Assembly (NCBI RefSeq): GCF_054482525.1
Contig: NZ_CM137006.1
Direction: 5' to 3' (one strand)
DNA: 64,000 nucleotides
Numbering within the stretch: position 1 is the stretch's first letter; every line of letters starts with the position of its first letter. This document shows, one piece after another, positions 1-64,000 of the stretch. The translations under genes were made by a program, and so were the position numbers. Below the pieces are notes generated by a model. The model was not told the origin of the DNA and did no database searches. It saw only the letters and a program-made list of their open reading frames with translations.

Positions 1-1014
1 TTTCTCGCCTAATAACGGACTGGCTTTACACCCTTCCGGCACTACCGGTAACGAGCCAAACCAGGCCGCCACATCACCCTGCACTTTTGGCGTTAATGAC
101 CAGTTCATCCATTTGTAGGCGCAAACCGGATGTTTCGCTTCGCTATGTAGCATGGTGGTGTCAGCCCAACCGGTAACGCCCTCTTTCGGGAAAACGGTAG
201 CGACAGGCTGGCCTTCGGCTTTCAGGGCGTTGGCCTGATAGGGCCAGGCACTGGATGCAACCACACCCTCGTTTTTGAAATCGCTCATTTGTACGGTAGT
301 GTCATGCCAGTAGCGATGGATCAAACTATGTTGATCGCGCAGCACTTTCAGCACCGCCTGGTACTGTTCTTCGGTGAGTTGATACGGATCGCTGATGCCC
401 AACTGCGGCTGAGTGGCTTTAACGAACAACGCAGCGTCCGCAATGTAGATAGGGCCATCATAGGCCTGTACGCGGCCTTTATTGCTCTTGCCGTCCGGCA
501 GATTCTGCTCAACAAAAACCACTTGCCAGCTATCCGGCGGCGTCGGGAAGGTTTTAGTGTTGTACATCAACAGGTTCGGCCCCCATTGATAAGGTGTGCC
601 ATAAACTTTGCCACTAACGTTAAACCAGTCGCCTTTAACCACGCGCGGATCGAGCGTTTTCCAGTTGGGAATCAATGCGGTATTAATCGGCTGCACGCGT
701 TTACCCATAATCAAACGCAGCGAGGCATCGCCGGATGCCGTAACCAGATCGTAACCCCCTTTGGTCATCAGACTGACCATTTCATCGGAAGTCGCGGCGG
801 TTTTCACATTCACCGCGCAGCCTGTCTCTTTTTCGAACTGCGTTACCCAGTCGTATTGTTTATCAGTTTGTCCGCGTTCGATGTATCCCGGCCAGGCGAT
901 AATATCCAGTCGCCCTTCCGGTTTATCTAAATTGGTAGGCGGTTCGGCGGCATGAGCGGTGATTATTGTCATGGTGAGCGCACACAGGCTGCTGCGGGCA
1001 AATGTCTTGCTCAT
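1..1014 (-). CDS. ydcS: Periplasmic solute-binding protein of a putative polyamine ABC transporter; 5' part only, 3' end lies beyond the window start
   Basis: Minus-strand reading from the ATG at 1014 gives MSKTFARSSLCALTMTIITAHAAEPPTNLDKPEGRLDIIAWPGY..., a signal peptide plus binding-protein fold; open to the window edge. Confidence 0.85.
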   Translation of the reverse strand, partial: MSKTFARSSLCALTMTIITAHAAEPPTNLDKPEGRLDIIAWPGYIERGQTDKQYDWVTQFEKETGCAVNVKTAATSDEMVSLMTKGGYDLVTASGDASLRLIMGKRVQPINTALIPNWKTLDPRVVKGDWFNVSGKVYGTPYQWGPNLLMYNTKTFPTPPDSWQVVFVEQNLPDGKSNKGRVQAYDGPIYIADAALFVKATQPQLGISDPYQLTEEQYQAVLKVLRDQHSLIHRYWHDTTVQMSDFKNEGVVASSAWPYQANALKAEGQPVATVFPKEGVTGWADTTMLHSEAKHPVCAYKWMNWSLTPKVQGDVAAWFGSLPVVPEGCKASPLLGEK

Positions 1015-1258
1015 AAGGTTTTACTCCTGTCGTAATTAATTGTTCAGCCGCCGTGCCGTAAAAATATCTCCTTGTTTAACCATAGACGGCGGCTTGCAGG
1101 CACACCTTCGCCCCTGAGAAAATTTAATCAGGTTGTGAGCTACCGCGCATTATGCCGTCTGTAAGGTTATCTTCTGGAGTATAGACAAGGAGTTAGGAAA
1201 TATGACTGCTATTCGAAATTCATATTACCCAACCTGAGAGGAATTTAATTAAACGCTA

Positions 1259-2665
1259 TTACAGCCGTTCTTGAATAAGTGTGCCTAATTGTTTTACCGC
1301 CTGTTCTTCACGTTCTCCCCACTGCCACGCGGTATTAAAACGGAAAAAACGTGACCAGTTTTCACCGGTAGAAAACATTTTACCCGGCGCAATACTGATA
1401 TGATGCGTCAGTGCCGCCAGGCTTAATTCGCCCGCATCTAACGGCTCGGGGAGCTCCAGCCAGAGAAAATAACCGCTGTCATTATGATGAATTTTCACTT
1501 CCGCAGGCAGATAACGCAGCAGTGCCTGCCAGGCACGTTGTTTACGTTCCGCAAGCTGGCGACGCAGGCGACGAAGATGGGCGTCGTAACGGCGCGTGGA
1601 AAGGTAATCCACCAGCGCAAGCTGCATCGGTGAGCTGGTGGAAAGCGTACTCATCAACTGCAAGCGTTGAATTTTACGTGCATGTTTTCCGGCGGCGACC
1701 CAACCAATACGAAAACCAGGCACCAGACATTTCGAAAACGAAGAGCAATGCAAAACGCCATCGTGGCGATCCCACGCTTTCGCAGGCAGCGGTTTTTCCC
1801 GTCCAAAATAAAGTTCGCTGTACACGTCATCTTCAATCAGCGTTACGTTGTACTGATTGAGCAACGCTACCAGCCGCGCTTTTTTCTGCGGCGTTAAGGT
1901 AAATCCGAGTGGATTCTGGCTATTAGTCATCAGCCAGCACGCTTTCACCGGATACTCCTGCAACGCCAGTTCCAGCGCCTTGAGATCAATCCCTTCGTTA
2001 ACATCCGTCGCCACCGATAACGCCTTCAGCCGTAACCGCTCCAGCGCCTGCAACGCGCCGTAGAAACAAGGATTCTCTACTATCACCCAATCGCCCGGTT
2101 CAGTGACCGCTTGCAAACTGAGGTTTAATGCCTCTAACGCCCCGGCGGTGATGACAATTTCATCAGGAGAAATAGTAATGCCCTGTAAGGCATAGCGACG
2201 AGCAATAGCCTGACGCAGTTCTGCGTTTCCTGGCGGTAAGTTTTCAATCACGCTCATCGCCGTGGCGGTTTTGCTTACCTGCGCCAGCGAGCGGTTTAGT
2301 TGTTGGAGGGGGAAAAGTCGCGGGTCGGGAAAGGCCGAGGCAAACGGAACTACCGACGGATCGCGACTGGCCTGCAACATATCAAAAATATAGGTGTTGA
2401 TATCGACTGCTTCATCTCGAGTGACTGGAATGACTGGCGCTTTCGGCATTTTTATTGCCTGTGGCGCAACGTAATAACCCGACTGCGGTCGCGCGATAAT
2501 ATATCCCTGACTTTCGAGCAACTGATAGGCATGGCTGACAGTCATAAAGCTCATGCCAGAAAGCGCCACCTGGTCACGCAACGAAGGCAAACGATCGCCA
2601 GGTTGCCAGATACCCGACGCAATCTGCTCGCGTAATTGTTCTGCAAGCTGCTGGTATTTTTTCAT
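1259..2665 (-). CDS. ydcR: MocR-like GntR-family regulator with fused aminotransferase domain
   Basis: 468-aa ORF; N-terminal GntR helix-turn-helix region followed by a fold-type I PLP aminotransferase-like domain. Confidence 0.9.
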   Translation of the reverse strand: MKKYQQLAEQLREQIASGIWQPGDRLPSLRDQVALSGMSFMTVSHAYQLLESQGYIIARPQSGYYVAPQAIKMPKAPVIPVTRDEAVDINTYIFDMLQASRDPSVVPFASAFPDPRLFPLQQLNRSLAQVSKTATAMSVIENLPPGNAELRQAIARRYALQGITISPDEIVITAGALEALNLSLQAVTEPGDWVIVENPCFYGALQALERLRLKALSVATDVNEGIDLKALELALQEYPVKACWLMTNSQNPLGFTLTPQKKARLVALLNQYNVTLIEDDVYSELYFGREKPLPAKAWDRHDGVLHCSSFSKCLVPGFRIGWVAAGKHARKIQRLQLMSTLSTSSPMQLALVDYLSTRRYDAHLRRLRRQLAERKQRAWQALLRYLPAEVKIHHNDSGYFLWLELPEPLDAGELSLAALTHHISIAPGKMFSTGENWSRFFRFNTAWQWGEREEQAVKQLGTLIQERL

Positions 2666-2743
2666 TATCGAATCGTTATTATGTGCAGGTGATTCGGCAG
2701 TCTATATCAGTTGTTAAAAATGACAACTTTTCATAAACTGTTA

Positions 2744-3181
<438 letters not shown>

Positions 3182-3205
3182 GTCATTAACCTTTTTAATT
3201 GGCGA

Positions 3206-3382
3206 TTAACTCAAACCGAGTTGTTTCAGAATAGCTTTATGCAAGGGTTCTTTAATCTCTTCGCTGGGGAGACGCGGCATGACACTGCGCCTCCCGTGAA
3301 AACTGAGTTTTAAATGGTTGCTGCCATTCGCTACATCGACGCCCTGAGATTCGAGCCAACGTCTGAACTCGCTTTGTTTCAC
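3206..3382 (-). CDS. hicA: HicA mRNA-interferase toxin, GTG start
   Basis: Not in the ORF track (58 aa, GTG start). Hand translation of the reverse complement: VKQSEFRRWLESQGVDVANGSNHLKLSFHGRRSVMPRLPSEEIKEPLHKAILKQLGLS, stop at 3206-3208. Confidence 0.85.
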   Translation of the reverse strand: MKQSEFRRWLESQGVDVANGSNHLKLSFHGRRSVMPRLPSEEIKEPLHKAILKQLGLS

Positions 3383-3603
3383 ATCGCCTCCCTGCCGCTG
3401 AGTATATCAACAAAGTAAACATTAGTGTTTACCTCCGTATGTAATTTGCTCGAAAATAGCACTTAATCGCCGCAACGGCAGAATGCAATGCAAAATCAGG
3501 AAGGAAGATTCCAGAATTTCTTTGCGCTAATTTGCAAAACTGAATAAGAACCTCAAGAAACGATCGGCATCATAGCGGCAAAAGGTGAGAAAAAGGTGGC
3601 GGG

Positions 3604-3834
3604 ATGTTTACGAAGGCGTTATCGGTTGTCTTATTAACGTGTGCGCTGTTCTCAGGACAACTCATGGCAGGGCACAAAGGACATGAATTTATGTGGGTAA
3701 AGAATGTGGATCATCAGCTACGTCATGAAGCGGACAGCGATGAATTGCGTGCCGTGGCGGAAGAGTCGGCGGAAGGTTTGCGCGAGCATTTTTACTGGCA
3801 AAAATCGCGCAAACCAGAAGCGGGACAACGTTAA
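3604..3834 (+). CDS. yncJ: Small secreted protein of unknown function (DUF2554)
   Basis: 76-aa ORF with N-terminal signal-peptide-like segment MFTKALSVVLLTCALFSGQLMA. Confidence 0.8.
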   Translation: MFTKALSVVLLTCALFSGQLMAGHKGHEFMWVKNVDHQLRHEADSDELRAVAEESAEGLREHFYWQKSRKPEAGQR

Positions 3835-3844
3835 GTCGTTTGAT

Positions 3845-3875
3845 GCCGGATGCGGCGTAACGCCTTACCCGGCAG
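3845..3875. repeat. REP (repetitive extragenic palindromic) element
   Basis: gccggatgcggcgtaacgccttacccggc closely matches the E. coli REP consensus GCCGGATGCGGCGTGAACGCCTTATCCGGCCTAC; lies between convergent yncJ and ydcP. Confidence 0.7.
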
Positions 3876-3925
3876 GCAATATCATGCAGATTCAATAAGT
3901 TGTGAGTAACCAGAAAACTGGCGTT

Positions 3926-5887
3926 TTACCCTTTTCGCTTCGGCAATGTTTTCAGCAGCTCATCCGGACTTACGGATGCCACTACGCTTCCCGGTAACGG
4001 CATTTTCAGTATGTGATTTTTGATTTTGCCAATGACGTGCATCTCGCATGGGCGGCAATCAAACTTTAGCGTTAATACTTCATCGCCGTTAACCAGTTGC
4101 ATTGGCGTCGCCTTCCAGCTTTTGATATTGCCTTTCGCCTGTTTCGGGCACAGATTAAAGGCAAAGCGCAGACAATGCTTGGTGATCATCACCGGGACTT
4201 CGCCCTTCTCTTCATGTGCCTCATACGCCGCGTCAATCAGCTGCACACCATAGCGATGATAAAATTCACGCGCTTTCTGGTTGTATACGTTCGCGAGGAA
4301 ACTCAGATGCGTTTGCGGATAAACCGGCGCAGGATCAGCAACCGGTTTACGGCTGCCCCGCTGGTAACTGGCAAGACGTGCAGCATCCAGCATGTCGGCG
4401 GCTTCACGGCGGAACTGGTTTAACAGACTGTTTGATACAAACAGCGCACCCGGCAAATTAATTTGCACATCGCGGGCGTAATAGATGGTTTGCCCCAGTT
4501 TTGCCAGACCATCCTTTAGATTGTTCATTGCTTTTTCGGCGTTATTGGCTTCGTCGAAATGCCCGTCCAGCGTATGCGTGATGCTGACACCCTCTTCACT
4601 GGTGAGGGTCAGAATCAGTTGTTCCTGCCAGCCGCCCAGTTCAATGTCTACCGCCACCCGACGTTCGCTGGATGTTTTTGTCAGTGCCTGCTGCCAGTTA
4701 TGATCAAGATTACGGTTTAGTGGGTGATGCGGGCGAATTTTGTGCAACTCTGCTGGCATTTCATTGGGCCAGACGCGGTACTGATTTTCTCCGGTTTTCT
4801 CGACCGTATTGGCACGAAAGCCGACGACTTCACGTTTAATCATCACGTTCAGGCCATCGCCATTTGCCAGTGGTTCGGAAACGGCAACATCGAGATGATC
4901 TTTCGCCACTTTCAATACTTCACCCACCGGCAGGCCGATAAATTTCGGCGAATCGAACGCGCCAATATCGCCTTTACGGGCATTCACAAAATAATCTGTG
5001 CTACCACGGTTGAAAGTCTTTTCCGTCGATGGAACAAAGAAATGTTCAGTACGACCTGATGAAGCACGCGCCAGATCGCCACGTTCTTCAATAATGGCAT
5101 CCAGCATTTGGCGATAATGCGCGGTGATATTCTTCACGTAGCTCATATCTTTGTAACGCCCTTCAATCTTGAAGGAGCGTACGCCAGCATCAATCAGCGC
5201 GCCGAGGTTGGCAGTCTGATCGTTATCTTTCATCGACAGCAGATGTTTTTCATAGGAAACCACCCGCCCCTGATCGTCTTTCAATGTGTATGGCAAACGG
5301 CACGCCTGCGAGCAATCGCCACGGTTGGCGCTACGCCCTGTTTGCGCATGAGAAATGTAGCACTGACCCGAATAGGCCACGCACAGTGCGCCATGAATAA
5401 AGAATTCAATGGTCGCGTCCGTGGCCTGGTGAATCGCGCGGATCTGCTCAAGATTCAGCTCTCGCGCCAGCACAATCTGCGTAAAGCCAACATCAGAGAG
5501 GAACTTCGCTTTTTCGACTGTACGAATATCGCACTGCGTACTGGCGTGCAGTTCAATCGGCGGAATATCAAGTTCCAGAATCCCCATATCCTGAACAATC
5601 AGCGCATCGACGCCGGTCTGGTAGAGGTTGGTAATCAGCCGTTGCGCAGGTTCCAGCTCATCATCATGCAAAATGGTGTTAAGCGTGACAAAAATTTTTG
5701 CACCATAACGATGGGCAAACGGCACCAGTTCGGCAATATCTTTCAGGCTATTACTGGCATTATGACGGGCACCAAAACCAGGGCCGCCGATATAAACAGC
5801 ATCGGCACCGTGCAAAATAGCTTCGCGGGCAATGGCGGCATCGCGTGCCGGGCTTAACAGTTCAAGTCGATGAGAAGATACGGTCAC
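3926..5887 (-). CDS. ydcP: Peptidase U32-family protein (23S rRNA 5-hydroxycytidine synthase RlhA)
   Basis: Track ORF 3926..5929 (667 aa). The 653-aa form I recall for K-12 starts at the in-frame GTG at 5887 (VTVSSHRLELLSPARDAAIAREAILHGADAVYIGGPGF...). Confidence 0.85.
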   Translation of the reverse strand: MTVSSHRLELLSPARDAAIAREAILHGADAVYIGGPGFGARHNASNSLKDIAELVPFAHRYGAKIFVTLNTILHDDELEPAQRLITNLYQTGVDALIVQDMGILELDIPPIELHASTQCDIRTVEKAKFLSDVGFTQIVLARELNLEQIRAIHQATDATIEFFIHGALCVAYSGQCYISHAQTGRSANRGDCSQACRLPYTLKDDQGRVVSYEKHLLSMKDNDQTANLGALIDAGVRSFKIEGRYKDMSYVKNITAHYRQMLDAIIEERGDLARASSGRTEHFFVPSTEKTFNRGSTDYFVNARKGDIGAFDSPKFIGLPVGEVLKVAKDHLDVAVSEPLANGDGLNVMIKREVVGFRANTVEKTGENQYRVWPNEMPAELHKIRPHHPLNRNLDHNWQQALTKTSSERRVAVDIELGGWQEQLILTLTSEEGVSITHTLDGHFDEANNAEKAMNNLKDGLAKLGQTIYYARDVQINLPGALFVSNSLLNQFRREAADMLDAARLASYQRGSRKPVADPAPVYPQTHLSFLANVYNQKAREFYHRYGVQLIDAAYEAHEEKGEVPVMITKHCLRFAFNLCPKQAKGNIKSWKATPMQLVNGDEVLTLKFDCRPCEMHVIGKIKNHILKMPLPGSVVASVSPDELLKTLPKRKG

Positions 5888-5959
5888 ATTCTTATCCAGT
5901 AGCTGAAAAATGGCGGCTATTTTAGCCACAAGCGCGACGTTGCGAAATAGTTTTCCCGC

Positions 5960-6496
5960 TTAACTGCGTGGGTAATGGATGAGAGAATGAAAATGTACGA
6001 TTTGCTCCCCACCATTACGATAGATATGCGTAACGTCTGCAGCAAATCGAGCGCCTTCTCCACAATTAAGGCTCTGCCATTCACCATCAACGCACAGATC
6101 AAGTTGCCCATCAATGACGACAACATGTTCGATTACTCCCTTCTCATGGGGCGTCGATTCACTTAATGCACCTGGTGCCATCTGAATCGAGAAGTGTTCA
6201 AAGCAGAGTTGTGGATCATAAGGAAACAGTGAAGTGATCACCATCGCCTGCTGTTGCGGATCATAAACTGAAGGCGTATCGGACTGCGGCGGAGAAATAA
6301 ATGTCGAAAATGGCACGTTCAACCCGGTGGCAATTTTCCATAATGTCGCGACCGTCGGGCTGGACTCATTACGCTCAATCTGCCCTAACATCGCTTTAGA
6401 AACGCCCGTCGCTTCTGCCAGTCGCGAAAGACTCCAGCCGCGCTGCTGACGTAGCTGTTTAAGTGTGGTGGATAAAAAGCGAGTGAGATTTTCCAT
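5960..6496 (-). CDS. ydcN: XRE-family HTH transcriptional regulator with C-terminal cupin domain
   Basis: 178-aa ORF MENLTRFLSTTLKQLRQQRGWSLSRLAEATGVSKAMLGQIERNESSPTV... (HTH) followed by a cupin-like C-terminus. Confidence 0.85.
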   Translation of the reverse strand: MENLTRFLSTTLKQLRQQRGWSLSRLAEATGVSKAMLGQIERNESSPTVATLWKIATGLNVPFSTFISPPQSDTPSVYDPQQQAMVITSLFPYDPQLCFEHFSIQMAPGALSESTPHEKGVIEHVVVIDGQLDLCVDGEWQSLNCGEGARFAADVTHIYRNGGEQIVHFHSLIHYPRS

Positions 6497-6587
6497 GTGA
6501 CTCCTCCGGCAAAGCGGAAGTTTATCACTTGTGCGTTATAACGGACAAATGCTACGGTGCCTGTACGCTATAACGCACGAGGTGACC

Positions 6588-7760
6588 ATGCGTCTGTTTT
6601 CTATTCCTCCACCCACGCTACTGGCGGGGTTTCTGGCGGTATTAATTGGCTACGCCAGTTCAGCGGCAATAATCTGGCAAGCAGCGATTGTCGCCGGAGC
6701 CACCACTGCACAAATCTCTGGCTGGATGACGGCGCTGGGGCTGGCAATGGGCGTCAGTACGCTGGCTCTGACATTATGGTATCGCGTACCTGTTCTCACC
6801 ACATGGTCAACGCCTGGCGCGGCTTTGTTGGTCACCGGATTACAGGGACTAACACTTAACGAAGCCATCGGCGTTTTTATTGTCACCAACGCGTTAATAG
6901 TCCTCTGCGGCATAACGGGACTCTTTGCTCGTCTGATGCGCATTATTCCGCACTCGCTTGCGGCGGCAATGCTTGCCGGGATTTTATTACGCTTTGGTTT
7001 ACAGGCGTTTGCCAGTCTGGATGGTCAATTTACGTTGTGTGGCAGTATGTTGCTGGTATGGCTGGCAACCAGGGCCGTTGCGCCGCGCTATGCGGTAATT
7101 GCCGCGATGATTATTGGGATCGTGATCGTTATCGCGCAAGGTGACGTTGTCACAACTGATGTTGTCTTTAAACCCGTTCTCCCCACTTATATTACCCCTG
7201 ATTTTTCGTTTGCTCACAGCCTGAGCGTTGCACTCCCCCTTTTTCTGGTGACGATGGCATCGCAAAACGCACCGGGTATCGCAGCAATGAAAGCAGCTGG
7301 ATATTCGGCTCCTGTTTCGCCATTAATTGTATTTACTGGATTGCTGGCACTGGTTTTTTCCCCTTTCGGCGTTTATTCCGTCGGCATTGCGGCAATCACC
7401 GCGGCTATTTGCCAAAGCCCGGAAGCGCATCCGGATAAAGATCAACGTTGGCTGGCAGCTGCCGTTGCCGGCATTTTCTATTTGCTCGCAGGTCTGTTTG
7501 GTAGTGCCATTACCGGGATGATGGCTGCCCTGCCCGTAAGTTGGATCCAGATGCTGGCAGGTCTGGCGCTGTTGAGTACCATTGGCGGCAGTTTGTATCA
7601 GGCGCTGCATAATGAGCGTGAGCGCGACGCGGCGGTGGTGGCATTTCTGGTAACGGCAAGTGGATTGACGCTGTTCGGGATTGGTTCTGCGTTTTGGGGA
7701 TTAATTGCCGGAGGCGTTTGTTACGTGGTGTTGAATTTAATCGCTGACAGAAACCGATAA
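6588..7760 (+). CDS. ydcO: BenE-family (benzoate-like) inner-membrane transporter
   Basis: Track ORF begins at GTG 6531; the 391-aa form starts at ATG 6588 (MRLFSIPPPTLLAGFLAVLIGYASS...). Polytopic hydrophobic protein. Confidence 0.85.
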   Translation: MRLFSIPPPTLLAGFLAVLIGYASSAAIIWQAAIVAGATTAQISGWMTALGLAMGVSTLALTLWYRVPVLTTWSTPGAALLVTGLQGLTLNEAIGVFIVTNALIVLCGITGLFARLMRIIPHSLAAAMLAGILLRFGLQAFASLDGQFTLCGSMLLVWLATRAVAPRYAVIAAMIIGIVIVIAQGDVVTTDVVFKPVLPTYITPDFSFAHSLSVALPLFLVTMASQNAPGIAAMKAAGYSAPVSPLIVFTGLLALVFSPFGVYSVGIAAITAAICQSPEAHPDKDQRWLAAAVAGIFYLLAGLFGSAITGMMAALPVSWIQMLAGLALLSTIGGSLYQALHNERERDAAVVAFLVTASGLTLFGIGSAFWGLIAGGVCYVVLNLIADRNR

Positions 7761-7794
7761 TAAAAAGCGCCATCTAACGATGGCGCGTCTGGAA

Positions 7795-8463
7795 CTACTT
7801 TTTGTTAACGTCAAACATGGTGGCATCGGTCGCCATGTCATCAATAACTTGTTTAATATTTTCGAAAGCCATTGGCGTACTTTCGTTATTCAGGTCTTTA
7901 CCTTCGCCCTGACGAACGACTTTGATAACCGGTTTATTAGTCGCTGCATCAATCAGCTCACCTTCAAAATACAGGCGAGTATCCATGGTACGGTGGCCCG
8001 TCGCCATTTGCGTCCCCGCGACCACTAATGCGACAGGAACCACTTCATAGAATTGCAGCCCTTCTTTGCTGGTATCAACACCGGTAATGGCCCCACGGAA
8101 AATCAGACTACGCGGCCCAGCGGTGGTAACCAGTGGTTTACGCTGCGCTATCGCTTCTTTCATTTCGGTGTTGGTATAGTTCAAAATTTTATCCAGAACT
8201 TTCTGCCCTACCTGGGTTGAAGGTTTCGGTACCGGATAATAAGTGACTGGGTTCCAGACTATGCTGTCATATTTGCTTTGATCAAAACTCGGGTCTACCC
8301 AACGTAAAACAGGTTTACCTGTTGCTGAGGTTGTTTCTTTTAAATCAGAGTAATTGTTTAAAAAACCAGAATATTTATCTGGCTGGGTGATTTTAGAGGC
8401 ACAACCAGACAGAGCCAACAAGCCGCATAAAGCTGCAACTTTCGCAATTGATGTGGTACGCAT
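7795..8463 (-). CDS. ydcL: Lipoprotein (DUF3313)
   Basis: 222-aa ORF with lipobox MRTTSIAKVAALCGLLALSGC. Confidence 0.85.
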   Translation of the reverse strand: MRTTSIAKVAALCGLLALSGCASKITQPDKYSGFLNNYSDLKETTSATGKPVLRWVDPSFDQSKYDSIVWNPVTYYPVPKPSTQVGQKVLDKILNYTNTEMKEAIAQRKPLVTTAGPRSLIFRGAITGVDTSKEGLQFYEVVPVALVVAGTQMATGHRTMDTRLYFEGELIDAATNKPVIKVVRQGEGKDLNNESTPMAFENIKQVIDDMATDATMFDVNKK

Positions 8464-8561
8464 GAATAGTTTCCTGAGATGATTATATTACTTTCTAAGT
8501 TATAGCAAAAAGCGCCGCTTCGTGTTGTGGCAAAAAAAGTGTTGGTGAAAATAAATTTTTC

Positions 8562-8603
8562 AGCCCCTTTTCAGACGACATAGTCAATGCCGAAAAAGGG
8601 GCT
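8562..8603 (-). terminator. Putative terminator hairpin downstream of tehAB
   Basis: Inverted repeat agcccctttt / aaaaggggct with ~20-nt loop, flanked by A/T runs, about 160 nt below the tehB stop. Confidence 0.35.
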
Positions 8604-8765
8604 AAGTCAATCATCAGTAGTTAAATTTCAGTGAGTTAAGCGGCTAAAAAACTTCGACTACTGTGATTAATTTCACATCCCTTCGATAAAAAATATGCTT
8701 ACCGAAAAGAAGAACAGTAAACCATCTCAGCGTGGGGAATTTTCACGCGCTTTGTTCTTACCGGA

Positions 8766-9359
8766 TCATTTTTTACGTGCCAGCATCGTGGCGAAACGCA
8801 GTTTAATACGATTACCGTTGGCGTCGGTGCGGTGCAGCTCGCCGACGTCTTCATTGTATTTCACCCTCTCCCAGCCTTCGTAATATCGACGTAATTCTCC
8901 CTCTTTGAAGGCAAACGGGAAGCCGACGGTACATGGATAATCAGCGGTATCCATCGCCGCCACAATCAGGTTGTAACCGCCAGGTTTCGTGCAACGTTGC
9001 ATATTGGCAATCAGCCCTGGGATGGTTTTAGCCTCAAGGAACATCAGCACCACAGTCGAAATAATAAAATCGTACTGTCCATCAAATGTGAGGTTATTCA
9101 GATCAACGACCCGGGTGTGTAAATTATCCAGATTTTCAATGGACTTAATGCGCTCGACGTTGGCGATACTCATGGCATTTTTATCCCATGCGTCAACATC
9201 ATAACCATTGGCTGCCAGGTAAAGACTGTTACGACCATTGCCACAGCCCAGATCCAGCGTTTTACCCGGTTTAACCACTTTCACCGCTTCCAGCACTTCA
9301 GAGTGTGTGCGGGTTAATTCATATTTATCAGTAAAATAGTTTTCATCACGAATGATCAT
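8766..9359 (-). CDS. tehB: Tellurite methyltransferase (SAM-dependent)
   Basis: 197-aa ORF with SAM-binding motif [15 protein letters not shown]; start overlaps the tehA stop by 4 nt. Confidence 0.95.
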
Positions 9360-10348
9360 TCTTTGTCCTCTGCTTTCATTAAAACGGCGCGCTCGGTTCT
9401 GACTAACAATTTTCCCTGCATCAGAAGCGCAAAAGTACGGATGAGCAGTATTGCAATAATAAAATTGGTAAAGATAAACAGCGGCACCGCCAGCGTATGG
9501 AAAAATCCATTATCGCTGCCACTCCCCAGATGCAAACCGGTGGTTGCCAGTGCAGATACGCCGAACGAGAAACTCCAGAATGAAGCATTAAATGGCTGGG
9601 AGAGATACCATGGCATCAGACGTAGCATAAACAGCAGTTGCAGCAGTCCATAACCGAAAAGCATTTTCGCCAGCGTGTCACCCTCGCCGCCGTTGACGCT
9701 CAGCCAGGCACTACAGGCCACCAGCGCAGGAGCGAGCTGAATGCCGAGTGATGTCCGCAGCGCCGTGGGTAATTCTCCCGAACTGCGCAGACGCTGCAAG
9801 ATCACCGGTTCAAGGCTTAGCCATGAGAAAACGCCTGCGCCTAAAAACACCAGACCGGCGTCGGTGTAGCCCAACGCACCACAGGCCATTGCGCTGATAA
9901 AGTTGTTGGCAACTGTCGGCAGATACAGTCCAGGCGTGGTAGCTTCTTCAGGGTGAGATCCGCGCCATAATCCCGCAGTTTGCCATGCGGCATAAGCCAG
10001 TTGCACCACGACACCAAAACTGAACAGGCACACCGCCAGTGGGCGAAACCACGGAACAAAACCAATCGCCACCAACATCGTCGTTGCCGGAAACAAACTC
10101 ACAAAACTGCTCAGCACTGGATGGCGAACTTCCGCCAGCACGCTATGCGGAAAGCGTATGAGTCGGGTAATAAATGCGCTAGTTAATAATCCCCAGATGA
10201 TCATCGCCAGAATCACCAGCCCATCCCCTAACCAGTGGCTGACCTGCCAAACCTGGCTGGCATAGCGCCAGGCAAATCCCATCCCTATCGTCCCCAACAC
10301 AATACCAAAGTAGCCTGCCGGCAAATTGAGCACTTTATCGCTCTGCAT
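9356..10348 (-). CDS. tehA: Tellurite-resistance / C4-dicarboxylate-transporter-family membrane protein
   Basis: Track ORF extends to 10456; the 330-aa form starts at the internal ATG 10348 ([30 protein letters not shown]...). Confidence 0.9.
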
Positions 10349-10471
10349 CTTCTTACTCATTTTGTTTAATTTATAAAGTATATTTGAAATGCATTTTATG
10401 GAATTTTCTCGAGCATAGCCAGAGCCGCAGAATTTGCTACGGTTATAGTAAGTCACCTGTGAGAAAACGCT

Positions 10472-11452
10472 ATGCGCAAATATCGTCTAAGTGAAGAACA
10501 GCGAGCCTTTAGTTATCAGGAAGATGGCACTAAAAAAAGTGTGTTATTACGGCAGATTATCGCCATTAGCGATTTTAACGATGTGATAGCAGGAACCGCT
10601 GGCGGCTGGATCGATCGCGAAACGGTGTTAGCGCAGGAAGGAAATTGCTGGATTTACGACCAGAATGCTATTGCGTTCGGCGGAACGGTGATTTCCGGTA
10701 ATACGCGTATCACCGGCACCAGCGTACTGTGGGGAGAGGTTTACGCAACGGATAACGTCTGGATCGATAATAGTGAAATCAGCCAGGGTGCATATATAAG
10801 TGACAGCGTCACCATTCGTGACTCATTAGTTTGTGGTCAATGTAGAATATTTGGTCACGCCTTAATTGATCAACATTCTATGATCGTCGCCGCACAAGGC
10901 TTAACGCCCGACCATCAACTCCTGCTACAAATTTATGATCGCGCAAGGGTTAGCGCCTCGCGTATTGTCCACCAGGCACAAATTTATGGCGATGCCGTCG
11001 TCCGGTATGCTTTTATTGAACATCGCGCCGAAGTTTTTGATTTTGCCAGTGTTGAAGGTAATGAAGAGAACAACGTCTGGCTATGCGATTGCGCTAAAGT
11101 TTACGGTCACGCGCAGGTGAAAGCTGGCATAGAAGAAGATGCCATTCCGACGATTCATTACAGTTCACAGGTGGCGGAATATGCCATTGTGGAAGGTAAT
11201 TGTGTGTTAAAACATCATGTCTTGATTGGCGGAAGTGCTGTGGTACGTGGTGGACCGATTCTGCTCGACGAGCACGTTGTAATACAAGGTGAGAGCCGTA
11301 TTACAGGTGCGGTGATAATTGAAAACCATGTGGAGTTAACCGACCACGCCGTCGTTGAAGCCTTTGATGGCGACACGGTTCATGTCCGTGGTCCAAAAGT
11401 CATTAACGGCGAGGAGCGCATTACGCGAACGCCGCTGGCAGGGTTATTGTGA
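10472..11452 (+). CDS. ydcK: Left-handed beta-helix (hexapeptide-repeat) protein of unknown function
   Basis: 326-aa ORF with repeated hexapeptide-like segments; 3' end overlaps convergent rimL by 9 bp. Confidence 0.85.
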
Positions 11453-11983
11453 ATCGATAATACGCGCGTATAAGTTCACATCATCATAGGCATCATTCAG
11501 GAACTCAGCCTGTTTCAGACAACCTTCAAGGATAAAACCATTGCGCAAAGCGACCTGGTTGCTTTGCGCATTGTCCACCCGACATTTGATCACGAAGCGT
11601 CTAAGTTCACCAGACTGAGCGTAATGATGAATCAATGCCTGCAGCGCCTGAGAAATGATCCCCTGCCCCTGATGAGATTCGTCCAGCCAGTAGCCGATTT
11701 CAGCGGTTTTATTCAGTGGTTCAATACGATTAAACGAGATAACGCCGATAAGTTCATCTTCTTTGAAAATCATGAACATTTTGGCATATCCGCGTTGATG
11801 CAACATTACATTGCCCTGCACCGTTTTTCGTGTGTCCTCTTCACTTTGAACAAACTGCGGCCAGTTTAGCGACTGCTGTAACCAGGTTCTATTTTTACAG
11901 ATTAACTGATAAAGAGGTGTGACATGACTTTCTGCAACAGCATGTAATTCAAGTGATTCACTTACTTTTATCGTTTCGGTCAT
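11444..11983 (-). CDS. rimL: Ribosomal protein L7/L12 serine N-acetyltransferase
   Basis: 179-aa form from the internal Met ([27 protein letters not shown]...); GNAT fold; track ORF starts 5 codons upstream. Confidence 0.9.
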
Positions 11984-12045
11984 CTTATCTCCAGTCAATC
12001 CATGCAGTTGTTAAAAAAGCCGCCTGGCTGGCGGCTTAGGAAAGT

Positions 12046-12270
12046 TTACACCTCTTTGACGCTCTCCTGCTGCAGGATTTTGAGCATCTCATCTTTTAAC
12101 TGTAGCTTTTGTTTTTTCATGCGGACCACTTCCGCATTGTACCCTCGACCGTCGGAACCTTCCTTTTTGGCAATTTCATGATCAAGTTTATTGTGTTTAT
12201 CGAACAAGGACATAAAGCGAGGATTTTCGTTTTTCAGACGGGATATTAAATCTCGGTATTCTGGAAACAT
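12046..12270 (-). CDS. ydcH: Small DUF465 protein
   Basis: Track ORF 76 aa; 74-aa form MFPEYRDLISRLKNENPRFMSLFDKHNKLDHEIAKK... Confidence 0.8.
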   Translation of the reverse strand: MFPEYRDLISRLKNENPRFMSLFDKHNKLDHEIAKKEGSDGRGYNAEVVRMKKQKLQLKDEMLKILQQESVKEV

Positions 12271-12409
12271 ACGCACTCCCTGTTAGTGGCTGACAAGGTG
12301 TATCTGAAATACACACCATCAGATTACTCATTTAACTTAGGGAAAAATGCGAGCGGGATCGTGTTTAACCAGACGGCACCTCCCGAAGAAGGTACCGAAG
12401 AAAAAACGA

Positions 12410-14065
12410 TTAACTCATCACGCGGTCGTCAACATACTGACGTTTATCGGGCGCTGGCGGGAAATACTGATACAGCCATGTTTCACTGATAGCGTCGCCC
12501 TGACAACGCAGATACATCCGCATATCGACCGGATCAGTGGAGTCCGAAGTCGGATACCAGTCAAACTGAATACGATAACCATCAATGGGTTCAATATAGA
12601 GAATTTCGATTTGCTTCGCTTCCCCACTGGAAAGCGTAATCACCGGCTCAATGCCTTTTGGCGCGGCAGCTTTCAGATCACCACCAACGAAATCGACGGC
12701 AAAACGACGCGCCCATTTTTCGGGATAGTGTTCACCTGGAGCCCAACCTTCCGGGAAACCGCCCATGCCGGTACGCGTCGCCATAACGCGCGCTAATGGG
12801 CAATGAACAGGCGGTTGCGCACTCCAGTACAGACGATACTGGAATGCAAACTCATCACCCGCTTTTACAGCTTTTTCTGGCTGCCAGAAGCAGACAATGT
12901 TATCCAGCGTTTCGCCCGTTGTTGGGATTTCCATCAGGCCGATGGTGCCCTTACCCCACTTGTTACGCGGCTCCACCCACAGACTTGGGCGTTTGTTATA
13001 CCAGCCCATAATGTCCTGATAATGGGAGAAATCACGATCCAGTTGCAATAAACCAAACCCTTTCGGGTTGTTGTCGGTGTAAGCATTGAACTGCAATTTT
13101 TGCGGATTATTCAGCGGACGGCAAATCCACTCGCCATTGCCCCGCCACATGGACAGACGATCTGAGTCATGGATTTGCGGATGAATGGTGTCGCACATCC
13201 GACGTTCATTAGTACCGCAGCTGAACATGCTGGTCATCGGCGCAATGCCCAGCTGTTTAATGTCTTTGCGCGCATACAGGTGATTTTCCACATCCATAAT
13301 CACCTGACTTTTCTCACAATGGATAGTGAACTTATAGGCACCAGTAATGCTGGCGCTATCGAGCAACGCATAAACGGTAAAGGTGGTTGCCCCCGGTTTT
13401 ACCGTATCAAACCAGAAGGCGGTAAAGTCGGGGAACTCTTCTTTACTGTCGGTGTAAGTGTCGATCGCCAGGCCGCGAGCCGACAAACCGTATTGATATG
13501 TATCATCAACCGCGCGGAAATAACTCGCGCCGAGGAATGATACGACATCACGGCGCGCCAGTTCGGGGGCTTTAAACACGCGAAAACCGGCAAAACCGAG
13601 ATCGCTTTGCCCTTCTAATTGTTTGGTATCAACACCCGCATCGTTGTATTTGAACAACTCCGGGCGAAAGTGAATTTCACGCGCCAGATGTGTTGCGGGA
13701 TCAACAGAAAACATACGAACGCGGCGACGGAATCCCATTCCCATATGGAAGAACTGAGCGTCCAGTTGACGGTTCTCAACGTTATGCCAGAGCGATTTTT
13801 CGGCGTCGTATTGAATACTGTTATAAGCCTGCGGCGTCATTGTCGCCAGAGTGTCAGGTAACGGACGCGGCGCACTACGCCACGCGGTTTGCGCTAAGTC
13901 GTGCGCCATTGACTGTAGAATGGAGAAGTCAAAACGCTGGGTTTGCCCGTCGGCAATATCAGAATCTGCCGCGAATGCCGCCTGAGAAAAAAGAGAAGCA
14001 ATGCCGCTGGTACCGCACACGGCGGCCATAGCCATTGAACCTTTAATAAATCGTCTACGATCCAT
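12410..14065 (-). CDS. opgD: Glucans biosynthesis protein D (periplasmic, Tat-exported)
   Basis: 551-aa ORF with twin-arginine signal [32 protein letters not shown]. Confidence 0.95.
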
Positions 14066-14289
14066 ACCTGAAAGTGAGTCCTTCTGGTGTTGTGAATGGT
14101 CCCGCGCTGGTCGTTTTCAGCGGCAAGAAAGTGCTTATTTATGACCGCTCACTCTAGACAATATTTATTAATAATCCAATTGTTGAACTCAGAGAATATG
14201 CATTAATCGGCAATTTTTTTATGTCGATGGGATGAGCCTGATTCGTTTGTAAAATCAGGCAAATTTTTGCAAAGGCGGATGGTCAGAAT

Positions 14290-15633
14290 TTAAAGCAAAC
14301 CACAGCGACGTTTACTGCGTTCTTCCGCTTCCTGATAAAGCTGGAACTCATCCAAAACCGGGCAGCCCAACGCCTGCTCAAATGCTTCGCGACTGGCATT
14401 ACCGTGACTGCGTGCCTGCGTTTCATTACCCAGATTTGACTGGAAGATCCCCGCCGCGCTAACAGGCAAGAAATCTTCATAGGTAATGGGTTGCGCCACT
14501 ACCCAACCACGTTCAATTAAGGGCTGTGGATCGTCTCCGGAATGAATCGCCTGACGATGCGCCTCACCTGAAGGCGTCAGACGGTACCGGAACCATGCCA
14601 ACCCTTGCTGACGCATTAAAAACTCACTGTCAGGAAAAGTGCGGAAGGTTTCCTGTAAATGCATTTGGTGAGTGAGATTATCCTGACCGGTTCCAGCGTT
14701 ACGCAGAAGATCATCATACAGTTGTCGCCCTTTCGGCGTTAATGCCACACCACGCTGCTCTATTTCACCAAAGCGCGCGGTATGCGTACCCTGTTTCTGC
14801 CCTGCAAACAACACCGTCTCTTCCAGTGCTTTAAAGCTGGTCTGGCGTAGTAAAATAGGTACCTCGCGGCGCGGCGGCCCTTCGATCAGAATTTTGGGTT
14901 CAATCCCGCATTCAGGCATCATCGACTGCACCCGGTCAATATCCAGCGTACGTGGCGTCAGGTGGTTGATATGGCATCCAGGAAAACAGACCACATCAGC
15001 AATCAACCGATGTTCGTTGTGCAAGGCGCGATAGGTTTCTTCATCTACCGTTGCTGACTGGTGCCAACGAAACGTTTCCAGGGCTTCCTGCACAAACTCC
15101 TGTGCCTGTGTTTCGTTAAAACCGCCCCGCTGCTCATATTCCTCTAACAGTTGTCGACAACGTGGGGTGAAGATATCGCGCTGACGCAGAATCTCCGCCG
15201 CTTTCTGGCGCAAAATTTCGTTCTCGATAAGCTCAAGGCGGAGTAATGAAGTAAAAACGCGGAAGGGATTACGCGCCAGAGAAGCATCATCAATGGGCCG
15301 AAATGCTGTCGAATGTACCGGCACCCCCGCCTGCGAGAGATCGTAATAGCTCACCGGGTACATCCCCATAATGGCAAACATCCGCCGAAGAGTAGCAAGC
15401 TCTTGTGCAGTCCCAACACGAATCGCCCCATGACGTTCAACATTCAGTCGCGCCAGCTCGTCTGCATTTACCATTTTTTCGTGCAGTTGAGGATTGTTTT
15501 CCAGCACAGCCAGATTCACATCAGCTACCAGTTCCAGCAGCGTGCCGTACTGCGGAACTTCTTGCTGGTACATGGCTGACATTGCCTGCGAAAACTGTTC
15601 CCGAATCTCATCCGCCGTGATGCTGTTCGCCAT
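14290..15633 (-). CDS. ydcJ: DUF1338-family protein of unknown function
   Basis: 447-aa ORF MANSITADEIREQFSQAMSAMYQQEVPQYGTLLELV...; position between opgD and ydcI. Confidence 0.85.
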   Translation of the reverse strand: MANSITADEIREQFSQAMSAMYQQEVPQYGTLLELVADVNLAVLENNPQLHEKMVNADELARLNVERHGAIRVGTAQELATLRRMFAIMGMYPVSYYDLSQAGVPVHSTAFRPIDDASLARNPFRVFTSLLRLELIENEILRQKAAEILRQRDIFTPRCRQLLEEYEQRGGFNETQAQEFVQEALETFRWHQSATVDEETYRALHNEHRLIADVVCFPGCHINHLTPRTLDIDRVQSMMPECGIEPKILIEGPPRREVPILLRQTSFKALEETVLFAGQKQGTHTARFGEIEQRGVALTPKGRQLYDDLLRNAGTGQDNLTHQMHLQETFRTFPDSEFLMRQQGLAWFRYRLTPSGEAHRQAIHSGDDPQPLIERGWVVAQPITYEDFLPVSAAGIFQSNLGNETQARSHGNASREAFEQALGCPVLDEFQLYQEAEERSKRRCGLL

Positions 15634-15849
15634 AGTGTCTGCCTCCAGTGGTCAGTAATCTGGAGTGTAGGTAACCGCATTCACTCCGGCGGGAAGAATT
15701 TACAAACTGTGATCTCGCCGCGAAAACATCAATATTATCCATTTTGCTGTAACATAATTGCTTTAATTGTTAATAATATTTTGCAATCAAGTTATCATAA
15801 TCAAACAACTTCACTTGTCAGCGACACCGCTTCGTTTTTAACATCGCTT

Positions 15850-16773
15850 ATGGAAAAAAATAGTCTGTTTAGTCAGCGCATCCGTTTGCGCCACCTTCAT
15901 ACATTCGTAGCTGTCGCACAACAAGGAACTTTGGGGCGCGCGGCTGAAACCCTTAATTTGAGTCAACCTGCGCTCTCTAAGACATTGAATGAACTGGAGC
16001 AACTGACGGGCGCTCGCTTGTTTGAGCGTGGTCGTCAGGGGGCGCAACTTACCTTACCCGGCGAACAATTTTTAACGCATGCAGTCAGAGTTCTTGACGC
16101 CATCAACACTGCCGGACAGTCGCTTCATCGTAAAGAAGGTCTTAATAATGATGTCGTCAGGGTTGGTGCACTACCTACTGCGGCACTGGGGATATTACCT
16201 TCGGTTATAGGTCAGTTTCATCAGCAACAAAAAGAGACGACCTTGCAAGTTGCGACAATGAGTAACCCTATGATTCTTGCGGGTTTAAAAACCGGGGAAA
16301 TCGATATCGGCATTGGTCGGATGTCAGATCCTGAACTGATGACCGGGCTTAATTACGAACTGCTGTTTCTTGAATCGCTGAAGCTGGTTGTCCGCCCCAA
16401 TCATCCGCTACTTCAGGAGAACGTAACGCTAAGCCGGGTGCTGGAATGGCCGGTCGTTGTATCACCAGAAGGCACTGCGCCACGCCAGCATTCAGATGCA
16501 TTAGTGCAGAGCCAGGGATGTAAAATTCCTTCGGGTTGTATCGAAACGCTGTCTGCTTCGCTATCTCGTCAACTTACGGTTGAATACGACTACGTGTGGT
16601 TTGTCCCTTCTGGCGCGGTAAAAGACGACCTGCGTCATGCCACGCTGGTGGCCCTGCCTGTTCCGGGACATGGTGCAGGCGAACCGATTGGAATACTGAC
16701 CCGCGTAGATGCAACGTTCTCTTCTGGTTGCCAGTTGATGATTAACGCTATTCGAAAATCAATGCCGTTCTGA
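15850..16773 (+). CDS. ydcI: LysR-family transcriptional regulator
   Basis: 307-aa form from ATG 15850 (MEKNSLFSQRIRLRHLHTFVAVAQQGTLGRAAETLNLSQPALSKTLNELE...); track ORF starts 47 codons upstream. Confidence 0.9.
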   Translation: MEKNSLFSQRIRLRHLHTFVAVAQQGTLGRAAETLNLSQPALSKTLNELEQLTGARLFERGRQGAQLTLPGEQFLTHAVRVLDAINTAGQSLHRKEGLNNDVVRVGALPTAALGILPSVIGQFHQQQKETTLQVATMSNPMILAGLKTGEIDIGIGRMSDPELMTGLNYELLFLESLKLVVRPNHPLLQENVTLSRVLEWPVVVSPEGTAPRQHSDALVQSQGCKIPSGCIETLSASLSRQLTVEYDYVWFVPSGAVKDDLRHATLVALPVPGHGAGEPIGILTRVDATFSSGCQLMINAIRKSMPF

Positions 16774-16811
16774 AAGGTGAAGGGATCTGTCGATCCCTTC
16801 CTTGAACATTT

Positions 16812-18452
16812 TCACACCGTAGCGAAACTAACTTGTTCACCCGCTCCGCGAGGTTCTGCCAACACAGAATGTTTGTTCAGACGGAATACGTCCACCGCCT
16901 CAGTTAATCGTGCCGCCTGTTCTTCAAGGGACACCGCCGCCGCTGAGGCCTCTTCTACCAGAGAAGCATTCTGTTGCGTCACCTTATCCATTTCAGAAAT
17001 CGCCTGGCTAACCTGAGTTATGCCTCTGCTTTGTTCATCCGAGGCAGCGGCGATTTCCTGCATGATATGTGTGACACTCGCGACGGCATCAACAATAGTG
17101 CTCATGGTTTTCCCTGCCATTGCCACCTCATCCGACCCCAGGTCAATTAACCTGACTGATTCACTGATCAAGCCTTCAATCTCTTTCGCCGCCTGAGCGC
17201 TGCGGCTTGCGAGTGTCCGTACTTCGCTGGCGACAACGGCAAATCCACGCCCTTGCTCACCCGCTCGCGCGGCTTCAACGGCAGCATTCAGTGCCAGAAT
17301 ATTCGTCTGGAAAGCAATACTGTTGATGACGGAAGTGATCTCGGAAATTTTCTTCGAACTCGTGGAGATAGCGCCCATCGTTTTTACTACACCGGAAACC
17401 GTCTGCCCGCCATCGCTGGCTTTAATAGAAGCCTCCTGCGCCAGTTTGCTGGCATGATGCGCGTTATCCGCATTCTGTTTCACCGTCGCAGTGAGTTGCT
17501 CCATGCTGGCGGCAGTTTGTTCAATTGCCGCCGCTTGTTCTTCGGTGCGAGATGACAGGTCCGCATTGCCAGCTGAAATTTCGCTGGTGCCACGATAAAT
17601 CTCTTCCGCACCCTGTCGAACAGTCCCTACTGTCGTCCCCAGTGAATGCTGCATTTGCTGTAAATGACGACTTAAGCGACCGATTTCATTACGACCCGCC
17701 GGTTCATCATTCATCGTCAGATCGCCACTGGCGATTTTTTCAATCCGTTGTGCGGCATGTTGCAGTGGACGAATGACGATCCGACGTAGCACTATAAATG
17801 TTATCAGCGTCATGACCAGGGCAAGCACAAACGCGCCAATCATGAACATCCCACCCAGGCGGGTGCGCTGATGGGCCAGTTCCGCCAGTTGGTTGGCTCT
17901 GGTGCTACGTATCTTAACGGCTTTGCTCAAAATATCGGTATAAGCATTATCCAGCGGTCGGATCTGCTCACTTTCATGATTGATAATCGCTTCAAACATG
18001 CCATTTTTGGCATATTTCAACATAGGTTGCATACCCGTGATATAAGCCTGGAAGCGTTGATTTAATTCAGTGTCGAGGGCTTCATCAGCAGGTGTTTTCA
18101 CCGACCGATTCTGATAAGCACGATAACCTTGCTGCGACTGTTTAATCTCCGATTCGGCTTGCGCAATATTTCGCTTCATTGCCTCCATTTCCGCAATACG
18201 ACTCGCAGCCCCGGCCTGAATCATATTGATCCGGGCTGAACGCAAAAAATCTGAACTGTTCGCTAACCCGGTCCGAATCTCAATCTCCGCAGTAACATCC
18301 CGCTGATCGCGATCGGCCTGCCAAAGGAAATAGCCGGCCAGGGCTGAACTTAATGCGAATAGAACTAAGATACCGCCAAGAATGCAGGCAAATAACGGAA
18401 CCAGCCTGATGTGATGCAAAAAACCTAATCGCTGTGAGGGAGTTGTATTCAT
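16812..18452 (-). CDS. trg: Methyl-accepting chemotaxis protein III (ribose/galactose transducer)
   Basis: 546-aa ORF with two TM segments, HAMP region and conserved MCP signalling domain. Confidence 0.95.
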
Positions 18453-18491
18453 TACCGTTGTCTCTCTTCCAGGTTTACTCCTGATAGAAAG

Positions 18492-18518
18492 TCATCGGCA
18501 CTTGACGGTAATTACTTA
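18492..18518 (-). promoter_or_regulatory. Candidate sigma-28 (FliA) promoter for trg
   Basis: On the trg strand: TAAGTAAT-N11-GCCGATGA against consensus TAAAGTTT-N11-GCCGATAA; -10 matches 7/8, -35 is weak; about 40-65 nt upstream of the trg ATG. Confidence 0.4.
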
Positions 18519-18744
18519 CGACCAAAAACCTCTTTGCGTCACATTTTTACAACAATTATGGCAGAGAAGAATAATGCCATTGGAATGAAGAGAGTAACGA
18601 ATGATTAAACTGGCTAAACCGAATGACGAAAAATTCTGGAAAACAGCACGCAATTTCGTCAGGTGATTATTTTCGTCCCTAAGGAAACCACATAGGATGC
18701 TCACGGGTGCCTGAGACTTTCTGTTTTCAGGCTAACCGGGAATC

Positions 18745-18810
18745 AGAAAGACGAAGGCCCCGACCGATATTTCTATCAACCGAGGCCAACGAATGAACCA
18801 AGCAATTCAG
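18745..18810 (-). ncRNA. sokB: SokB antisense RNA; approximate placement
   Basis: Placed by analogy with hok/sok architecture (Sok lies antisense to the hok leader / mok start). Ends not determined from sequence. Confidence 0.3.
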
Positions 18811-18850
18811 ATGTTAGCCTCTTACCCGCCATCCGGCAAGGAAAAAGGCT

Positions 18851-19000
<150 letters not shown>

Positions 19001-19071
19001 GGGCAAGCGCGGGGATTTTCCCCGCGCATCTGACTAGCGGATTCATTTTCTCATGGCACCCCTTTTACACT

Positions 19072-19245
19072 TCAGTTAGTGCATGTTTTTTTCGATGCAC
19101 TAATAGAACCATCATTACAGACAAATTTGCCGCCTGCCGTACAGTGTGAGACCCCCCCTTTCGAACCAGAACAGGGTTTGCGCCCGGCATCGGCATAAAA
19201 GGAAGCAAGCGCTCCCATAACCAAGATAAGTGCCAATTTTTTCAT
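19072..19245 (-). CDS. ydcA: Small secreted cysteine-rich protein
   Basis: Hand translation: MKKLALILVMGALASFYADAGRKPCSGSKGGVSHCTAGGKFVCNDGSISASKKTCTN (57 aa). Confidence 0.8.
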   Translation of the reverse strand: MKKLALILVMGALASFYADAGRKPCSGSKGGVSHCTAGGKFVCNDGSISASKKTCTN

Positions 19246-19415
19246 ATAACCTCCATGGTTTATCGAATCTTATGTTCGATTTGAACGTTATACGTTGGTT
19301 TATTTTGATACCGTTGATGAGATCAAAGATCGGGTGAATTGATTAAAAATAAGCCAGATGGACGTATGGGCAAGGATTATGGTTTTATTTGTCATACAAA
19401 TAAATATAATAGGCG

Positions 19416-19479
19416 CTTCCGATGTAGACCCGTATTCTTCGCCTGTACCACGGGTCGGTTTTAGTACAGGCGTTTTCTT
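19416..19479 (+). ncRNA. rydC: RydC small regulatory RNA (Hfq-dependent)
   Basis: cttccgatgtagacccgtattcttcgcctgtaccacgggtcggttttagtacaggcgttttctt matches my recollection of RydC including the 5' seed CUUCCGAUGUAGACCCGU; perfect TATAAT at 19405-19410 just upstream; ends in hairpin plus U-tract; convergent with cybB. Confidence 0.7.
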
Positions 19480-19489
19480 TAAATATCCT

Positions 19490-20020
19490 TCAGGAACGTT
19501 TACGCGGCATCATGCGTAGAAGTGTGTTGTCCTTCCAGAAATAGTGGTGTGCCAGTGCAGCCGCAGCGTGCAACCCGATGACAAAATATCCCAGATTCGC
19601 CAGCGTCTCATGCCACGACTTTAAGCTATCAACCCGTTCGAAATTGGCCTCTGATGCATAAGGCATCGTCATACCAAACGCAAACCACGGGTTACCCCGG
19701 TTATACATCATCACCAAACCAATCACTGGCAGCGCAATAAACAGGAGATAGATCACCAAATGTCCCAAATGCGCCAGTCCCGTCATCATCGGTTTTGGCT
19801 TAGGTATAATCGGCGGGGTTGGGTATTTCAGCCTTAACAAAAGACGAACCACCATCAGCACGAGAATTGTGATGCCACAGGAAACATGAATCATGTTGAT
19901 GAGTGGCCGATCGCTACGTGGGAAGAAACCACGAAACTCCATTGCGCAATACGCTGCGATAACCAGTAAAAAGACCAGCCAGTGAATGCTGATTTGTAAC
20001 CTTGAGTATTTATTTTCCAT
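19490..20020 (-). CDS. cybB: Cytochrome b561
   Basis: 176-aa form from the internal Met (MENKYSRLQISIHWLVFLLVIAAYCAMEFRGFF...); track ORF starts 12 codons upstream. Confidence 0.9.
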   Translation of the reverse strand: MENKYSRLQISIHWLVFLLVIAAYCAMEFRGFFPRSDRPLINMIHVSCGITILVLMVVRLLLRLKYPTPPIIPKPKPMMTGLAHLGHLVIYLLFIALPVIGLVMMYNRGNPWFAFGMTMPYASEANFERVDSLKSWHETLANLGYFVIGLHAAAALAHHYFWKDNTLLRMMPRKRS

Positions 20021-20208
20021 AACATTTCCTGCTTTAAAACAATTTGCCGTTAACATAACGAGCTTTTCTTAAAATTTCATTAAATATTGTTCACCCGTTT
20101 TCAGTACGTTACGTTTCACGGCAAGAATGTAGATTGCCCATCCCGCCATCCTGGTCTAAGCCTGGAAAGGATCAATTTTCATCCGAACGTTCCTGACAGG
20201 AGAAGACC

Positions 20209-21210
20209 ATGAGTAAAGTTGGTATTAACGGTTTTGGTCGTATCGGTCGACTGGTGTTGCGTCGATTACTTGAAGTCAAAAGCAACATAGACATTGTTGC
20301 TATTAATGATCTCACTTCCCCAAAAATTCTCGCCTACCTGCTGAAACATGATTCAAACTACGGACCGTTCCCCTGGAGCGTTGATTTTACGGAAGATTCA
20401 CTTATCGTTGATGGAAAAAGTATCGCGGTTTACGCCGAAAAAGAGGCTAAAAATATTCCATGGAAAGCGAAAGGCGCAGAAATCATTGTCGAATGTACTG
20501 GCTTTTATACCTCCGCCGAGAAATCGCAGGCGCACCTTGATGCTGGTGCGAAGAAGGTGTTGATTTCCGCCCCTGCCGGTGAAATGAAAACCATCGTTTA
20601 TAACGTCAATGACGACACACTGGATGGCAACGACACCATTGTTTCCGTGGCGTCATGCACCACTAACTGCCTTGCGCCGATGGCCAAAGCCTTGCATGAC
20701 AGTTTCGGGATAGAAGTCGGCACGATGACGACCATTCATGCCTATACCGGCACTCAGTCACTGGTGGATGGCCCGCGTGGTAAAGATCTACGCGCTTCAC
20801 GTGCAGCGGCAGAAAATATCATTCCCCACACTACAGGTGCGGCAAAAGCCATTGGTCTGGTGATCCCAGAACTGAGCGGCAAACTGAAAGGTCATGCGCA
20901 ACGCGTACCCGTGAAAACCGGTTCGGTGACTGAACTGGTGTCTATTCTTGGAAAAAAAGTGACTGCCGAAGAAGTGAACAACGCGCTTAAAAAGGCGACA
21001 AACAATAACGAGTCATTTGGTTATACCGATGAAGAAATAGTCTCTTCTGATATCATAGGCAGCCATTTCGGGTCGGTGTTTGATGCCACGCAAACCGAAA
21101 TTACCGCCGTGGGCGATTTACAACTGGTGAAAACGGTCGCCTGGTACGATAACGAATATGGCTTCGTCACGCAGCTTATTCGCACCCTCGAAAAATTCGC
21201 TAAACTCTGA
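20209..21210 (+). CDS. gapC: Glyceraldehyde-3-phosphate dehydrogenase C, intact reading frame
   Basis: Uninterrupted 333-aa [26 protein letters not shown]... with catalytic motif [10 protein letters not shown]. Confidence 0.9.
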
Positions 21211-21215
21211 CGCGC

Positions 21216-21245
21216 AAAGGCGGAGAGAAAAGCCTCCGCCTCTTT
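21216..21245. terminator. Bidirectional rho-independent terminator between convergent gapC and aldA
   Basis: aaaggcggagagaaaagcctccgcctcttt: stem ggcggag / ctccgcc with A-run before and T-run after. Confidence 0.65.
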
Positions 21246-21251
21246 CACTCA

Positions 21252-22691
21252 TTACGACTGTAAATAAACCACCTGGGTCTGCAGATATTCATGCAGGCCA
21301 TGTTTACCATCTGCGCCGCCAATACCGGATTTACGCCATCCGGCGTGGAAGCCTTGCATAGCTTCGAAGTTTTCACGGTTAATGTAAGTTTCACCAAACT
21401 TCAGCCCTTTAATGGCTTTCATCGCGACGTTCAAATTTTGGGTATAGATTGATGAGGTCAGGCCGTAATCACTGTCATTAGCCATTGCGATAGCCTCTTC
21501 CAGCGTGTCAAATGCGACCAATGGCAGCACCGGGCCAAAGGTTTCCTCGTGCATAATCGACATTTCCTGGCGAACATCCAGTAGCAATGTCGGCGGATAA
21601 TAATATCCTTTCCCCTCTACCGCTTTGCCACCCAACGCCACTCTCGCCCCTTCTTCTACTGCGCGCGCCACTTTTTGCTCGACCCTTTCCAGCGCCGCGG
21701 CGTTAATCAACGGCCCCATCGCAATGTCGTTGCGTTCAGCGGGGTTACCAAATTGAACCGCCTGCATCGCTTCACCCAGCCGATTGACGAACTGATCATA
21801 AATGCCTTTCTGTACATAAACACGTTCTGCACAGTTACACACTTGCCCACTATTAATGACGCGTGAATCAACGATGGCTTTGACTGCCAGTTCAAGATCG
21901 GCATCGTCCATTACGATAGCTGGTGCTTTACCACCCAATTCCAGACACACTTTGGTGATGTTTTTCGCCGCAGTCGCCATGATCTTTTCACCTGCAGAGA
22001 CGCTGCCTGTCATACTGACCATTGCGACCTTTGGGTTACCCGCCAGTTCTTGCCCAACGGTTTCACCACGCCCCAGAACAAGGTTAAACACGCCGCGCGG
22101 AAGGCCTATTTCATCGACGATTTTGGCGAATGCAATCGCATTGTTTGGCGTAAATTCACTGGGTTTAATGACAATGGTATTACCGGTCAAAAGAGCGGGA
22201 GCCATTTTGCGGGCAATGAGGAAGAACGGGAAGTTCCACGGCAGAATGCCGGTAGTCACACCAAGCGCACGTTTAAACAGAAGAATATTTTCTCCTGGAC
22301 GATCGCTTTGAATAATCTCGCCCTCGTAACGCCGTGCCCACTCCGCCATGTAATCGATATAGTCCGCAGTAAAAGCCACTTCGACTTCAGCCAGCTGCTG
22401 GATCTTGCCCCCTTCTTCAACAATCAGCGCACTGATTTCACTGGCGCGTTCGCGGATCCCGGCGGAGATTTTGCGCAACCAACTGGCGCGTTCAATGGCA
22501 GGCAATGCTTCCCATTCTGGTTGTGCACGTTCTGCTGCATCGATTGCCTTACGGGCATCCTCGGCCTGACCATCGGGAATGCGGGAAATGACAGCCTCAG
22601 TAGCAGGGTTTACCACATCAATCCATGCGTCTCCACGCCAGGTAACAAACTGTCCATCGATATACATAGGATGTTGAACGTGTACTGACAT
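21252..22691 (-). CDS. aldA: Lactaldehyde dehydrogenase (NAD-dependent aldehyde dehydrogenase)
   Basis: 479-aa ORF MSVHVQHPMYIDGQFVTWRGDAWIDVVNPATEAVISRIPDGQ...; aldehyde dehydrogenase family. Confidence 0.95.
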   Translation of the reverse strand: MSVHVQHPMYIDGQFVTWRGDAWIDVVNPATEAVISRIPDGQAEDARKAIDAAERAQPEWEALPAIERASWLRKISAGIRERASEISALIVEEGGKIQQLAEVEVAFTADYIDYMAEWARRYEGEIIQSDRPGENILLFKRALGVTTGILPWNFPFFLIARKMAPALLTGNTIVIKPSEFTPNNAIAFAKIVDEIGLPRGVFNLVLGRGETVGQELAGNPKVAMVSMTGSVSAGEKIMATAAKNITKVCLELGGKAPAIVMDDADLELAVKAIVDSRVINSGQVCNCAERVYVQKGIYDQFVNRLGEAMQAVQFGNPAERNDIAMGPLINAAALERVEQKVARAVEEGARVALGGKAVEGKGYYYPPTLLLDVRQEMSIMHEETFGPVLPLVAFDTLEEAIAMANDSDYGLTSSIYTQNLNVAMKAIKGLKFGETYINRENFEAMQGFHAGWRKSGIGGADGKHGLHEYLQTQVVYLQS

Positions 22692-22887
22692 GGGCGACTC
22701 CTGTGATTTATATGTTTGTTTTCGGTGAATACATTGTTAATTAACATCAATCATCAAAGAGACGGCATCGTGAAAGGACAATTCTGTGAAGGGCTTCATA
22801 AAAACAAGTGTAAAAGGAATAAAAGGCAGAAATAAACGTCAGGAGTCATGCCCGTTTGCAAACAAGTGGTTCACAAACGGGCAATTT

Positions 22888-23688
22888 TTAACGTAACGAG
22901 CGACTTTCCATCGCCTCGATGAGCACCGCATCGTGTTTCAGCGTTTGCCATGCATGGATGACTTCTGCCGGAAAATCAACGTGAACGATAAAATCTCGCC
23001 CGCGGGGACCGTAGCCATCGCTATCATCGCGTAAACGCGGCAGCTCGCCAGTGAGTAGTGAGAGATAACGCTCAACCGGCCATAATCCTTGCAACGGATT
23101 AACAAAGATTACACTGTCTGCGTTGTTTCCTAGCTGAGGAACGAATCCGGGATAACTTAACCAGCGTGGTGCATCGGGATTGTCCCCAGTCATACGGCGG
23201 AACGTCGCCATCGTGCGCCGCTGCATGGTGGGGTCCTGAACAACGATAGCCGTATGAACTCGTTCTACGGCCTGATTCAATAGCGCGATGCTAAAGCGTG
23301 CGTTTTCACCGCAGTTTGTTGACTGGTCTTCAATCCAGATTTTTTCATGCGGAATGTGCCAGAACTGATGAGCGATATCCGCCAGGATGGTAGCTTCTGC
23401 TCTGCCAGTGGTGCGGATAGTGTTGTAGTGCGGATGCTGTGCGATGGCACTATACAAAAAAGTTGTCGAGTGACCGATACCACCACTAATCAGTAGAGGA
23501 ATTTGCTGATCGCGGGCAATCTTGCATGCCGCATCGATAGTTGGCATAACCGCATTGCCTGCAAGGATCACGCAATCGGCCTGATACGGCATCTCACCGG
23601 AGAAATCATCCTGCGCCAGCCACTGACCGATAACATTTATGGCATCTATGGTTGCCGGCGAAAGCGTCGGAAACGGGGTAATGTTCAT
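22888..23688 (-). CDS. ydcF: DUF218-domain protein
   Basis: 266-aa [32 protein letters not shown]... Confidence 0.85.
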
Positions 23689-23902
23689 GGTTCCTCCTTA
23701 TCGTTCCCTTAAGAATACTGCGCGAGATAATAATGAGAAGCGGAGCACTCTGAAAGGAGGAAGTCGTATTTCCTTAACCGCCACTCCGCAAGCCTGCCAT
23801 ATCTTTTAAGGAAATGCTGTAGATAAACATTATTCATCTTGCAGCTGAGAATTGTATTTTTCTGAATTCCTGAATTTTTGCCCTTACCGTTTTAGAATTA
23901 AT

Positions 23903-23932
23903 AAAAAACCCGGCGCTAAATGCTTACCGGGT
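23903..23932 (-). terminator. Rho-independent terminator downstream of hrpA
   Basis: On the minus strand: hairpin acccgg...ccgggt followed by a T-run (plus-strand aaaaaacccggcgctaaatgcttaccgggtttt). Confidence 0.6.
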
Positions 23933-23959
23933 TTTAGATTTATCAGGCAAATAGCAGTG

Positions 23960-26900
23960 TTAACTGCTAATCTGCTCCATCGCCTGCAAAATACGCTTAT
24001 CTGAAATCGGATAAGGCGTACCAAGTTGTTGAGCGAAGTAACTAACGCGCAACTCTTCTATCATCCAGCGGATCTCTTTCACGTCTTCATCCTCACGACG
24101 TGCGGGCGGCAGTTTGTTGATCCATTGCTGCCACGCCTGCTGGACGTTTTCGACTTTCAGCATCTGAGCACGGTCGCGATGCGGATCAACCGCCAGTTTT
24201 TCCAGTCGTTTTTCAATCGCCTGCAAATAACGCAGCGTGTCGCCCAGCCGTTTAAAACCGTTGCCAGTGACAAAACCGCGATACACCAGCCCGCCCATCT
24301 GCGCTTTAATGTCAGAAAGCCCCAGCGCCATGGTCATATCCACCCGCCCTTTCAGGCGTTTGTTGATATTGAACACTGCCGTAAGGATTTGCTCGACCTG
24401 CTTTGCAATATCCACCACCGTGTCGTTCAGTTCAGCGCGAACTTTTTCATGCAGCGCAGCAAAGCCTTCTTCCGTCCAGACCGGGCCACCATTGGCGTCG
24501 ATCAGTTGATCCACACCGCAGGAGATACAGTCGTCGATCAGCTCCAGCACTTTGCCATACGGGTTAAAGTACAGCCCAAGTTTGGCTTTGTTTGGCAACT
24601 TTTCATGCAAGTATTTGATTGGTGAAGGAATATTCAGCAGCAGTAAACGACGAAGACCGTTCCACATCGCTTGCTTTTGTTCCAGCGGGTTATCAAACAG
24701 TTTGATCGCCACGCTGTCGCGCTCATCCACCAACGCTGGCCACGCCTTCACTTTGTAGTTGCCACGCTTCTGTTCGTAGCTTTCCGGCAGTTGCCCAAAA
24801 CTCCAGATATGTAAGCCGCTCTGCTCGATACCGTCATCCGCCACCGCAGACAGCGTTTCCTGCACTTTGCCTTTCAGAGCATCTTTCAGATCCTGTAATG
24901 AGCGCCCTTCTTTTAGCTTCTTGTTTTTGTCATCCACCACACGGAAGGTGATTTTCAGGTGATCGGGCACCTGATTCCAGTGCCAGTCTTCGCGGTCAAC
25001 GGTGACGCCAGTCATCCGCCGTAGCTCTCGTTCAAGACTGTCGAGCAACGGCAATTCCAGCGGTGTGACGCGGCCTAGAAACGCTTCGGCGTAGTTTGGC
25101 GCGGGCACAAAATTACGGCGTACTGGTTTCGGCAACGATTTAATCAGTGCGATGATCAGTTCACGACGCAGGCCGGGGATCTGCCACTCAAACCCGTTCT
25201 CCTCAACCTGATTAAGCAGCGGCAGTGGAATATGTACGGTCACGCCGTCAGCATCCGCGCCGGGCTCAAACTGATAGCTCAAACGCAGCTTGAGATTGCC
25301 CTGATGCCAGAAGTTCGGGTAATCCAGCTTGCTGATTTTTTCCGCCCCTTCTTTGATCAACATGCTCTTTTCAAAGTTGAGCAAATCAGGCGTATCGCGG
25401 CTGACTTTTTTCCACCAGCTGTCGAAGTGACGTGCGGAGATCACATCGTGGCTGATGCGCTGGTCGTAAAACTCAAACAGCGTTTCGTCATCCACCAGAA
25501 TATCGCGGCGACGTGTTTTGTGTTCCAGTTCTTCCACTTCGGCCCGTAGTTTCAGGTTTTCACGGAAGAATGCATGACGCGTCTGCCAGTCACCTTCCAC
25601 CAGCGCGTGGCGAATAAAGAGTTCACGACATAACGCCGGATCGATCTGGCTGTAGTTGACCTTGCGCGCGGCAACAATCGGCAAGCCATAAACAGTGACT
25701 TTTTCCGTTGCCATCACCGCGCCCTGCGCCCGTTCCCAGTGCGGTTCGCTGTAGGTGCGTTTAATCAAATGCTGAGCAACGGGTTCTACCCATTCAGGGT
25801 CGATACGCGCAGCAATGCGCCCCCACAGGCGGCTGGTTTCTACCAGTTCCGCCACCATTACCCATTTCGGCGGCTTTTTGAATAAACCAGAACCGGGGAA
25901 GATGGAGAAACGCGCGTTACGTGCACCGGTATATTCTTGTTTATCGGCATCTTTCATGCCGATATGGGAAAGCAAACCGGTCAGTAAAGCGATGTGAATT
26001 TCGCGATACTCCGCCGGTTCGCTGTTAACCGGAATGCCAAGTTCTTTCACCACCTGGCGCAACTGGGTGTAGATATCCTGCCATTCGCGCACGCGCAGAT
26101 AGTTGAGATAATCGGTACGACACAGGCGACGGAAGGCGTTGGAAGAAAGCGCCTTTTGCTGCTCGCCAAGATAATTCCACAGATTTACAAACGCGAGGAA
26201 GTCAGACTCTTTGTCGTGGAAGCGACGATGTTTTTCGTCCGATGCCTGCTGTTTGTCCATCGGTCGTTCGCGCGGATCCTGGATGGAGAGCGCGGACGTG
26301 ATAATCATCGCCTCACGCACGCAGCCATGTTTTTGCGCTTCCAGCACCATACGCGCCAGACGAGGATCGACAGGCAACTGCGAGAGCTGGCGACCGAGCG
26401 GCGTCAGTTTATAGGCGCTGGCCTGTTCATCCGTGGTGATCGCGCCCAGCTCTTCGAGCAGACGCACGCCATCCTGGATATTACGTTTATCCGGTGCTTC
26501 GACAAATGGGAACGCGGCGATATCGCCCAACCCCAGCGCAGTCATCTGCAAAATAACCGAGGCCAGGTTGGTACGCAGAATCTCCGGATCGGTAAACTCC
26601 GGGCGCGAAAGGAAATCGTCTTCGGAATAGAGACGAATACAGATCCCTTCGGACACACGACCACAGCGGCCTTTACGCTGATTGGCAGACGCCTGCGAAA
26701 TGGGTTCAATCGGCAAACGCTGCACTTTGGTGCGATAGCTGTAGCGGCTGATACGCGCTGTACCGGGGTCGATAACGTATTTAATCCCCGGTACGGTCAG
26801 CGACGTTTCCGCGACGTTGGTCGCCAGCACAATGCGTCGCCCGCTGTGCGACTGGAACACCCTATTTTGTTCGCTGTTCGAAAGCCGCGCATAAAGCGGC

Positions 26901-27862
26901 AAGATTTCGGTATGCCGCAGATTTAGCTTGTTCAGCGCATCGGCGGTATCGCGAATTTCCCGCTCACCACTCATAAAGATCAGAATGTCGCCTGGGCTTT
27001 CCTGACTCAGTTCGTCTACGGCGTCAAAAATCGCCTGCAACTGATCGCGCTCGGTGTCATCGGCTTCTTCAACAATCGGGCGATAGCGCACTTCCACCGG
27101 ATAGGTCCGACCGGAGACTTCGATAATCGGCGCATTATTAAAGTGGCGCGAAAAGCGTTCCGGGTCGATAGTCGCGGAAGTGATAATGATTTTTAAGTCA
27201 GGACGCCGCGGCAGCAACTCTTTCAAATAGCCGAGCAGAAAATCGATATTCAGGCTGCGTTCGTGCGCTTCGTCAATAATGATGGTGTCGTACTGCATCA
27301 GCAGGCGGTCTTGCTGGATCTCCGCCAGCAGGATACCGTCGGTCATCAGCTTGACCATCGTGTTATCACTTACGTGATCGCTGAAACGCACTTTGTAACC
27401 GATGCAACCACCCGGCTCCGTTTTCAGCTCTTCCGCAATACGGTTCGCCACCGTTCGAGCCGCCAGACGACGCGGCTGGGTATGGCCGATCAGCCCTTTA
27501 ATCCCGCGGCCCAGCTCCATACAGATTTTCGGTAGCTGAGTCGTTTTACCGGAACCCGTTTCCCCGGCGACGATCACCACCTGGTGATCACGAATCGCTT
27601 CGAGAATGTCCTGCTTTTTCTGACTAACCGGCAAATTGTCCGGATAAGTGATTTCCGGTCGTGCCGCTTCACGCAGCAGGACTTTCCCTGCCGCATGGTC
27701 AATCTCTTTCGCCATCTCCTGGAAAATGGCCTGTTGTGCATCAGGATTTTTAACCTTCTTCACGCCGTGCAGACGGCGAGAAGAACGCAGTCTGTCGCGC
27801 AGCATCAGCGAATCCAGCCGCTGCTGCAAGGCCGTAAAGGTCAATTTTTGTTGTTCTGTCAT
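23960..27862 (-). CDS. hrpA: ATP-dependent RNA helicase HrpA (DEAH-box)
   Basis: 1300-aa ORF with Walker A (GETGSGKTTQ) and DEAH box (IIIDEAHERS). Confidence 0.95.
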   Translation of the reverse strand: MTEQQKLTFTALQQRLDSLMLRDRLRSSRRLHGVKKVKNPDAQQAIFQEMAKEIDHAAGKVLLREAARPEITYPDNLPVSQKKQDILEAIRDHQVVIVAGETGSGKTTQLPKICMELGRGIKGLIGHTQPRRLAARTVANRIAEELKTEPGGCIGYKVRFSDHVSDNTMVKLMTDGILLAEIQQDRLLMQYDTIIIDEAHERSLNIDFLLGYLKELLPRRPDLKIIITSATIDPERFSRHFNNAPIIEVSGRTYPVEVRYRPIVEEADDTERDQLQAIFDAVDELSQESPGDILIFMSGEREIRDTADALNKLNLRHTEILPLYARLSNSEQNRVFQSHSGRRIVLATNVAETSLTVPGIKYVIDPGTARISRYSYRTKVQRLPIEPISQASANQRKGRCGRVSEGICIRLYSEDDFLSRPEFTDPEILRTNLASVILQMTALGLGDIAAFPFVEAPDKRNIQDGVRLLEELGAITTDEQASAYKLTPLGRQLSQLPVDPRLARMVLEAQKHGCVREAMIITSALSIQDPRERPMDKQQASDEKHRRFHDKESDFLAFVNLWNYLGEQQKALSSNAFRRLCRTDYLNYLRVREWQDIYTQLRQVVKELGIPVNSEPAEYREIHIALLTGLLSHIGMKDADKQEYTGARNARFSIFPGSGLFKKPPKWVMVAELVETSRLWGRIAARIDPEWVEPVAQHLIKRTYSEPHWERAQGAVMATEKVTVYGLPIVAARKVNYSQIDPALCRELFIRHALVEGDWQTRHAFFRENLKLRAEVEELEHKTRRRDILVDDETLFEFYDQRISHDVISARHFDSWWKKVSRDTPDLLNFEKSMLIKEGAEKISKLDYPNFWHQGNLKLRLSYQFEPGADADGVTVHIPLPLLNQVEENGFEWQIPGLRRELIIALIKSLPKPVRRNFVPAPNYAEAFLGRVTPLELPLLDSLERELRRMTGVTVDREDWHWNQVPDHLKITFRVVDDKNKKLKEGRSLQDLKDALKGKVQETLSAVADDGIEQSGLHIWSFGQLPESYEQKRGNYKVKAWPALVDERDSVAIKLFDNPLEQKQAMWNGLRRLLLLNIPSPIKYLHEKLPNKAKLGLYFNPYGKVLELIDDCISCGVDQLIDANGGPVWTEEGFAALHEKVRAELNDTVVDIAKQVEQILTAVFNINKRLKGRVDMTMALGLSDIKAQMGGLVYRGFVTGNGFKRLGDTLRYLQAIEKRLEKLAVDPHRDRAQMLKVENVQQAWQQWINKLPPARREDEDVKEIRWMIEELRVSYFAQQLGTPYPISDKRILQAMEQISS

Positions 27863-28053
27863 AACGTTAGTGGGCAGTAGTCTGCCTGATTAATTTTCTT
27901 TTAAATGATAGATATAGAGTACCACATCGCGGCTTTCAATGCGTTGTTCAATAAATTCGAACATAGGCTTCGATTTATTGCGCTATCTCTGTGGCAGGAT
28001 TGTGAATAAAGTGTCAACAAGCAACGGGGCATCGCCCATTCAAACATCTATAA

Positions 28054-28668
<615 letters not shown>

Positions 28669-28721
28669 CCGGACACGGTCTTGATGTGGACTGTAGATAT
28701 TCAGTCCACATCTCAATCCAC

Positions 28722-31785
<3,064 letters not shown>

Positions 31786-31800
31786 TTTCTCTATTTTCCT

Positions 31801-32547
31801 TCAGTAACAGCAGTAGCGAATAAAATAAAAAAATACCGGAGCGGTGAAAATTAATGAGTCAATCCTGTCAAGGAGTCCGTCATGTCCTGGTAATAGTTTT
31901 CCACTATCTTTAACACCAATATCTCGTTTGATGGCTGACATCACTACATCGCCGCAAAAACCACTAATACCAATTAACAAACCCGTTAATAATGCCTGTA
32001 ATGTATTTAGCGGTGTCAGTAACGGTCCAATAATCAGTGACACAATCATGGTAGTGATTACGCCCCCCACCAGACCTTCCAGCGTTTTTCCCGGGCTGAC
32101 TTTGGGGACCACTTTTCTTCTGCCGCAGGATTTCCCCCATAAATACTGTGCAATATCGTTTGACTCGGTTAATGCCAAAAGAAATAACACCAGTAACGCC
32201 TCGCCCTGGATATTTATGGTTGGCAACATTAACAACCAGGCGGCATGACTCAAGGCGAAAACGATCATTATCCAGCCCCAAAAAATGGCGCTCACAGTAT
32301 GCAGAAAACCGGAGGGGTCCCCCACAAAAACTTGCCCGGTGGCTAATATCAGAAACCCAGCCAAAGGTATAAATAACAGATACAGCTCAAAGCAATTAAA
32401 ACCGATAAACAAATAGTTAAGAGGAATACCCCAATATAACCAACGCGGAAAATGTACAGATATAAGCGTACAATATTCTTTCAATGCCAGAAAACTTATC
32501 AGCGCAAAAAACGTCAACGTCATCCAGCGTGGACCTGAAATCACCAT
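31801..32547 (-). CDS. ynbB: CDP-diglyceride synthetase (CdsA)-family membrane protein; longest intact frame, apparently N-terminally interrupted (see findings)
   Basis: 248-aa intact ORF. The 298-aa frame from ATG 32697 (overlapping the ynbA stop) contains an in-frame TAG at 32662-32664. Confidence 0.7.
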   Translation of the reverse strand: MVISGPRWMTLTFFALISFLALKEYCTLISVHFPRWLYWGIPLNYLFIGFNCFELYLLFIPLAGFLILATGQVFVGDPSGFLHTVSAIFWGWIMIVFALSHAAWLLMLPTINIQGEALLVLFLLALTESNDIAQYLWGKSCGRRKVVPKVSPGKTLEGLVGGVITTMIVSLIIGPLLTPLNTLQALLTGLLIGISGFCGDVVMSAIKRDIGVKDSGKLLPGHDGLLDRIDSLIFTAPVFFYFIRYCCY

Positions 32548-32696
32548 TGAAAAACAAATGACGATGCCCCACCAGGTACGAATACGTAATGTAACTTCAT
32601 CCCCTTTTCTCTCCGGTAACCGCCATATCAGAAAACGGTTTATCAGCGTTGCTAAAATTAACTACGCGAAAAGTGTTGCCAGAGATTTTTCCAGCA

Positions 32697-33302
32697 TTAT
32701 CTTTCAGCACTCATCAGGAGCACACTCCGACAACGATTAATCGCAGTCCAGATAAGCAGAATTGAAGCAATGCCCCATAAAAGATTATTCCATTGCATCC
32801 ACTGTGGATAAATGGCAACGGCCAGCCCCCACAACCCAAATATTAACGCACGATCGCTTTTGCCGAATGGACCGGCATAACTGCGAATACCGTTAATCGT
32901 CTGCGCGAGTAAACCGCAAAACTCAGTCAATATGGTGCAAAATAACATGAGTATTACGAGTGATGCGTTTCTTTCCGGTAAAAATAAAAACGGTAAATAG
33001 AGCGCAATATCGGAAATAACATCGCCAGTTTCATTCAAAATCGCCCCCAGACGTGTTTGCTGATTGCACTCACGCGCCAACATGCCATCCAGCGCATTGA
33101 GCGCCATACGGATAAAAAGCACGATGGGCAATAGCAAAAAGAGGATGGGTTGTGCGACCAACATCAACAGCAATCCGGTAAAAAGAGAAAGCGCCAGTGC
33201 AGCAAGAGTGATGTGATTCGCTGTAACATGGTGCTTATAAAGCCAAAACATCGTCGGTCTTAACAGCGTCTGAAAGAGCGGTTTTATCTGGTAGAGCGTC
33301 AT
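32697..33302 (-). CDS. ynbA: CDP-alcohol phosphatidyltransferase-family inner-membrane protein
   Basis: 201-aa form MTLYQIKPLFQTLLRPTMFWLYKHHV...; contains the D-G-x2-A-R core motif (ALDGMLAR); track ORF starts 2 codons upstream. Confidence 0.85.
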   Translation of the reverse strand: MTLYQIKPLFQTLLRPTMFWLYKHHVTANHITLAALALSLFTGLLLMLVAQPILFLLLPIVLFIRMALNALDGMLARECNQQTRLGAILNETGDVISDIALYLPFLFLPERNASLVILMLFCTILTEFCGLLAQTINGIRSYAGPFGKSDRALIFGLWGLAVAIYPQWMQWNNLLWGIASILLIWTAINRCRSVLLMSAER

Positions 33303-33470
33303 TATCAATCCTTGATAATTCTGTTTGCGCTATGGTGCATCAATTGCCCTGACAGAGATATCGCAACACGCCGCTTCATTAAAAATTCAGAATATATCAA
33401 GGTATTGGGGCTCACTGTCAGGAATGATTATCCCCAATTAATCAAATAGTTAAAAATATTACGCTGTTAT

Positions 33471-35783
33471 TCAATGCAACTCATCAAGTTTTCTCATCGC
33501 TTGTTCCCGTATTGCGCGCGTCTTAGCGTTAAGCGCCAGCTGGCGGACTAAATCCAGTTCAGGTTTAACAAGCTCTAACGCCAGCAAAGGATCACGTTTC
33601 AGCCTCGCCTTCAATACATCAACTGGGAAACGGGGATTATTCATCGCCATAATCCACCACTCGGGATCAATTTCTGCCGCCAGTGCCGCAGACGGTGTAT
33701 GGCGATTGTTAAGTGCGCCGAACTTGAAAAATGTAAGATTGCTTTTCGCCAGCGTACTCCACCATATACGATCCGGTTGTTTTGCCAGTTTATCCAGTTG
33801 CGCTAACGCATCGGGGTCAAGTGCATAATAAACACGTAACGCTTCGTTAACCTGCGCACGAGAGCTGTTTTCCTGCCTCAGAAAAAACTTCGCCCAAATA
33901 TCATTGCGTGGCATATTTTGCTGTAATTCCTTGAGGACAACAGCGGGTAAATTATCCCAACTAACTAATGCACTCTCTAAAAAGTCCCAGCCTTCCGAAC
34001 GTATCAGAGAGGTGGCATTTAATAGCATCTGGTCATCAACTTCACCGTGGCTAATCAGCTCAGACAAAATCATATCAGCGCTGGTTTCATATGCATCTGA
34101 ATCTGCTTTGGGATTATTTTTTCGATGCGATAAAGCGCGATGCCAAATTTTTTGTTTCATCGCCGTACTCAGATACTGATTTTTCGCCAGATTACTCCAC
34201 CCCGCAGGATCGTTGAAACGTGTCAATAATCGTTGTAAAGCAGCGTCAGAGTGAATTACCTGCATATCCCGACAGCAAAAATAGGCAGGTAATTTTTTCT
34301 CCATCTTTTTAACAAAATTAAACTGTAAGTTATCTGGCAATGCTAAAAATAACACACGTATTAGATCATCGTCATTCTCGAATTTTTGGTGTAAATATAC
34401 TGCTATTTTGTCACTCTCTTGTGGCGTCATCCGCAACAATTGACCATGGTGTTTCATCTCTGCCAGCTTTGACGCTAAGCTTGTGACAACATCGTTTGAT
34501 GAATCGTTCGCCAACTGCATTGCCTGATTGTAGGTGAGTTGTCCTCCAGCACCGACCTGACGAATAGAGAAATCATCACTGCGGATATAGCCATCAATAA
34601 TGGATTCGGGCAATAACCACGCATCTTTATAAAGCTCCTGAATGATCATATCCCAATCTCTTTTCGCCAGAGTCATGACGATATCCAGAGGGAGATTTTC
34701 ACGTAGCGCAAGATTCAACGGACCGACACCATCAGGTAGATGACTCATTCGCGTCATTATTTCGACAGAGAGCGGTTCACGGTCGAGCAACCCCAGAACA
34801 ACAGGCTGGTAACCCAATTGCTGATCGGTCAACTCCAGAATCTCATTGTCAGGCATATATCTCGCCATACTTTCAATCGTTTGTTCATCATTGCTATTAA
34901 TAAGTTGTTTGCGTAGGTTAGCTGAAATTCCTTTAAGCCTTGGGAGAGTTCGCATTATGGCAAGATCAAATGTCGCAATGTCTCGCCCTTCAAATGCAGC
35001 AACTTTGCCTTCATCCAGCATTTGCAATTCCTGCACTAACTCAGGAGAAGGCTTAGGGCGAAACAGCGCTTCTTTTTTCATCAGATTACAGACATTCCCT
35101 GCCATGCGAATATTGCTTCGCTTAAAAATTTCTTTCAGAGCATCTTTATCATTTATTAGGCCCCAATAATATGCATCAGGATTTATTATCGTCAGCGCTT
35201 TTTTGACATTTTCAGTGTCATTTTTGTCTCCCGCACGGACCATGAATTCACTATTTGTCGAAGACACAACAACAGGTGCAATTATGTCATTGATAAATAT
35301 CCCGCGCGCATTAATACTTCCCTTAATCGTAGACGGATTATCGTAATATGAGTCGATAAATACCAGTCCACTTGCATTTATCGAACCGGTAATTAACAGT
35401 GGTGAATCCGTAACTATATTCGTTGCCGTCACATCACCGAGAATAACCCATGGATTAGAAAGAGAGAAAGTGGAAATATTACCTTTGACTGTCAAATTGC
35501 CAAGAACAATCAATTTTTGATTACTCTCTATATTACCTTCTACCACTAAATCGCCACGATGCACTTTCCAGTCCGATGCAGATAAACCGAAGGGGACAAG
35601 ATTCACACTACTGTTGATAGCTTGTTCAACTTGTTGTTTATCTTCAGCGGTAGCCGCAGAAAAAAATGGTTCAATATCAAATACATTTGCAACACATCGA
35701 AGTTCCGCCTGTACTGGAAGACTCAGCATAAACAGGGGAAGTAAACCTATCCAGCTGCAAATCCTGGGCTTAAACATATGCAC
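33471..35783 (-). CDS. ydbD: Large secreted protein of unknown function
   Basis: 770-aa ORF with N-terminal signal peptide (MFKPRICSWIGLLPLFMLSLPVQA); true start may be the ATG two codons in. Confidence 0.8.
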   Translation of the reverse strand: MHMFKPRICSWIGLLPLFMLSLPVQAELRCVANVFDIEPFFSAATAEDKQQVEQAINSSVNLVPFGLSASDWKVHRGDLVVEGNIESNQKLIVLGNLTVKGNISTFSLSNPWVILGDVTATNIVTDSPLLITGSINASGLVFIDSYYDNPSTIKGSINARGIFINDIIAPVVVSSTNSEFMVRAGDKNDTENVKKALTIINPDAYYWGLINDKDALKEIFKRSNIRMAGNVCNLMKKEALFRPKPSPELVQELQMLDEGKVAAFEGRDIATFDLAIMRTLPRLKGISANLRKQLINSNDEQTIESMARYMPDNEILELTDQQLGYQPVVLGLLDREPLSVEIMTRMSHLPDGVGPLNLALRENLPLDIVMTLAKRDWDMIIQELYKDAWLLPESIIDGYIRSDDFSIRQVGAGGQLTYNQAMQLANDSSNDVVTSLASKLAEMKHHGQLLRMTPQESDKIAVYLHQKFENDDDLIRVLFLALPDNLQFNFVKKMEKKLPAYFCCRDMQVIHSDAALQRLLTRFNDPAGWSNLAKNQYLSTAMKQKIWHRALSHRKNNPKADSDAYETSADMILSELISHGEVDDQMLLNATSLIRSEGWDFLESALVSWDNLPAVVLKELQQNMPRNDIWAKFFLRQENSSRAQVNEALRVYYALDPDALAQLDKLAKQPDRIWWSTLAKSNLTFFKFGALNNRHTPSAALAAEIDPEWWIMAMNNPRFPVDVLKARLKRDPLLALELVKPELDLVRQLALNAKTRAIREQAMRKLDELH

Positions 35784-35840
35784 TCCATGCCATTAAAAAA
35801 GAAACAAAAGGGAAATGCATCTTTCCCTTTTGTATATTCG

Positions 35841-36701
35841 TTATTCTCGCGAAATACCATCCAACGTAGACAACACTTCCTCAGAAAGATGCAATTTTTC
35901 AGCAGCCATATTCTCCCGTAAATGCGCAACAGAAGACGTCCCTGGGATCAGCAAAATATTCGGTGAACGTTGTAACAGCCACGCCAGCGCCACCTGCATT
36001 GGTGTTGCGCCCAGGCTCGCTGCTACATCCGAAAGTGTGGAGGATTGCAGCGGCGTAAAGCCCCCAAGCGGGAAGAACGGCACGTAAGCAATGCCATCGC
36101 GGGCCAAATCATCAATCATTGCGTCATCAGCACGATGAGCAATGTTGTATTCGTTCTGCACACAGACGATTTCGGTAATCTTACGCGCCTCTGCAACCTG
36201 CGTCGGTGTAACGTTGCTCAGACCAATATGTTTTACCAGGCCTTGTTGTTGCATCTCTGCCAGCACGGTCAGGCTGGCTTCAATCGATCCTTCCGCCGGG
36301 CCATGACCATCCCCCATCATGACGCGCAGGTTAACCACATCCAGTACGTCCAGGCCGAGATTACGTAGATTATCGTGTACCGCTTTTTGCAGCTCTGCCG
36401 GAGAAAATGCGGGCAACCAGGAAGCATCCTCACCACGCCGTGCACCAATTTTAGTGACAATTGTCAGGTCGTCAGAGTAAGGATGTAGCGCTTCGCGGAT
36501 AATCTGATTGGTGACGTGCGGACCATAAAAGTCGCTGGTATCAATATGATTGACGCCCAATGCCAGCGCCTCGCGCAGCACGGTTATAGCAACGTGGCGA
36601 TCTCTTGGGGGGCCAAAAACCCCAGGGCCTGCCAGTTGCATCGCGCCATAACCAAGACGGTTAACGGATTTTGTACCGAGAGTAAATGTGTTGCTGCTCA
36701 T
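35841..36701 (-). CDS. ydbC: Aldo-keto reductase
   Basis: 286-aa ORF MSSNTFTLGTKSVNRLGYGAMQLAGPGVFGPP...; AKR family. Confidence 0.9.
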   Translation of the reverse strand: MSSNTFTLGTKSVNRLGYGAMQLAGPGVFGPPRDRHVAITVLREALALGVNHIDTSDFYGPHVTNQIIREALHPYSDDLTIVTKIGARRGEDASWLPAFSPAELQKAVHDNLRNLGLDVLDVVNLRVMMGDGHGPAEGSIEASLTVLAEMQQQGLVKHIGLSNVTPTQVAEARKITEIVCVQNEYNIAHRADDAMIDDLARDGIAYVPFFPLGGFTPLQSSTLSDVAASLGATPMQVALAWLLQRSPNILLIPGTSSVAHLRENMAAEKLHLSEEVLSTLDGISRE

Positions 36702-36832
36702 CGCACCCTGCCCTGTAATAAAACGGATTAAGAAAAATCAGTATAGAAACGAAAAGAGATAAATAATGCGAAGGCGTAAACAAGATTACTGGATAAGTTG
36801 CTCTATTGTCCTTGAAGACACCAAAACAAAAC

Positions 36833-36854
36833 GCCTAAAGCATCGCATCCGGCA
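36833..36854. repeat. REP-like remnant
   Basis: gcctaaagcatcgcatccggca partially matches the reverse complement of the REP consensus (...CGCCGCATCCGGC). Confidence 0.35.
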
Positions 36855-36855
36855 A

Positions 36856-36889
36856 TAAAAAACCGCAACCTGTATCAGCGTTGCGGTTT
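36856..36889 (-). terminator. Rho-independent terminator downstream of paaY
   Basis: Plus strand aaaaaaccgcaacctgtatcagcgttgcggttt: stem aaccgcaac / gttgcggtt; the A-run on plus equals a U-tract after the hairpin on the paaY strand. Confidence 0.65.
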
Positions 36890-36931
36890 GTGTATCACAT
36901 GCTAAAAATTAGAACGTCCAGCATCAGGACG

Positions 36932-37522
36932 TTACTGTTTCGGACGCAGATCCTCATCAAATACCAGACGCTGCCTGCCAGGTTCAACTTCCCGCAATGG
37001 CTCGACTTGATGCAACGTCTGCTTACAGCGTGTCACCAGCACCTGGTACTCATGCGTGCCCTGCTTTTTCCATGCCAACTCCTGCTCACTGAGTTCACGA
37101 ATCGCTTTCGCCGGGCTGCCGACAATCAGGTAATTAGCAGGCATTTCTGCTTTGGCTTTCACAAATGCGGATGCGCCAACAATGCTGTTCTCGCCAATCA
37201 CCGCACCGTCCATCACTACCGCGTTCATTCCCACTAATGCATTGCGGCGGATAATGCAGCCGTGAAGGATAGCGCTATGACCAATATGTCCATCTTCTTC
37301 CACGACAGTATCCTGCTCGGGAAAACCGTGCATAACGCAATTATCCTGAATGTTCGCGCCATCTTTCACCACGATACGACCAAAATCGCCACGCAGGCTG
37401 GCATTTGGCCCAACGTAAACACCCTTGCCGAGAATAACATCGCCGATCAATACCGCTGTCGGATGAACAAAACTCTCTTCTGGCACAACCGGAGTCAGAC
37501 CGTCTATCTGATAAATTGGCAT
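36932..37522 (-). CDS. paaY: PaaY, hexapeptide-repeat thioesterase of the phenylacetate pathway
   Basis: 196-aa [51 protein letters not shown]...; left-handed beta-helix repeats. Confidence 0.9.
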
Positions 37523-38454
37523 AACGCCTCCTGTTCAATATTCAAGCCGCCAAAACGTTGAAAATACAGGCTTCCCGGCGCAGGCAGTTCACCGACCGAG
37601 GTTTCACCTTTTTCACTAACGAACGCTAAAGCAGCAGGCGCTACGCGCTGATAAATGTTGATACACAGCTGACGCGCCGTATGCCCTGCCCAGTGAGCCG
37701 GAAGCAACTCCTCCGGCAACAATGGGTCTTTAAGGACGACACGGCGATAAAAATGGATCAGTAAAAGCTGAATATGAAATGCACGCTCCGGGGTTAACTC
37801 GTCTGCCGCCTCTTTTAACAGCGGCACCAGCGGGCGGAATGACTGAATAAAGGTTTCGTACATGGCATTTTGTTCAGTTAAATGCCAGCACTCTTCTACT
37901 CTGGCACGCAGTGCTGCACGAGAAAGCGCCAGTGGTATTTGCGCTTCAAAACAAATCACGTTATCCGCCACACCCGCTTCATGCAAAAGTGTCTGTACAT
38001 CGGCCAGTTTTTGCGACGGCGATGCCATCAGGCTGGGTGCCAGTGCGCCAAAACCTTGCCAGATCAACTGCTTTTTGACATCAGCCAGCGTTGATTTATC
38101 TAAACCTTCCGAGAGCAACAGGAGCCATTTACCATCCCATGCAGGTTGCTCTGCGCGATAAATTTTACTTTCTGCCCGTCGCGTCAGGCGCAAGCCTTTA
38201 TCACTGAGGCTATAGAAACTGCGTCGCCCGATGCGGGAAACATCCAGCCAGCCTTCTTTATTAAGACGAAACAAAGCGGTGCGCACGAAACGCTCACCAA
38301 ATCCCAGCCCTTCCAGCAAAGCAGCCAGACTACCCAGCCAGATTTCACCACCACGATGGGAAAGTGAATCACCATACAGAGAGGAGATCAAAGATGTGCC
38401 ACTGACAGGAACAGCGTTTACAGCATGTTGGATAAAAGTATCAAGTTTACTCAT
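37504..38454 (-). CDS. paaX: PaaX, repressor of the phenylacetate catabolon
   Basis: 316-aa [55 protein letters not shown]... Confidence 0.9.
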
Positions 38455-38554
38455 TCGATTCAGTCTGTTGTTATTGTTGTGATTTATGAATCATAGCACA
38501 GGTCGTATCGACTTCTGGCCCTGGCGGTTTACCTCACCAGGGCCAGGCGACACG

Positions 38555-39868
38555 TCAGGCACCAACAATATTGCGCAGATCAAACACCCGACACGCCTTG
38601 CCTTCTGAACGCGGGATACTGCCACAGTTAACGATCATCACATCGGTAGAGATCCCCACCATCGACTTAATCCGATGGCGTAGCTGGTGGCACACCTGGC
38701 AACGCTGCTCATGCGTCAATGTCAGGCTACTTTCTTTCAACTCCACTTTCACAGAAAGTGAATCAAGATGCCCCCGGCGGTTCACCTCCAGTTGGTAATG
38801 GGGCGATAAATGTTCGAATTTGACAATCTCTTCTTCCAGTTGTGACGGAAAGACATTTACACCGCGAATAATCAACATGTCATCGCTGCGTCCGCTGATG
38901 CGATCCATGCGGCGCATAGTCCGCGCCGTTCCTGGTAACAGTCGGGTTAAATCACGCGTGCGGTAACGAATGACCGGCAATGCTTCTTTGGTCAGAGTGG
39001 TGAATAACAGTTCGCCATGTTCACCATCGGCAAGCGGTGTGCCGTCATGAGGATTAACAATTTCAGGATAGAAATGATCTTCCCAAATGGTTGGGCCGTC
39101 AGTAGTTTCCAGACACTCCATCGCCACCCCCGGCCCCATCACTTCTGACAGGCCATAAATATCCAGTGCGGTGATCCCCAGGCGACGCTCAATCTCTTTA
39201 CGCATGGCCTGTGTCCACGGCTCAGCACCAAACACTCCAACTCGTAGCGAGCAACCGCTGGCATCACCGCCCAACTGACGCTCCAGCTCTTCAATCAGGT
39301 TAAGGCAATAAGATGGCGTAACCATGATCATATCTGGTTGAAAATCGCGGATCAGTTGCGCTTGTTTTTCTGTCTGCCCACCAGACATCGGGATCACCGT
39401 AGCGCCCAGACGTTCGGCCCCATAGTGCGCACCCAGCCCACCAGTAAACAGGCCGTAACCATAGGCGACATGAATTTTATCTTTGGGCGTGCCACCTGCC
39501 GCACGCAAGGAACGCGCTACAATATTGGCCCAGTTATCAATATCGTTTTGCGTATAGCCAACAACTGTCGGTTTACCTGTGGTTCCCGAAGAAGCATGAA
39601 TGCGCACCACTTGTTCCATCGGCACGGCAAAGGTGTCGAAAGGATAGTTGTCGCGCAGATCCTGTTTGGTGGTACAGGGAAATTTACGCAGGTCAGAAAG
39701 TTCCCTGAAATCATCAGGATGTACGCCTGCTGCGTCGAATTTGCGCCGATACATCGGGACATTTTCATACGCGTGTTTGAGCGTCCATTTCAGACGCTGT
39801 GTTTGCAACGCCTGTAACTCATCTACAGACGCGGTTTCAATCGGGTCAAGCTTTGTATTGGTTATCAT
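38555..39868 (-). CDS. paaK: Phenylacetate-CoA ligase
   Basis: 437-aa form from internal Met (MITNTKLDPIETASVDELQALQTQRLKWTLKHAYENVPMYRRKFD...). Confidence 0.9.
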   Translation of the reverse strand: MITNTKLDPIETASVDELQALQTQRLKWTLKHAYENVPMYRRKFDAAGVHPDDFRELSDLRKFPCTTKQDLRDNYPFDTFAVPMEQVVRIHASSGTTGKPTVVGYTQNDIDNWANIVARSLRAAGGTPKDKIHVAYGYGLFTGGLGAHYGAERLGATVIPMSGGQTEKQAQLIRDFQPDMIMVTPSYCLNLIEELERQLGGDASGCSLRVGVFGAEPWTQAMRKEIERRLGITALDIYGLSEVMGPGVAMECLETTDGPTIWEDHFYPEIVNPHDGTPLADGEHGELLFTTLTKEALPVIRYRTRDLTRLLPGTARTMRRMDRISGRSDDMLIIRGVNVFPSQLEEEIVKFEHLSPHYQLEVNRRGHLDSLSVKVELKESSLTLTHEQRCQVCHQLRHRIKSMVGISTDVMIVNCGSIPRSEGKACRVFDLRNIVGA

Positions 39869-39894
39869 TGTAGGGTACTCGCAGGTTGATATGC

Positions 39895-41100
39895 TCAAAC
39901 ACGCTCCAGAATCATGGCGATGCCCTGACCGACACCGATGCACATGGTGCATAATGCGTAACGACCGTTACGCCGATGCAGCTCATGGCTGGCAGCCAGT
40001 ACCAGGCGGGCACCACTCATTCCCAACGGATGGCCCAAGGCGATAGCGCCTCCGTTGGGGTTAACATATGGGGCATCATCAGGCAGCCCCAATTCGCGTA
40101 GTACACCCAATGCCTGGGCCGCGAACGCTTCGTTCAGTTCAATCACATCCATATCGTGAATACTCAGCCCTGCGCGTTCCAGCACCCGGCGAGTTGCAGG
40201 CACCGGACCAAGCCCCATCAGGCGCGGTTCCACCCCGGCGGTTGCCATGGCTACGATACGCGCCCGCGGTGTCAGTCCTTGCGCTGCTGCCATCTGTTCA
40301 CTGGCAATAATCAACGCAGCGGCTCCGTCATTCACCCCGGAAGCATTGCCTGCGGTAATCACCCCATTGGCACGAAATGGTGCTTTTAACCCACGTAACT
40401 GTTCCAGCGTCGTTTCCGGGCGCAGATGCTCATCATGTTGTATTTCTGTTACAACACCTTTCTTATTTTTCAAGACGACCGGAACAATCTCCTCAGCCAG
40501 AATGCCTGAGAATTGCGCTTTTGCCGTACGTTGCTGACTGCGTAGCGCAAAACTATCTTGATCTTCTCGTGATATTTTTAACAGTTCAGCTACATTCTCT
40601 GCCGTTTCCGGCATGCTGTCCGTTCCAAATTGCTGAGCCATGAGCGGGTTCACAAATCGCCAGCCAATAGTGGTATCGAACATCTCTGCCTGACGAGAAA
40701 ATGCACTGGCTGCCTTGCCCATAACAAACGGTGCCCGTGACATTGACTCCACGCCACCGGCGATTAGCAAATCGCCATCGCCCGCTTTAATCGCCCGTGC
40801 GGCATACCCCAGTGCGTCCAGCCCGGAACCACACAAGCGGTTAATCGTTGTGCCGGAAACACTCTGCGGCAGCCCCGCCAGTAAAGTCGCCATCCGGGCT
40901 ACGTTACGGTTATCTTCTCCCGCCTGATTAGCACAGCCGAGGATCACATCATCGATACATTCCGCATCGAGACGCGGGTTTCGCACCAGCAGCTCCCGCA
41001 AAGGGATAGCAGCCAGATCGTCAGCCCGAACACCTGATAATGCCCCGCCGTAGCGACCAATTGGCGTACGAATTCCGTCACAGATAAAGGCTTCACGCAT
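39895..41100 (-). CDS. paaJ: 3-oxoadipyl-CoA / 3-oxo-5,6-dehydrosuberyl-CoA thiolase
   Basis: 401-aa thiolase-family ORF; start overlaps the paaI stop (ATGA). Confidence 0.9.
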
Positions 41101-41522
41101 CAGGCTTCTCCTGTAATGGTGCCGCCGATGCGGTGAGATTTACCGCGAAACAGCGCAACCGTTTTTTGTTGTTGGTTAACAATTTCGATGTCGTAAACAC
41201 CGGTTTGCTTGCCCTGATGACGTACCTGCGCAGTAGCAGTTAAGGTGTCTCCGGCAAAGCCTGGACGCAAAAAATCAATCGTGCAGGCAGAAGCGACGGC
41301 TGCCAGCCCCTGGCTATTGCAGGCGTAGGCAAAGGCAGTATCAGCCAGTGAAAATAGCTGCCCGCCGTGGCAACTTTGATGACCATTAAGCATTTGTGCA
41401 GTGACGGTCATGGTCACTACAGCAAAGCCTTCATCCATTGAGATAATGTCGATGCCAAGCGCTTTGGCGCAGGCATCGTTCTCATACATTGCATGGGCAT
41501 TTTGCCAGGCCTTATGACTCAT
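41100..41522 (-). CDS. paaI: Hotdog-fold acyl-CoA thioesterase PaaI
   Basis: 140-aa form MSHKAWQNAHAMYENDACAKALGIDIISMDEGFAVVTMTV... Confidence 0.9.
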   Translation of the reverse strand: MSHKAWQNAHAMYENDACAKALGIDIISMDEGFAVVTMTVTAQMLNGHQSCHGGQLFSLADTAFAYACNSQGLAAVASACTIDFLRPGFAGDTLTATAQVRHQGKQTGVYDIEIVNQQQKTVALFRGKSHRIGGTITGEA

Positions 41523-42939
41523 AACCGCTCTCCAGAAGCGCTCGTTGGCGCAGCAATGAACATGGGCGATAGCGTTCTTCGCCATAGTGATGTTGTAGAT
41601 TTTCCAGGAGCCTTAATATTCGCTGCCAGCCAAGTTGCGCTCCCCAGGCAAGCGGGCCATATGGATAATTCACCCCAAGACGCATGGCGGTATCGATATC
41701 CTGTTCAGAGGCCACACCTTTTTGCAGCGCATCGAGGGCTTCATTGATGATCATTGCTACCGTTCGCCAAATCAGCATTCCTGGGTAATCTGCAATTTGC
41801 AGCACTGTTTTGCCCTGCTGTTGCAGGTAATAAATGGCTTTGCGGGTCGCTGAGTCCGGGTTCACCGCTGCAGCAGCAATGGTCACCACCTTGCCCGCCA
41901 TTTTGTCGATCACTACCACCGGGCGCGCCAGTCGTGTTGCCAACGCCTGTGCCGTCTCGCCTTGTGTCTCAATCAATAAAACATCGTCAATTTCCGTGAC
42001 GCCGTCACTTTTATTTTCTACTTTCATTGGGCTAAAACTGTCGCTTACCGCTTCCAGGCCAACAACTGCCTCACGTTCCGCGCGCCAGTCGTACACGCCA
42101 AGCCCACTTTTTTTGCCCAACCGTCCACCAATCACCAGTTCTTGTTGCACCAGCGAAGGTAAAAAACGACGCTCCTGCCAGAAAGCGTTAAACACCGAAC
42201 AGGTGACAGCAAAATTGACGTCCTGACCAATCAGATCGGTTAATTCCAGCGGCCCCATCGGGAAACCAGCACCATCGCGAAGCGCAGCGTCAATCACTTC
42301 TGGTGAAGCAACCTGCTCTTCCAGTGCCCGCCAGGCCTCGGAATAATAAGGACGCGCAACACGGTTAACGATAAATCCAGGTGTCGAATGACAGCGCACA
42401 GGCTGCTTACCCCAACTCAACGTCAGTTCACACAACTGCTCAACAACTTCCGCCGCCGTTGCCAGCCCACTGACCACCTCCACCAACTTCATGACAGGTG
42501 CCGGGTTAAAAAAATGCAGCCCCGCAACACGTTCAGGATTTTTTACCTCCGCAGCAATCGCGGTAATAGAGATTGACGATGTGTTAGTGGTCAATAGCGT
42601 TTGTGGCGGGCAAACTTCTGCCAGTTGTGCAAAGAGCGCTTTTTTAACTTCCAGACGTTCAGACGCCGCTTCAATGACCAGCTCCGCTGCTGCCAGCGCG
42701 TGAATATCGGTCACCGGGATCAGGCGTTTCAATGTGCGTTCACAGGTTTCAGCAGTCAGTTTTCCCCGCGTCACGCGTGAATTTAGCCGCGCGTGTATCC
42801 CGTCGATTGCGCGGGTCAGCGCTTCAGCAGAAATGTCATACAGTAAAACCTGATGTCCATGACTGGCGGCAACTTCAGCAATGCCAGCCCCCATGGTGCC
42901 GCTCCCAATCACTGCCACAGTTTGCACATTTATCATCAT
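41512..42939 (-). CDS. paaH: 3-hydroxyadipyl-CoA dehydrogenase
   Basis: 475-aa form MMINVQTVAVIGSGTMGAGIAEVAASHGHQVLLYDIS...; NAD-binding GxGxxG. Confidence 0.9.
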   Translation of the reverse strand: MMINVQTVAVIGSGTMGAGIAEVAASHGHQVLLYDISAEALTRAIDGIHARLNSRVTRGKLTAETCERTLKRLIPVTDIHALAAAELVIEAASERLEVKKALFAQLAEVCPPQTLLTTNTSSISITAIAAEVKNPERVAGLHFFNPAPVMKLVEVVSGLATAAEVVEQLCELTLSWGKQPVRCHSTPGFIVNRVARPYYSEAWRALEEQVASPEVIDAALRDGAGFPMGPLELTDLIGQDVNFAVTCSVFNAFWQERRFLPSLVQQELVIGGRLGKKSGLGVYDWRAEREAVVGLEAVSDSFSPMKVENKSDGVTEIDDVLLIETQGETAQALATRLARPVVVIDKMAGKVVTIAAAAVNPDSATRKAIYYLQQQGKTVLQIADYPGMLIWRTVAMIINEALDALQKGVASEQDIDTAMRLGVNYPYGPLAWGAQLGWQRILRLLENLQHHYGEERYRPCSLLRQRALLESGYES

Positions 42940-42940
42940 G

Positions 42941-43729
42941 CTATTTCCCCGTGAACTGCGGTGAGCGTTTAGCCAGGAACGCACTGACACCTTCACGATA
43001 ATCTGCGCTCCGTCCGGCAAGTCGCTGATAGTCACGTTCCAGATCCAGTTGCGTATCGAGCGTATTGGTTTCAGCGCTATTTATCGCTTGCTTGATAAGT
43101 CCAAGACCAAATGTCGGTTGTGTCGCCAGATGCCGTGCTAGCTGTTGCGCGGTATCTGCCAGCGTTTCATCATCAACAACCTGCCAGATCATCCCCCATT
43201 CGTGCGCCTGTTCAGCACTCAGTTGATTCCCCAGCAGTGCCAGCCCTAGGGCGCGCGCTCGTCCGGCAACGCGTGGCAGTAACCAGGTACCACCGCAGTC
43301 GGGTACTAAACCTAATTTACTAAACGCCATGACGAATTTTGCTGAACGGGCAGCAATAACGATGTCGCATCCCAGTGCCAGTGTTGCGCCAGCTCCTGCC
43401 GCCACGCCATTGACTGCACAGATCACCGGTTTTGGCAGTTTTGCAAGGCGACGTACCAGTGGGTTATAGAAACGCTCCACTGACATACCTAAATCCGGTG
43501 CGGGGCCTGTGGGATCAACATTACGATCGTTAAGATCCTGACCAGCACAAAATCCGCGCCCGGCACCTGTAATTAACAGGCAACGGATAGTGTCGTCGCG
43601 CTCGGCCTGTTTCAGGCTCTCTGCGAGTTGTGCGTGCATCTCATCATTAAAACTGTTCAGGCGTTCCGGGCGGTTGAGCGTTAGTGTCATCACGCCCTTT
43701 TCTACATGACTGAGGATGAATTCCATCAT
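42941..43729 (-). CDS. paaG: Crotonase-family isomerase (1,2-epoxyphenylacetyl-CoA isomerase)
   Basis: 262-aa enoyl-CoA hydratase/isomerase-fold ORF. Confidence 0.9.
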   Translation of the reverse strand: MMEFILSHVEKGVMTLTLNRPERLNSFNDEMHAQLAESLKQAERDDTIRCLLITGAGRGFCAGQDLNDRNVDPTGPAPDLGMSVERFYNPLVRRLAKLPKPVICAVNGVAAGAGATLALGCDIVIAARSAKFVMAFSKLGLVPDCGGTWLLPRVAGRARALGLALLGNQLSAEQAHEWGMIWQVVDDETLADTAQQLARHLATQPTFGLGLIKQAINSAETNTLDTQLDLERDYQRLAGRSADYREGVSAFLAKRSPQFTGK

Positions 43730-44496
43730 TAGCGTCCTTTAAAGTCGGGCGTGCGTTTTTGTAAGAAAGCGGAGATGCCTTCATGACGATCTTCTGTTGC
43801 CGCCAGCAAGGTGAATAACTGTCGCTCCTGGGCAAGTCCGGCTTGCAAAGCCACTTCCTGCGACTGGCGCAGCGCTTGCTTTGCCGCTTGTAAGGCCAGC
43901 GGCGAGTGACGTGCCATTTTCGACGCCAGCTGTAAGGCGTATTCGAGGGTTAAATCGCTGGGGAAGACGTCGCTAACCAGCCCGGCCTGCAGTGCTTGCT
44001 GGGCGGTGATGCTTTCTCCGCTCAGCACCATTTTGCTGGCTAACGATTTACCGACACTACGGATTAAACGTTGCGTTCCGCCTGCGCCCGGCATGATGCC
44101 GAGAGTGATTTCCGGCAACCCAAAACGCGCGCTCTCTCCGGCAACCACCACATCGCACAACAATGCCAGTTCGCAACCCGCACCAAGCGCGTAACCATTG
44201 ACGGCTGCGATGAGTGGTTTGTTAAAGGCCTGCAATCGCGCCCATAGCTGGGGACGTGTATCGTTTAAGGTGGCCGCAAGATCTTTTTCCGCCATTTCGT
44301 TGAGATCGGCCCCGGCGGCAAAAAAGCGTGCATTACCGGTAATCACACAGACCGAAATACTGCTATCGGTAGCCGCAGCTTCCAGTTCATTTACCAGTTG
44401 CGTCAGCAGAGCATTATTCAGTGCATTACGTGCGGCGGGACGGTTAAGGGTCAGTAACAATACTTGTTGCTGACGGCTGACGATCAGTTCGCTCAT
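43729..44496 (-). CDS. paaF: Enoyl-CoA hydratase (2,3-dehydroadipyl-CoA hydratase)
   Basis: 255-aa crotonase-fold ORF. Confidence 0.9.
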   Translation of the reverse strand: MSELIVSRQQQVLLLTLNRPAARNALNNALLTQLVNELEAAATDSSISVCVITGNARFFAAGADLNEMAEKDLAATLNDTRPQLWARLQAFNKPLIAAVNGYALGAGCELALLCDVVVAGESARFGLPEITLGIMPGAGGTQRLIRSVGKSLASKMVLSGESITAQQALQAGLVSDVFPSDLTLEYALQLASKMARHSPLALQAAKQALRQSQEVALQAGLAQERQLFTLLAATEDRHEGISAFLQKRTPDFKGR

Positions 44497-45563
44497 GCCA
44501 TCCCCTTCGCGTCAAAGTCAACCACCACATCGCTGGTCAGCGGCAGTGCCTGGCAACTCAACACATAGCCTGCGGCCAGTTCATCCGGTTCCAGACTGTA
44601 ATTGGTTTCCATCGCCACTTTGCCACGCAGCACTTTGCATTTGCAGGTCGCACAGACGCCGCCTTTGCAGGCATAGGGCAGATCAGCCCCCTGGCGCAAT
44701 GCCGCATCGAGAATGCTTTCATCGTCGGCATTAAGCACGATTTCCCGATCCCGCCCATCCTGACGTACAGTCACTTTTTGTCCGTCACTTTGCACGTTAA
44801 CGCTACGTTTGACGCGCGTGCCAGGCGTATTAAACCGCTCCAGATGAATCGCTTTTTCTGGCATTCCCAGTGCTTTTAAGGCGGTTTCCGCGTCATCCAT
44901 CATCGCCGCCGGACCACAAATAAACGCCTCATCATAAAGACGAAAATTAATGAGCGAGGCCCCAAGTGACTGTAATTTTTCACCGTCAATACGCCCGTGA
45001 AGCAGATCGCTGTCGAGAGTTTCCTGACTGAAAATGCACAACAACTGTAAACGCTGAGGATATTTGTCTTTCAGGTCTGCCAGTGCCTGGCGAAACATCA
45101 TGCTCTGGCTGGTACGGTTACCGTAGATCAGGGTGAACTGACTTTCAGACTCGGTTTGTAAAGTGGTGGCGATAATCGCCAGCATTGGCGTAATACCTGA
45201 TCCTGCTGCAATTGCCAGATAGCGGCCCTGACGTTCGGCCTGCGGCTGATAGCCGAAATGCCCCTGCGGCACCATGACCTCCAGCGTCATACCCTGGCGG
45301 ATGTGTTCGCGGGCATAGCGGGAGAAATGTCCGCCTTCAATGGCTTTCACCGCCACACTAATTTCGCCAGGCAGGTAGCTGCGGCAAATGGAGTAACAAC
45401 GGCGTAATTCTTCACCATTAAGGCTGGCTTTTAAGGTCAAATGTTGACCGGGGCGAAAGCGATACGCCTCCTGCAAAGGCTGGGGCACCGCAAAGGTAAT
45501 GGTCACCGCATCACGGGTTTCCGGCTCCACTTTTGCCACCGTTAAGGAATGAAACGTTGTCAT
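44493..45563 (-). CDS. paaE: Reductase subunit of the ring 1,2-phenylacetyl-CoA epoxidase (ferredoxin-NADP reductase-like with 2Fe-2S domain)
   Basis: 356-aa form from internal Met (MTTFHSLTVAKVEPETRDAVTITFAVPQPL...); C-terminal CxxxxCxxC...C plant-type ferredoxin motif; track ORF extends 70 codons upstream. Confidence 0.9.
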   Translation of the reverse strand: MTTFHSLTVAKVEPETRDAVTITFAVPQPLQEAYRFRPGQHLTLKASLNGEELRRCYSICRSYLPGEISVAVKAIEGGHFSRYAREHIRQGMTLEVMVPQGHFGYQPQAERQGRYLAIAAGSGITPMLAIIATTLQTESESQFTLIYGNRTSQSMMFRQALADLKDKYPQRLQLLCIFSQETLDSDLLHGRIDGEKLQSLGASLINFRLYDEAFICGPAAMMDDAETALKALGMPEKAIHLERFNTPGTRVKRSVNVQSDGQKVTVRQDGRDREIVLNADDESILDAALRQGADLPYACKGGVCATCKCKVLRGKVAMETNYSLEPDELAAGYVLSCQALPLTSDVVVDFDAKGMA

Positions 45564-45570
45564 GGCATCC

Positions 45571-46068
45571 TCAAATACATTTGAAATAATCGAAAGGTTC
45601 GCGACAGCTATCGCAGCGATACAATGCTTTGCAGGCCGTGGAACCAAATTCACTGATAAGTGTGGTATGGACGCTGGCGCAACGCGGGCAACGTACTTCT
45701 GGCGGCAAATGGGCATGACAACTGTGCCCGGCGGGCGGGCTAATGCCATACTGTCGCAGACGCTCACGGGCATCGGGGGTCATCCAGTCGGTGGTCCATG
45801 CCGGGTCGAGTTGCAGCACAACCTGAACGGGGGTAAACCCGTTGGTTGTCATTGCCTCACGTATCGCGCCAATCAAATGTTCCGTTGCCGGACAACCGGA
45901 ATATGTCGGCGTAAAGCCGATCACCCATCCTTCTCCCATCTGTGTCACATTACGCACCATGCCTAAATCGGTAATGGTCAGCACCGGGATCTCCGGGTCC
46001 GGGATCTGGCTGAGTAGCGCCCATATCTCATGCACCTGTGGAGGTGCAATGGTGGCCAGACGTTGCAT
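45571..46068 (-). CDS. paaD: PaaD, epoxidase assembly/maturation subunit
   Basis: 165-aa form MQRLATIAPPQVHEIWALLSQIPDPEIPVLTITDLGMVRNV... Confidence 0.85.
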   Translation of the reverse strand: MQRLATIAPPQVHEIWALLSQIPDPEIPVLTITDLGMVRNVTQMGEGWVIGFTPTYSGCPATEHLIGAIREAMTTNGFTPVQVVLQLDPAWTTDWMTPDARERLRQYGISPPAGHSCHAHLPPEVRCPRCASVHTTLISEFGSTACKALYRCDSCREPFDYFKCI

Positions 46069-46082
46069 ACCCATCTCCTCTG

Positions 46083-46829
46083 TTACCATTGCTGACCGGG
46101 CAAGACACGCTGGAGATACTGCATTTCTGCCAGCATGGGTCCAAGGTGTTCGGTATGCAGTCCTTTTTTACCGCCAGTGCGATACGCCTGCTCTTGCGGT
46201 ACGTTCAATGTGGCTTCGTTGATCCCGGCAAAAACTTCGGCTTCCCACGCTGCACGTAAAGTGCGTGGATCAACCGCAATACCCTCTTCACTCAGTGCAA
46301 TATCAATCTCGTCGGCATCGAACAGTTCGGCGGTAAAACGCCACAACTTGTCGATGGCCTGCTGCATCTTTTGCCCTGATACGTCAGTCCCATTGCCCAG
46401 TCGCTCCAGCCAACCACGACTAAAACGCAGGTGATAACGCGCTTCTTTGATTGCTTTGGCAGAAATCGCCGCCAGTTGCGGATCACGGCTTTCCATCAGA
46501 CGGGTAAAGAGCGCCACATGCCATGCATCGATGAAATACTGACGTGCAATGGTGTCGGCAAAATTGCCGTTTGGTTGTTCAACCAACAATAAGTTGCTGA
46601 ACTGGCGCTCGTCTCGGGTGAAGGTCAGGGTATCTTCATCGCCTTCTCCCGCTAATTCAGCGGCATACGATAAGAAGTTGCGTGCCTGACCTAATAAATC
46701 GAGGCCAATGTTTGCCAGTGCGAGATCGATTTCCAGTTCCGGTGCGTGACCGCACCATTCACCCAACCGCTGGGAGAGCACCAGGCAGTTATCGCCCAGG
46801 CGCAAGGTGTAAGCCGTTAACTGATTCAT
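46083..46829 (-). CDS. paaC: PaaC, structural subunit of the ring 1,2-phenylacetyl-CoA epoxidase
   Basis: 248-aa form MNQLTAYTLRLGDNCLVLSQRLGEWCGHAPELEIDLALANIGLD... Confidence 0.9.
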   Translation of the reverse strand: MNQLTAYTLRLGDNCLVLSQRLGEWCGHAPELEIDLALANIGLDLLGQARNFLSYAAELAGEGDEDTLTFTRDERQFSNLLLVEQPNGNFADTIARQYFIDAWHVALFTRLMESRDPQLAAISAKAIKEARYHLRFSRGWLERLGNGTDVSGQKMQQAIDKLWRFTAELFDADEIDIALSEEGIAVDPRTLRAAWEAEVFAGINEATLNVPQEQAYRTGGKKGLHTEHLGPMLAEMQYLQRVLPGQQW

Positions 46830-46837
46830 TTCCGACC

Positions 46838-47125
46838 TCACATGTGCTCAATGCCATCAGGGATGGTGTAAAACGTTGGATGGCGATAGACCTTGCTTTC
46901 AGCCGGATCAAAAAATTCACCGCGTTCTTCCGGTTGCGAGGCAACAATTTCACTCGCCTTCACCACCCAAATTGAACATCCTTCGCTACGACGGGTATAA
47001 GCATCACGGGCATTTTCCAGTGCCATCCGCTCATCGGCAGCATGTAAACTGCCAACATGGCGGTGTGATAATCCCTGTTTGCCACGCACGAAAACTTCGT
47101 ATAACGGCCAGTAAACATTACTCAT
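46838..47125 (-). CDS. paaB: PaaB, small subunit of the epoxidase
   Basis: 95-aa ORF MSNVYWPLYEVFVRGKQGLSHRHVGSLHAADERMALENARDAYTRRSEG... Confidence 0.9.
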   Translation of the reverse strand: MSNVYWPLYEVFVRGKQGLSHRHVGSLHAADERMALENARDAYTRRSEGCSIWVVKASEIVASQPEERGEFFDPAESKVYRHPTFYTIPDGIEHM

Positions 47126-47136
47126 TTTGAAACTCC

Positions 47137-48066
47137 TTATGCGACCTTACAGGCATGTTGTTTTTGTGCATGGGCCAGCGCTGCTTCCCGTACCCAGGTA
47201 CCTTCTTCCCAGGCTTTACGTTTGGCGTCGAGCCGCTCCTGATTACAAATTCCGCGACCGTTTATCACTTCGTTAAACTCCTGCCAGTCGATCTCACCAA
47301 AGCGGTAGTGACCGCTTTCAGTATCAAAATGCAGATCCGGGTCAGGAACGGTCATACCGAGCATTTCAACCTGTGGAACGGTGTTATCCACGAAACGCTG
47401 GCGGAGTTCGTCGTTGGTGAAACGTTTGATTTTCCAGGCGAGACTTCTGGCGCTGTTTGGCGAGTTATCATCGTTTGGCCCGAACATCATTAAGGCTGGC
47501 CACCAGAAACGGTTAATGGCGTCTTGCAACATCTGCTTTTGAGCTTCGCTGCCCTGCGCCAGTGCCATGCAGGCTTCAAACCCCTGACGCTGGTGAAAAC
47601 TCTCTTCTTTGCAGATTTTCACCATTGCTCTGGCATACGGGCCATAAGAAGTGCGGCATAACGCCACCTGATTGACGATCGCTGCGCCATCCACCAGCCA
47701 GCCGATAACGCCGATATCAGCCCAACTCAATGTCGGATAATTAAAGATGGAGGAATATTTCATCCGTCCGTCGAGCATTTTTTGGTAGATGTCTTCTCTG
47801 GCACAGCCCAGTGTTTCGGCGGCGCTATAGAGATACAGACCATGACCGGCTTCATCCTGCACTTTGGCTAACAGAATGGCTTTACGCCGCAAGGTTGGTG
47901 CGCGAGTGATCCAGTTACCTTCAGGCAACATACCAACAATCTCGGAGTGCGCATGCTGCCCAATCTGGCGGATCAATGTCTTTCGGTAAGCATCGGGCAT
48001 CCAGTCCTGCGGCTCGATAGCCGTTTCCTGGGCTATCCGTTGCTCAAAGCGTTCTTCTTGGGTCAC
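47137..48066 (-). CDS. paaA: PaaA, catalytic subunit of the ring 1,2-phenylacetyl-CoA epoxidase (di-iron)
   Basis: 309-aa ORF beginning with GTG ([50 protein letters not shown]...). Confidence 0.9.
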
Positions 48067-48351
48067 GTCATCACCTTTACGATTCCAGTTTTCGTGATTT
48101 AATTAAAAACACGAATCACGTTGTTTTATGAAAGTTACACAATGGTTAACTAAAATCACAAATTTTGTATGTTTGAACTGTGACGGATTTCGCACCCTAT
48201 TTTTATAAATCATTATTTATCAGTGCATTAATGTTTTTCGCAGTTGCTATACAGATTGCATAGTTAACATTTCGTTAAAAGACCACTTGCTTTTTTATGA
48301 TTCGCGGTTTAACTATTAGCAACAGAAATGTGAAACATCTGGAGAGTAGCG
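48067..48351. promoter_or_regulatory. Divergent paaA / paaZ promoter region
   Basis: 285-bp AT-rich spacer between divergent paaA and paaZ; contains the inverted repeats listed next and a CRP-like half-site (tgtgacggatttcgca, 48179-48194). Confidence 0.6.
48080..48120. promoter_or_regulatory. Candidate PaaX operator
   Basis: cGATTC at 48080-48085 and GAATCA at 48113-48118 separated by 27 bp (remembered PaaX motif TGATTC-N26-28-GAATCA); nested inverted repeat CGTGATT (48093-48099) / AATCACG (48114-48120). Confidence 0.45.
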
Positions 48352-50397
48352 ATGCAGCAGTTAGCCAGTTTCTTATCCGGTACCTGGCAGTCTGGCCGGG
48401 GCCGTAGCCGTTTGATTCACCACGCTATTAGCGGCGAGGCGTTATGGGAAGTGACCAGTGAAGGTCTTGATATGGCGGCTGCCCGCCAGTTTGCCATTGA
48501 AAAAGGTGCCCCCGCCCTCCGCGCGATGACCTTTATCGAACGTGCGGCGATGCTTAAAGCGGTCGCTAAACATCTGCTGAGTGAAAAAGAGCGTTTCTAT
48601 GCTCTTTCTGCACAAACAGGCGCAACGCGGGCAGACAGTTGGGTTGATATTGAAGGTGGCATTGGGACGTTATTTACATACGCCAGCCTCGGTAGCCGGG
48701 AGCTGCCTGACGATACGCTGTGGCCGGAAGATGAATTGATCCCCTTATCGAAAGAAGGTGGATTTGCCGCGCGCCATGTACTGACCTCAAAGTCAGGCGT
48801 GGCAGTGCATATTAACGCCTTTAACTTCCCCTGCTGGGGAATGCTGGAAAAGCTGGCACCAACGTGGCTGGGCGGAATGCCAGCCATCATCAAACCAGCT
48901 ACCGCGACGGCCCAACTGACTCAGGCGATGGTGAAATCAATTGTCGATAGTGGTCTTGTTCCCGAAGGCGCAATTAGTCTGATCTGCGGTAGTGCGGGCG
49001 ACCTTTTGGATCATCTGGACAGCCAAGATGTGGTGACTTTCACGGGGTCCGCGACGACCGGACAGATGCTGCGAGTTCAGCCAAATATCGTTGCCAAATC
49101 TATCCCCTTCACCATGGAAGCTGATTCCCTGAACTGCTGCGTACTGGGCGAAGATGTCACCCCGGATCAACCGGAGTTTGCGCTGTTTATTCGTGAAGTT
49201 GTGCGTGAGATGACCACAAAAGCTGGGCAAAAATGTACGGCAATCCGGCGGATTATTGTGCCGCAGGCATTGGTTAATGCTGTCAGTGATGCTCTGGTTG
49301 CGCGATTACAGAAAGTCGTGGTCGGTGATCCTGCGCAGGAAGGCGTGAAAATGGGCGCACTGGTAAATGCTGAGCAGCGTGCCGATGTGCAGGAAAAAGT
49401 GAACACATTGCTGGCTGCAGGATGCGAGATTCGCCTCGGTGGTCAGGCGGATTTATCTGCTGCGGGTGCCTTCTTCCCGCCAACCTTATTGTACTGTCCG
49501 CAGCCGGATGAAACACCGGCGGTACATGCAACAGAAGCCTTTGGCCCTGTCGCAACACTGATGCCTGCACAAAACCAGCAACATGCTCTGCAACTGGCTT
49601 GTGCAGGCGGCGGTAGCCTTGCGGGAACGCTGGTGACGGCTGATCCGCAAATTGCGCGTCAGTTTATTGCCGACGCGGCACGTACGCATGGGCGAATTCA
49701 GATCCTCAATGAAGAATCGGCAAAAGAATCCACCGGGCATGGCTCCCCACTGCCACAACTGGTACATGGTGGGCCTGGTCGCGCAGGAGGCGGTGAAGAA
49801 TTAGGTGGTTTACGGGCGGTGAAACATTACATGCAGCGAACCGCTGTTCAGGGTAGTCCGACGATGCTTGCCGCTATCAGTAAACAGTGGGTGCGTGGTG
49901 CGAAAGTCGAAGAAGATCGTATTCATCCGTTCCGCAAATATTTTGAGGAGCTGCAACCAGGCGACAGCCTGTTGACTCCCCGCCGCACAATGACAGAGGC
50001 CGATATTGTGAACTTTGCTTGCCTCAGCGGCGATCATTTCTATGCACATATGGATAAGATTGCTGCTGCCGAATCTATTTTTGGTGAGCGTGTAGTACAT
50101 GGGTATTTTGTGCTTTCTGCGGCTGCGGGTCTGTTTGTCGATGCCGGAGTTGGTCCGGTCATTGCTAACTACGGGCTGGAAAACTTGCGTTTTATCGAAC
50201 CCGTAAAACCAGGCGATACCATCCAGGTGCGTCTCACCTGTAAGCGCAAGACGCTGAAAAAACAGCGTAGCGCAGAAGAAAAACCAACAGGTGTAGTGGA
50301 ATGGGCGGTAGAGGTATTCAATCAGCATCAAACCCCGGTGGCGCTGTATTCAATTCTGACGCTGGTGGCCAGGCAGCACGGTGATTTTGTCGATTAA
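48352..50397 (+). CDS. paaZ: Bifunctional oxepin-CoA hydrolase / 3-oxo-5,6-dehydrosuberyl-CoA semialdehyde dehydrogenase
   Basis: 681-aa ORF; N-terminal aldehyde dehydrogenase domain plus C-terminal MaoC-like hotdog domain. Confidence 0.95.
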
Positions 50398-50407
50398 TCG
50401 GTGAATG

Positions 50408-50438
50408 AAGGGCAACGGCGAATAGTTGCCCTTTTATT
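50408..50438 (+). terminator. Rho-independent terminator of paaZ
   Basis: gggcaacggcgaatagttgccc followed by ttttattt. Confidence 0.65.
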
Positions 50439-50644
50439 TCACCAAATTTTGTGACGTTGTCACGTTATGCATGATGTGTATCTGTATTTTCAGGGCACCC
50501 ACTGTATGAAAAGCTGGCACACCTGCCAAACAACCTGGCAGGTGCAGGCAATCCCCTTTACATCAGTACTGATAATGTGAACCTGACTAAACCGCCCACA
50601 GAGCGCGGTTGCTAACAAGAACACAACATCTGACGAGGTTAATA

Positions 50645-52918
50645 ATGGGAAGCCCCTCTCTGTATTCTGCCCGTAAAACAGCCGTGGCGTTGGCAGTCGC
50701 CTTAAGTTTCGCCTGGCAAGCGCCGGTATTTGCCCACGGTGGCGAAGCGCATATGGTGCCAATGGATGAAACGCTTAAAGAATTTGGTGCCGATGTGCAG
50801 TGGGACGACTACGCCCAGATCTTTACCCTGATTAAAGATGGCGCGTACGTGAAAGTGAAACCGGGTGCGCAAACAGCAATTGTTAATGGTCAGCCTCTGG
50901 CACTGCAAGTACCGGTAGTGATGAAAGACAATAAAGCCTGGGTTTCTGACACCTTTATTAACGATGTTTTCCAGTCCGGGCTGGATCAAACCTTTCAGGT
51001 AGAAAAGCGCCCTCACCCACTTAATGCGCTAACTGCGGACGAAATTAAACAGGCCGTTGAAATTGTTAAAGCTTCCGCGGACTTCAAACCCAATACCCGT
51101 TTTACTGAGATTTCCCTGCTACCGCCAGATAAAGAAGCTGTCTGGGCGTTTGCGCTGGAAAACAAACCGGTTGACCAGCCACGCAAAGCCGACGTCATTA
51201 TGCTCGACGGCAAACATATCATCGAAGCGGTGGTGGATCTGCAAAACAACAAACTGCTCTCCTGGCAACCCATTAAAGACGCCCACGGTATGGTGTTGCT
51301 GGATGATTTCGCCAGTGTGCAGAACATTATTAACAACAGTGAAGAATTTGCCGCTGCCGTGAAGAAGCGCGGTATTACTGATGCGAAGAAAGTGATTACC
51401 ACGCCGCTGACCGTAGGTTATTTCGATGGTAAAGATGGCCTGAAACAAAATGCCCGGTTGCTCAAAGTCATCAGCTATCTTGATGTCGGTGATGGCAACT
51501 ACTGGGCACATCCCATCGAAAACCTGGTGGCGGTCGTTGACTTAGAACAGAAAAAAATCGTTAAGATTGAAGAAGGTCCGGTAGTTCCGGTGCCAATGAC
51601 CGCACGCCCATTTGATGGCCGTGACCGCGTTGCTCCGGCAGTTAAACCTATGCAAATCATCGAGCCTGAAGGTAAAAATTACACCATTACTGGCGATATG
51701 ATTCACTGGCGTAACTGGGATTTTCACCTCAGCATGAACTCTCGCGTCGGGCCGATGATCTCCACCGTGACTTATAACGACAATGGCACCAAACGCAAAG
51801 TCATGTACGAAGGTTCTCTCGGCGGCATGATTGTGCCTTACGGTGATCCTGATATTGGCTGGTACTTTAAAGCGTATCTGGACTCTGGTGACTACGGTAT
51901 GGGCACGCTAACCTCACCAATTGCTCGTGGTAAAGATGCACCGTCTAACGCAGTGCTCCTTAATGAAACCATCGCCGACTACACTGGCGTGCCGATTGAG
52001 ATCCCTCGCGCTATCGCGGTATTTGAACGTTATGCCGGGCCGGAGTATAAGCATCAGGAAATGGGCCAGCCCAACGTCAGTACCGAACGCCGGGAGTTAG
52101 TGGTGCGCTGGATCAGTACAGTGGGTAACTATGACTACATTTTTGACTGGATCTTCCATGAAAACGGCACTATTGGCATTGATGCCGGTGCTACGGGCAT
52201 CGAAGCGGTGAAAGGTGTTAAAGCGAAAACCATGCACGATGAGACGGCGAAAGATGACACGCGCTACGGCACGCTTATCGATCACAATATCGTGGGTACT
52301 ACACACCAGCATATTTATAATTTCCGCCTCGATCTGGATGTAGATGGCGAGAATAACAGCCTGGTGGCGATGGACCCAGTGGTAAAACCGAATACTGCCG
52401 GTGGCCCACGCACCAGTACCATGCAAGTTAATCAGTACAACATCGGCAATGAACAGGATGCCGCGCAGAAGTTTGATCCGGGCACGATTCGTCTGTTGAG
52501 TAACCTGAACAAAGAGAATCGCATGGGCAATCCGGTTTCCTATCAAATTATTCCTTATGCAGGTGGTACTCACCCGGTAGCAAAAGGTGCCCAGTTCGCG
52601 CCGGACGAGTGGATCTATCATCGTTTAAGCTTTATGGACAAGCAGCTCTGGGTAACGCGTTATCATCCTGGCGAGCGTTTCCCGGAAGGCAAATATCCAA
52701 ACCGTTCTACTCATGACACCGGTCTTGGACAATACAGTAAAGATAACGAGTCGCTGGACAACACCGACGCCGTTGTCTGGATGACCACCGGCACCACACA
52801 TGTGGCCCGTGCCGAAGAGTGGCCGATTATGCCGACCGAATGGGTACATACCCTGCTGAAACCATGGAACTTCTTTGACGAAACGCCAACGCTTGGGGCG
52901 ATAAAGAAAGATAAGTGA
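50645..52918 (+). CDS. tynA: Periplasmic copper/topaquinone primary-amine oxidase
   Basis: 757-aa form from ATG 50645 with signal peptide MGSPSLYSARKTAVALAVALSFAWQAPVFA; track ORF starts 12 codons upstream. Confidence 0.95.
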   Translation: MGSPSLYSARKTAVALAVALSFAWQAPVFAHGGEAHMVPMDETLKEFGADVQWDDYAQIFTLIKDGAYVKVKPGAQTAIVNGQPLALQVPVVMKDNKAWVSDTFINDVFQSGLDQTFQVEKRPHPLNALTADEIKQAVEIVKASADFKPNTRFTEISLLPPDKEAVWAFALENKPVDQPRKADVIMLDGKHIIEAVVDLQNNKLLSWQPIKDAHGMVLLDDFASVQNIINNSEEFAAAVKKRGITDAKKVITTPLTVGYFDGKDGLKQNARLLKVISYLDVGDGNYWAHPIENLVAVVDLEQKKIVKIEEGPVVPVPMTARPFDGRDRVAPAVKPMQIIEPEGKNYTITGDMIHWRNWDFHLSMNSRVGPMISTVTYNDNGTKRKVMYEGSLGGMIVPYGDPDIGWYFKAYLDSGDYGMGTLTSPIARGKDAPSNAVLLNETIADYTGVPIEIPRAIAVFERYAGPEYKHQEMGQPNVSTERRELVVRWISTVGNYDYIFDWIFHENGTIGIDAGATGIEAVKGVKAKTMHDETAKDDTRYGTLIDHNIVGTTHQHIYNFRLDLDVDGENNSLVAMDPVVKPNTAGGPRTSTMQVNQYNIGNEQDAAQKFDPGTIRLLSNLNKENRMGNPVSYQIIPYAGGTHPVAKGAQFAPDEWIYHRLSFMDKQLWVTRYHPGERFPEGKYPNRSTHDTGLGQYSKDNESLDNTDAVVWMTTGTTHVARAEEWPIMPTEWVHTLLKPWNFFDETPTLGAIKKDK

Positions 52919-52930
52919 TTGTTTCAGACT

Positions 52931-52959
52931 AAAAAAACGGCACCAGGTGCCGTTTTTTA
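52931..52959. terminator. Bidirectional rho-independent terminator between convergent tynA and feaB
   Basis: aaaaaaacggcaccaggtgccgtttttt: perfect stem cggcacc / ggtgccg with A-run and T-run on either side. Confidence 0.75.
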
Positions 52960-52976
52960 CTTATGAGCGAACCAGA

Positions 52977-54476
52977 TTAATACCGTACACACACCGACTT
53001 AGTTTCACACCAACCGTCCAGCCAATCCGGGCCAAAATCACGGCCTGTTCCTGACTGCTTCATCCCACCAAACGGTAAGTTAGCGTCAATTAAGGTATGG
53101 CTGTTTACCCACACCGTACCTGCCTGTAAGCGATCGCTATATTCCAGAGCCTGGGAGAGATTTTGCGTCCAGACGCTGGCAGTTAAGCCATATTCCGTGT
53201 CGTTTGCCAGTTGTAACGCCTCTTCTCCATCCGCTACTCGCACCAGGTTAACCACCGGACCAAACACCTCTTCACGAGTTAAGCGCAATTTAGCATCGGG
53301 ATTAACCACCAGCGTTGGCGCAACATAATATCCCTCTCCGGCAGGTCCACTCGACCCGCGAATCAGTTCTGCTTGCTGTGCCTGCGCATCGTCGAGGAAT
53401 GAACGCACTTTGTCGCAATGCGCACGAGAAACCAAAGGGTTAATCTGTGCAACAAGTGACATCCCCGGTCCCACTTGCAACGATTTTACCGCCTGCTCAA
53501 ATCCACTAACCAGCGTGTCAAACAACGGCGCTTCAATATAAATTCGCGAACTGGCGGCGCATACTTGCCCCTGATTCAGGAAACTTCCGGTCATCAAACC
53601 TTCAATAACCCATTGCGGATCAGCATCTTTTAATACAATTGCCGGGTTTTTACCGCCCAGCTCCAGCGTTACACGCGTTAAGCGATCAGCCGCAGTTCTG
53701 GCAATACCTTTGCCCGTCGCGGTTGAACCGGTAAAACTAATTTTCGCGACATGAGGATGTGACGTCAGGGCCGCGCCGCATACAGCACCTGACCCGGTGA
53801 CCACATTAAAAACGCCATCAGGGATACCAGCCTCGCTGGCCAGTTCCGCCACGCGCAACATCGTCAGTGGCGTGGTTTCCGAAGGCTTAATCACGATTGA
53901 ACAGCCTGCTGCCAGTGCTGGCATCACCTTCCACATACCAATCATCAACGGAAAGTTCCATGGCACAATTCCCGCCACTACGCCAACCGGCTCTTTACGC
54001 GTCCAGGCCTGATAACGCGCCCCCTGGGGTAAGGGAATCGACAAGTCCAGCGTTTTACCCGCGATTTTGGTCGTTAACCCGGCGGTATAACGCATCCAGT
54101 TCAGCGTACAGCCCACTTCAAAAGCACGGGAAATGGCAATTGACTTGCCTTGCTCCAGGGTTTCCAGTTGCGCCAGCTCCTCACTGTGCTGCTCCACCAG
54201 ATCAGCAAAACGTAGCAGAATACGTTCACGCTCTGCGGGTAATCGCCCGGCCCAGCGACGCGAGACAAAGGCCCGCCAGGCAGACATGACTGCGTTATCT
54301 ACATCCGCTTCGTTGGCATCAGCAGTAGACGCAATTTCTTGCCCGGTGGCCGGATCAAAGATCGCCAACCGTTTTTCACTTTGTGCGGGGCCAGGACGAC
54401 CATCAATATAAAGACCGTGTTGACGATCGAGAAACTGTTGGACCTGGCTTAATACTGCTACATGCGGCTCTGTCAT
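52977..54476 (-). CDS. feaB: Phenylacetaldehyde dehydrogenase
   Basis: 499-aa form [37 protein letters not shown]...; aldehyde dehydrogenase family; track ORF starts one Met earlier. Confidence 0.95.
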
Positions 54477-54545
54477 CACTTTTCCTTATCATTTACCCAG
54501 TGTGATTTCAGTGTACGCAGCGACAAGAAAAGTCACTTTTTTCGC

Positions 54546-54592
54546 TGTGACATTCGCTTTGTCAGCTGTGACAAGCTCCGCAAATCGTGACA
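54546..54592. promoter_or_regulatory. Three phased direct repeats (C/T)GTGACA upstream of feaB; candidate FeaR activator site
   Basis: gcTGTGACA at 54546-54552, gcTGTGACA at 54567-54573, tCGTGACA at 54586-54592; spacing 21 and 19 bp; 67-113 bp upstream of the feaB start in the divergent feaB/feaR spacer. Confidence 0.45.
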
Positions 54593-54711
54593 ATAACCGC
54601 TTATGTCTCTATGCCTGACAAGACTTATTTCCTATAGTCAGGCTCATTAGCTTCGATTATCGCAACACAAATGCAACAATAAAAATACATTTCACAGAGC
54701 GAAAACGTGCC

Positions 54712-55617
54712 ATGAACCCCGCAGTGGATAATGAGTTTCAGCAATGGCTTTCCCAAATCAATCAGGTATGCGGAAATTTTACCGGGCGCCTGCTGACTGA
54801 GCGTTACACGGGTGTACTGGATACGCATTTTGCCAAAGGACTAAAGCTGAGTACCGTGACAACCAACGGGGTGAATTTATCCCGCACCTGGCAGGAAGTA
54901 AAAGGCAGCGACGATGCCTGGTTTTACACCGTTTTTCAGCTTAGTGGTCAGGCAATAATGGAGCAGGATGAGCGTCAGGTGCAGATTGGCGCTGGCGATA
55001 TTACGTTACTCGATGCCTCACGCCCCTGTTCGCTTTACTGGCAGGAGTCTTCTAAACAGATTTCATTACTTTTACCACGCACTCTGCTGGAACAATATTT
55101 TCCCCATCAAAAACCTGTCTGCGCAGAAAGACTGGACGCTGACTTACCTATGGTGCAACTCAGTCATCGCCTGTTGCAGGAGAGCATGAATAACCCGGCA
55201 CTTTCTGAAACAGAAAGTGAAGCTGCGCTACAGGCGATGGTGTGTCTGCTTCGCCCGGTACTTCATCAGCGGGAATCTGTTCAACCTCGGCGTGAACGTC
55301 AGTTTCAAAAAGTGGTTACGTTGATAGACGATAATATTCGCGAAGAGATATTACGCCCGGAGTGGATAGCCGGAGAGACAGGTATGTCAGTACGTAGTTT
55401 GTACCGAATGTTTGCCGATAAAGGTTTGGTGGTCGCGCAATATATTCGTAACCGTCGTCTCGATTTTTGTGCTGATGCGATTCGCCATGCCGCAGATGAT
55501 GAAAAACTGGCAGGCATTGGCTTTCATTGGGGATTTTCCGACCAGAGTCATTTTTCAACGGTATTTAAGCAACGCTTTGGGATGACGCCAGGCGAGTATC
55601 GCCGTAAATTCCGCTAA
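54712..55617 (+). CDS. feaR: AraC-family activator of tynA/feaB
   Basis: 301-aa ORF with C-terminal AraC-type HTH (...GFSDQSHFSTVFKQRFGMTPGEYRRKFR). Confidence 0.9.
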   Translation: MNPAVDNEFQQWLSQINQVCGNFTGRLLTERYTGVLDTHFAKGLKLSTVTTNGVNLSRTWQEVKGSDDAWFYTVFQLSGQAIMEQDERQVQIGAGDITLLDASRPCSLYWQESSKQISLLLPRTLLEQYFPHQKPVCAERLDADLPMVQLSHRLLQESMNNPALSETESEAALQAMVCLLRPVLHQRESVQPRRERQFQKVVTLIDDNIREEILRPEWIAGETGMSVRSLYRMFADKGLVVAQYIRNRRLDFCADAIRHAADDEKLAGIGFHWGFSDQSHFSTVFKQRFGMTPGEYRRKFR

Positions 55618-55788
55618 CTAATTCGCGTTGTGTGTACTGCAACGCCAATTAGTTAAAACAGATATTTGACTACGCATATTTCAGGGCGAAAGGCAATTTG
55701 ACAGGAGCTTTTGAATATTCACCTTGTTTCAGGAAAATAGATCAATCGTTTTCTCCTGTAGCGTTATCCCGATAGTGCGGTTTTGCTA

Positions 55789-56115
55789 TTAAAATTTTCG
55801 CACCCATTTACCGTTTATCCCTTGTACATATTCCCCCGGTTTGGCCCGAGCTACGAGCTTTTGCCCGGCGAGTTTCGCGATATCATCTACCGACACATTA
55901 TTTTGCTTTGCCAGTTGTTGGTAACTCGCTTTACGTTCGGCATTAATGTCGGTTACTAATTTCTCTGTTTCAGCATCCGTTTTCAGCGCAACCAGATAAC
56001 CATAAAATGTTTCACCTACCCGCCCCTGAGTTCTGGCTTCATCCAGAGTCAATGCCATTACATTGCTGCTTACCAGCCCAACAAGAAACGCACAAAGAAG
56101 TAATGTTTTCTTCAT
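55789..56115 (-). CDS. ydbL: Periplasmic DUF1318 protein
   Basis: 108-aa form MKKTLLLCAFLVGLVSSNVMALTLDEARTQGRVGETFYGYLV...; track ORF starts 27 codons upstream. Confidence 0.85.
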   Translation of the reverse strand: MKKTLLLCAFLVGLVSSNVMALTLDEARTQGRVGETFYGYLVALKTDAETEKLVTDINAERKASYQQLAKQNNVSVDDIAKLAGQKLVARAKPGEYVQGINGKWVRKF

Positions 56116-56122
56116 CATCGCC

Positions 56123-56308
56123 TCAGAAAAGATCGCTACGAGTTTCAAGCAGCTCTTCGACATCTTTGTCTGCCTTGATGATGATCTCATGCTCAATTTT
56201 AACGTTCATATTGATAGTGATCGGTTCCTTAGGTGCAGCGACTTCAATGCGAGGCGTACAGCCAACCAGCATAAAAGATGACGTCAACGCAGCCAGTAAA
56301 ATTTTCAT
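56123..56308 (-). CDS. ynbE: Small lipoprotein
   Basis: 61-aa ORF with lipobox MKILLAALTSSFMLVGC; start overlaps the ydbH stop by 4 nt. Confidence 0.85.
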   Translation of the reverse strand: MKILLAALTSSFMLVGCTPRIEVAAPKEPITINMNVKIEHEIIIKADKDVEELLETRSDLF

Positions 56309-58944
56309 TGTTTTTCCTCACACTCTTTTCCTTGCGGACAGTCATTTCCCGGCAGACGTGCGTTCTGCTCCAACCATGCCTGGAGATTATCGCCAAAGCG
56401 TAAACTGCGCCACAGCGTAAAAATATTCTCTTCGTGATGGTAATTAAGGTTTACCGTACCGCTTTTACCATCAACGCGACTGGTACCTGTAATGTTGGCC
56501 TGCATGGTTAATAAACCGAGATTATTTAAATTAATTTTTGTCGATGAACGGCTAATTTCCATATAGCGCAACCAGTTAATTGCTGAACCCGCAGTCATAT
56601 TGTCTTTCACCACCGCATCTGCGGTGTCTTTATCCAGCCGCAAGGTCATTGGCCCGCTATTTGCCAGCCAACCATCTTTCACTATCCATTTTTCGTTGTT
56701 TAGCCATAACGGCAATGCACCACTAAATGCCCCGGACATGGCGAATTGTTTCGGATTGACGGCGCTAACCAGTTCGCTGGATGAGAGATTATTCAGCCGC
56801 AACAGCGCCGGGTCATGTTGCGGCATACGTAATTGTTTCATCAGCACGTTACCGCCTAACACATCGACGCTAACATCAGTCAACAGCAATGGTTCTTCTT
56901 CTGTCCACGGATAACGCCCTTGCAAATCAGCCGTAATATTTTTCGCTGTCACCAGATTAATCACTTCGGCAATTCGCAACGTAACGGGGCCGCGAGTCCC
57001 CAGATGCCAGGCTCCATCGGCAAAACGGAAAGGCAGGACAAAATCGACACCGTTAACTTGATTATCTGGCATCCAGGCACTACCGCCTTTCAACACACCG
57101 TGCCCTCCCGCGCGGAATCCTTGTTCAGGCGCAGCAGAAAATGCAACCTGGGCATACAGTTCGCCATCGCGTAAGTTCATCTTCCAGTCGGGTGGCACCA
57201 GCGGCTGGAATACAGTTAGTGATTGTTTAGGCCACCAGGCGTTACCGCGCAGACGAATACCGTCCCAGCGACCATTTACCCGAACCGGGCCAATCTCACC
57301 AGCATGTAAATCGCCTTTAAAGAGGAAATACGTCGGATCGCGCCCATCGACGCTAAATTTTAAGGTTGATGGCGGTAACACACTGCCGCCAGTGAACAGC
57401 GTTTGCCCGGCGTCCAGTGACAGCGCGCCGCTAAAGGAGGGATGCTGTGCGTCACGTACCCAGACGACGGGCTTGTCGAGAATTAGTCGCGGCTTTTCTA
57501 CCGTCATCGTACCGTATTGTAACTGGTCGAAACCGGTGGAGAGATCGGTCAGCGTAATCGTGCTGTCATGCCACTCACCCTTTCCTGCGACATCCCAGGT
57601 GGCATTCATCGGTGTAAAACTGCCTTTTCCCCAGTAGCGCCACTGCCAGCGGCCAGCGTCAGGGAGAAAATCATTCGCCAGTCCATCCATATGCAGCACG
57701 AAATCGCCCAGTTCATTTTCATGCGCCTGCAAAATGGCCTGCAAACGTCCGTCAACACCACGTTGGGTGACTTTTACACCCGCTAAAGGCCAGCGGATTT
57801 CATCGATGTCCAGCGAATCGATGACTCTTCCCTTCGAACGTAATAACGCGCCTGGCTCAAAGGCCAGCGTTGGGTCAGTCAGACTTCCGCTTAGCTGCGC
57901 AGGTAAGCGGGCATATAAAATGAGATCCGCCTGTTTCGCTTCACCGGTCAGCTGCAAAGGCAGCTGGCTGTTATCCATGCTTAATTTTCCAGGGCCAAAA
58001 TTAAGCACCGCGTTGCCCTTACCCGCTTGCCCCTGGGTCAGCACACTCAGTCGTCCGCTGACCAGAGCGTTCTCAAGCCCTGCCTGCCAGTTGTCGACTT
58101 TGACACCCAGTCGGCCACTCAAAGGAAAACCTGCATACGGCCAGCTCCAGCGACCATCGCTTACGGTCAATTGTTGACGAGTAATTTGCCACGGCAAATC
58201 GAGCAACGGATCGCCGTTATCCTGTGCCAGCACAATCAATTGCCCGCTATTTTCCTGCCAGTCCAGCTCGGCATCCACCAGTGACGGTTCCTGCGGCAAG
58301 TTTAACATCGCAGTAGCATGGCCACTGACAGGAAGTCCATCCGGCACGAGCGGCATAGTAAATTCCCCCACCAGTTTTACCGGTGGCTGATTTTCAAACG
58401 CGGCGACATCCAGTTCGCTGACTGTAAGTTGTTGCCCTTTAAGCTGGCCTTGAAATTTAACTTTTTCGCCCTGATAACGCAGTTGCTGGATATCAGAGGT
58501 TAACGCGAGAGAGAGTTTTCCCTGCCACTCCTGCCAGGGAGAAAAAATCAGTTTATCGATATTGATCCAGGTGTTAGGCAACATGGCCTGCCACTGCGCG
58601 AGGGTTTTTGGAGCGGCAGGCGATTGCTCCGTCTGCGGCAATTTCGCCAGACAAGCAGAATCAAGTTCTACCGTGCCGACGTTCAATAACCAGCGGCTCG
58701 GATGTGAAAGGCTGGCGTTGGTGATATGCGCAAGCTGACAATCTCCCACCAGATAACGGAGATCGGGAATGATTAAACCTTTACGCGTAATGCGTGGGCT
58801 TTCATCTAATGCAATACGTGTCCCGAGCGGTAGCCAGATGCCCGCCAGCGTGGGAACCCACAAGCCGAGCGTCATCAGCAGCGTCAACGGCACAAGAATA
58901 ATCAGTAATAACAGCGCGAGAACGGCTTTATATTTACCCAGCAT
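56305..58944 (-). CDS. ydbH: AsmA-like inner-membrane-anchored periplasmic protein
   Basis: 879-aa ORF with N-terminal TM anchor (MLGKYKAVLALLLLIILVPLTLLMTLGLWVP...). Confidence 0.9.
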   Translation of the reverse strand: MLGKYKAVLALLLLIILVPLTLLMTLGLWVPTLAGIWLPLGTRIALDESPRITRKGLIIPDLRYLVGDCQLAHITNASLSHPSRWLLNVGTVELDSACLAKLPQTEQSPAAPKTLAQWQAMLPNTWINIDKLIFSPWQEWQGKLSLALTSDIQQLRYQGEKVKFQGQLKGQQLTVSELDVAAFENQPPVKLVGEFTMPLVPDGLPVSGHATAMLNLPQEPSLVDAELDWQENSGQLIVLAQDNGDPLLDLPWQITRQQLTVSDGRWSWPYAGFPLSGRLGVKVDNWQAGLENALVSGRLSVLTQGQAGKGNAVLNFGPGKLSMDNSQLPLQLTGEAKQADLILYARLPAQLSGSLTDPTLAFEPGALLRSKGRVIDSLDIDEIRWPLAGVKVTQRGVDGRLQAILQAHENELGDFVLHMDGLANDFLPDAGRWQWRYWGKGSFTPMNATWDVAGKGEWHDSTITLTDLSTGFDQLQYGTMTVEKPRLILDKPVVWVRDAQHPSFSGALSLDAGQTLFTGGSVLPPSTLKFSVDGRDPTYFLFKGDLHAGEIGPVRVNGRWDGIRLRGNAWWPKQSLTVFQPLVPPDWKMNLRDGELYAQVAFSAAPEQGFRAGGHGVLKGGSAWMPDNQVNGVDFVLPFRFADGAWHLGTRGPVTLRIAEVINLVTAKNITADLQGRYPWTEEEPLLLTDVSVDVLGGNVLMKQLRMPQHDPALLRLNNLSSSELVSAVNPKQFAMSGAFSGALPLWLNNEKWIVKDGWLANSGPMTLRLDKDTADAVVKDNMTAGSAINWLRYMEISRSSTKINLNNLGLLTMQANITGTSRVDGKSGTVNLNYHHEENIFTLWRSLRFGDNLQAWLEQNARLPGNDCPQGKECEEKQ

Positions 58945-59151
58945 GGGTAGTTAATATCCTGATTTAGCGAAAAATTAAGCATTCAATACGGGTATTGTGG
59001 CATGTTTAACCGTTCAGTTGAAGGTTGCGCCTACACTAAGCATAGTTGTTGATGAATTTTTCAATATCGCCATGGCTTTCAATTATATTTGAAATTTTGT
59101 AAAATATTTTTAGTAGCTTAAATGTGATTCAACATCACTGGAGAAAGTCTT

Positions 59152-60141
59152 ATGAAACTCGCCGTTTATAGCACAAAACAGTACGACAAGAAGTACCTGC
59201 AACAGGTGAACGAGTCCTTTGGCTTTGAGCTGGAATTTTTTGACTTTCTGCTGACGGAAAAAACCGCTAAAACTGCCAATGGCTGCGAAGCGGTATGTAT
59301 TTTCGTAAACGATGACGGCAGCCGCCCGGTGCTGGAAGAGCTGAAAAAGCACGGCGTTAAATATATCGCCCTGCGCTGTGCCGGTTTCAATAACGTCGAC
59401 CTTGACGCGGCAAAAGAACTGGGGCTGAAAGTAGTCCGTGTTCCAGCCTATGATCCAGAAGCCGTTGCTGAACACGCCATCGGTATGATGATGACGCTGA
59501 ACCGCCGTATTCATCGCGCGTATCAGCGTACTCGTGACGCCAACTTCTCTCTGGAAGGTCTGACCGGCTTTACTATGTATGGCAAAACGGCAGGCGTTAT
59601 CGGTACCGGTAAAATCGGTGTGGCGATGCTGCGCATTCTGAAAGGTTTTGGTATGCGTCTGCTGGCGTTCGATCCGTATCCAAGTGCGGCGGCACTTGAA
59701 CTCGGTGTGGAGTATGTCGATCTGCCAACCCTGTTCTCTGAATCAGACGTTATCTCTCTGCACTGCCCGCTGACACAGGAAAACTACCATCTGTTGAACG
59801 AAGCCGCCTTCGATCAGATGAAAAATGGCGTGATGATCGTCAATACCAGTCGCGGTGCATTGATTGATTCTCAGGCGGCAATTGAAGCGCTGAAAAATCA
59901 GAAAATTGGTTCGTTGGGTATGGACGTGTATGAGAACGAACGCGATCTGTTCTTTGAAGACAAATCCAACGACGTGATCCAGGATGACGTGTTCCGTCGT
60001 CTGTCTGCCTGCCACAACGTGCTGTTTACCGGGCACCAGGCATTCCTGACAGCAGAAGCACTGACCAGTATTTCTCAGACTACGCTGCAAAACTTAAGCA
60101 ATCTGGAAAAAGGCGAAACCTGCCCGAACGAACTGGTTTAA
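59152..60141 (+). CDS. ldhA: Fermentative D-lactate dehydrogenase (NAD-dependent)
   Basis: 329-aa ORF MKLAVYSTKQYDKKYLQQVNESFGFELEFFDFLLTEKTAKTANGCEAVCIFVNDD...; D-2-hydroxyacid dehydrogenase family. Confidence 0.95.
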   Translation: MKLAVYSTKQYDKKYLQQVNESFGFELEFFDFLLTEKTAKTANGCEAVCIFVNDDGSRPVLEELKKHGVKYIALRCAGFNNVDLDAAKELGLKVVRVPAYDPEAVAEHAIGMMMTLNRRIHRAYQRTRDANFSLEGLTGFTMYGKTAGVIGTGKIGVAMLRILKGFGMRLLAFDPYPSAAALELGVEYVDLPTLFSESDVISLHCPLTQENYHLLNEAAFDQMKNGVMIVNTSRGALIDSQAAIEALKNQKIGSLGMDVYENERDLFFEDKSNDVIQDDVFRRLSACHNVLFTGHQAFLTAEALTSISQTTLQNLSNLEKGETCPNELV

Positions 60142-60148
60142 TCTTGCC

Positions 60149-60171
60149 GCTCCCCTGCATTCCAGGGGAGC
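60149..60171 (+). terminator. Stable hairpin after ldhA; possible terminator without a clear U-tract
   Basis: gctcccctgcattccaggggagc: perfect 9-bp stem with 5-nt loop, 8 nt after the ldhA stop. Confidence 0.4.
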
Positions 60172-60251
60172 TGATTCAGATAATCCCCAATGACCTTTCA
60201 TCCTCTATTCTTAAAATAGTCCTGAGTCAGAAACTGTAATTGAGAACCACA

Positions 60252-60674
60252 ATGAAGAAAGTAGCCGCGTTTGTTGCGCTAAGCCTGCTGATGGCGGGAT
60301 GTGTAAGTAATGACAAAATTGCTGTAACCCCAGAACAGTTACAGCATCATCGCTTTGTGCTGGAAAGCGTAAACGGTAAGCCCGTGACCAGCGATAAAAA
60401 TCCGCCAGAAATCAGCTTTGGTGAAAAGATGATGATTTCCGGCAGCATGTGTAACCGCTTTAGCGGTGAAGGCAAACTGTCTAATGGTGAACTGACAGCC
60501 AAAGGGCTGGCAATGACCCGTATGATGTGCGCTAACCCGCAGCTTAATGAACTCGATAACACCATTAGCGAAATGCTGAAAGAAGGTGCACAAGTGGATC
60601 TGACCGCGAACCAGTTAACGCTGGCGACCGCGAAACAGACATTAACTTATAAGCTGGCGGATTTAATGAATTAA
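60252..60674 (+). CDS. hslJ: Heat-inducible outer-membrane lipoprotein HslJ
   Basis: 140-aa form MKKVAAFVALSLLMAGCVSNDK... (lipobox); 3' end overlaps convergent ydbJ by 4 nt. Confidence 0.9.
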   Translation: MKKVAAFVALSLLMAGCVSNDKIAVTPEQLQHHRFVLESVNGKPVTSDKNPPEISFGEKMMISGSMCNRFSGEGKLSNGELTAKGLAMTRMMCANPQLNELDNTISEMLKEGAQVDLTANQLTLATAKQTLTYKLADLMN

Positions 60675-60937
60675 TAGCTGCCACAGCTCCCGGCGGCAAG
60701 TGACTGTTCGCTACAGCGTTTGCCGTTGGGTAATGCACACATCCCAATCGCCGTACCATCCAGTTGACGGGCAACAGAAAGCGAACCGCCGATCATTGCA
60801 CAATTTGCTTCTCCACTACTGGACATCGACGCTTTTAAACCTGGCGCTACGTGCGCCGCAGTCGCCTGCTGAACAGGTTCACTACTACACGCCGACAACA
60901 ATAAAGCGGCACACCCTACCCAAAACGCTGCTCGCAT
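60671..60937 (-). CDS. ydbJ: Small DUF333 lipoprotein
   Basis: 88-aa ORF MRAAFWVGCAALLLSACSSEPVQQ... Confidence 0.8.
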   Translation of the reverse strand: MRAAFWVGCAALLLSACSSEPVQQATAAHVAPGLKASMSSSGEANCAMIGGSLSVARQLDGTAIGMCALPNGKRCSEQSLAAGSCGSY

Positions 60938-61210
60938 CTTTTCTTCCTCTGATCTTCAAGCCAAACGACACCGCCATAAATAATAGGCAGCACAGAGGGC
61001 GACGTCGAGAGCTGTCCTGCGCGTTGCCCCGCATTTTTACTTTTTTATGTCTATTTTTTTGCCCTCTGTTTGATCAAAACATTCATTACGCTGATGTGGG
61101 GGACACAAAAGCGAAAATGCAGAAGAAAGCCATTTGCTAAAATTGAAAGATAACTACTGGGCGCGCAGCAATTTCGTGCGCCCCTCATTTGCGCAATGTA
61201 AGGGTGTCAT

Positions 61211-64000
61211 ATGATTACTATTGACGGTAATGGCGCGGTTGCTTCGGTGGCGTTTCGCACCAGTGAAGTTATCGCCATCTACCCTATTACCCCCAGTTCC
61301 ACGATGGCAGAACAGGCTGATGCCTGGGCCGGAAACGGCTTGAAGAACGTTTGGGGAGACACACCACGCGTGGTTGAAATGCAGTCGGAAGCGGGTGCTA
61401 TCGCTACCGTGCATGGCGCTTTGCAGACGGGTGCCCTTTCAACATCGTTTACGTCATCGCAGGGTTTGCTGCTGATGATCCCGACGCTGTACAAACTGGC
61501 AGGCGAACTGACGCCATTTGTCCTGCATGTAGCGGCACGTACCGTTGCCACACATGCACTCTCTATTTTTGGCGATCATTCCGACGTTATGGCGGTGCGC
61601 CAGACGGGTTGCGCGATGTTGTGTGCGGCTAACGTCCAGGAAGCGCAAGACTTTGCTCTCATTTCGCACATCGCAACGCTGAAGAGCCGCGTGCCATTTA
61701 TTCATTTCTTTGATGGTTTCCGCACGTCCCACGAAATCAATAAAATTGTCCCGCTGGCCGATGACACGATTCTTGATCTCATGCCGCAGGCCGAAATTGA
61801 TGCTCATCGCGCCCGGGCACTCAACCCGGAACATCCGGTGATCCGCGGTACGTCCGCCAATCCTGACACTTATTTCCAGTCTCGCGAAGCCACCAACCCA
61901 TGGTACAACGCGGTCTATGACCATGTTGAGCAGGCGATGAATGATTTCGCTGCCGCGACAGGTCGTCAGTATCAGCCGTTTGAGTATTACGGGCATCCGC
62001 AAGCGGAACGAGTGATTATCCTGATGGGCTCAGCCATTGGCACATGTGAAGAAGTGGTTGATGAATTGCTAACCCGTGGCGAAAAAGTCGGCGTGCTGAA
62101 AATTCGCCTGTACCGCCCCTTCTCAGCCAAACACTTGCTACAAGCTCTGCCGGGATCCGTACGCAGCGTGGCGGTACTGGACAGAACCAAAGAACCCGGT
62201 GCCCAGGCAGAACCGCTCTATCTGGATGTGATGACCGCACTGGCAGAAGCCTTTAATAATGGCGAGCGCGAAACCCTGCCCCGTGTCATTGGTGGGCGCT
62301 ATGGTCTTTCATCCAAAGAATTTGGCCCGGACTGTGTACTGGCGGTATTTGCCGAGCTCAACGCGGCTAAACCGAAAGCGCGCTTTACGGTTGGTATTTA
62401 CGATGATGTGACCAATCTGTCACTGCCGTTGCCGGAAAACACCCTGCCAAACTCGGCGAAACTTGAAGCCTTGTTTTATGGCCTTGGTAGTGATGGCAGC
62501 GTTTCCGCGACCAAAAACAATATCAAGATTATCGGTAATTCCACGCCGTGGTACGCACAGGGCTATTTTGTTTACGACTCCAAAAAGGCGGGCGGCCTGA
62601 CGGTTTCTCACCTTCGCGTGAGCGAGCAGCCGATTCGTTCCGCTTATCTGATTTCCCAGGCTGATTTTGTTGGCTGCCACCAGTTGCAGTTTATCGATAA
62701 ATATCAGATGGCTGAACGTTTAAAACCTGGCGGCATTTTCCTGCTCAACACGCCGTACAGCGCAGATGAAGTATGGTCGCGCTTGCCGCAGGAAGTTCAG
62801 GCCGTGTTAAACCAGAAAAAAGCGCGCTTCTATGTGATTAACGCGGCGAAAATCGCCCGTGAATGTGACCTGGCGGCCCGTATTAATACCGTCATGCAGA
62901 TGGCTTTTTTCCATCTGACGCAAATTCTGCCTGGCGATAGCGCCCTCGCAGAATTGCAGGGTGCGATTGCCAAAAGTTACAGTAGCAAAGGTCAGGATCT
63001 GGTGGAACGCAACTGGCAGGCTCTTGCGCTGGCACGTGAATCCGTAGAAGAAGTTCCGCTGCAACAGGTAAATCCGCACAGCGCCAATCGACCGCCAGTG
63101 GTTTCCGATGCCGCCCCTGATTTCGTGAAAACCGTAACCGCGGCGATGCTCGCCGGGCTTGGTGATGCCCTCCCCGTTTCGGCGCTGCCGCCAGACGGCA
63201 CCTGGCCGATGGGCACCACGCGCTGGGAAAAACGCAATATCGCCGAAGAGATCCCCATCTGGAAAGAGGAACTCTGTACCCAATGTAACCACTGCGTCGC
63301 CGCTTGCCCACACTCAGCTATTCGCGCAAAAGTGGTGCCGCCTGAAGCGATGGAAAACGCCCCTGCCAGCCTGCATTCGCTGGATGTGAAATCGCGTGAT
63401 ATGCGCGGGCAGAAATATGTCTTGCAGGTGGCTCCGGAAGATTGCACCGGTTGTAACCTGTGCGTCGAAGTTTGCCCGGCGAAAGACCGTCAGAATCCAG
63501 AGATTAAAGCCATCAATATGATGTCGCGGCTGGAACATGTCGAAGAAGAGAAAATCAATTACGATTTCTTCCTCAACCTGCCAGAAATCGACCGTAGCAA
63601 ACTGGAACGTATTGATATTCGTACATCGCAGCTGATTACACCGCTGTTTGAATATTCCGGTGCTTGCTCCGGTTGTGGCGAGACGCCGTATATTAAATTG
63701 CTGACTCAGCTCTATGGCGACCGGATGTTGATCGCTAACGCCACCGGCTGTTCTTCAATTTATGGCGGTAACCTGCCCTCTACACCGTATACCACCGATA
63801 CCAACGGTCGCGGGCCGGCATGGGCGAACTCTCTATTTGAAGATAATGCCGAATTTGGCCTTGGTTTCCGCCTGACGGTCGATCAACACCGTGTCCGCGT
63901 GCTGCGTCTGCTGGATCAATTTGCCGATAAAATCCCGGCGGAATTACTGACTGCGTTGAAATCAGACGCCACGCCAGAGGTTCGTCGAGAACAGGTCGCA
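61211..64000 (+). CDS. ydbK: Pyruvate:flavodoxin/ferredoxin oxidoreductase, N-terminal ~930 codons; continues beyond the window end
   Basis: Hand translation from ATG 61211: MITIDGNGAVASVAFRTSEVIAIYPITPSSTMAEQADAWAGNGLKNVWGDTPRVVEMQSEAGA...; two 4Fe-4S ferredoxin motifs (CTQCNHCVAACP, CTGCNLCVEVCP) near 63280-63480. Absent from the ORF track because no stop lies in the window. Confidence 0.9.
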   Translation, partial: MITIDGNGAVASVAFRTSEVIAIYPITPSSTMAEQADAWAGNGLKNVWGDTPRVVEMQSEAGAIATVHGALQTGALSTSFTSSQGLLLMIPTLYKLAGELTPFVLHVAARTVATHALSIFGDHSDVMAVRQTGCAMLCAANVQEAQDFALISHIATLKSRVPFIHFFDGFRTSHEINKIVPLADDTILDLMPQAEIDAHRARALNPEHPVIRGTSANPDTYFQSREATNPWYNAVYDHVEQAMNDFAAATGRQYQPFEYYGHPQAERVIILMGSAIGTCEEVVDELLTRGEKVGVLKIRLYRPFSAKHLLQALPGSVRSVAVLDRTKEPGAQAEPLYLDVMTALAEAFNNGERETLPRVIGGRYGLSSKEFGPDCVLAVFAELNAAKPKARFTVGIYDDVTNLSLPLPENTLPNSAKLEALFYGLGSDGSVSATKNNIKIIGNSTPWYAQGYFVYDSKKAGGLTVSHLRVSEQPIRSAYLISQADFVGCHQLQFIDKYQMAERLKPGGIFLLNTPYSADEVWSRLPQEVQAVLNQKKARFYVINAAKIARECDLAARINTVMQMAFFHLTQILPGDSALAELQGAIAKSYSSKGQDLVERNWQALALARESVEEVPLQQVNPHSANRPPVVSDAAPDFVKTVTAAMLAGLGDALPVSALPPDGTWPMGTTRWEKRNIAEEIPIWKEELCTQCNHCVAACPHSAIRAKVVPPEAMENAPASLHSLDVKSRDMRGQKYVLQVAPEDCTGCNLCVEVCPAKDRQNPEIKAINMMSRLEHVEEEKINYDFFLNLPEIDRSKLERIDIRTSQLITPLFEYSGACSGCGETPYIKLLTQLYGDRMLIANATGCSSIYGGNLPSTPYTTDTNGRGPAWANSLFEDNAEFGLGFRLTVDQHRVRVLRLLDQFADKIPAELLTALKSDATPEVRREQVA

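Follow-up and report, generated by a model that had tools for sequence, protein, structure and literature searches.

The segment at positions 36932-55617 of the window, the 64,000-nucleotide stretch of DNA that we analyzed, is in our firm judgment the native Escherichia coli feaR-feaB-tynA-paaZ-paaABCDEFGHIJK-paaXY locus, intact and, as far as its sequence indicates, probably functional. It spans 18,686 bp from paaY at the start to feaR at the end and holds 17 genes, namely 14 paa genes together with tynA, feaB and feaR (Table 1). Published work already covers the locus, the enzymes and regulators that it encodes and its uneven occurrence across E. coli: 'feaRB-tynA-paaZABCDEFGHIJKXY' has been named as a seventeen gene locus (PMC4951805), which bears out an earlier note on this DNA that called the block well known, and the patchy distribution has been described (Goldstone 2016).

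Results

The seventeen genes are intact and closely match those of K-12

The segment is 100% identical to the corresponding region of the E. coli chromosomes SCU-102, 19KM1776 and PCN033, and the RefSeq annotation of a 100%-identical segment gives the same 17 genes. Since the identity to annotated E. coli chromosomes is 98-100%, chance resemblance is not at issue. The minus-strand genes paaY, paaX and paaK-J-I-H-G-F-E-D-C-B-A come first, followed by paaZ, tynA, feaB and feaR. Annotation and open reading frames both agree exactly with the content, order, strands and outer coordinates given in the earlier note, and its placing of tynA-feaB-feaR directly beside the 14 paa genes is borne out by the 247 bp that separate paaZ from tynA. 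Coding sequence makes up 94.7% of the block, and its GC content is 52.0% against 50.1% for the whole window, with no sharp step.

All 17 open reading frames run uninterrupted to the lengths that they have in K-12 and use ordinary start and stop codons. We looked in them for frameshifts, stops and length changes relative to K-12, lesions of a kind that the earlier note would take as refuting function of the paa genes, and found none. The equivalog cut-offs of the NCBIfam HMMs are exceeded by 16 of the 17 proteins, including all 14 Paa products. The remaining one, FeaB, passes no NCBIfam equivalog model (its top-scoring HMM, StyD phenylacetaldehyde dehydrogenase, gives 611 bits against a model cut-off of 850) and was identified by its 99.2% identity to K-12 FeaB over the full length. 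TynA carries a signal peptide (...APVFA/HGGEAH) and the NYD motif of the topaquinone precursor, with Tyr496, and feaR is divergent from feaB. Longer alternative reading frames for paaK (465 aa), paaH (507 aa), paaE (426 aa) and tynA (769 aa) were rejected; the K-12/RefSeq starts are preferred on the strength of their Shine-Dalgarno sites and end-to-end matches to the family models. An Rfam scan of positions 35000-57500, at E-values up to 1, found no known RNA family in or beside the block.

The K-12 MG1655 locus (b1384-b1400) has the same 17 genes, in the same order and relative orientation, with the same lengths and junction geometry. Coding nucleotide identity is 98.3%, and the intergenic regions are collinear and 95-99% identical. 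The locus differs from that of K-12 by 57 amino-acid substitutions, none of which makes a stop, and by two 1-bp indels, which lie in different spacers. PaaX, PaaI and PaaB are identical to their K-12 counterparts, PaaK differs by one residue and PaaY by four, and the limits and length of paaA agree. The pN/pS ratio, 0.077 for the genes together and never above 0.21 in a single one, points to strong purifying selection in every gene. Homology to K-12 stops on the left at 36931/36932: past paaY, K-12 has ynbG and an IS-disrupted ydbA pseudogene, whereas here pdxI follows 230 bp on.

Table 1. Genes, regulatory features and deletion endpoints of the locus, in window positions. Bit scores are for the NCBIfam model named, with its cut-off.
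Feature	Position	Strand	Description
Terminator-like hairpin at paaY stop	36913..36933	-	From scan; weak fold, -10.5 kcal/mol, z -2.0
paaY	36932..37522	-	196 aa; hexapeptide-repeat thioesterase; TIGR02287, 376.9 bits (cut-off 319.6)
paaX	37504..38454	-	316 aa; GntR-type repressor; TIGR02277, 410.9 bits (cut-off 264.6)
Px promoter region (paaK-paaX spacer)	38455..38554	-	95/100 identity to K-12
paaK	38555..39868	-	437 aa; phenylacetate-CoA ligase; TIGR02155, 789.9 bits (cut-off 646.3)
paaJ	39895..41100	-	TIGR02430, 741.2 bits (cut-off 597)
paaI	41100..41522	-	140 aa; hotdog-fold thioesterase; TIGR02286, 176.9 bits (cut-off 118.9)
paaH	41512..42939	-	475 aa; 3-hydroxyadipyl-CoA dehydrogenase; TIGR02279, 854.1 bits (cut-off 669.4)
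paaG	42941..43729	-	TIGR02280, 477.3 bits (cut-off 345.2)
paaF	43729..44496	-	NF007239, 482 bits (cut-off 371)
paaE	44493..45563	-	356 aa; phenylacetyl-CoA epoxidase reductase subunit; TIGR02160, 588.5 bits (cut-off 420.8)
paaD	45571..46068	-	165 aa; epoxidase accessory protein; TIGR02159, 241.1 bits (cut-off 108.2)
paaC	46083..46829	-	248 aa; epoxidase structural subunit; TIGR02158, 368.9 bits (cut-off 133.4)
paaB	46838..47125	-	95 aa; epoxidase subunit; TIGR02157, 167 bits (cut-off 85.5)
paaA	47137..48066	-	309 aa, GTG start; epoxidase catalytic oxygenase subunit; TIGR02156, 517.3 bits (cut-off 280)
Divergent Pa/Pz promoter region	48067..48351	.	274/285 identity to K-12; predicted PaaX boxes
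Predicted PaaX site	48080-48118		CGATTC-N27-GAATCA; pattern match with 1 mismatch
Predicted 15-bp PaaX box	48108-48122	-	One of the two best window matches to the 15-bp box
Predicted 15-bp PaaX box	48294-48308	+	One of the two best window matches to the 15-bp box
paaZ	48352..50397	+	681 aa; oxepin-CoA hydrolase/aldehyde dehydrogenase fusion; TIGR02278, 1211.7 bits (cut-off 562.8)
Terminator-like hairpin past paaZ	50407..50434	+	U-rich tail; from consensus scan; -25 kcal/mol, z -5.8
tynA	50645..52918	+	757 aa precursor; periplasmic copper/topaquinone primary-amine oxidase; NF011285, 1627 bits (cut-off 1278)
Two-way terminator, convergent tynA/feaB	52932..52958	.	A7-stem-loop-T6; read from sequence
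feaB	52977..54476	-	499 aa; NAD-dependent phenylacetaldehyde dehydrogenase
Divergent feaB/feaR promoter region	54477..54711	.	232/235 identity to K-12
feaR	54712..55617	+	301 aa; AraC-family activator; NF007243, 506.2 bits (cut-off 199)
Scar A	37655 to 55407		Deletion junction
ST131 scar	37272 to 55366		Deletion junction
IS3-linked deletion	50966		Sequence kept only from here rightwards

The locus would encode the route from 2-phenylethylamine onwards

The enzyme steps, the pathway and its regulation have been described (PMC9493321); they are established for K-12 and carried over to this locus from its near-identity. Led by its signal peptide, TynA would be exported to the periplasm and there oxidize 2-phenylethylamine, yielding phenylacetaldehyde with release of ammonia and hydrogen peroxide. 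The aldehyde would then be oxidized to phenylacetate by FeaB, with FeaR switching on tynA and feaB, as described for this activator (PMC4640556). PaaK would form phenylacetyl-CoA, the ligand that releases the PaaX repressor (PMC9493321), and so relieve repression at Pa, Pz and Px. The ring would next be epoxidized by PaaABC(D)E, the product isomerized by PaaG to oxepin-CoA, and the ring opened and the resulting aldehyde oxidized by PaaZ, and the thioesterases PaaI and PaaY would rescue CoA from dead-end products. The view that one segment carries the whole route to central metabolites is accurate for enzymes and regulators, on the basis of annotation, K-12 identity, HMMs and literature.

The phenylacetyl-CoA catabolon of Pseudomonas putida and other paa clusters use the same enzyme families and a PaaX-type regulator (PMC9493321). 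The logic is shared as well, from CoA ligation through epoxidation of the ring, formation of the oxepin and hydrolytic ring opening to beta-oxidation-like steps. The Pseudomonas paa cluster also has uptake genes. These have no counterpart in this E. coli block, and neither annotation nor an NCBIfam HMM search of the 17 genes assigned any of them to a transporter family.

The two modules are separate regulons

The amine and paa modules are separate regulons, under FeaR and PaaX respectively, and are expressed from several transcription units rather than one operon. We propose at least six such units: paaXY, paaA-K, paaZ, tynA, feaB and feaR. Matches to the PaaX box with at most one mismatch are confined, across the window, to the Pa/Pz spacer. 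The window contains no exact match to TGATTC-N(20-35)-GAATCA, the natural Pa site being CGATTC-N27-GAATCA, as in K-12; a PaaX site has been published (PMC9493321). Short PaaX patterns with mismatches allowed were not enriched over shuffled sequences, and the boxes are therefore identified by position and K-12 collinearity, not by statistics. Each 15-bp box differs from K-12 at one flanking base, the flanks here reading CACG at Pa and GCGGT at Pz, and six other E. coli variants lacked the Pz-side change. We rejected a reading of these flank changes as a sign of regulatory loss as unsupported, given that the core hexamers are unchanged in seven E. coli variants and the flanks are polymorphic among strains.

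In the paaK-paaX spacer, which precedes the Px operon described in PMC9493321, a GC-rich hairpin lies just past the paaK stop (38515-38546) and lacks a T-tract; an 86-nt fold in the same spacer reaches -40.6 kcal/mol (z -6.0). The consensus scan for terminators overlooked the clear two-way terminator between tynA and feaB, which folding confirmed on both strands (-18.6 and -16.4 kcal/mol). A sigma-70 consensus scan was uninformative, with 9 matches against 18.2 in shuffled sequences, fewer than expected by chance.

Overlapping junctions are compatible with translational coupling

Among the 12 same-strand junctions, three overlap by 1-4 nt, two overlap by more (paaH/paaI by 11 nt and paaX/paaY by 19 nt) and seven have gaps of 1-100 nt, a single one of which is just 1 nt. 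The short overlaps are those of paaE/paaF (4 nt, an ATGA motif within GGCATGAGC, 44496-44493), paaF/paaG (1 nt) and paaI/paaJ (1 nt, TGATG, reading CCTGATGCG). The earlier note had named these three junctions, and each does overlap by 1-4 nt; its statement that many paa genes do so is too broad for three of 12, and the ATGA that it placed at paaJ/paaI sits at paaE/paaF.

Coupling of translation at the paa overlaps is plausible from this geometry, and the tight packing of paaA-K with stop/start overlaps would probably favor balanced expression. Alternatively, the overlaps may reflect mere genome compaction, with ribosomes loading separately onto each gene at its ribosome-binding site. At all five overlaps the downstream gene indeed has a recognizable Shine-Dalgarno site of its own 5-12 nt upstream (paaF AAGGGGA, paaG AAAGGA, paaJ CAGGAGA, paaI TGGAGAG, paaY CAGGAGG), although such a site and coupling can coexist; an obvious Shine-Dalgarno is missing at paaK and paaX, likewise in K-12. 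Our literature search found no published experimental test of coupling in paa. However, overlaps of 1 and 4 nt are the classic geometry of termination-reinitiation, and K-12 has the same junction geometry although about 1.7% of the nucleotides differ. We regard compaction without true coupling as a genuine possibility, if short of an even chance, and retain coupling as a plausible reading.

The block is repeatedly missing from E. coli genomes

We surveyed 5,426 complete E. coli genomes, counting the block as present when at least 80% of it was carried. It was found in 3,096 of them (57%), leaving about 43% of genomes without an intact block. The right boundary, ydbL-ynbE-ydbH, is nearly constant (5,415/5,426). 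The allele of this window is rare: three genomes match at 100% and one at 99.2%, and the others listed reach at most 98.8%. At least three separate deletion routes have removed block sequence, represented by scar A, the ST131 scar and an IS3-linked deletion (Table 1). Absence is clean in O157:H7 and in B2 strains such as Nissle 1917, and in O157:H7 and Nissle ydbL abuts ydbA; together with ST131, these strains show the same chromosomal site with the block lost or never there. A classical, horizontally acquired mobile island was rejected, there being no annotated mobility genes and no composition step; the block is more aptly called a variable region prone to deletion.

The same survey bears on why the two modules lie side by side. 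Their adjacency could be a historical accident of a variable region rather than a selected super-cluster, as might be suggested by their different regulators and separate transcription units, by the wide variation in paa gene content, order and operon structure across bacteria (PMC2653477) and by the about 137 additional genomes that carry tynA-feaB-feaR (3,233) compared with paa (3,096). Yet at least 80% of paa alone was also found in 3,096 genomes, the same count as for the whole block, so that paa seemingly never occurs without the amine module. In addition, both modules went missing at once in two independent deletions, whose ends lie in paaX or paaY and in feaR. The modules are also linked metabolically and transcriptionally through phenylacetate: feaB and paa are no longer induced on phenylethylamine when tynA is knocked out (PMC4640556). 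We therefore consider an accident of location unlikely.

It is very improbable that the block, though whole in structure, is silent or impaired here, through missense changes or altered PaaX/FeaR control, and heading for loss: the frequent absence and independent deletions elsewhere, the rarity of this allele, the one-base differences flanking the two PaaX box cores and the 57 substitutions, any of which could in principle impair an enzyme, are set against reading frames free of lesions, purifying selection in every gene and unchanged operator cores whose flanks already vary among strains.

Discussion

The intact and probably functional locus described here offers verified context, in the form of coordinates, junctions, promoters, terminators and PaaX boxes, for regulatory findings elsewhere in the window. 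Its repeated loss might mean that some host-associated lineages have been under selection to shed the pathway, with presence or absence acting as an adaptive switch rather than through neutral decay; we hold this to be a speculative reading and doubt it. If it were true, the costs could include the hydrogen peroxide made by TynA and reactive epoxide or aldehyde intermediates. Altogether, the block is an accessory trait of E. coli that is lost as a unit, a point that matters for typing strains and for modeling the metabolism of individual lineages.

An intact block nearly identical to that of K-12

The earlier note placed 14 paa genes with tynA, feaB and feaR in one 18.7-kb segment, 36932-55617, where a mechanical ORF list gives a closely packed series of long reading frames. 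In a megablast comparison with 5,426 complete E. coli genomes, 4,193 had some match to the 18,686-bp block, and three chromosomes (SCU-102, 19KM1776 and PCN033) carried it at 100% identity. The RefSeq genes of the identical SCU-102 segment show these limits to be exact, as are the gene count and the length.

Features of the block in window coordinates. Genes are those that RefSeq annotates in SCU-102, whose segment is identical, moved to window numbering. Junctions were read straight from the sequence and are listed in transcription order (+, gap; -, overlap). For spacers, positions identical to K-12 are given.
Feature	Coordinates	Strand	Detail
paaA	47137-48066	-	A/B +11 nt
paaB	46838-47125	-	B/C +8 nt
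paaC	46083-46829	-	C/D +14 nt
paaD	45571-46068	-	D/E +7 nt
paaE	44493-45563	-	E/F -4 nt, ATGA
paaF	43729-44496	-	F/G -1 nt, TAATG
paaG	42941-43729	-	G/H +1 nt
paaH	41512-42939	-	H/I -11 nt
paaI	41100-41522	-	I/J -1 nt, TGATG
paaJ	39895-41100	-	J/K +26 nt
paaK	38555-39868	-	K/X +100 nt
paaX	37504-38454	-	X/Y -19 nt
paaY	36932-37522	-	
paaZ	48352-50397	+	
tynA	50645-52918	+	
feaB	52977-54476	-	
feaR	54712-55617	+	
paaK-paaX spacer			95/100
paaA-paaZ spacer	48067-48351		274/285
paaZ-tynA spacer			239/247
tynA-feaB spacer			57/58
feaB-feaR spacer			232/235
CGATTC-N27-GAATCA	48080-48118		Pa/Pz spacer
15-bp PaaX boxes	48108-48122; 48294-48308		two best window matches
Hairpin after paaY	36913-36933		U-rich tail
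Hairpin after paaZ	50407-50434		U-rich tail
Two-way terminator	52932-52958		between convergent tynA and feaB
Hairpin after paaK	38515-38546	-	no T-tract
Scar	37655/55407		paaX joined to feaR
ST131 scar	37272/55366		paaY joined to feaR
IS3-linked deletion	50966		kept only rightwards, from inside (truncated) tynA

We compared each gene with the E. coli K-12 MG1655 locus. All 17 have the K-12 length, a single terminal stop and no internal stop, and start with ATG except paaA (GTG, as in K-12). Differences amount to 298 of 17,730 coding bases (98.3% identity) and 57 amino acids across the 17 proteins, with PaaX, PaaI and PaaB identical. By Nei-Gojobori count, pN/pS against K-12 is 0.077 overall and at most 0.21 for any gene, so all 17 have been under purifying selection since the split from the K-12 lineage.

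Sixteen proteins (PaaY, X, K, J, I, H, G, F, E, D, C, B, A, Z, TynA and FeaR) score above the curated threshold for the matching NCBIfam equivalog model, that of PaaJ being a pcaF-type thiolase. FeaB passed no NCBIfam equivalog model (best, Pseudomonas StyD phenylacetaldehyde dehydrogenase, 611 bits; cut-off 850); we assign it as phenylacetaldehyde dehydrogenase because it shares 99.2% identity with the K-12 enzyme, which has been characterised. In TynA the signal peptide (...APVFA/HGGEAH...) is retained, as is the Asn-Tyr-Asp motif with the tyrosine, at precursor position 496, that is converted to topaquinone; these residue roles are established for the E. coli amine oxidase.

The proposed route

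The pathway steps were shown in K-12, and near-identity extends them to the window. Periplasmic TynA would convert phenylethylamine to phenylacetaldehyde and FeaB would convert this to phenylacetate, from which PaaK would make phenylacetyl-CoA, the inducer. The ring would be epoxidised, isomerised and opened by PaaABC(D)E, PaaG and PaaZ, and PaaJ, G, F and H, then PaaJ again, would yield acetyl-CoA and succinyl-CoA, with PaaI and PaaY acting as rescue thioesterases (PMC9493321). FeaR activates tynA and feaB, and neither feaB nor any paa gene is induced any longer in a tynA knockout grown with phenylethylamine (PMC4640556), so the functional link between the amine and paa modules is experimental. 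The claim that one segment encodes the whole route holds for enzymes and regulators, all of which are present, but no block gene was assigned to a transporter family by RefSeq annotation or NCBIfam.

Gene overlaps and possible translational coupling

The overlaps of 1-4 nt from which coupling had been proposed exist at paaE/paaF, paaF/paaG and paaJ/paaI, but "many" is too strong for three of 12 junctions (five with the longer overlaps), and the ATGA placed at paaJ/paaI belongs to paaE/paaF. Junction geometry is identical in K-12. Overlaps of 1 and 4 nt are an established geometry for coupling, which by analogy may reasonably be inferred here. At every overlap, a Shine-Dalgarno sequence for the downstream gene also lies within the gene before it, and initiation independent of upstream translation is a live alternative; our literature search found no paper testing coupling in the paa operon. 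Nearly all other block genes have a Shine-Dalgarno sequence, but none can be recognised in the 25 nt before the start of paaK (39869-39894) or paaX (38455-38480); K-12 shares the paaJ-paaK spacer base for base.

Promoters and terminators

Every intergenic region aligns collinearly with its K-12 counterpart. PaaX represses the promoters Pa (paaA-K), Pz (paaZ) and Px (paaXY) until phenylacetyl-CoA lifts repression, and its site is given as TGATTC(N27)GAATCA (2022 review; PMC9493321). This exact pattern is absent from the whole window; the Pa/Pz spacer holds a one-letter variant in a stretch shared with K-12. For the 15-bp PaaX box attributed to the Galán and Kim papers, each of the two best matches differs from its K-12 counterpart by one flanking base. 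When seven E. coli variants are aligned, no change is seen in the core hexamers and only the flanks vary, so nothing suggests a loss of PaaX control. Across E. coli, the paaA-paaZ spacer varies more than coding sequence does (identity 92.5-100%, with 438 genomes at 90-95%); the window's exact version is common to three genomes only, and the GCGGT flank of its Pz box is absent from the six other variants.

No Rfam family matched within 35000-57500. The perfect 10-bp GC-rich hairpin directly after the paaK stop (86-nt context, -40.6 kcal/mol, z -6.0) has its stem conserved in K-12, where the loop shows two base differences. The hairpin might stabilise the 3' end of the mRNA or act as a partial terminator before Px.

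Distribution and flanks

The block is accessory in E. coli: 3,096 of the 5,426 genomes carry 80% or more of it. At the same threshold, paaK-paaZ alone is likewise found in 3,096 genomes and tynA-feaB-feaR in 3,233. The right-flank core genes ydbL-ynbE-ydbH occur in 5,415 genomes, so the site itself is fixed. Other E. coli carry at least three different deletion junctions; in two scars, what is left of paaX or paaY is fused to the final ~210-250 bp of feaR, and at one junction the flanking sequences in the window have AATGTT in common. No scar marks the absence of the block in O157:H7 and Nissle 1917, where ydbL adjoins the ydbA autotransporter gene. With a GC content of 52.0% (window, 50.1%) and no mobility genes, the block is not a classical genomic island. 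Its patchy distribution is already published: Goldstone et al. (2016) described the "seventeen gene locus feaRB-tynA-paaZABCDEFGHIJKXY", located between ydbH/ynbE/ydbL and ynbC/ynbD/azoR, as genomically heterogeneous and containing internal deletions (PMC4951805).

Homology to K-12 ends exactly at the paaY stop codon (spacer 36702-36931, paaY-pdxI). Beyond paaY, K-12 has ynbG and ydbA, an 8.6-kb autotransporter pseudogene disrupted by an IS, and genes resembling ydbA are present in ST131, O157:H7 and Nissle, whereas in the window pdxI follows after 230 bp and ydbA is therefore absent. On the right, most E. coli match ydbL-ynbE-ydbH (55700-57200) at 96-99% identity, but O157:H7-type genomes at only ~87% (375 genomes at 80-90%), which suggests a divergent or recombinant haplotype beside the site without the block. 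Just left of the block, ydbD is covered by a low-GC stretch at 32500-35500 (41.6-46%); GC is ~50-54% in the block and elsewhere in the region profiled. Four block matches lie on records labelled plasmids; one, NZ_CP159530.1 (298,830 bp), has tynA-feaB at its extreme end and could be either a piece of chromosome assigned wrongly or a large chromid-like element.

Altogether, the analysis confirms the observation, with a single minor correction, and supports its interpretation. The block is already known in every respect testable here, and serves as checked context for other findings in the window.

Follow-up and report, generated by a model that had tools for sequence, protein, structure and literature searches.

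We are highly confident that the 285-bp spacer between the divergent genes paaA and paaZ serves the phenylacetate (paa) catabolic cluster of E. coli as its Pa/Pz control region, and that the outer inverted repeat found in it just upstream of the paaA start codon, in the putative promoter/leader region of paaA, is the operator of the repressor PaaX. This is already known biology. The initial annotation had regarded the feature as part of established paa regulation and not as new, and we agree, since the site is the published PaaX site of E. coli. The Pa, Pz and Px promoters of the paa cluster and their repressor have been characterised since 2000, and the observation thus carries little weight as a discovery. 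The added value of the present analysis is comparative, and it comes from 43 Enterobacterales and 16 Moraxellaceae loci. The comparison points to the pair of outer arms, with a constant spacing of some three helical turns, as the functional unit, with an interior that is free to vary; it places the CRP site with the paaA promoter; and it yields the exact bases for mutation in future work.

Genomic context of the paaA-paaZ spacer

By the window we mean the whole 64-kb stretch of DNA that was analysed. The window is E. coli DNA; its segment around the paaA-paaZ spacer (47900-48500, 601 bases) matches E. coli PCN033 and two further strains at 100% identity, and it was found in 3,131 of 5,426 complete E. 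coli genomes, where the flanking genes are annotated as paaA and paaZ. The genes relevant to the present analysis are the following.

47137..48066, minus strand: paaA, GTG start at 48066 (48066-48064), first gene of paaABCDEFGHIJK
48352..50397, plus strand: paaZ, ATG at 48352, divergent from paaA
37504..38454, minus strand: paaX, the cognate repressor gene, by annotation and as a TIGR02277 equivalog

On the minus strand, paaA is followed by the remainder of paaB-K, paaX and paaY. The PaaX protein of the window is a full-length TIGR02277 equivalog that scores 410.9 bits against a cut-off of 264.55. The spacer itself is AT-rich (about 30-32% GC), and the small open reading frames within it were set aside as mechanical.

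The PaaX operator upstream of paaA

The operator and the adjacent elements of the paaA leader are as follows.

48080..48118, minus strand: Pa PaaX operator, TGATTC (48118-48113), 27-nt spacer, GAATCG (48085-48080)
48108..48122, minus strand: promoter-proximal 15-nt PaaX box AACGTGATTCGTGTT (AATGTGATTCGTGTT in K-12), one mismatch to the reported consensus WWTRTGATTCGYGWT
48064..48077, minus strand: paaA ribosome-binding site AAGGTGA (48077-48071) and GTG start (48066-48064), with AAGGTG invariant in the alignment of 27 spacers

On the plus strand the repeat reads cGATTC (48080-48085), 27 nucleotides and GAATCA (48113-48118), and in the direction of paaA the leader sequence is AACGTGATTCGTGTTTTTAATTAAATCACGAAAACTGGAATCGTAAAGGTGATGACGTG. 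A GATTC-N27-GAATCA repeat upstream of the paaA GTG had been noted in the initial annotation, and it is indeed present there, with the operator 15-52 bp upstream of the GTG and the distal arm ending 3 nt before the Shine-Dalgarno sequence. The repeat is far beyond chance expectation: 20,000 dinucleotide shuffles were made of the 285-bp spacer, and GATTC-N26-28-GAATC appeared in 0.02% of them. Across the window, the exact form TGATTC-N26-28-GAATC occurs only twice, before paaA and before paaX (simulated mean 0.145), and three one-mismatch copies of TGATTC-N27-GAATCA were found against 0.23 expected. When two mismatches were allowed, neither this pattern nor the 15-mer PaaX box was enriched in the window, and the near-exact forms alone are informative.

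The binding sequence of E. coli PaaX is TGATTC(N27)GAATCA (Kim et al. 2004, as cited in the review PMC9493321). The Pa operator matches it at 11 of 12 positions, the distal arm being GAATCG and not GAATCA. In addition, the site resembles the E. coli Pa operator of that work (PMC9493321) in locus, gene order, two arms with N27, Pz and Px boxes, and the presence of paaX in cis.

The two arms are inverted copies of a single element of about 7-9 bp (RTGATTCR), 33 bp apart from centre to centre. Within the spacer, the 15-mers at Pa and at Pz (48294-48308, plus strand) each have one mismatch to WWTRTGATTCGYGWT; this pair was also picked up independently by the repeat finder as an inverted repeat, with a 13-nt inverted copy lying in Pz. 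The 15-mer consensus reportedly goes back to del Peso-Santos in 2006, and Ferrandez et al. are said to have described the PaaX box in 2000 as a 15-bp imperfect palindrome.

Two of the one-mismatch matches in the window (4579-4617 and 30707-30745) are located inside coding sequence and have the mismatch in the arm core. The former falls in a minus-strand open reading frame of 667 amino acids (3926-5929), probably rlhA, and also holds a strong internal repeat of the GACACCCTC...GAGGGTCAG type; the latter falls in ynbC.

Conservation of the operator across species

We retrieved 80 loci from one-genome-per-species contigs using the PaaA protein, and not the motif, as the anchor. All 43 paaA leaders from Enterobacterales (including Citrobacter, Enterobacter, Klebsiella, Kluyvera, Cedecea, Buttiauxella, Providencia, Xenorhabdus and Serratia) contain an exact TGATTC-N26-28-GAATC(A/G) that ends just before the ribosome-binding site. 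The complete paaZ-paaA spacers of 27 loci were aligned with MAFFT. The invariant blocks comprise the Pz TGATTC with its -35 hexamer, the TGCGA-N6-TCACA CRP site, the TTG, TTAAC and TGTAACTT blocks of the Pa core promoter, both operator arms, and AAGGTG, while the 26-28 bases between the arms are without conservation. The seven sampled E. coli alleles likewise differ from each other outside the arms only. Because the arms are invariant, conservation alone does not distinguish recognition by PaaX from another constraint on the same bases. The assignment of the repeat to PaaX, which had been made in the initial annotation, is upheld by the 43 orthologous leaders taken together with the match to the published site, the inverted copy in Pz, and paaX in cis.

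A variant of the same two-arm design was found in all 16 Acinetobacter and Psychrobacter loci (L043-L061), where the repeat is GATAC-N27/28-GTATC. The change is a symmetric switch of the central base, affecting both arms, which argues that one protein surface reads both of them. In these genomes the repeat is located ~90-100 nt upstream of paaA, around a -35-like TTGACT or TTGATT hexamer, and overlaps the -35 region. We found no PaaX operator for Acinetobacter in the literature searched.

Several loci have individual peculiarities. Extra internal GAATC or GATTC copies are present between the conserved arms in L017, L019, L023, L026, L028, L029 and L084 (E. coli SWHEFF_58); they could be a third half-site, and their carriers are related lineages. 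In E. coli HS-02 (L087), the paaA start is decayed (GTG to ATA, with an altered Shine-Dalgarno sequence), paaA is unannotated, and the operator spacer has a 1-bp deletion. One contig labelled as a 'Bacillota bacterium' MAG (L006) encodes a PaaA 95% identical to that of E. coli behind an Enterobacter-type leader, and is probably a mis-binned Enterobacteriaceae contig.

The internal palindrome and strain alleles

The proximal arm of the operator also takes part in a shorter repeat.

48093..48120, no strand assigned: internal palindrome CGTGATT (48093-48099) / AATCACG (48114-48120), from the repeat finder, lineage-specific

The initial annotation had included this palindrome in the operator. It does exist at these positions, and its right-hand arm is common to the outer repeat, but it is not a part of the conserved operator. 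At least one 7-nt palindrome of this kind occurs in 57% of the shuffles of the AT-rich spacer, and the repeat is therefore at chance level. The K-12 spacer has no such palindrome, with AATGTGATTCG and AATTCACG in place of AACGTGATTCG and AAATCACG of the window. The difference is due to two substitutions: at 48120, immediately 5' to the proximal arm, T is replaced by C, and in the operator interior (placed in the 48098 or the 48113 region) T is replaced by A. Together they create the perfect 7-bp palindrome. The exact 74-bp Pa allele of the window is present in 11 of 3,074 genomes, in contrast to 1,629 of 3,018 for the K-12 allele. Being no more frequent than chance, missing from K-12, and differing both between and within species, the palindrome is, as judged from these sequences, not a component of the conserved operator and should not be used to define it.

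These observations bear on the proposal that a single PaaX dimer recognises CGTGATT-N14-AATCACG (48093-48120) as the functional site and that the presence of the far arm (48080-85) is incidental. The window carries the palindrome without a mismatch, and several other genera have internal GTGAATC copies of their own (L017, L019, L023, L026, L028). However, besides its chance frequency, its absence from K-12 and the rarity of its allele, the interior in which it lies is unconserved, whereas the supposedly incidental far arm is exact in all 43 orthologues. We regard this proposal as very improbable in comparison with an operator formed by the two outer arms. Somewhat less improbable, though still unlikely, is that the internal repeat would add a third PaaX contact to the outer pair in this minority lineage, changing the strength of paa repression or its sensitivity to the inducer; a third contact might likewise come from the GTGAATC copies inside the operators of Pluralibacter and Buttiauxella relatives.

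The two PaaX boxes also differ between the strains. The Pa box has AACGTG in the window and AATGTG in K-12 (L001), and in the Pz box the A at 48307 is replaced by G (GCGGT in the window, GCGAT in K-12, L001). Each change is one step farther from the reported 15-mer consensus. The published PaaX experiments reportedly used E. coli W.

The predicted Pa core promoter and the CRP site

Upstream of the operator we propose the following elements.

48133..48161, minus strand: predicted Pa core promoter, -35 TTGTGA (48161-48156), 17-nt spacer, -10 GTAACT (48138-48133) preceded by TG
48179..48194, no strand assigned: complete CRP site TGTGAcggattTCGCA, centre at 48186.5, about -61.5 from the predicted Pa start
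48218..48230, plus strand: IHF-like match TATCAGTGCATTA (WATCAR-N4-TTR), pattern match only

A scan of the spacer with the sigma-70 consensus returned neither the Pa nor the Pz promoter and gave only one chance-level match on the plus strand. We infer the Pa hexamers from the invariant TTG and TGTAACTT blocks of the 27-spacer alignment. Their position suggests a paaA transcription start near 48125, and this predicted start would put the operator at about +8 to +45 and the centre of the CRP site at -61.5.

The sequence at 48179-94 (TGTGACGGATTTCGCA on the plus strand) had been described as a CRP-like half-site lying nearer to paaZ. The site itself is real, but both parts of that description need correction. 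It is a full site, TGTGA-N6-TCGCA, with 9 of 10 consensus bases and a single mismatch to TGTGA-N6-TCACA, and its centre is closer to the start of paaA (~120 bp) than to that of paaZ (~165 bp). The pattern by itself is insignificant, with 4 matches in the window where 2.0 are expected. The site is supported instead by being conserved, with constant spacing to the promoter: TGCGA...TCACA is found at this spacing in the 27 genomes; it is also found in Providencia, Xenorhabdus and Serratia. Given the conserved distance of about -61.5 from the predicted Pa promoter, we assign this predicted CRP site to the paaA promoter and not to paaZ. The arrangement resembles class I CRP promoters such as lac P1 in having a 16-bp site of the TGTGA-N6-TCACA type upstream of a weak -35 hexamer at a conserved distance, although here the distance of -61.5 is counted from a predicted start site.

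The IHF-like match at 48218-48230 showed no conservation in the alignment of 27 spacers. IHF action at Pa was reportedly described by Ferrandez et al. in 2000.

Two further sequences were noted in the spacer. A perfect 8-nt inverted pair, GTTAACTA / TAGTTAAC, is located at 48145-48152 and 48261-48268, with both copies falling in blocks conserved across genera (the invariant TTAAC on the Pa side, and TTTAAT..TTAAC upstream of the Pz -35). This pair is unexplained by PaaX and CRP, and one of the SlyA sites that have been proposed in K-12 overlaps its copy on the Pa side (PMC5797941). In other Enterobacteriaceae (L004-L023), the block GATCACAnnGTTAAC...ATTAAA, aligned to 48255-48283 of the window, is conserved upstream of the paaZ -35, and is possibly a CRP half-site at about -70. 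Its E. coli counterpart is the degenerate GATTGCATAGTTAAC.

Companion sites at the paaZ and paaX promoters

Similar elements were found at the two other promoters of the cluster.

48287..48337, plus strand: Pz promoter with PaaX site, predicted -35 TTGCTT (48287-92) and -10 AACTAT (48311-16), degenerate distal arm GAAACA (48332-37, N28)
48294..48308, plus strand: Pz PaaX box TTTATGATTCGCGGT, with the arm TGATTC at 48298-48303
38456..38493, minus strand: PaaX operator of Px, TGATTC-N26-GAATCG, whose end is one base short of the paaX ATG (38454)

At Pz, both TGATTC and the CAAG/-35 sequence are invariant across genera. The location of TGATTC between the predicted -35 and -10 hexamers fits direct competition with RNA polymerase at this promoter. 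The Px operator is so near the paaX ATG that almost no space is left for a conventional leader or Shine-Dalgarno sequence.

The positions of these sites are relevant to the possibility that the repeat upstream of paaA acts as an RNA hairpin in the 5' leader, controlling translation or mRNA stability, and not as a DNA operator. The two arms are probably both part of the transcribed leader, beside the ribosome-binding site, the minimum-energy fold pairs them, and the variant arms of Acinetobacter are still complementary. However, the stability of the fold is no better than that of shuffled sequences (z = 0.27 and 0.17), and no Rfam match was found, for which reasons this reading was rejected. 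Moreover, at Pz and in Acinetobacter the first arm is upstream of or within the core promoter and would thus not be transcribed, and PaaX-dependent repression is documented (PMC9493321). An RNA-based role for the repeat is scarcely credible. Least credible of all is binding mainly by another factor of the AT-rich spacer (about 30% GC), namely SlyA, H-NS or IHF: in EMSA, SlyA does bind the spacer between paaA and paaZ of K-12, and it increases the level of paaA-K transcripts (PMC5797941), but the sites proposed for it, with centres 81, 136 and 239 bp upstream of the paaA gene, do not fall within 48080-48118 (PMC5797941), and the 64 kb contain exact copies of the repeated element only at the three promoters that PaaX controls.

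Proposed mechanism of regulation

Binding of E. coli PaaX in vitro and its release by phenylacetyl-CoA have been reported (PMC9493321, PMC4498308). [quoted passage not shown] At Px and Pz the repressor and RNA polymerase are in competition, but its action at Pa is of a different kind (PMC9493321). The hexamers predicted here (48161-48133) would place the Pa operator downstream of the core promoter, in line with the different action at Pa described in the review (PMC9493321).

The following sequence of events may be proposed for an operator of two outer arms. The spacing of 33 bp corresponds to about three helical turns, and both arms are thus on the same face of the DNA. PaaX would occupy them in the early transcribed region of paaA (about +8 to +45), probably as two dimers, one per arm. 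Bound in this way, it need not exclude RNA polymerase from the -35 and -10 hexamers, and may block a step after polymerase recruitment, such as the formation of the open complex, escape from the promoter or early elongation. The first pathway intermediate, phenylacetyl-CoA, would free PaaX from the operator and thereby induce the operon. CRP-cAMP, in what appears to be a class I position, would supply the activation that the weak Pa promoter needs, and IHF may assist at Pa. In the case of Pz and Px, this element coincides in part with the core promoter or the start region, and PaaX would compete directly with RNA polymerase.

The system has features in common with GntR-type operators, for example that of FadR, as both involve a winged-helix repressor that is freed by an acyl-CoA effector and a palindromic element. 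The FadR operator is a single site of about 17 bp. In comparison, the PaaX site is far longer, with two elements 33 bp apart that span about 39 bp.

Other observations in the window

Outside the paa cluster, ydcL (window about 7000-8500) is offset by 711 bp from the position expected from the PCN033 coordinates, which implies that an indel relative to PCN033 lies in the interval from about 8.5 kb to 28 kb. The tehB-ydcL spacer holds, at 8662-8677 and upstream of ydcL, a site that fits the CRP consensus perfectly, TGTGATTAATTTCACA.

Follow-up and report, generated by a model that had tools for sequence, protein, structure and literature searches.

Two of the three phased heptamers that lie between feaB and feaR are very probably part of the operator already known for FeaR, an activator of the AraC/XylS family. 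According to this reading, which is held with high confidence together with the mechanism described below and derives from the comparison of orthologous sequences, each FeaR-dependent promoter would carry two asymmetric 16-bp units of the form TGNCA-N8-(A/C)AA, organized as direct repeats and both pointing toward the regulated gene. The stretch of DNA analysed, referred to hereafter as the window, comprises 64 kb, and the two promoters concerned are those of feaB and tynA.

The fea locus and the two-unit site at feaB

The window is Escherichia coli DNA, and the identities of paaZ, tynA, feaB and feaR were confirmed. The segment 50380-54730 (4.35 kb) is 100% identical to E. coli strain PCN033, where the RefSeq annotation reads paaZ, tynA, feaB and feaR, an order also present in K-12 MG1655. 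FeaR, TynA and PaaZ were identified by means of NCBIfam equivalogs, and the name feaB was taken from the RefSeq annotation. The four genes are the following:

48352-50397, + strand: paaZ (NCBIfam equivalog-level match)
50645-52918, + strand: tynA, periplasmic copper amine oxidase (NCBIfam NF011285, 1627 bits)
52977-54476, - strand: feaB, phenylacetaldehyde dehydrogenase (ATG at 54476 and in-frame GTG at 54479; the aldehyde dehydrogenase open reading frame spans 52977-54479)
54712-55617, + strand: feaR, AraC-family activator (NCBIfam NF007243 FeaR equivalog, 506 bits vs a cutoff of 199)

The Pfam domains of FeaR are AraC_binding_2 and, at the C-terminus, HTH_18/HTH_AraC, an AraC-type double helix-turn-helix. 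feaB and feaR are divergently oriented and separated by a spacer of 232-235 bp, and 247 bp separate paaZ from the downstream tynA. Across all the repeats, the feaB/feaR spacer of the window shows no differences from that of MG1655, so that experiments carried out in K-12 are applicable to the window. At the population level, no more than 3296 out of 5426 complete E. coli genomes carry the tynA-feaB-feaR block (50380-54730), and most of its copies are 95-99% identical to the window, which indicates that the locus is accessory and that the window strain carries a minority haplotype.

A preliminary description of this DNA had located three copies of (C/T)GTGACA in the spacer, about two helical turns apart and 67-113 bp upstream of feaB, and had proposed this heptamer as the sequence read by FeaR. 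All three copies are indeed found on the + strand, as TGTGACA at 54546-54552 (repeat 1) and 54567-54573 (repeat 2) and as CGTGACA at 54586-54592 (repeat 3), with measured spacings of 21 and 19 bp; the distance to feaB holds when counted from the GTG at 54479 and becomes 70-116 bp from the ATG at 54476. Conservation of the repeats was assessed in feaB-feaR loci gathered through a FeaR protein search and the subsequent recovery of the encoding contigs. They belong to Pseudocitrobacter (2 species), Pluralibacter, Kluyvera, Raoultella, Enterobacter, Klebsiella, Trabulsiella, Scandinavium, two other Enterobacteriaceae and a fragmented E. coli-like genome, and FeaR identity across them is 64-84%. 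The resulting alignment of 13 spacers has a mean column identity of 73%, and within it the elements discussed here are:

54510-54515, - strand: likely -10 hexamer of feaB, TACACT, replaced by TAGACT in the majority of the other species; AGTnTA is shared by 13/13 spacers
54537-54552, - strand: proximal FeaR unit of the feaB promoter, TGTCACAGCGAAAAAA; contains repeat 1, matches the motif exactly and is predicted to span about -49 to -34, reaching ~2 bp into the -35 region
54558-54573, - strand: distal FeaR unit of the feaB promoter, TGTCACAGCTGACAAA (TGNCA-N8-AAA); contains repeat 2, matches the motif exactly and is predicted to span about -70 to -55
54586-54592, + strand: repeat 3, CGTGACA; outside the conserved two-unit site

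Two stretches of the 13-spacer alignment, TTT-N8-TGNCA (54537-54552) and TTT-N8-cTGTGACA (54558-54573), are invariant or nearly so. Read on the other strand, the TGNCA end of the proximal feaB unit gives repeat 1 and that of the distal one gives repeat 2. Conservation of all three heptamers was not observed among the 13 spacers. Repeat 2 is invariant as CTGTGACA within the distal unit (13/13), with a CAA variant of the A-tract in Kluyvera and Klebsiella. In the proximal unit, invariance is limited to TG.CA and the T-run: the G-T ahead of TGNCA in repeat 1 differs from species to species, as does the central base, which is A or T (TGACA/TGTCA). Repeat 3 retains TGNCA, in the form GTGACA, in 5/13 spacers; it reads GCGACA in three (Pseudocitrobacter and locus L013) and GTGATA in one (Enterobacter), and is lost outright in four, being unrecognisable in Kluyvera, Raoultella, Klebsiella and Trabulsiella. 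Moreover, its sequence on the feaB strand is TGTCA-N8-GGA, with GGA replacing the A-tract, and it lies 19 bp, not 21 bp, from the distal unit. A role of repeat 3 as the -35 or -10 hexamer of feaR or of a second feaB promoter was also considered and discarded, there being no convincing conserved partner hexamer.

The earlier proposal of phased direct repeats of the kind used by AraC-family activators is thus borne out for repeats 1 and 2, which coincide with the conserved units and would abut the feaB -35 region, and fails for repeat 3. The site at feaB has two conserved units and not three copies, and the conserved unit is TGNCA-N8-(A/C)AA on the feaB-sense (minus) strand instead of (C/T)GTGACA. 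The E. coli-like sequence GCA_025847755.1 (positions 1-12905 of its locus), in which paaZ, tynA, feaB, feaR and ydbH are each fragmented, bears a 1-bp deletion in the A-tract of the proximal feaB unit; this looks like decay of the pathway or, alternatively, an assembly with abundant frameshift errors.

A CRP-like sequence and other elements of the feaB/feaR spacer

Repeat 2 has a second possible meaning. Control of feaR by CRP was reportedly proposed by Zeng and Spiro in 2013, and a candidate site overlaps the distal unit:

54567-54582, no strand assigned: candidate CRP-like sequence TGTGA-caagct-CCGCA; overlaps the distal FeaR unit and is centred ~71 bp from both predicted divergent starts

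That the TGTGA of repeat 2 and CCGCA form a CRP site placing feaR, and perhaps feaB, under carbon control is compatible with the operator reading and is considered rather unlikely, yet several observations speak for it. CRP class I sites have the form TGTGA-N6-TCACA and lie near -61.5 or -71.5; repeat 2 holds a perfect TGTGA half-site, and 6 bp further on CCGCAA(A/T)T is conserved across genera. The candidate departs from TGTGA-N6-TCACA by two mismatches (8/10 core positions) with both critical G/C pairs intact, and 11 of 12 species carry a sequence with no more than two mismatches at the corresponding place in the alignment, the TCACA half being confounded with the FeaR unit. In addition, the TTGCGG flank upstream of the distal unit is conserved in feaB and nothing similar is found at the tynA units. 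However, matches to the CRP core with two or fewer mismatches do not exceed chance in the window (25 vs 27.7 expected), and the feaR start used for the positioning is itself a prediction from the conserved TATAnT at 54633-54638. The candidate also shares 7 bp with the distal FeaR unit, so that both proteins could hardly bind together. At the experimental level, feaR is listed among the RegulonDB CRP targets, but genomic SELEX did not recover it as a target of CRP (PMC3105977).

A more elaborate form of this idea, to be regarded as more doubtful still, is that the distal feaB unit constitutes a composite element in which the invariant TGTGACA and CCGCAAWT make up the CRP site at 54567-54582, with CRP and FeaR competing for it or handing over to each other. 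An overlapping CRP constraint of this type could be the reason why repeat 2 is invariant as a whole and repeat 1 only as TGNCA. If it existed, the composite element would couple carbon status to feaR expression and confer a carbon dependence specific to feaB.

Other conserved sequences lie on the feaR side of the spacer. TATAGT at 54633-54638 (TATAnT invariant in 13 species), embedded in a conserved TTCTTTCnTATAgT block, is likely the -10 hexamer of feaR; the lack of a recognisable -35 partner suggests that feaR itself needs an activator. An inverted repeat that brackets this putative hexamer (GCCTGAC-N17-GTCAGGC, 54613-54643) was rejected as a candidate element: it is not conserved even within E. 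coli, and the altered left arm seen in a second E. coli strain and outside Escherichia indicates that it is probably fortuitous. Closer to the gene, a cgCAaCanAAATGCAACAaT block at 54661-54680, 32-51 bp before the feaR ATG, includes two copies of GCAACA 11 bp apart, and little or no variation is seen in its 3' half, AAATGCAACA, among the 13 enterobacterial spacers. Immediately downstream, AAAATACATTT at 54682-54692 has one mismatch to the NsrR 11-mer AANATGCATTT, matches to which are below chance in the window; within two mismatches, this 11-mer has no match in the tynA spacer, including the ATGCAT flank of the palindrome described below. NsrR was reportedly found at the feaB and tynA promoter regions by Rankin and colleagues in 2008.

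The tynA promoter and the probable determinant common to both promoters

As the counterpart of the heptamers at tynA, the other FeaR-dependent gene, the preliminary description had put forward a GTGAC palindrome. Nine tynA promoters were aligned, with the following result:

50451-50463, no strand assigned: palindrome GTGAC-gtt-GTCAC, flanked by the probable paaZ terminator and the tynA promoter; not conserved as a FeaR element
50515-50530, + strand: distal FeaR unit of the tynA promoter, TGGCACACCTGCCAAA; exact match, TGGCA and CAAA invariant in 9/9 aligned promoters
50536-50551, + strand: proximal FeaR unit of the tynA promoter, TGGCAGGTGCAGGCAA; CAA replaces AAA, TGGCA invariant in 9/9, 21 bp after the distal unit
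50573-50578, + strand: likely -10 hexamer of tynA, TAATGT; its second and sixth bases, the A at 50574 and the T at 50578, are invariant

The sole long stretch that is invariant in the nine promoters is cTGGCA-N7-CAAA-N5-TGGCA-N8-cAA (50514-50551), with an AAT variant of the A-tract in the proximal unit of Buttiauxella. This pair of units lies 52-88 bp downstream of the palindrome and at the same distance from the -10 as the pair of feaB. In E. coli a GATAAT is present at 50571-50576, 2 bp upstream of TAATGT. On the opposite strand, a consensus scan returned a promoter-like match, TTGGCA-17-TACAGT (50501-50529, minus), that is oriented against tynA and overlaps the distal FeaR unit; its -10 part falls in sequence unconserved outside Escherichia.

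The palindrome itself exists at 50451-50463, 182 bp before the tynA ATG (50645), in the window, in K-12 and in a divergent E. coli. Nonetheless, it is absent from all seven non-Escherichia tynA promoters of the alignment (among them Pseudocitrobacter, Enterobacter, Trabulsiella, Scandinavium, Buttiauxella and locus L017), three of which, those of Scandinavium, Buttiauxella and L017, still have paaZ as upstream neighbour, and its region aligns with the E. coli-like genome only. Inverted repeats of this design, with perfect 5-bp arms around a 3-nt spacer, occur 76 times in the window and GTGAC/GTCAC pentamers 103 times, and the arms of the palindrome stop at 5 bp; it is an ordinary 5-bp inverted repeat, unremarkable in this DNA. 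A CRP site at the palindrome was rejected on account of its spacing, which is 5 bp and not 6 (TGTGA-cgttg-TCACG). Two observations concern its surroundings. Directly 3' of the paaZ stop, a hairpin GGGCAAC-N8-GTTGCCC followed by TTTTATTT (50411-50440) is a probable intrinsic terminator placed between paaZ and the tynA promoter. Positions 50464-50498, located 3' of the palindrome and 5' of the promoter, show many differences among three E. coli strains and the flanks, that is, the palindrome side and the sequence from 50499, are near-identical.

The model in which FeaR reads (C/T)GTGACA, three phased copies of which activate feaB, and in which the GTGAC-N3-GTCAC palindrome is the corresponding element of tynA, is very improbable and appears largely refuted by the comparative data. 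It draws on a cluster of three copies that is non-random, on the overlap of two of them with conserved sequence, on the persistence of the palindrome in three divergent E. coli strains whose adjacent 35 bp vary, and on a single TGACA-N8-AAA match given by the minus strand of the palindrome. However, retention within E. coli says little because there is so little divergence there, and the single motif match faces away from tynA and belongs to a class of which ~15 are expected by chance in the window. Furthermore, the conserved tynA units are TGGCA and hold no GTGAC, which, together with the free bases before TGNCA in repeat 1, the loss or alteration of repeat 3 in 8/13 spacers, with neither A-tract nor phase, and the absence of the palindrome from 7/7 non-Escherichia tynA promoters, argues against this model. 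In a weaker variant of the composite-element idea, repeat 3 and the tynA palindrome may be Escherichia-specific auxiliary FeaR sites of low affinity.

The operator reading makes use instead of the two-unit arrangement. A single TGNCA-N8-AAA unit is found 20 times in the window, vs 15.3 expected. By comparison, the composite TGNCA-N8-AAA-N5-TGNCA-N8-MAA, whose last triplet was relaxed to MAA after seeing the CAA of tynA in the window, yields exactly two matches in the 64 kb vs 0.01 expected, one upstream of and co-oriented with tynA and the other with feaB. The composite pattern is found at the homologous position in most orthologous loci, and a relaxed scan of 14 feaB and 10 tynA regions detected exactly one TGNCA pair with 21-bp phasing per promoter in all 24. 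When 40 units from 20 non-redundant promoters of different enterobacteria (12 feaB and 8 tynA) were pooled, T1, G2, C4, A5 and A15 proved fixed (40/40) and A16 nearly so (39/40); at position 14, 31 units have A and 9 have C, and position 3 is free, mostly T and sometimes A at feaB and G at tynA. The mean information content is 1.74 bits in the motif columns vs 0.64 bits elsewhere. As judged from these alignments, the determinant common to both promoters would be TGNCA plus an A-tract one helical turn downstream, and not GTGAC.

These data also leave practically no room for the view that the repeats are a product of chance or of mutational duplication devoid of regulatory role: YGTGACA is not enriched across the whole window (12 matches vs 16.5 expected), but three same-strand copies within 50 bp appeared in 0/2000 dinucleotide-preserving shuffles, which makes the cluster real and not fortuitous, units 1 and 2 have been kept without change in the different enterobacterial genera in a spacer that has otherwise diverged, and the unit recurs at tynA, so that this view is refuted for repeats 1 and 2 and possible for repeat 3 alone.

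Proposed mechanism and relation to known systems

At both promoters and in every species, 37 bp separate the start of the proximal TGNCA from the conserved -10-like hexamer, a constant distance from which the proximal unit would overlap the -35 region by ~2 bp. Positions relative to +1 rely on this conserved hexamer and assume that it spans -12 to -7, which gives about -70 to -55 for the distal and -49 to -34 for the proximal units; the starts are predicted near 54503 (-) for feaB and 50585 (+) for tynA, and that of feaR near 54645 (+). With a simple sigma-70 scan, neither spacer yielded a correctly oriented consensus promoter, which fits with activator-dependent promoters. By analogy with characterized members of the family, the layout of feaB and tynA is the one usual for an AraC/XylS-family activator.

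In the proposed mechanism, the 21-bp spacing would correspond to two helical turns and leave both units on the same face of the DNA. Each unit would accommodate one FeaR monomer, whose two helix-turn-helix motifs may contact adjacent major grooves, one at TGNCA and the other at the A-tract, and the two monomers would dimerise through the N-terminal ligand-binding domain. With the proximal unit entering ~2 bp into a poor -35 region, bound FeaR would recruit RNA polymerase directly in a class II configuration. Both the binding of one monomer per unit and the class II contact with sigma are inferred from XylS, AraC and RhaS. Activation would take place once FeaR has bound its ligand, the aromatic aldehyde produced by TynA from phenylethylamine, tyramine or dopamine. 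FeaR activates tynA and feaB (PMC4640556) and, as a sensor of the TynA-derived aldehydes, it drives PtynA (PMC11542736). The FeaR of Klebsiella aerogenes is functional in a TynA-FeaR-PtynA sensor system (PMC11542736), in line with the conservation of the motif.

The feature is already known, and what has been achieved here is a re-derivation of the FeaR operator. According to Zeng and Spiro, who are said to have described it in E. coli K-12 in 2013, the FeaR site is TGNCA-N8-AAA, with two copies in each of the tynA and feaB promoters, and FeaR binding and the loss of activation upon mutation of the motif were reportedly shown in the same study. Repeats 1 and 2 of the feaB/feaR spacer are taken to be this published binding site. 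This motif served as a lead and was then tested independently by phylogenetic footprinting; in a full-text search of literature other than the paper of Zeng and Spiro itself, the motif was not found quoted. The published operator and that of the window coincide in genes, in sequence (the spacer being identical to MG1655), in motif, in copy number and in promoters; the proximal tynA unit has CAA in the window vs the AAA of the published motif, and there is otherwise no substantive difference. As the E. coli FeaR operator was defined in 2013, the finding carries little weight as a discovery. The preliminary description recovered half of the operator, namely the two feaB units, with wrong motif bases, an unconserved third copy and the wrong element at tynA. 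The corrected map places two copies of TGNCA-N8-(A/C)AA, 21 bp apart and 37 bp from the -10, at 54537-54573 (-) and 50515-50551 (+); it may be useful for the design of FeaR/PtynA biosensors and for regulon annotation in other enterobacteria, and, as far as conservation indicates, the GTGAC palindrome could be omitted from minimal tynA promoter constructs.

The FeaR site resembles those of XylS at Pm, AraC at araI1-I2 and RhaS at rhaI1-I2 in the use of asymmetric units of ~15-17 bp, with two blocks one helical turn apart, that are arranged as direct repeats with 21-bp phasing and, as predicted for FeaR, have the proximal unit abutting or overlapping the -35 region. In the case of XylS, two direct repeats of TGCA-N6-GGNTA are placed 21 bp apart at Pm and the proximal one overlaps the -35 by 2 bp. 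FeaR is not known to have a distant O2-like looping site. The proteins are likewise comparable, since FeaR shares with XylS, AraC and RhaS a dual helix-turn-helix and an N-terminal domain for ligand binding and dimerisation. FeaR differs from them in its recognition sequence (TGNCA ... AAA), in the family of its N-terminal domain (AraC_binding_2) and in its effector, an aromatic aldehyde.

Follow-up and report, generated by a model that had tools for sequence, protein, structure and literature searches.

The three open reading frames that fill positions 55789-58944 of the 64,000-nucleotide stretch of DNA analysed here (the window) are the ordinary Escherichia coli ydbH-ynbE-ydbL operon, which is already characterised and for which the stop/start overlap, the translational coupling, the YdbH-YnbE contact and the structure of YdbL have all been published. 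Taken as a whole, the locus is almost certainly this known operon, with ydbH and ynbE coupled in translation and with products that build an intermembrane bridge. Its sequence is a 100% match to that of E. coli PCN033, it was found in 5409 of the 5426 complete E. coli genomes, and the annotations of both PCN033 and K-12 name its genes ydbH, ynbE and ydbL. It has long been asked how phospholipids travel to the Gram-negative outer membrane, and the operon encodes one of three redundant candidate bridges; the window adds nothing to the published picture, and the value of our analysis is the modest one of a comparative note on the start codon of ydbL and on its junction with ynbE. The original prediction had proposed a three-gene unit at this span without naming a strand; the reading frames are indeed present, all of them on the minus strand (Table 1). 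Plus-strand antisense reading frames, such as those at 56007-56420 (137 aa) and 57734-58177 (147 aa), were taken as incidental to the long genes of the minus strand.

Table 1. Genes, protein segments, junction elements and candidate transcription signals of the ydbH-ynbE-ydbL locus, in coordinates of the window.
Feature	Position	Strand	Description
Candidate sigma-70 promoter	59056..59082	-	TTGAAA-15-AAAAAT; ldhA/ydbH divergent spacer; hexamers from PMC3946193
ydbH CDS	56305..58944	-	879 aa; inner-membrane-anchored AsmA-like/repeating β-groove protein; PF11739, NF007971
YdbH N-terminal hydrophobic anchor	58855..58926	-	single; about residues 7-30, AVLALLLLIILVPLTLLMTLGLWV; Kyte-Doolittle
Shine-Dalgarno motif for ynbE	56315..56319	-	GAGGA, within the ydbH 3' end; GAGG-to-ATG 7 nt
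ydbH/ynbE stop/start overlap	56305..56308	-	ATGA; 4 nt common to both CDSs; mediates termination-reinitiation in K-12 (PMC6728339)
ynbE CDS	56123..56308	-	61 aa; outer-membrane lipoprotein capping the YdbH groove; PF13617; function from PMC11126948
YnbE signal peptide and lipobox	56258..56308	-	M1-C17; L14-V15-G16-C17; +2 is Thr (T18); from the translation
ynbE stop, ydbL Shine-Dalgarno motif and tandem starts	56113..56125	-	TGAGGCGATGATG; GAGG overlaps the stop; two in-frame ATGs
ydbL CDS	55789..56115	-	108 aa (109 aa if start 56118); periplasmic chaperone-like DUF1318 protein; PF07027
YdbL signal peptide	56053..56115	-	residues 1-21; cleavage after V-M-A; PDB chain starts at residue 22
Inverted repeat between convergent feaR and ydbL	55618..55652	.	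13 bp; possible shared transcript-end hairpin

The allele in the window is that of K-12 with allelic differences only. The K-12 operon (b1381-b1383) has identical gene lengths (879, 61 and 108 aa), the same ATGA overlap and the same 7-nt spacer, and it is flanked by ldhA and hslJ at one end and by feaR at the other, in matching order and relative orientation. At the nucleotide level, ydbH is 97.7%, ynbE 100% (186/186 nt) and ydbL 99.4% identical to the K-12 genes. The 61 nucleotide changes in ydbH come with eight amino acid changes (V181A, A196T, T213M, R241Q, S356T, T361A, I493V and D807N), and YdbL carries the single substitution A55T. The ynbE/ydbL spacer differs by one base (TGAGGcG in the window vs TGAGGtG in K-12), whereas the ydbH/ynbE junction is identical, with both the ATGA overlap and the Shine-Dalgarno motif of ynbE unchanged.

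The product identities first proposed, an AsmA-like protein, a small lipoprotein and a DUF1318 protein, are borne out by profile matches far above the cutoffs. YdbH matches PF11739 over residues 14-862, which cover positions 1-892 of the 893 in the profile (E = 5e-291, 969 bits, cutoff 26.3), and the NCBIfam equivalog NF007971 with 1398.7 bits (cutoff 824). Its 19-residue Kyte-Doolittle windows above 1.6 are confined to the first ∼40 residues and highest at residue 8 (2.95), and an inner-membrane anchor has been described for the protein (PMC11126948), whose AlphaFold models in the same work have a repeating β-groove with a continuous hydrophobic groove. Residues 26-59 of YnbE match the whole 34-position profile of PF13617 (E = 3e-16, 59.3 bits, cutoff 25.8), and its lipobox cysteine is kept in all eight relatives inspected. 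Lipoproteins with Asp at position +2 stay in the inner membrane, and YnbE has Thr, a non-Asp residue, at this position. YnbE is described as an outer-membrane lipoprotein in PMC11126948, where membrane fractionation is among the methods used. The protein ends in ...RSDLF, with the final F present in every relative inspected, and F61 has been named in connection with the YdbL interaction (bioRxiv 10.64898/2026.03.16.712125).

YdbL matches PF07027 (DUF1318; E = 2.8e-31, 108.3 bits, cutoff 27), and its residues 22-108 match chain A of PDB 28oj (E = 3.1e-52); the same residues are given as the mature protein, together with a SignalP result, in bioRxiv 10.64898/2026.03.16.712125. In an alignment of 62 sequences, residues G31, G39, N58, R61 and W104 are invariant and E35 and Y40 nearly so. 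All of these occur in the protein encoded in the window, E35, Y40, N58 and W104 being invariant or at least 90% conserved, and the residues found to be functionally important by mutagenesis (bioRxiv 10.64898/2026.03.16.712125) overlap this conserved set. No NCBIfam model matched YnbE or YdbL, and the PDB holds no entry for YdbH or YnbE.

As first read, the coding sequences of ydbH (56305-58944) and ynbE (56123-56308) have four nucleotides in common, at a junction that reads ...GAG GAA AAA CAA TGA and is overlapped by ATG AAA ATT (caATGAaa); the same ATGA overlap is named explicitly in PMC11126948. Since paaE/paaF and tehA/tehB, also in the window, have 4-nt ATGA overlaps too, this is a common operon feature and no anomaly. 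What sets the junction on firm ground is the work of Huber et al. (2019; PMC6728339), who found strict, Shine-Dalgarno-dependent termination-reinitiation coupling at E. coli ydbH/ynbE, with ynbE translation extremely low or undetectable if ribosomes were kept from the overlap, and with a motif that is “strictly essential for reinitiation”. The fragment corresponding to theirs, from -99 to +30, differs between the window and K-12 in one base, at position -65, and the co-translation of ydbH and ynbE implied by the original prediction is thus backed by a direct measurement in E. coli. As demonstrated by experiment in K-12, ribosomes that end ydbH at the ATGA would reinitiate on ynbE by way of the GAGGA within ydbH, and ynbE output would thereby be tied to ydbH translation. 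RNA folds at the ynbE and ydbL start regions had no excess stability relative to shuffled sequence (z = +1.23 for the -99 to +30 region at ydbH/ynbE, and z = +0.03), so that the RNA-structure part of the published explanation of coupling gains no independent support here. On these folds, we do not favour a structural obstacle to de novo initiation.

The second junction reads TTC TGA GGCG ATG ATG AAG and offers two starts for ydbL. The second ATG (56115; 108 aa, as annotated in K-12 for b1383) leaves a gap of 7 nt to ynbE, and the first (56118; 109 aa, as given by PGAP/RefSeq for PCN033) a gap of 4 nt. Counted from the GAGG, which overlaps the stop codon of ynbE, the first ATG is 2 nt away and the second 5 nt. 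A layout of stop, GGAG, about 5 nt and ATG repeats in relatives that we compared (L003, L007 and L009), and we therefore regard the 108-aa start as the better supported one; with it, the 7-nt distance originally reported is true, and with the start at 56118 it becomes 4 nt.

Our sample of junctions is small and hand-picked, comprising 12 representative YdbL homologues. The order ydbH-ynbE-ydbL is kept in relatives whose YdbL is 36-59% identical, with ydbH-ynbE distances of -4, -4, -4, -8, -14, +2, +9 and +43 nt. The ynbE-ydbL gaps are tight in some (7, 9, 9, 9, 9, 11 and 12 nt) and wider in others (30, 32, 37 and 47 nt), and L019, with an ambiguous ydbL start, gives either 11 or 32 nt. Tight ynbE/ydbL spacing is thus not universal, three or four lineages of the sample having 30-47 nt between these genes; the tight arrangement of the operon is nonetheless kept in distant relatives, and so is a real, selected feature. 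The layout that we associate below with a dosage device, in which the stop abuts GGAG, the start follows ∼5 nt on and the spacer measures 7-12 nt, was seen in lineages with YdbL 36-59% identical.

Because its GAGG overlaps the ynbE stop, ydbL, 7 nt on, probably owes its translation to the ribosomes that terminate on ynbE or to weak local initiation, and the stop-abutting GGAG of several lineages suggests coupling at ynbE/ydbL as well. On these sequence grounds we tentatively propose, at a little under an even chance, that the ynbE/ydbL junction is a conserved dosage device in which termination-reinitiation would fix a low YdbL:YnbE ratio; this ratio matters, since excess YdbL is lethal when cells rely on the bridge. 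It is also possible, if rather doubtful, that only ydbH and ynbE are coupled, and that ydbL has a de novo initiation of its own at its GAGG, independent of ynbE and weak by design, with its abundance trimmed by DegP. The ynbE and ydbL coding sequences do not overlap, the 30-47 nt gaps of L006, L011, L012 and L017 are unfavourable to reinitiation, free YdbL is degraded by DegP in vitro (bioRxiv 10.64898/2026.03.16.712125), and coupling of ynbE and ydbL is put forward in PMC11126948 as no more than one possible explanation; yet E. coli and the relatives L003, L007, L009 and L016 have GGAG right after the stop and a start 7-9 nt away, which would seat the terminating ribosome on both the Shine-Dalgarno motif and the start, and a C-terminal FLAG on ynbE seemed to lower YdbL function (PMC11126948).

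The function of the products is known from work on E. coli. Kumar, Davis and Ruiz (2024; PMC11126948) used genetics and in vivo cross-linking to identify inner-membrane YdbH and the outer-membrane lipoprotein YnbE as an intermembrane bridge. Their evidence includes fractionation, cross-links between YdbH and YnbE, and the synthetic lethality of ynbE with tamB and with yhdP; they also reported that YnbE multimerisation is restrained by YdbL and that YdbL dosage has effects. De'Ath et al. (2026; bioRxiv 10.64898/2026.03.16.712125) solved the crystal structure of YdbL (PDB 28OJ), traced its YnbE interface to the C-terminal helix of the lipoprotein and found YdbL to be degraded by DegP. Growth and outer-membrane lipid homeostasis require YhdP, TamB and YdbH, which act redundantly (PMC8593681). 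The association of the three genes with lipid transport between the membranes, pointed to in the original prediction, accordingly agrees with these three studies, the transport itself resting on genetics, and the operon mapping and pull-down proposed along with it have, in effect, already been done in the literature.

In the resulting picture, a single N-terminal helix holds YdbH in the inner membrane while its hydrophobic β-groove reaches into the periplasm; YnbE carries its lipid on Cys17, is sorted to the outer membrane and completes the bridge through β-strand augmentation, extending the groove at its C-terminal end with strands of its own, at a contact that has been cross-linked; and periplasmic YdbL binds the C-terminal helix of YnbE and curbs its runaway multimerisation, being helpful at operon-set levels and toxic in excess. 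The bridge is proposed, on a genetic basis, to carry phospholipids between the two membranes, redundantly with YhdP and TamB. Losing TamB, YhdP and YdbH together is lethal, and the hydrophobic groove is continuous and homologous to that of eukaryotic bridge-like lipid-transfer proteins (PMC11126948), both of which make it improbable that the bridge, while real, has a main task other than bulk phospholipid transport, such as tethering or contact between the membranes, the carriage of another lipid species or the sensing of outer-membrane lipid status. In favour of such a role, PMC11126948 itself notes that lipid transport by YdbH/YnbE is without biochemical evidence, no transport assay existing, and that the predicted groove of YdbH (about 180 Å), even with one YnbE added, falls short of the periplasmic width; moreover, ydbH alone, at its native level, only partly replaces YhdP and TamB, the tamB yhdP double mutant being mucoid and sensitive to MacConkey agar.

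Papers on the operon state that ydbH, ynbE and ydbL are co-transcribed; the promoter probably lies in the spacer between ldhA and ydbH. A genomic SELEX site of the RpoD holoenzyme has been assigned to “ydbH--ydbL” (PMC3946193), and the hexamers proposed there occur in the window, with a poor -10 hexamer and a spacer of 15 nt; our sigma-70 consensus scan did not call this candidate. Inspection by eye gave no convincing match to a sigma-E-type promoter upstream of ydbH, and Rfam had no match in or near the operon. At the other end, the putative hairpin between feaR and ydbL is prominent in the fold of the minus strand of 55590-55800 (MFE -56.4 kcal/mol, z = -3.57) and forms a perfect 15-bp stem in K-12; a U-tract is missing from both strands, however, and the hairpin was not among the calls of the terminator scan. 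Within the operon, the consensus scan found 4 promoter-like sites vs 4.1 expected from shuffled sequence, and neither promoter- nor terminator-like sites were in excess. That the genes are merely adjacent and independently expressed, from internal promoters and by de novo initiation at each ribosome-binding site, with the overlap reflecting genome compaction, is very unlikely and for ydbH/ynbE already largely refuted: ATGA overlaps are common and not always coupling (bioBF was uncoupled in PMC6728339), and two weak minus-strand promoter-like matches lie in the operon (56816-56788 and 55924-55897), but such matches are at the level of shuffled sequence, ynbE is barely translated without upstream ribosomes at the overlap (PMC6728339), the level of YnbE-FLAG falls without ydbH (PMC11126948), and tight junctions are kept across distant lineages.

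Several known systems resemble the operon in its junctions and in its products. The E. coli pairs hyfHI, astDB and menDH likewise combine a 4-nt overlap with a Shine-Dalgarno motif within the upstream gene and, like ydbH/ynbE, which was itself among the pairs tested, need an upstream ribosome for downstream translation (PMC6728339); ynbE/ydbL, with its 7-nt gap, differs from them in having no overlap. Among the products, YdbH shares with its E. coli AsmA-like paralogues YhdP and TamB, the latter in the TamB-TamA system, an inner-membrane anchor followed by a long periplasmic β-groove, and is redundant with them (PMC8593681, PMC11126948). The three differ in how they would reach the outer membrane: TamB docks on the Omp85 β-barrel TamA, and YhdP is said to have the length to cross the envelope by itself (bioRxiv 10.64898/2026.03.16.712125), whereas the shorter YdbH uses YnbE, a lipoprotein of 45 residues when mature, together with the periplasmic modulator YdbL, two proteins whose genes lie in its own operon. 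In a passage of PMC11126948, AsmA-like proteins are described as ancestors of the repeating β-groove superfamily, and according to the literature the likeness extends to the eukaryotic VPS13 and ATG2 family, whose members, as YdbH does, offer a bridge-like hydrophobic groove across two membranes; in contrast to these, the bridge in bacteria crosses the periplasm and has a separate lipoprotein as the subunit that completes it.

Three genes read in the same direction, ydbH, ynbE and ydbL, occupy exactly 55789-58944 on the minus strand, as seen in both the ORF list and the sequence; the original prediction had left their strand unmentioned. The first junction reads caATGAaa, and its four bases 56305-56308 are common to the ydbH and ynbE coding sequences, which confirms the predicted 4-nt overlap. 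A GAGGA motif lies within ydbH upstream of the ynbE start, with 7 nt from GAGG to ATG. The second junction reads TTC-TGA-GGCG-ATG-ATG and places ynbE either 4 nt from the first of two tandem ydbL starts (109 aa, as annotated by RefSeq/PGAP for E. coli PCN033, whose locus is identical) or 7 nt from the second (108 aa, as annotated in K-12). Because 2 nt separate the first ATG, and 5 nt the second, from the GAGG that overlaps the stop codon of ynbE, and because relatives show the same stop-GGAG-5 nt-ATG layout, the gap of 7 nt, which is also the one originally proposed and that of the K-12 annotation, is the better supported figure. An ATGA overlap is a standard hallmark of operons and not remarkable in itself, four-nucleotide overlaps being the most common kind (Huber et al., 2019; PMC6728339), and the one between ydbH and ynbE has been directly tested. 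Further ATGA overlaps of 4 nt occur in the window at paaE/paaF (about 44493-44496) and tehA/tehB (about 9356-9359), and overlaps of 1 nt at paaF/paaG and paaI/paaJ.

Coordinates of the operon genes and associated features (window numbering, except for the last row, which is numbered within its own locus)
Feature	Coordinates	Strand	Description
ydbH	56305-58944	minus	879-aa ORF
ynbE	56123-56308	minus	61-aa ORF
ydbL	ends 55789	minus	longest ORF form from TTG 56196; adjacent ATGs 56118 and 56115
TTGAAA / AAAAAT hexamers	59082-59056	minus	hexamers of PMC3946193, present in the window
Inverted repeat	55618-55652		between convergent feaR and ydbL, directly after the feaR stop codon
ynbE ORF remnant, locus L019	1764-1856		between ydbH and ydbL; MINLNVKIEHEIRVRIDKELDQVFDDAELF

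The 3.56-kb segment, annotated as ydbH, ynbE and ydbL between ldhA and feaR, matches E. coli PCN033, SCU-102 and 19KM1776 with 100% identity; of 5426 complete E. coli genomes, 5409 contain it at a coverage of ≥80%. Over about 63.3 kb the window differs from PCN033 by 6 mismatches, apart from one IS200 difference, a ~705-bp IS200/IS605 tnpA insertion between hrpA and ydcF that PCN033 carries and the window does not (site ~23,900-23,905). Relative to K-12, ydbH has 97.7% nucleotide identity (61 of 2640 nt differ, or 2.3%, with 8 amino acid changes), ydbL differs at 2 nt (A55T) and the spacer at one base, while ynbE is identical in all 186 nt. At the divergence rate of ydbH, ynbE should show about 4 differences; that it shows none could be chance, or a sign that this small gene and its junctions are under strong constraint.

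The products were predicted to be an AsmA-like protein, a small lipoprotein and a periplasmic DUF1318 protein, and Pfam bears this out, with matches to PF11739 (YdbH-like, full length, E = 5e-291), PF13617 (YnbE-like lipoprotein, E = 3e-16) and PF07027 (DUF1318, E = 2.8e-31). NCBIfam assigns the 879-aa protein as a YdbH equivalog, and residues 22-108 of YdbL match PDB 28oj ("probable chaperone-like protein YdbL"); the PDB search returned no entry for YdbH or YnbE. The predicted single N-terminal hydrophobic helix of YdbH, the lipobox of YnbE (LVGC, followed by Thr) and the 21-residue signal peptide of YdbL, ending in VMA, fit the published topology. The length of 869 aa given for YdbH in PMC11126948, as opposed to 879 aa in the window and the K-12 annotation, is probably a typographical slip, since ydbH has no start codon 10 codons in.

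A full HMMER scan with YdbL yielded 1248 clusters (50% identity) at E ≤0.001, and we examined which genes surround 12 representatives sharing 36-59% identity with the YdbL of the window. In this small sample, which rests on automatic gene calls, a ynbE-like gene lies directly upstream of ydbL in 11 of 12 loci, including one (L019) where the gene finder missed it and where the ORF remnant is either a pseudogene or a small gene whose 5' end is disrupted. In the twelfth, that of the double-DUF1318 protein P0250, an 88-aa gene without a Pfam match overlaps the start by 4 nt. Wherever the sequence suffices, ydbH directly precedes the pair, the exceptions being L006, where the 110 nt of contig before ynbE contain no called gene, and L012, a metagenome-assembled genome of 70% GC where amt and P-II genes precede it. 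The distance between ydbH and ynbE is -4 in the window and in two other lineages, and otherwise -8, -14, +2, +9 or +43. Gaps between ynbE and ydbL are either tight (7, 9, 9, 9, 9, 11 and 12), with GGAG directly after the stop codon, or wider (30, 32, 37 and 47), that of L019 being either 11 or 32 according to which ydbL start is taken. The lipobox cysteine and terminal phenylalanine of YnbE are kept in every relative inspected. These comparisons suffice to show an arrangement whose compactness is conserved rather than accidental, with the ynbE-ydbL pair as its most constant module.

In L012 (4762-5366; GCA_966191115.1), the pair has no adjacent ydbH and is flanked by the ammonium transporter and P-II genes upstream and by rhomboid and Pup-ligase genes downstream; some lineages may keep the pair independently of ydbH. 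Three DUF1318 proteins of 219-226 aa (P0250, P0256 and P0260) have two matched stretches, i.e., tandem-duplicated YdbL-like domains. Rare calls of 155-173 aa (P0004-P0007, clusters of 1-4 sequences) combine PF13617 and PF07027 as YnbE-YdbL fusions; as ynbE and ydbL are in different frames in the window, frameshift or assembly errors probably account for them. An hrpA-like helicase gene directly follows ydbL in L004 and L016, and lies a few genes after it in L017, where the first of these is azoR-like. In the window, ~28 kb separate the end of ydbL from hrpA (23960-27862), with feaRB, tynA, the paa cluster, pdxI, ydbD, ynbABCD and azoR in between; this E. coli block appears to have been inserted into a neighbourhood that is older.

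The ends of the transcript are placed by inference. An RpoD-holoenzyme site (TTGAAA-15-AAAAAT) has been assigned to "ydbH--ydbL" in the ldhA/ydbH spacer (Shimada et al., 2014; PMC3946193); our scan for consensus promoters and terminators yielded no site above shuffle expectation, RNA folds around both start sites were unremarkable, and Rfam gave no match near the operon. Elsewhere in the window, Rfam matched the sok antitoxin RNA (18705-18856, plus strand, 110.6 bits) and the RydC sRNA (19416-19479, plus strand, 92.5 bits), in the region where PCN033 is annotated with hokB and cybB. The repeat behind feaR forms a strong hairpin (regional z = -3.6), whose stem is a perfect 15 bp in K-12 and 13 bp with one mismatch in the window; as neither side carries a U-tract, it is no more than a possible terminator.

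The operon organisation is stated by the authors of the functional studies, and the co-translation proposed for ydbH and ynbE has been measured. Theirs is among five native E. coli ATGA pairs chosen by Huber et al. (2019), whose fragment (-99..+30) differs from the window by one base; stopping the upstream ribosomes early left very little or no detectable ynbE translation, and the Shine-Dalgarno motif was strictly essential for reinitiation (PMC6728339). The lower YnbE levels without ydbH have likewise been put down to ATGA coupling (Kumar, Davis and Ruiz, 2024; PMC11126948). Coupling between ynbE and ydbL we infer. YhdP, TamB and YdbH act redundantly, yet as a set they are essential (Ruiz, Davis and Kumar, 2021; PMC8593681). 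Synthetic lethality with tamB and yhdP applies to ynbE as it does to ydbH; YnbE multimerises, the YdbH C-terminus cross-links with it in vivo, consistent with β-strand augmentation, and YdbL is dispensable but dosage-sensitive (PMC11126948). De'Ath et al. (2026; bioRxiv 10.64898/2026.03.16.712125) solved the structure of YdbL, mapped its binding to the C-terminal helix of YnbE and found free YdbL to be degraded by DegP. Coupling at the first junction, the contacts of YnbE with YdbH and YdbL, and the genetic redundancy are thus established. The suggested link of the trio to lipid transport between the membranes is also found in this literature (PMC8593681, PMC11126948), where biochemical evidence for transport is described as lacking (PMC11126948), and transport by the bridge itself is presumed. 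The original observation is therefore confirmed and its interpretation supported, each element of the latter being already published for a system that is known in detail.
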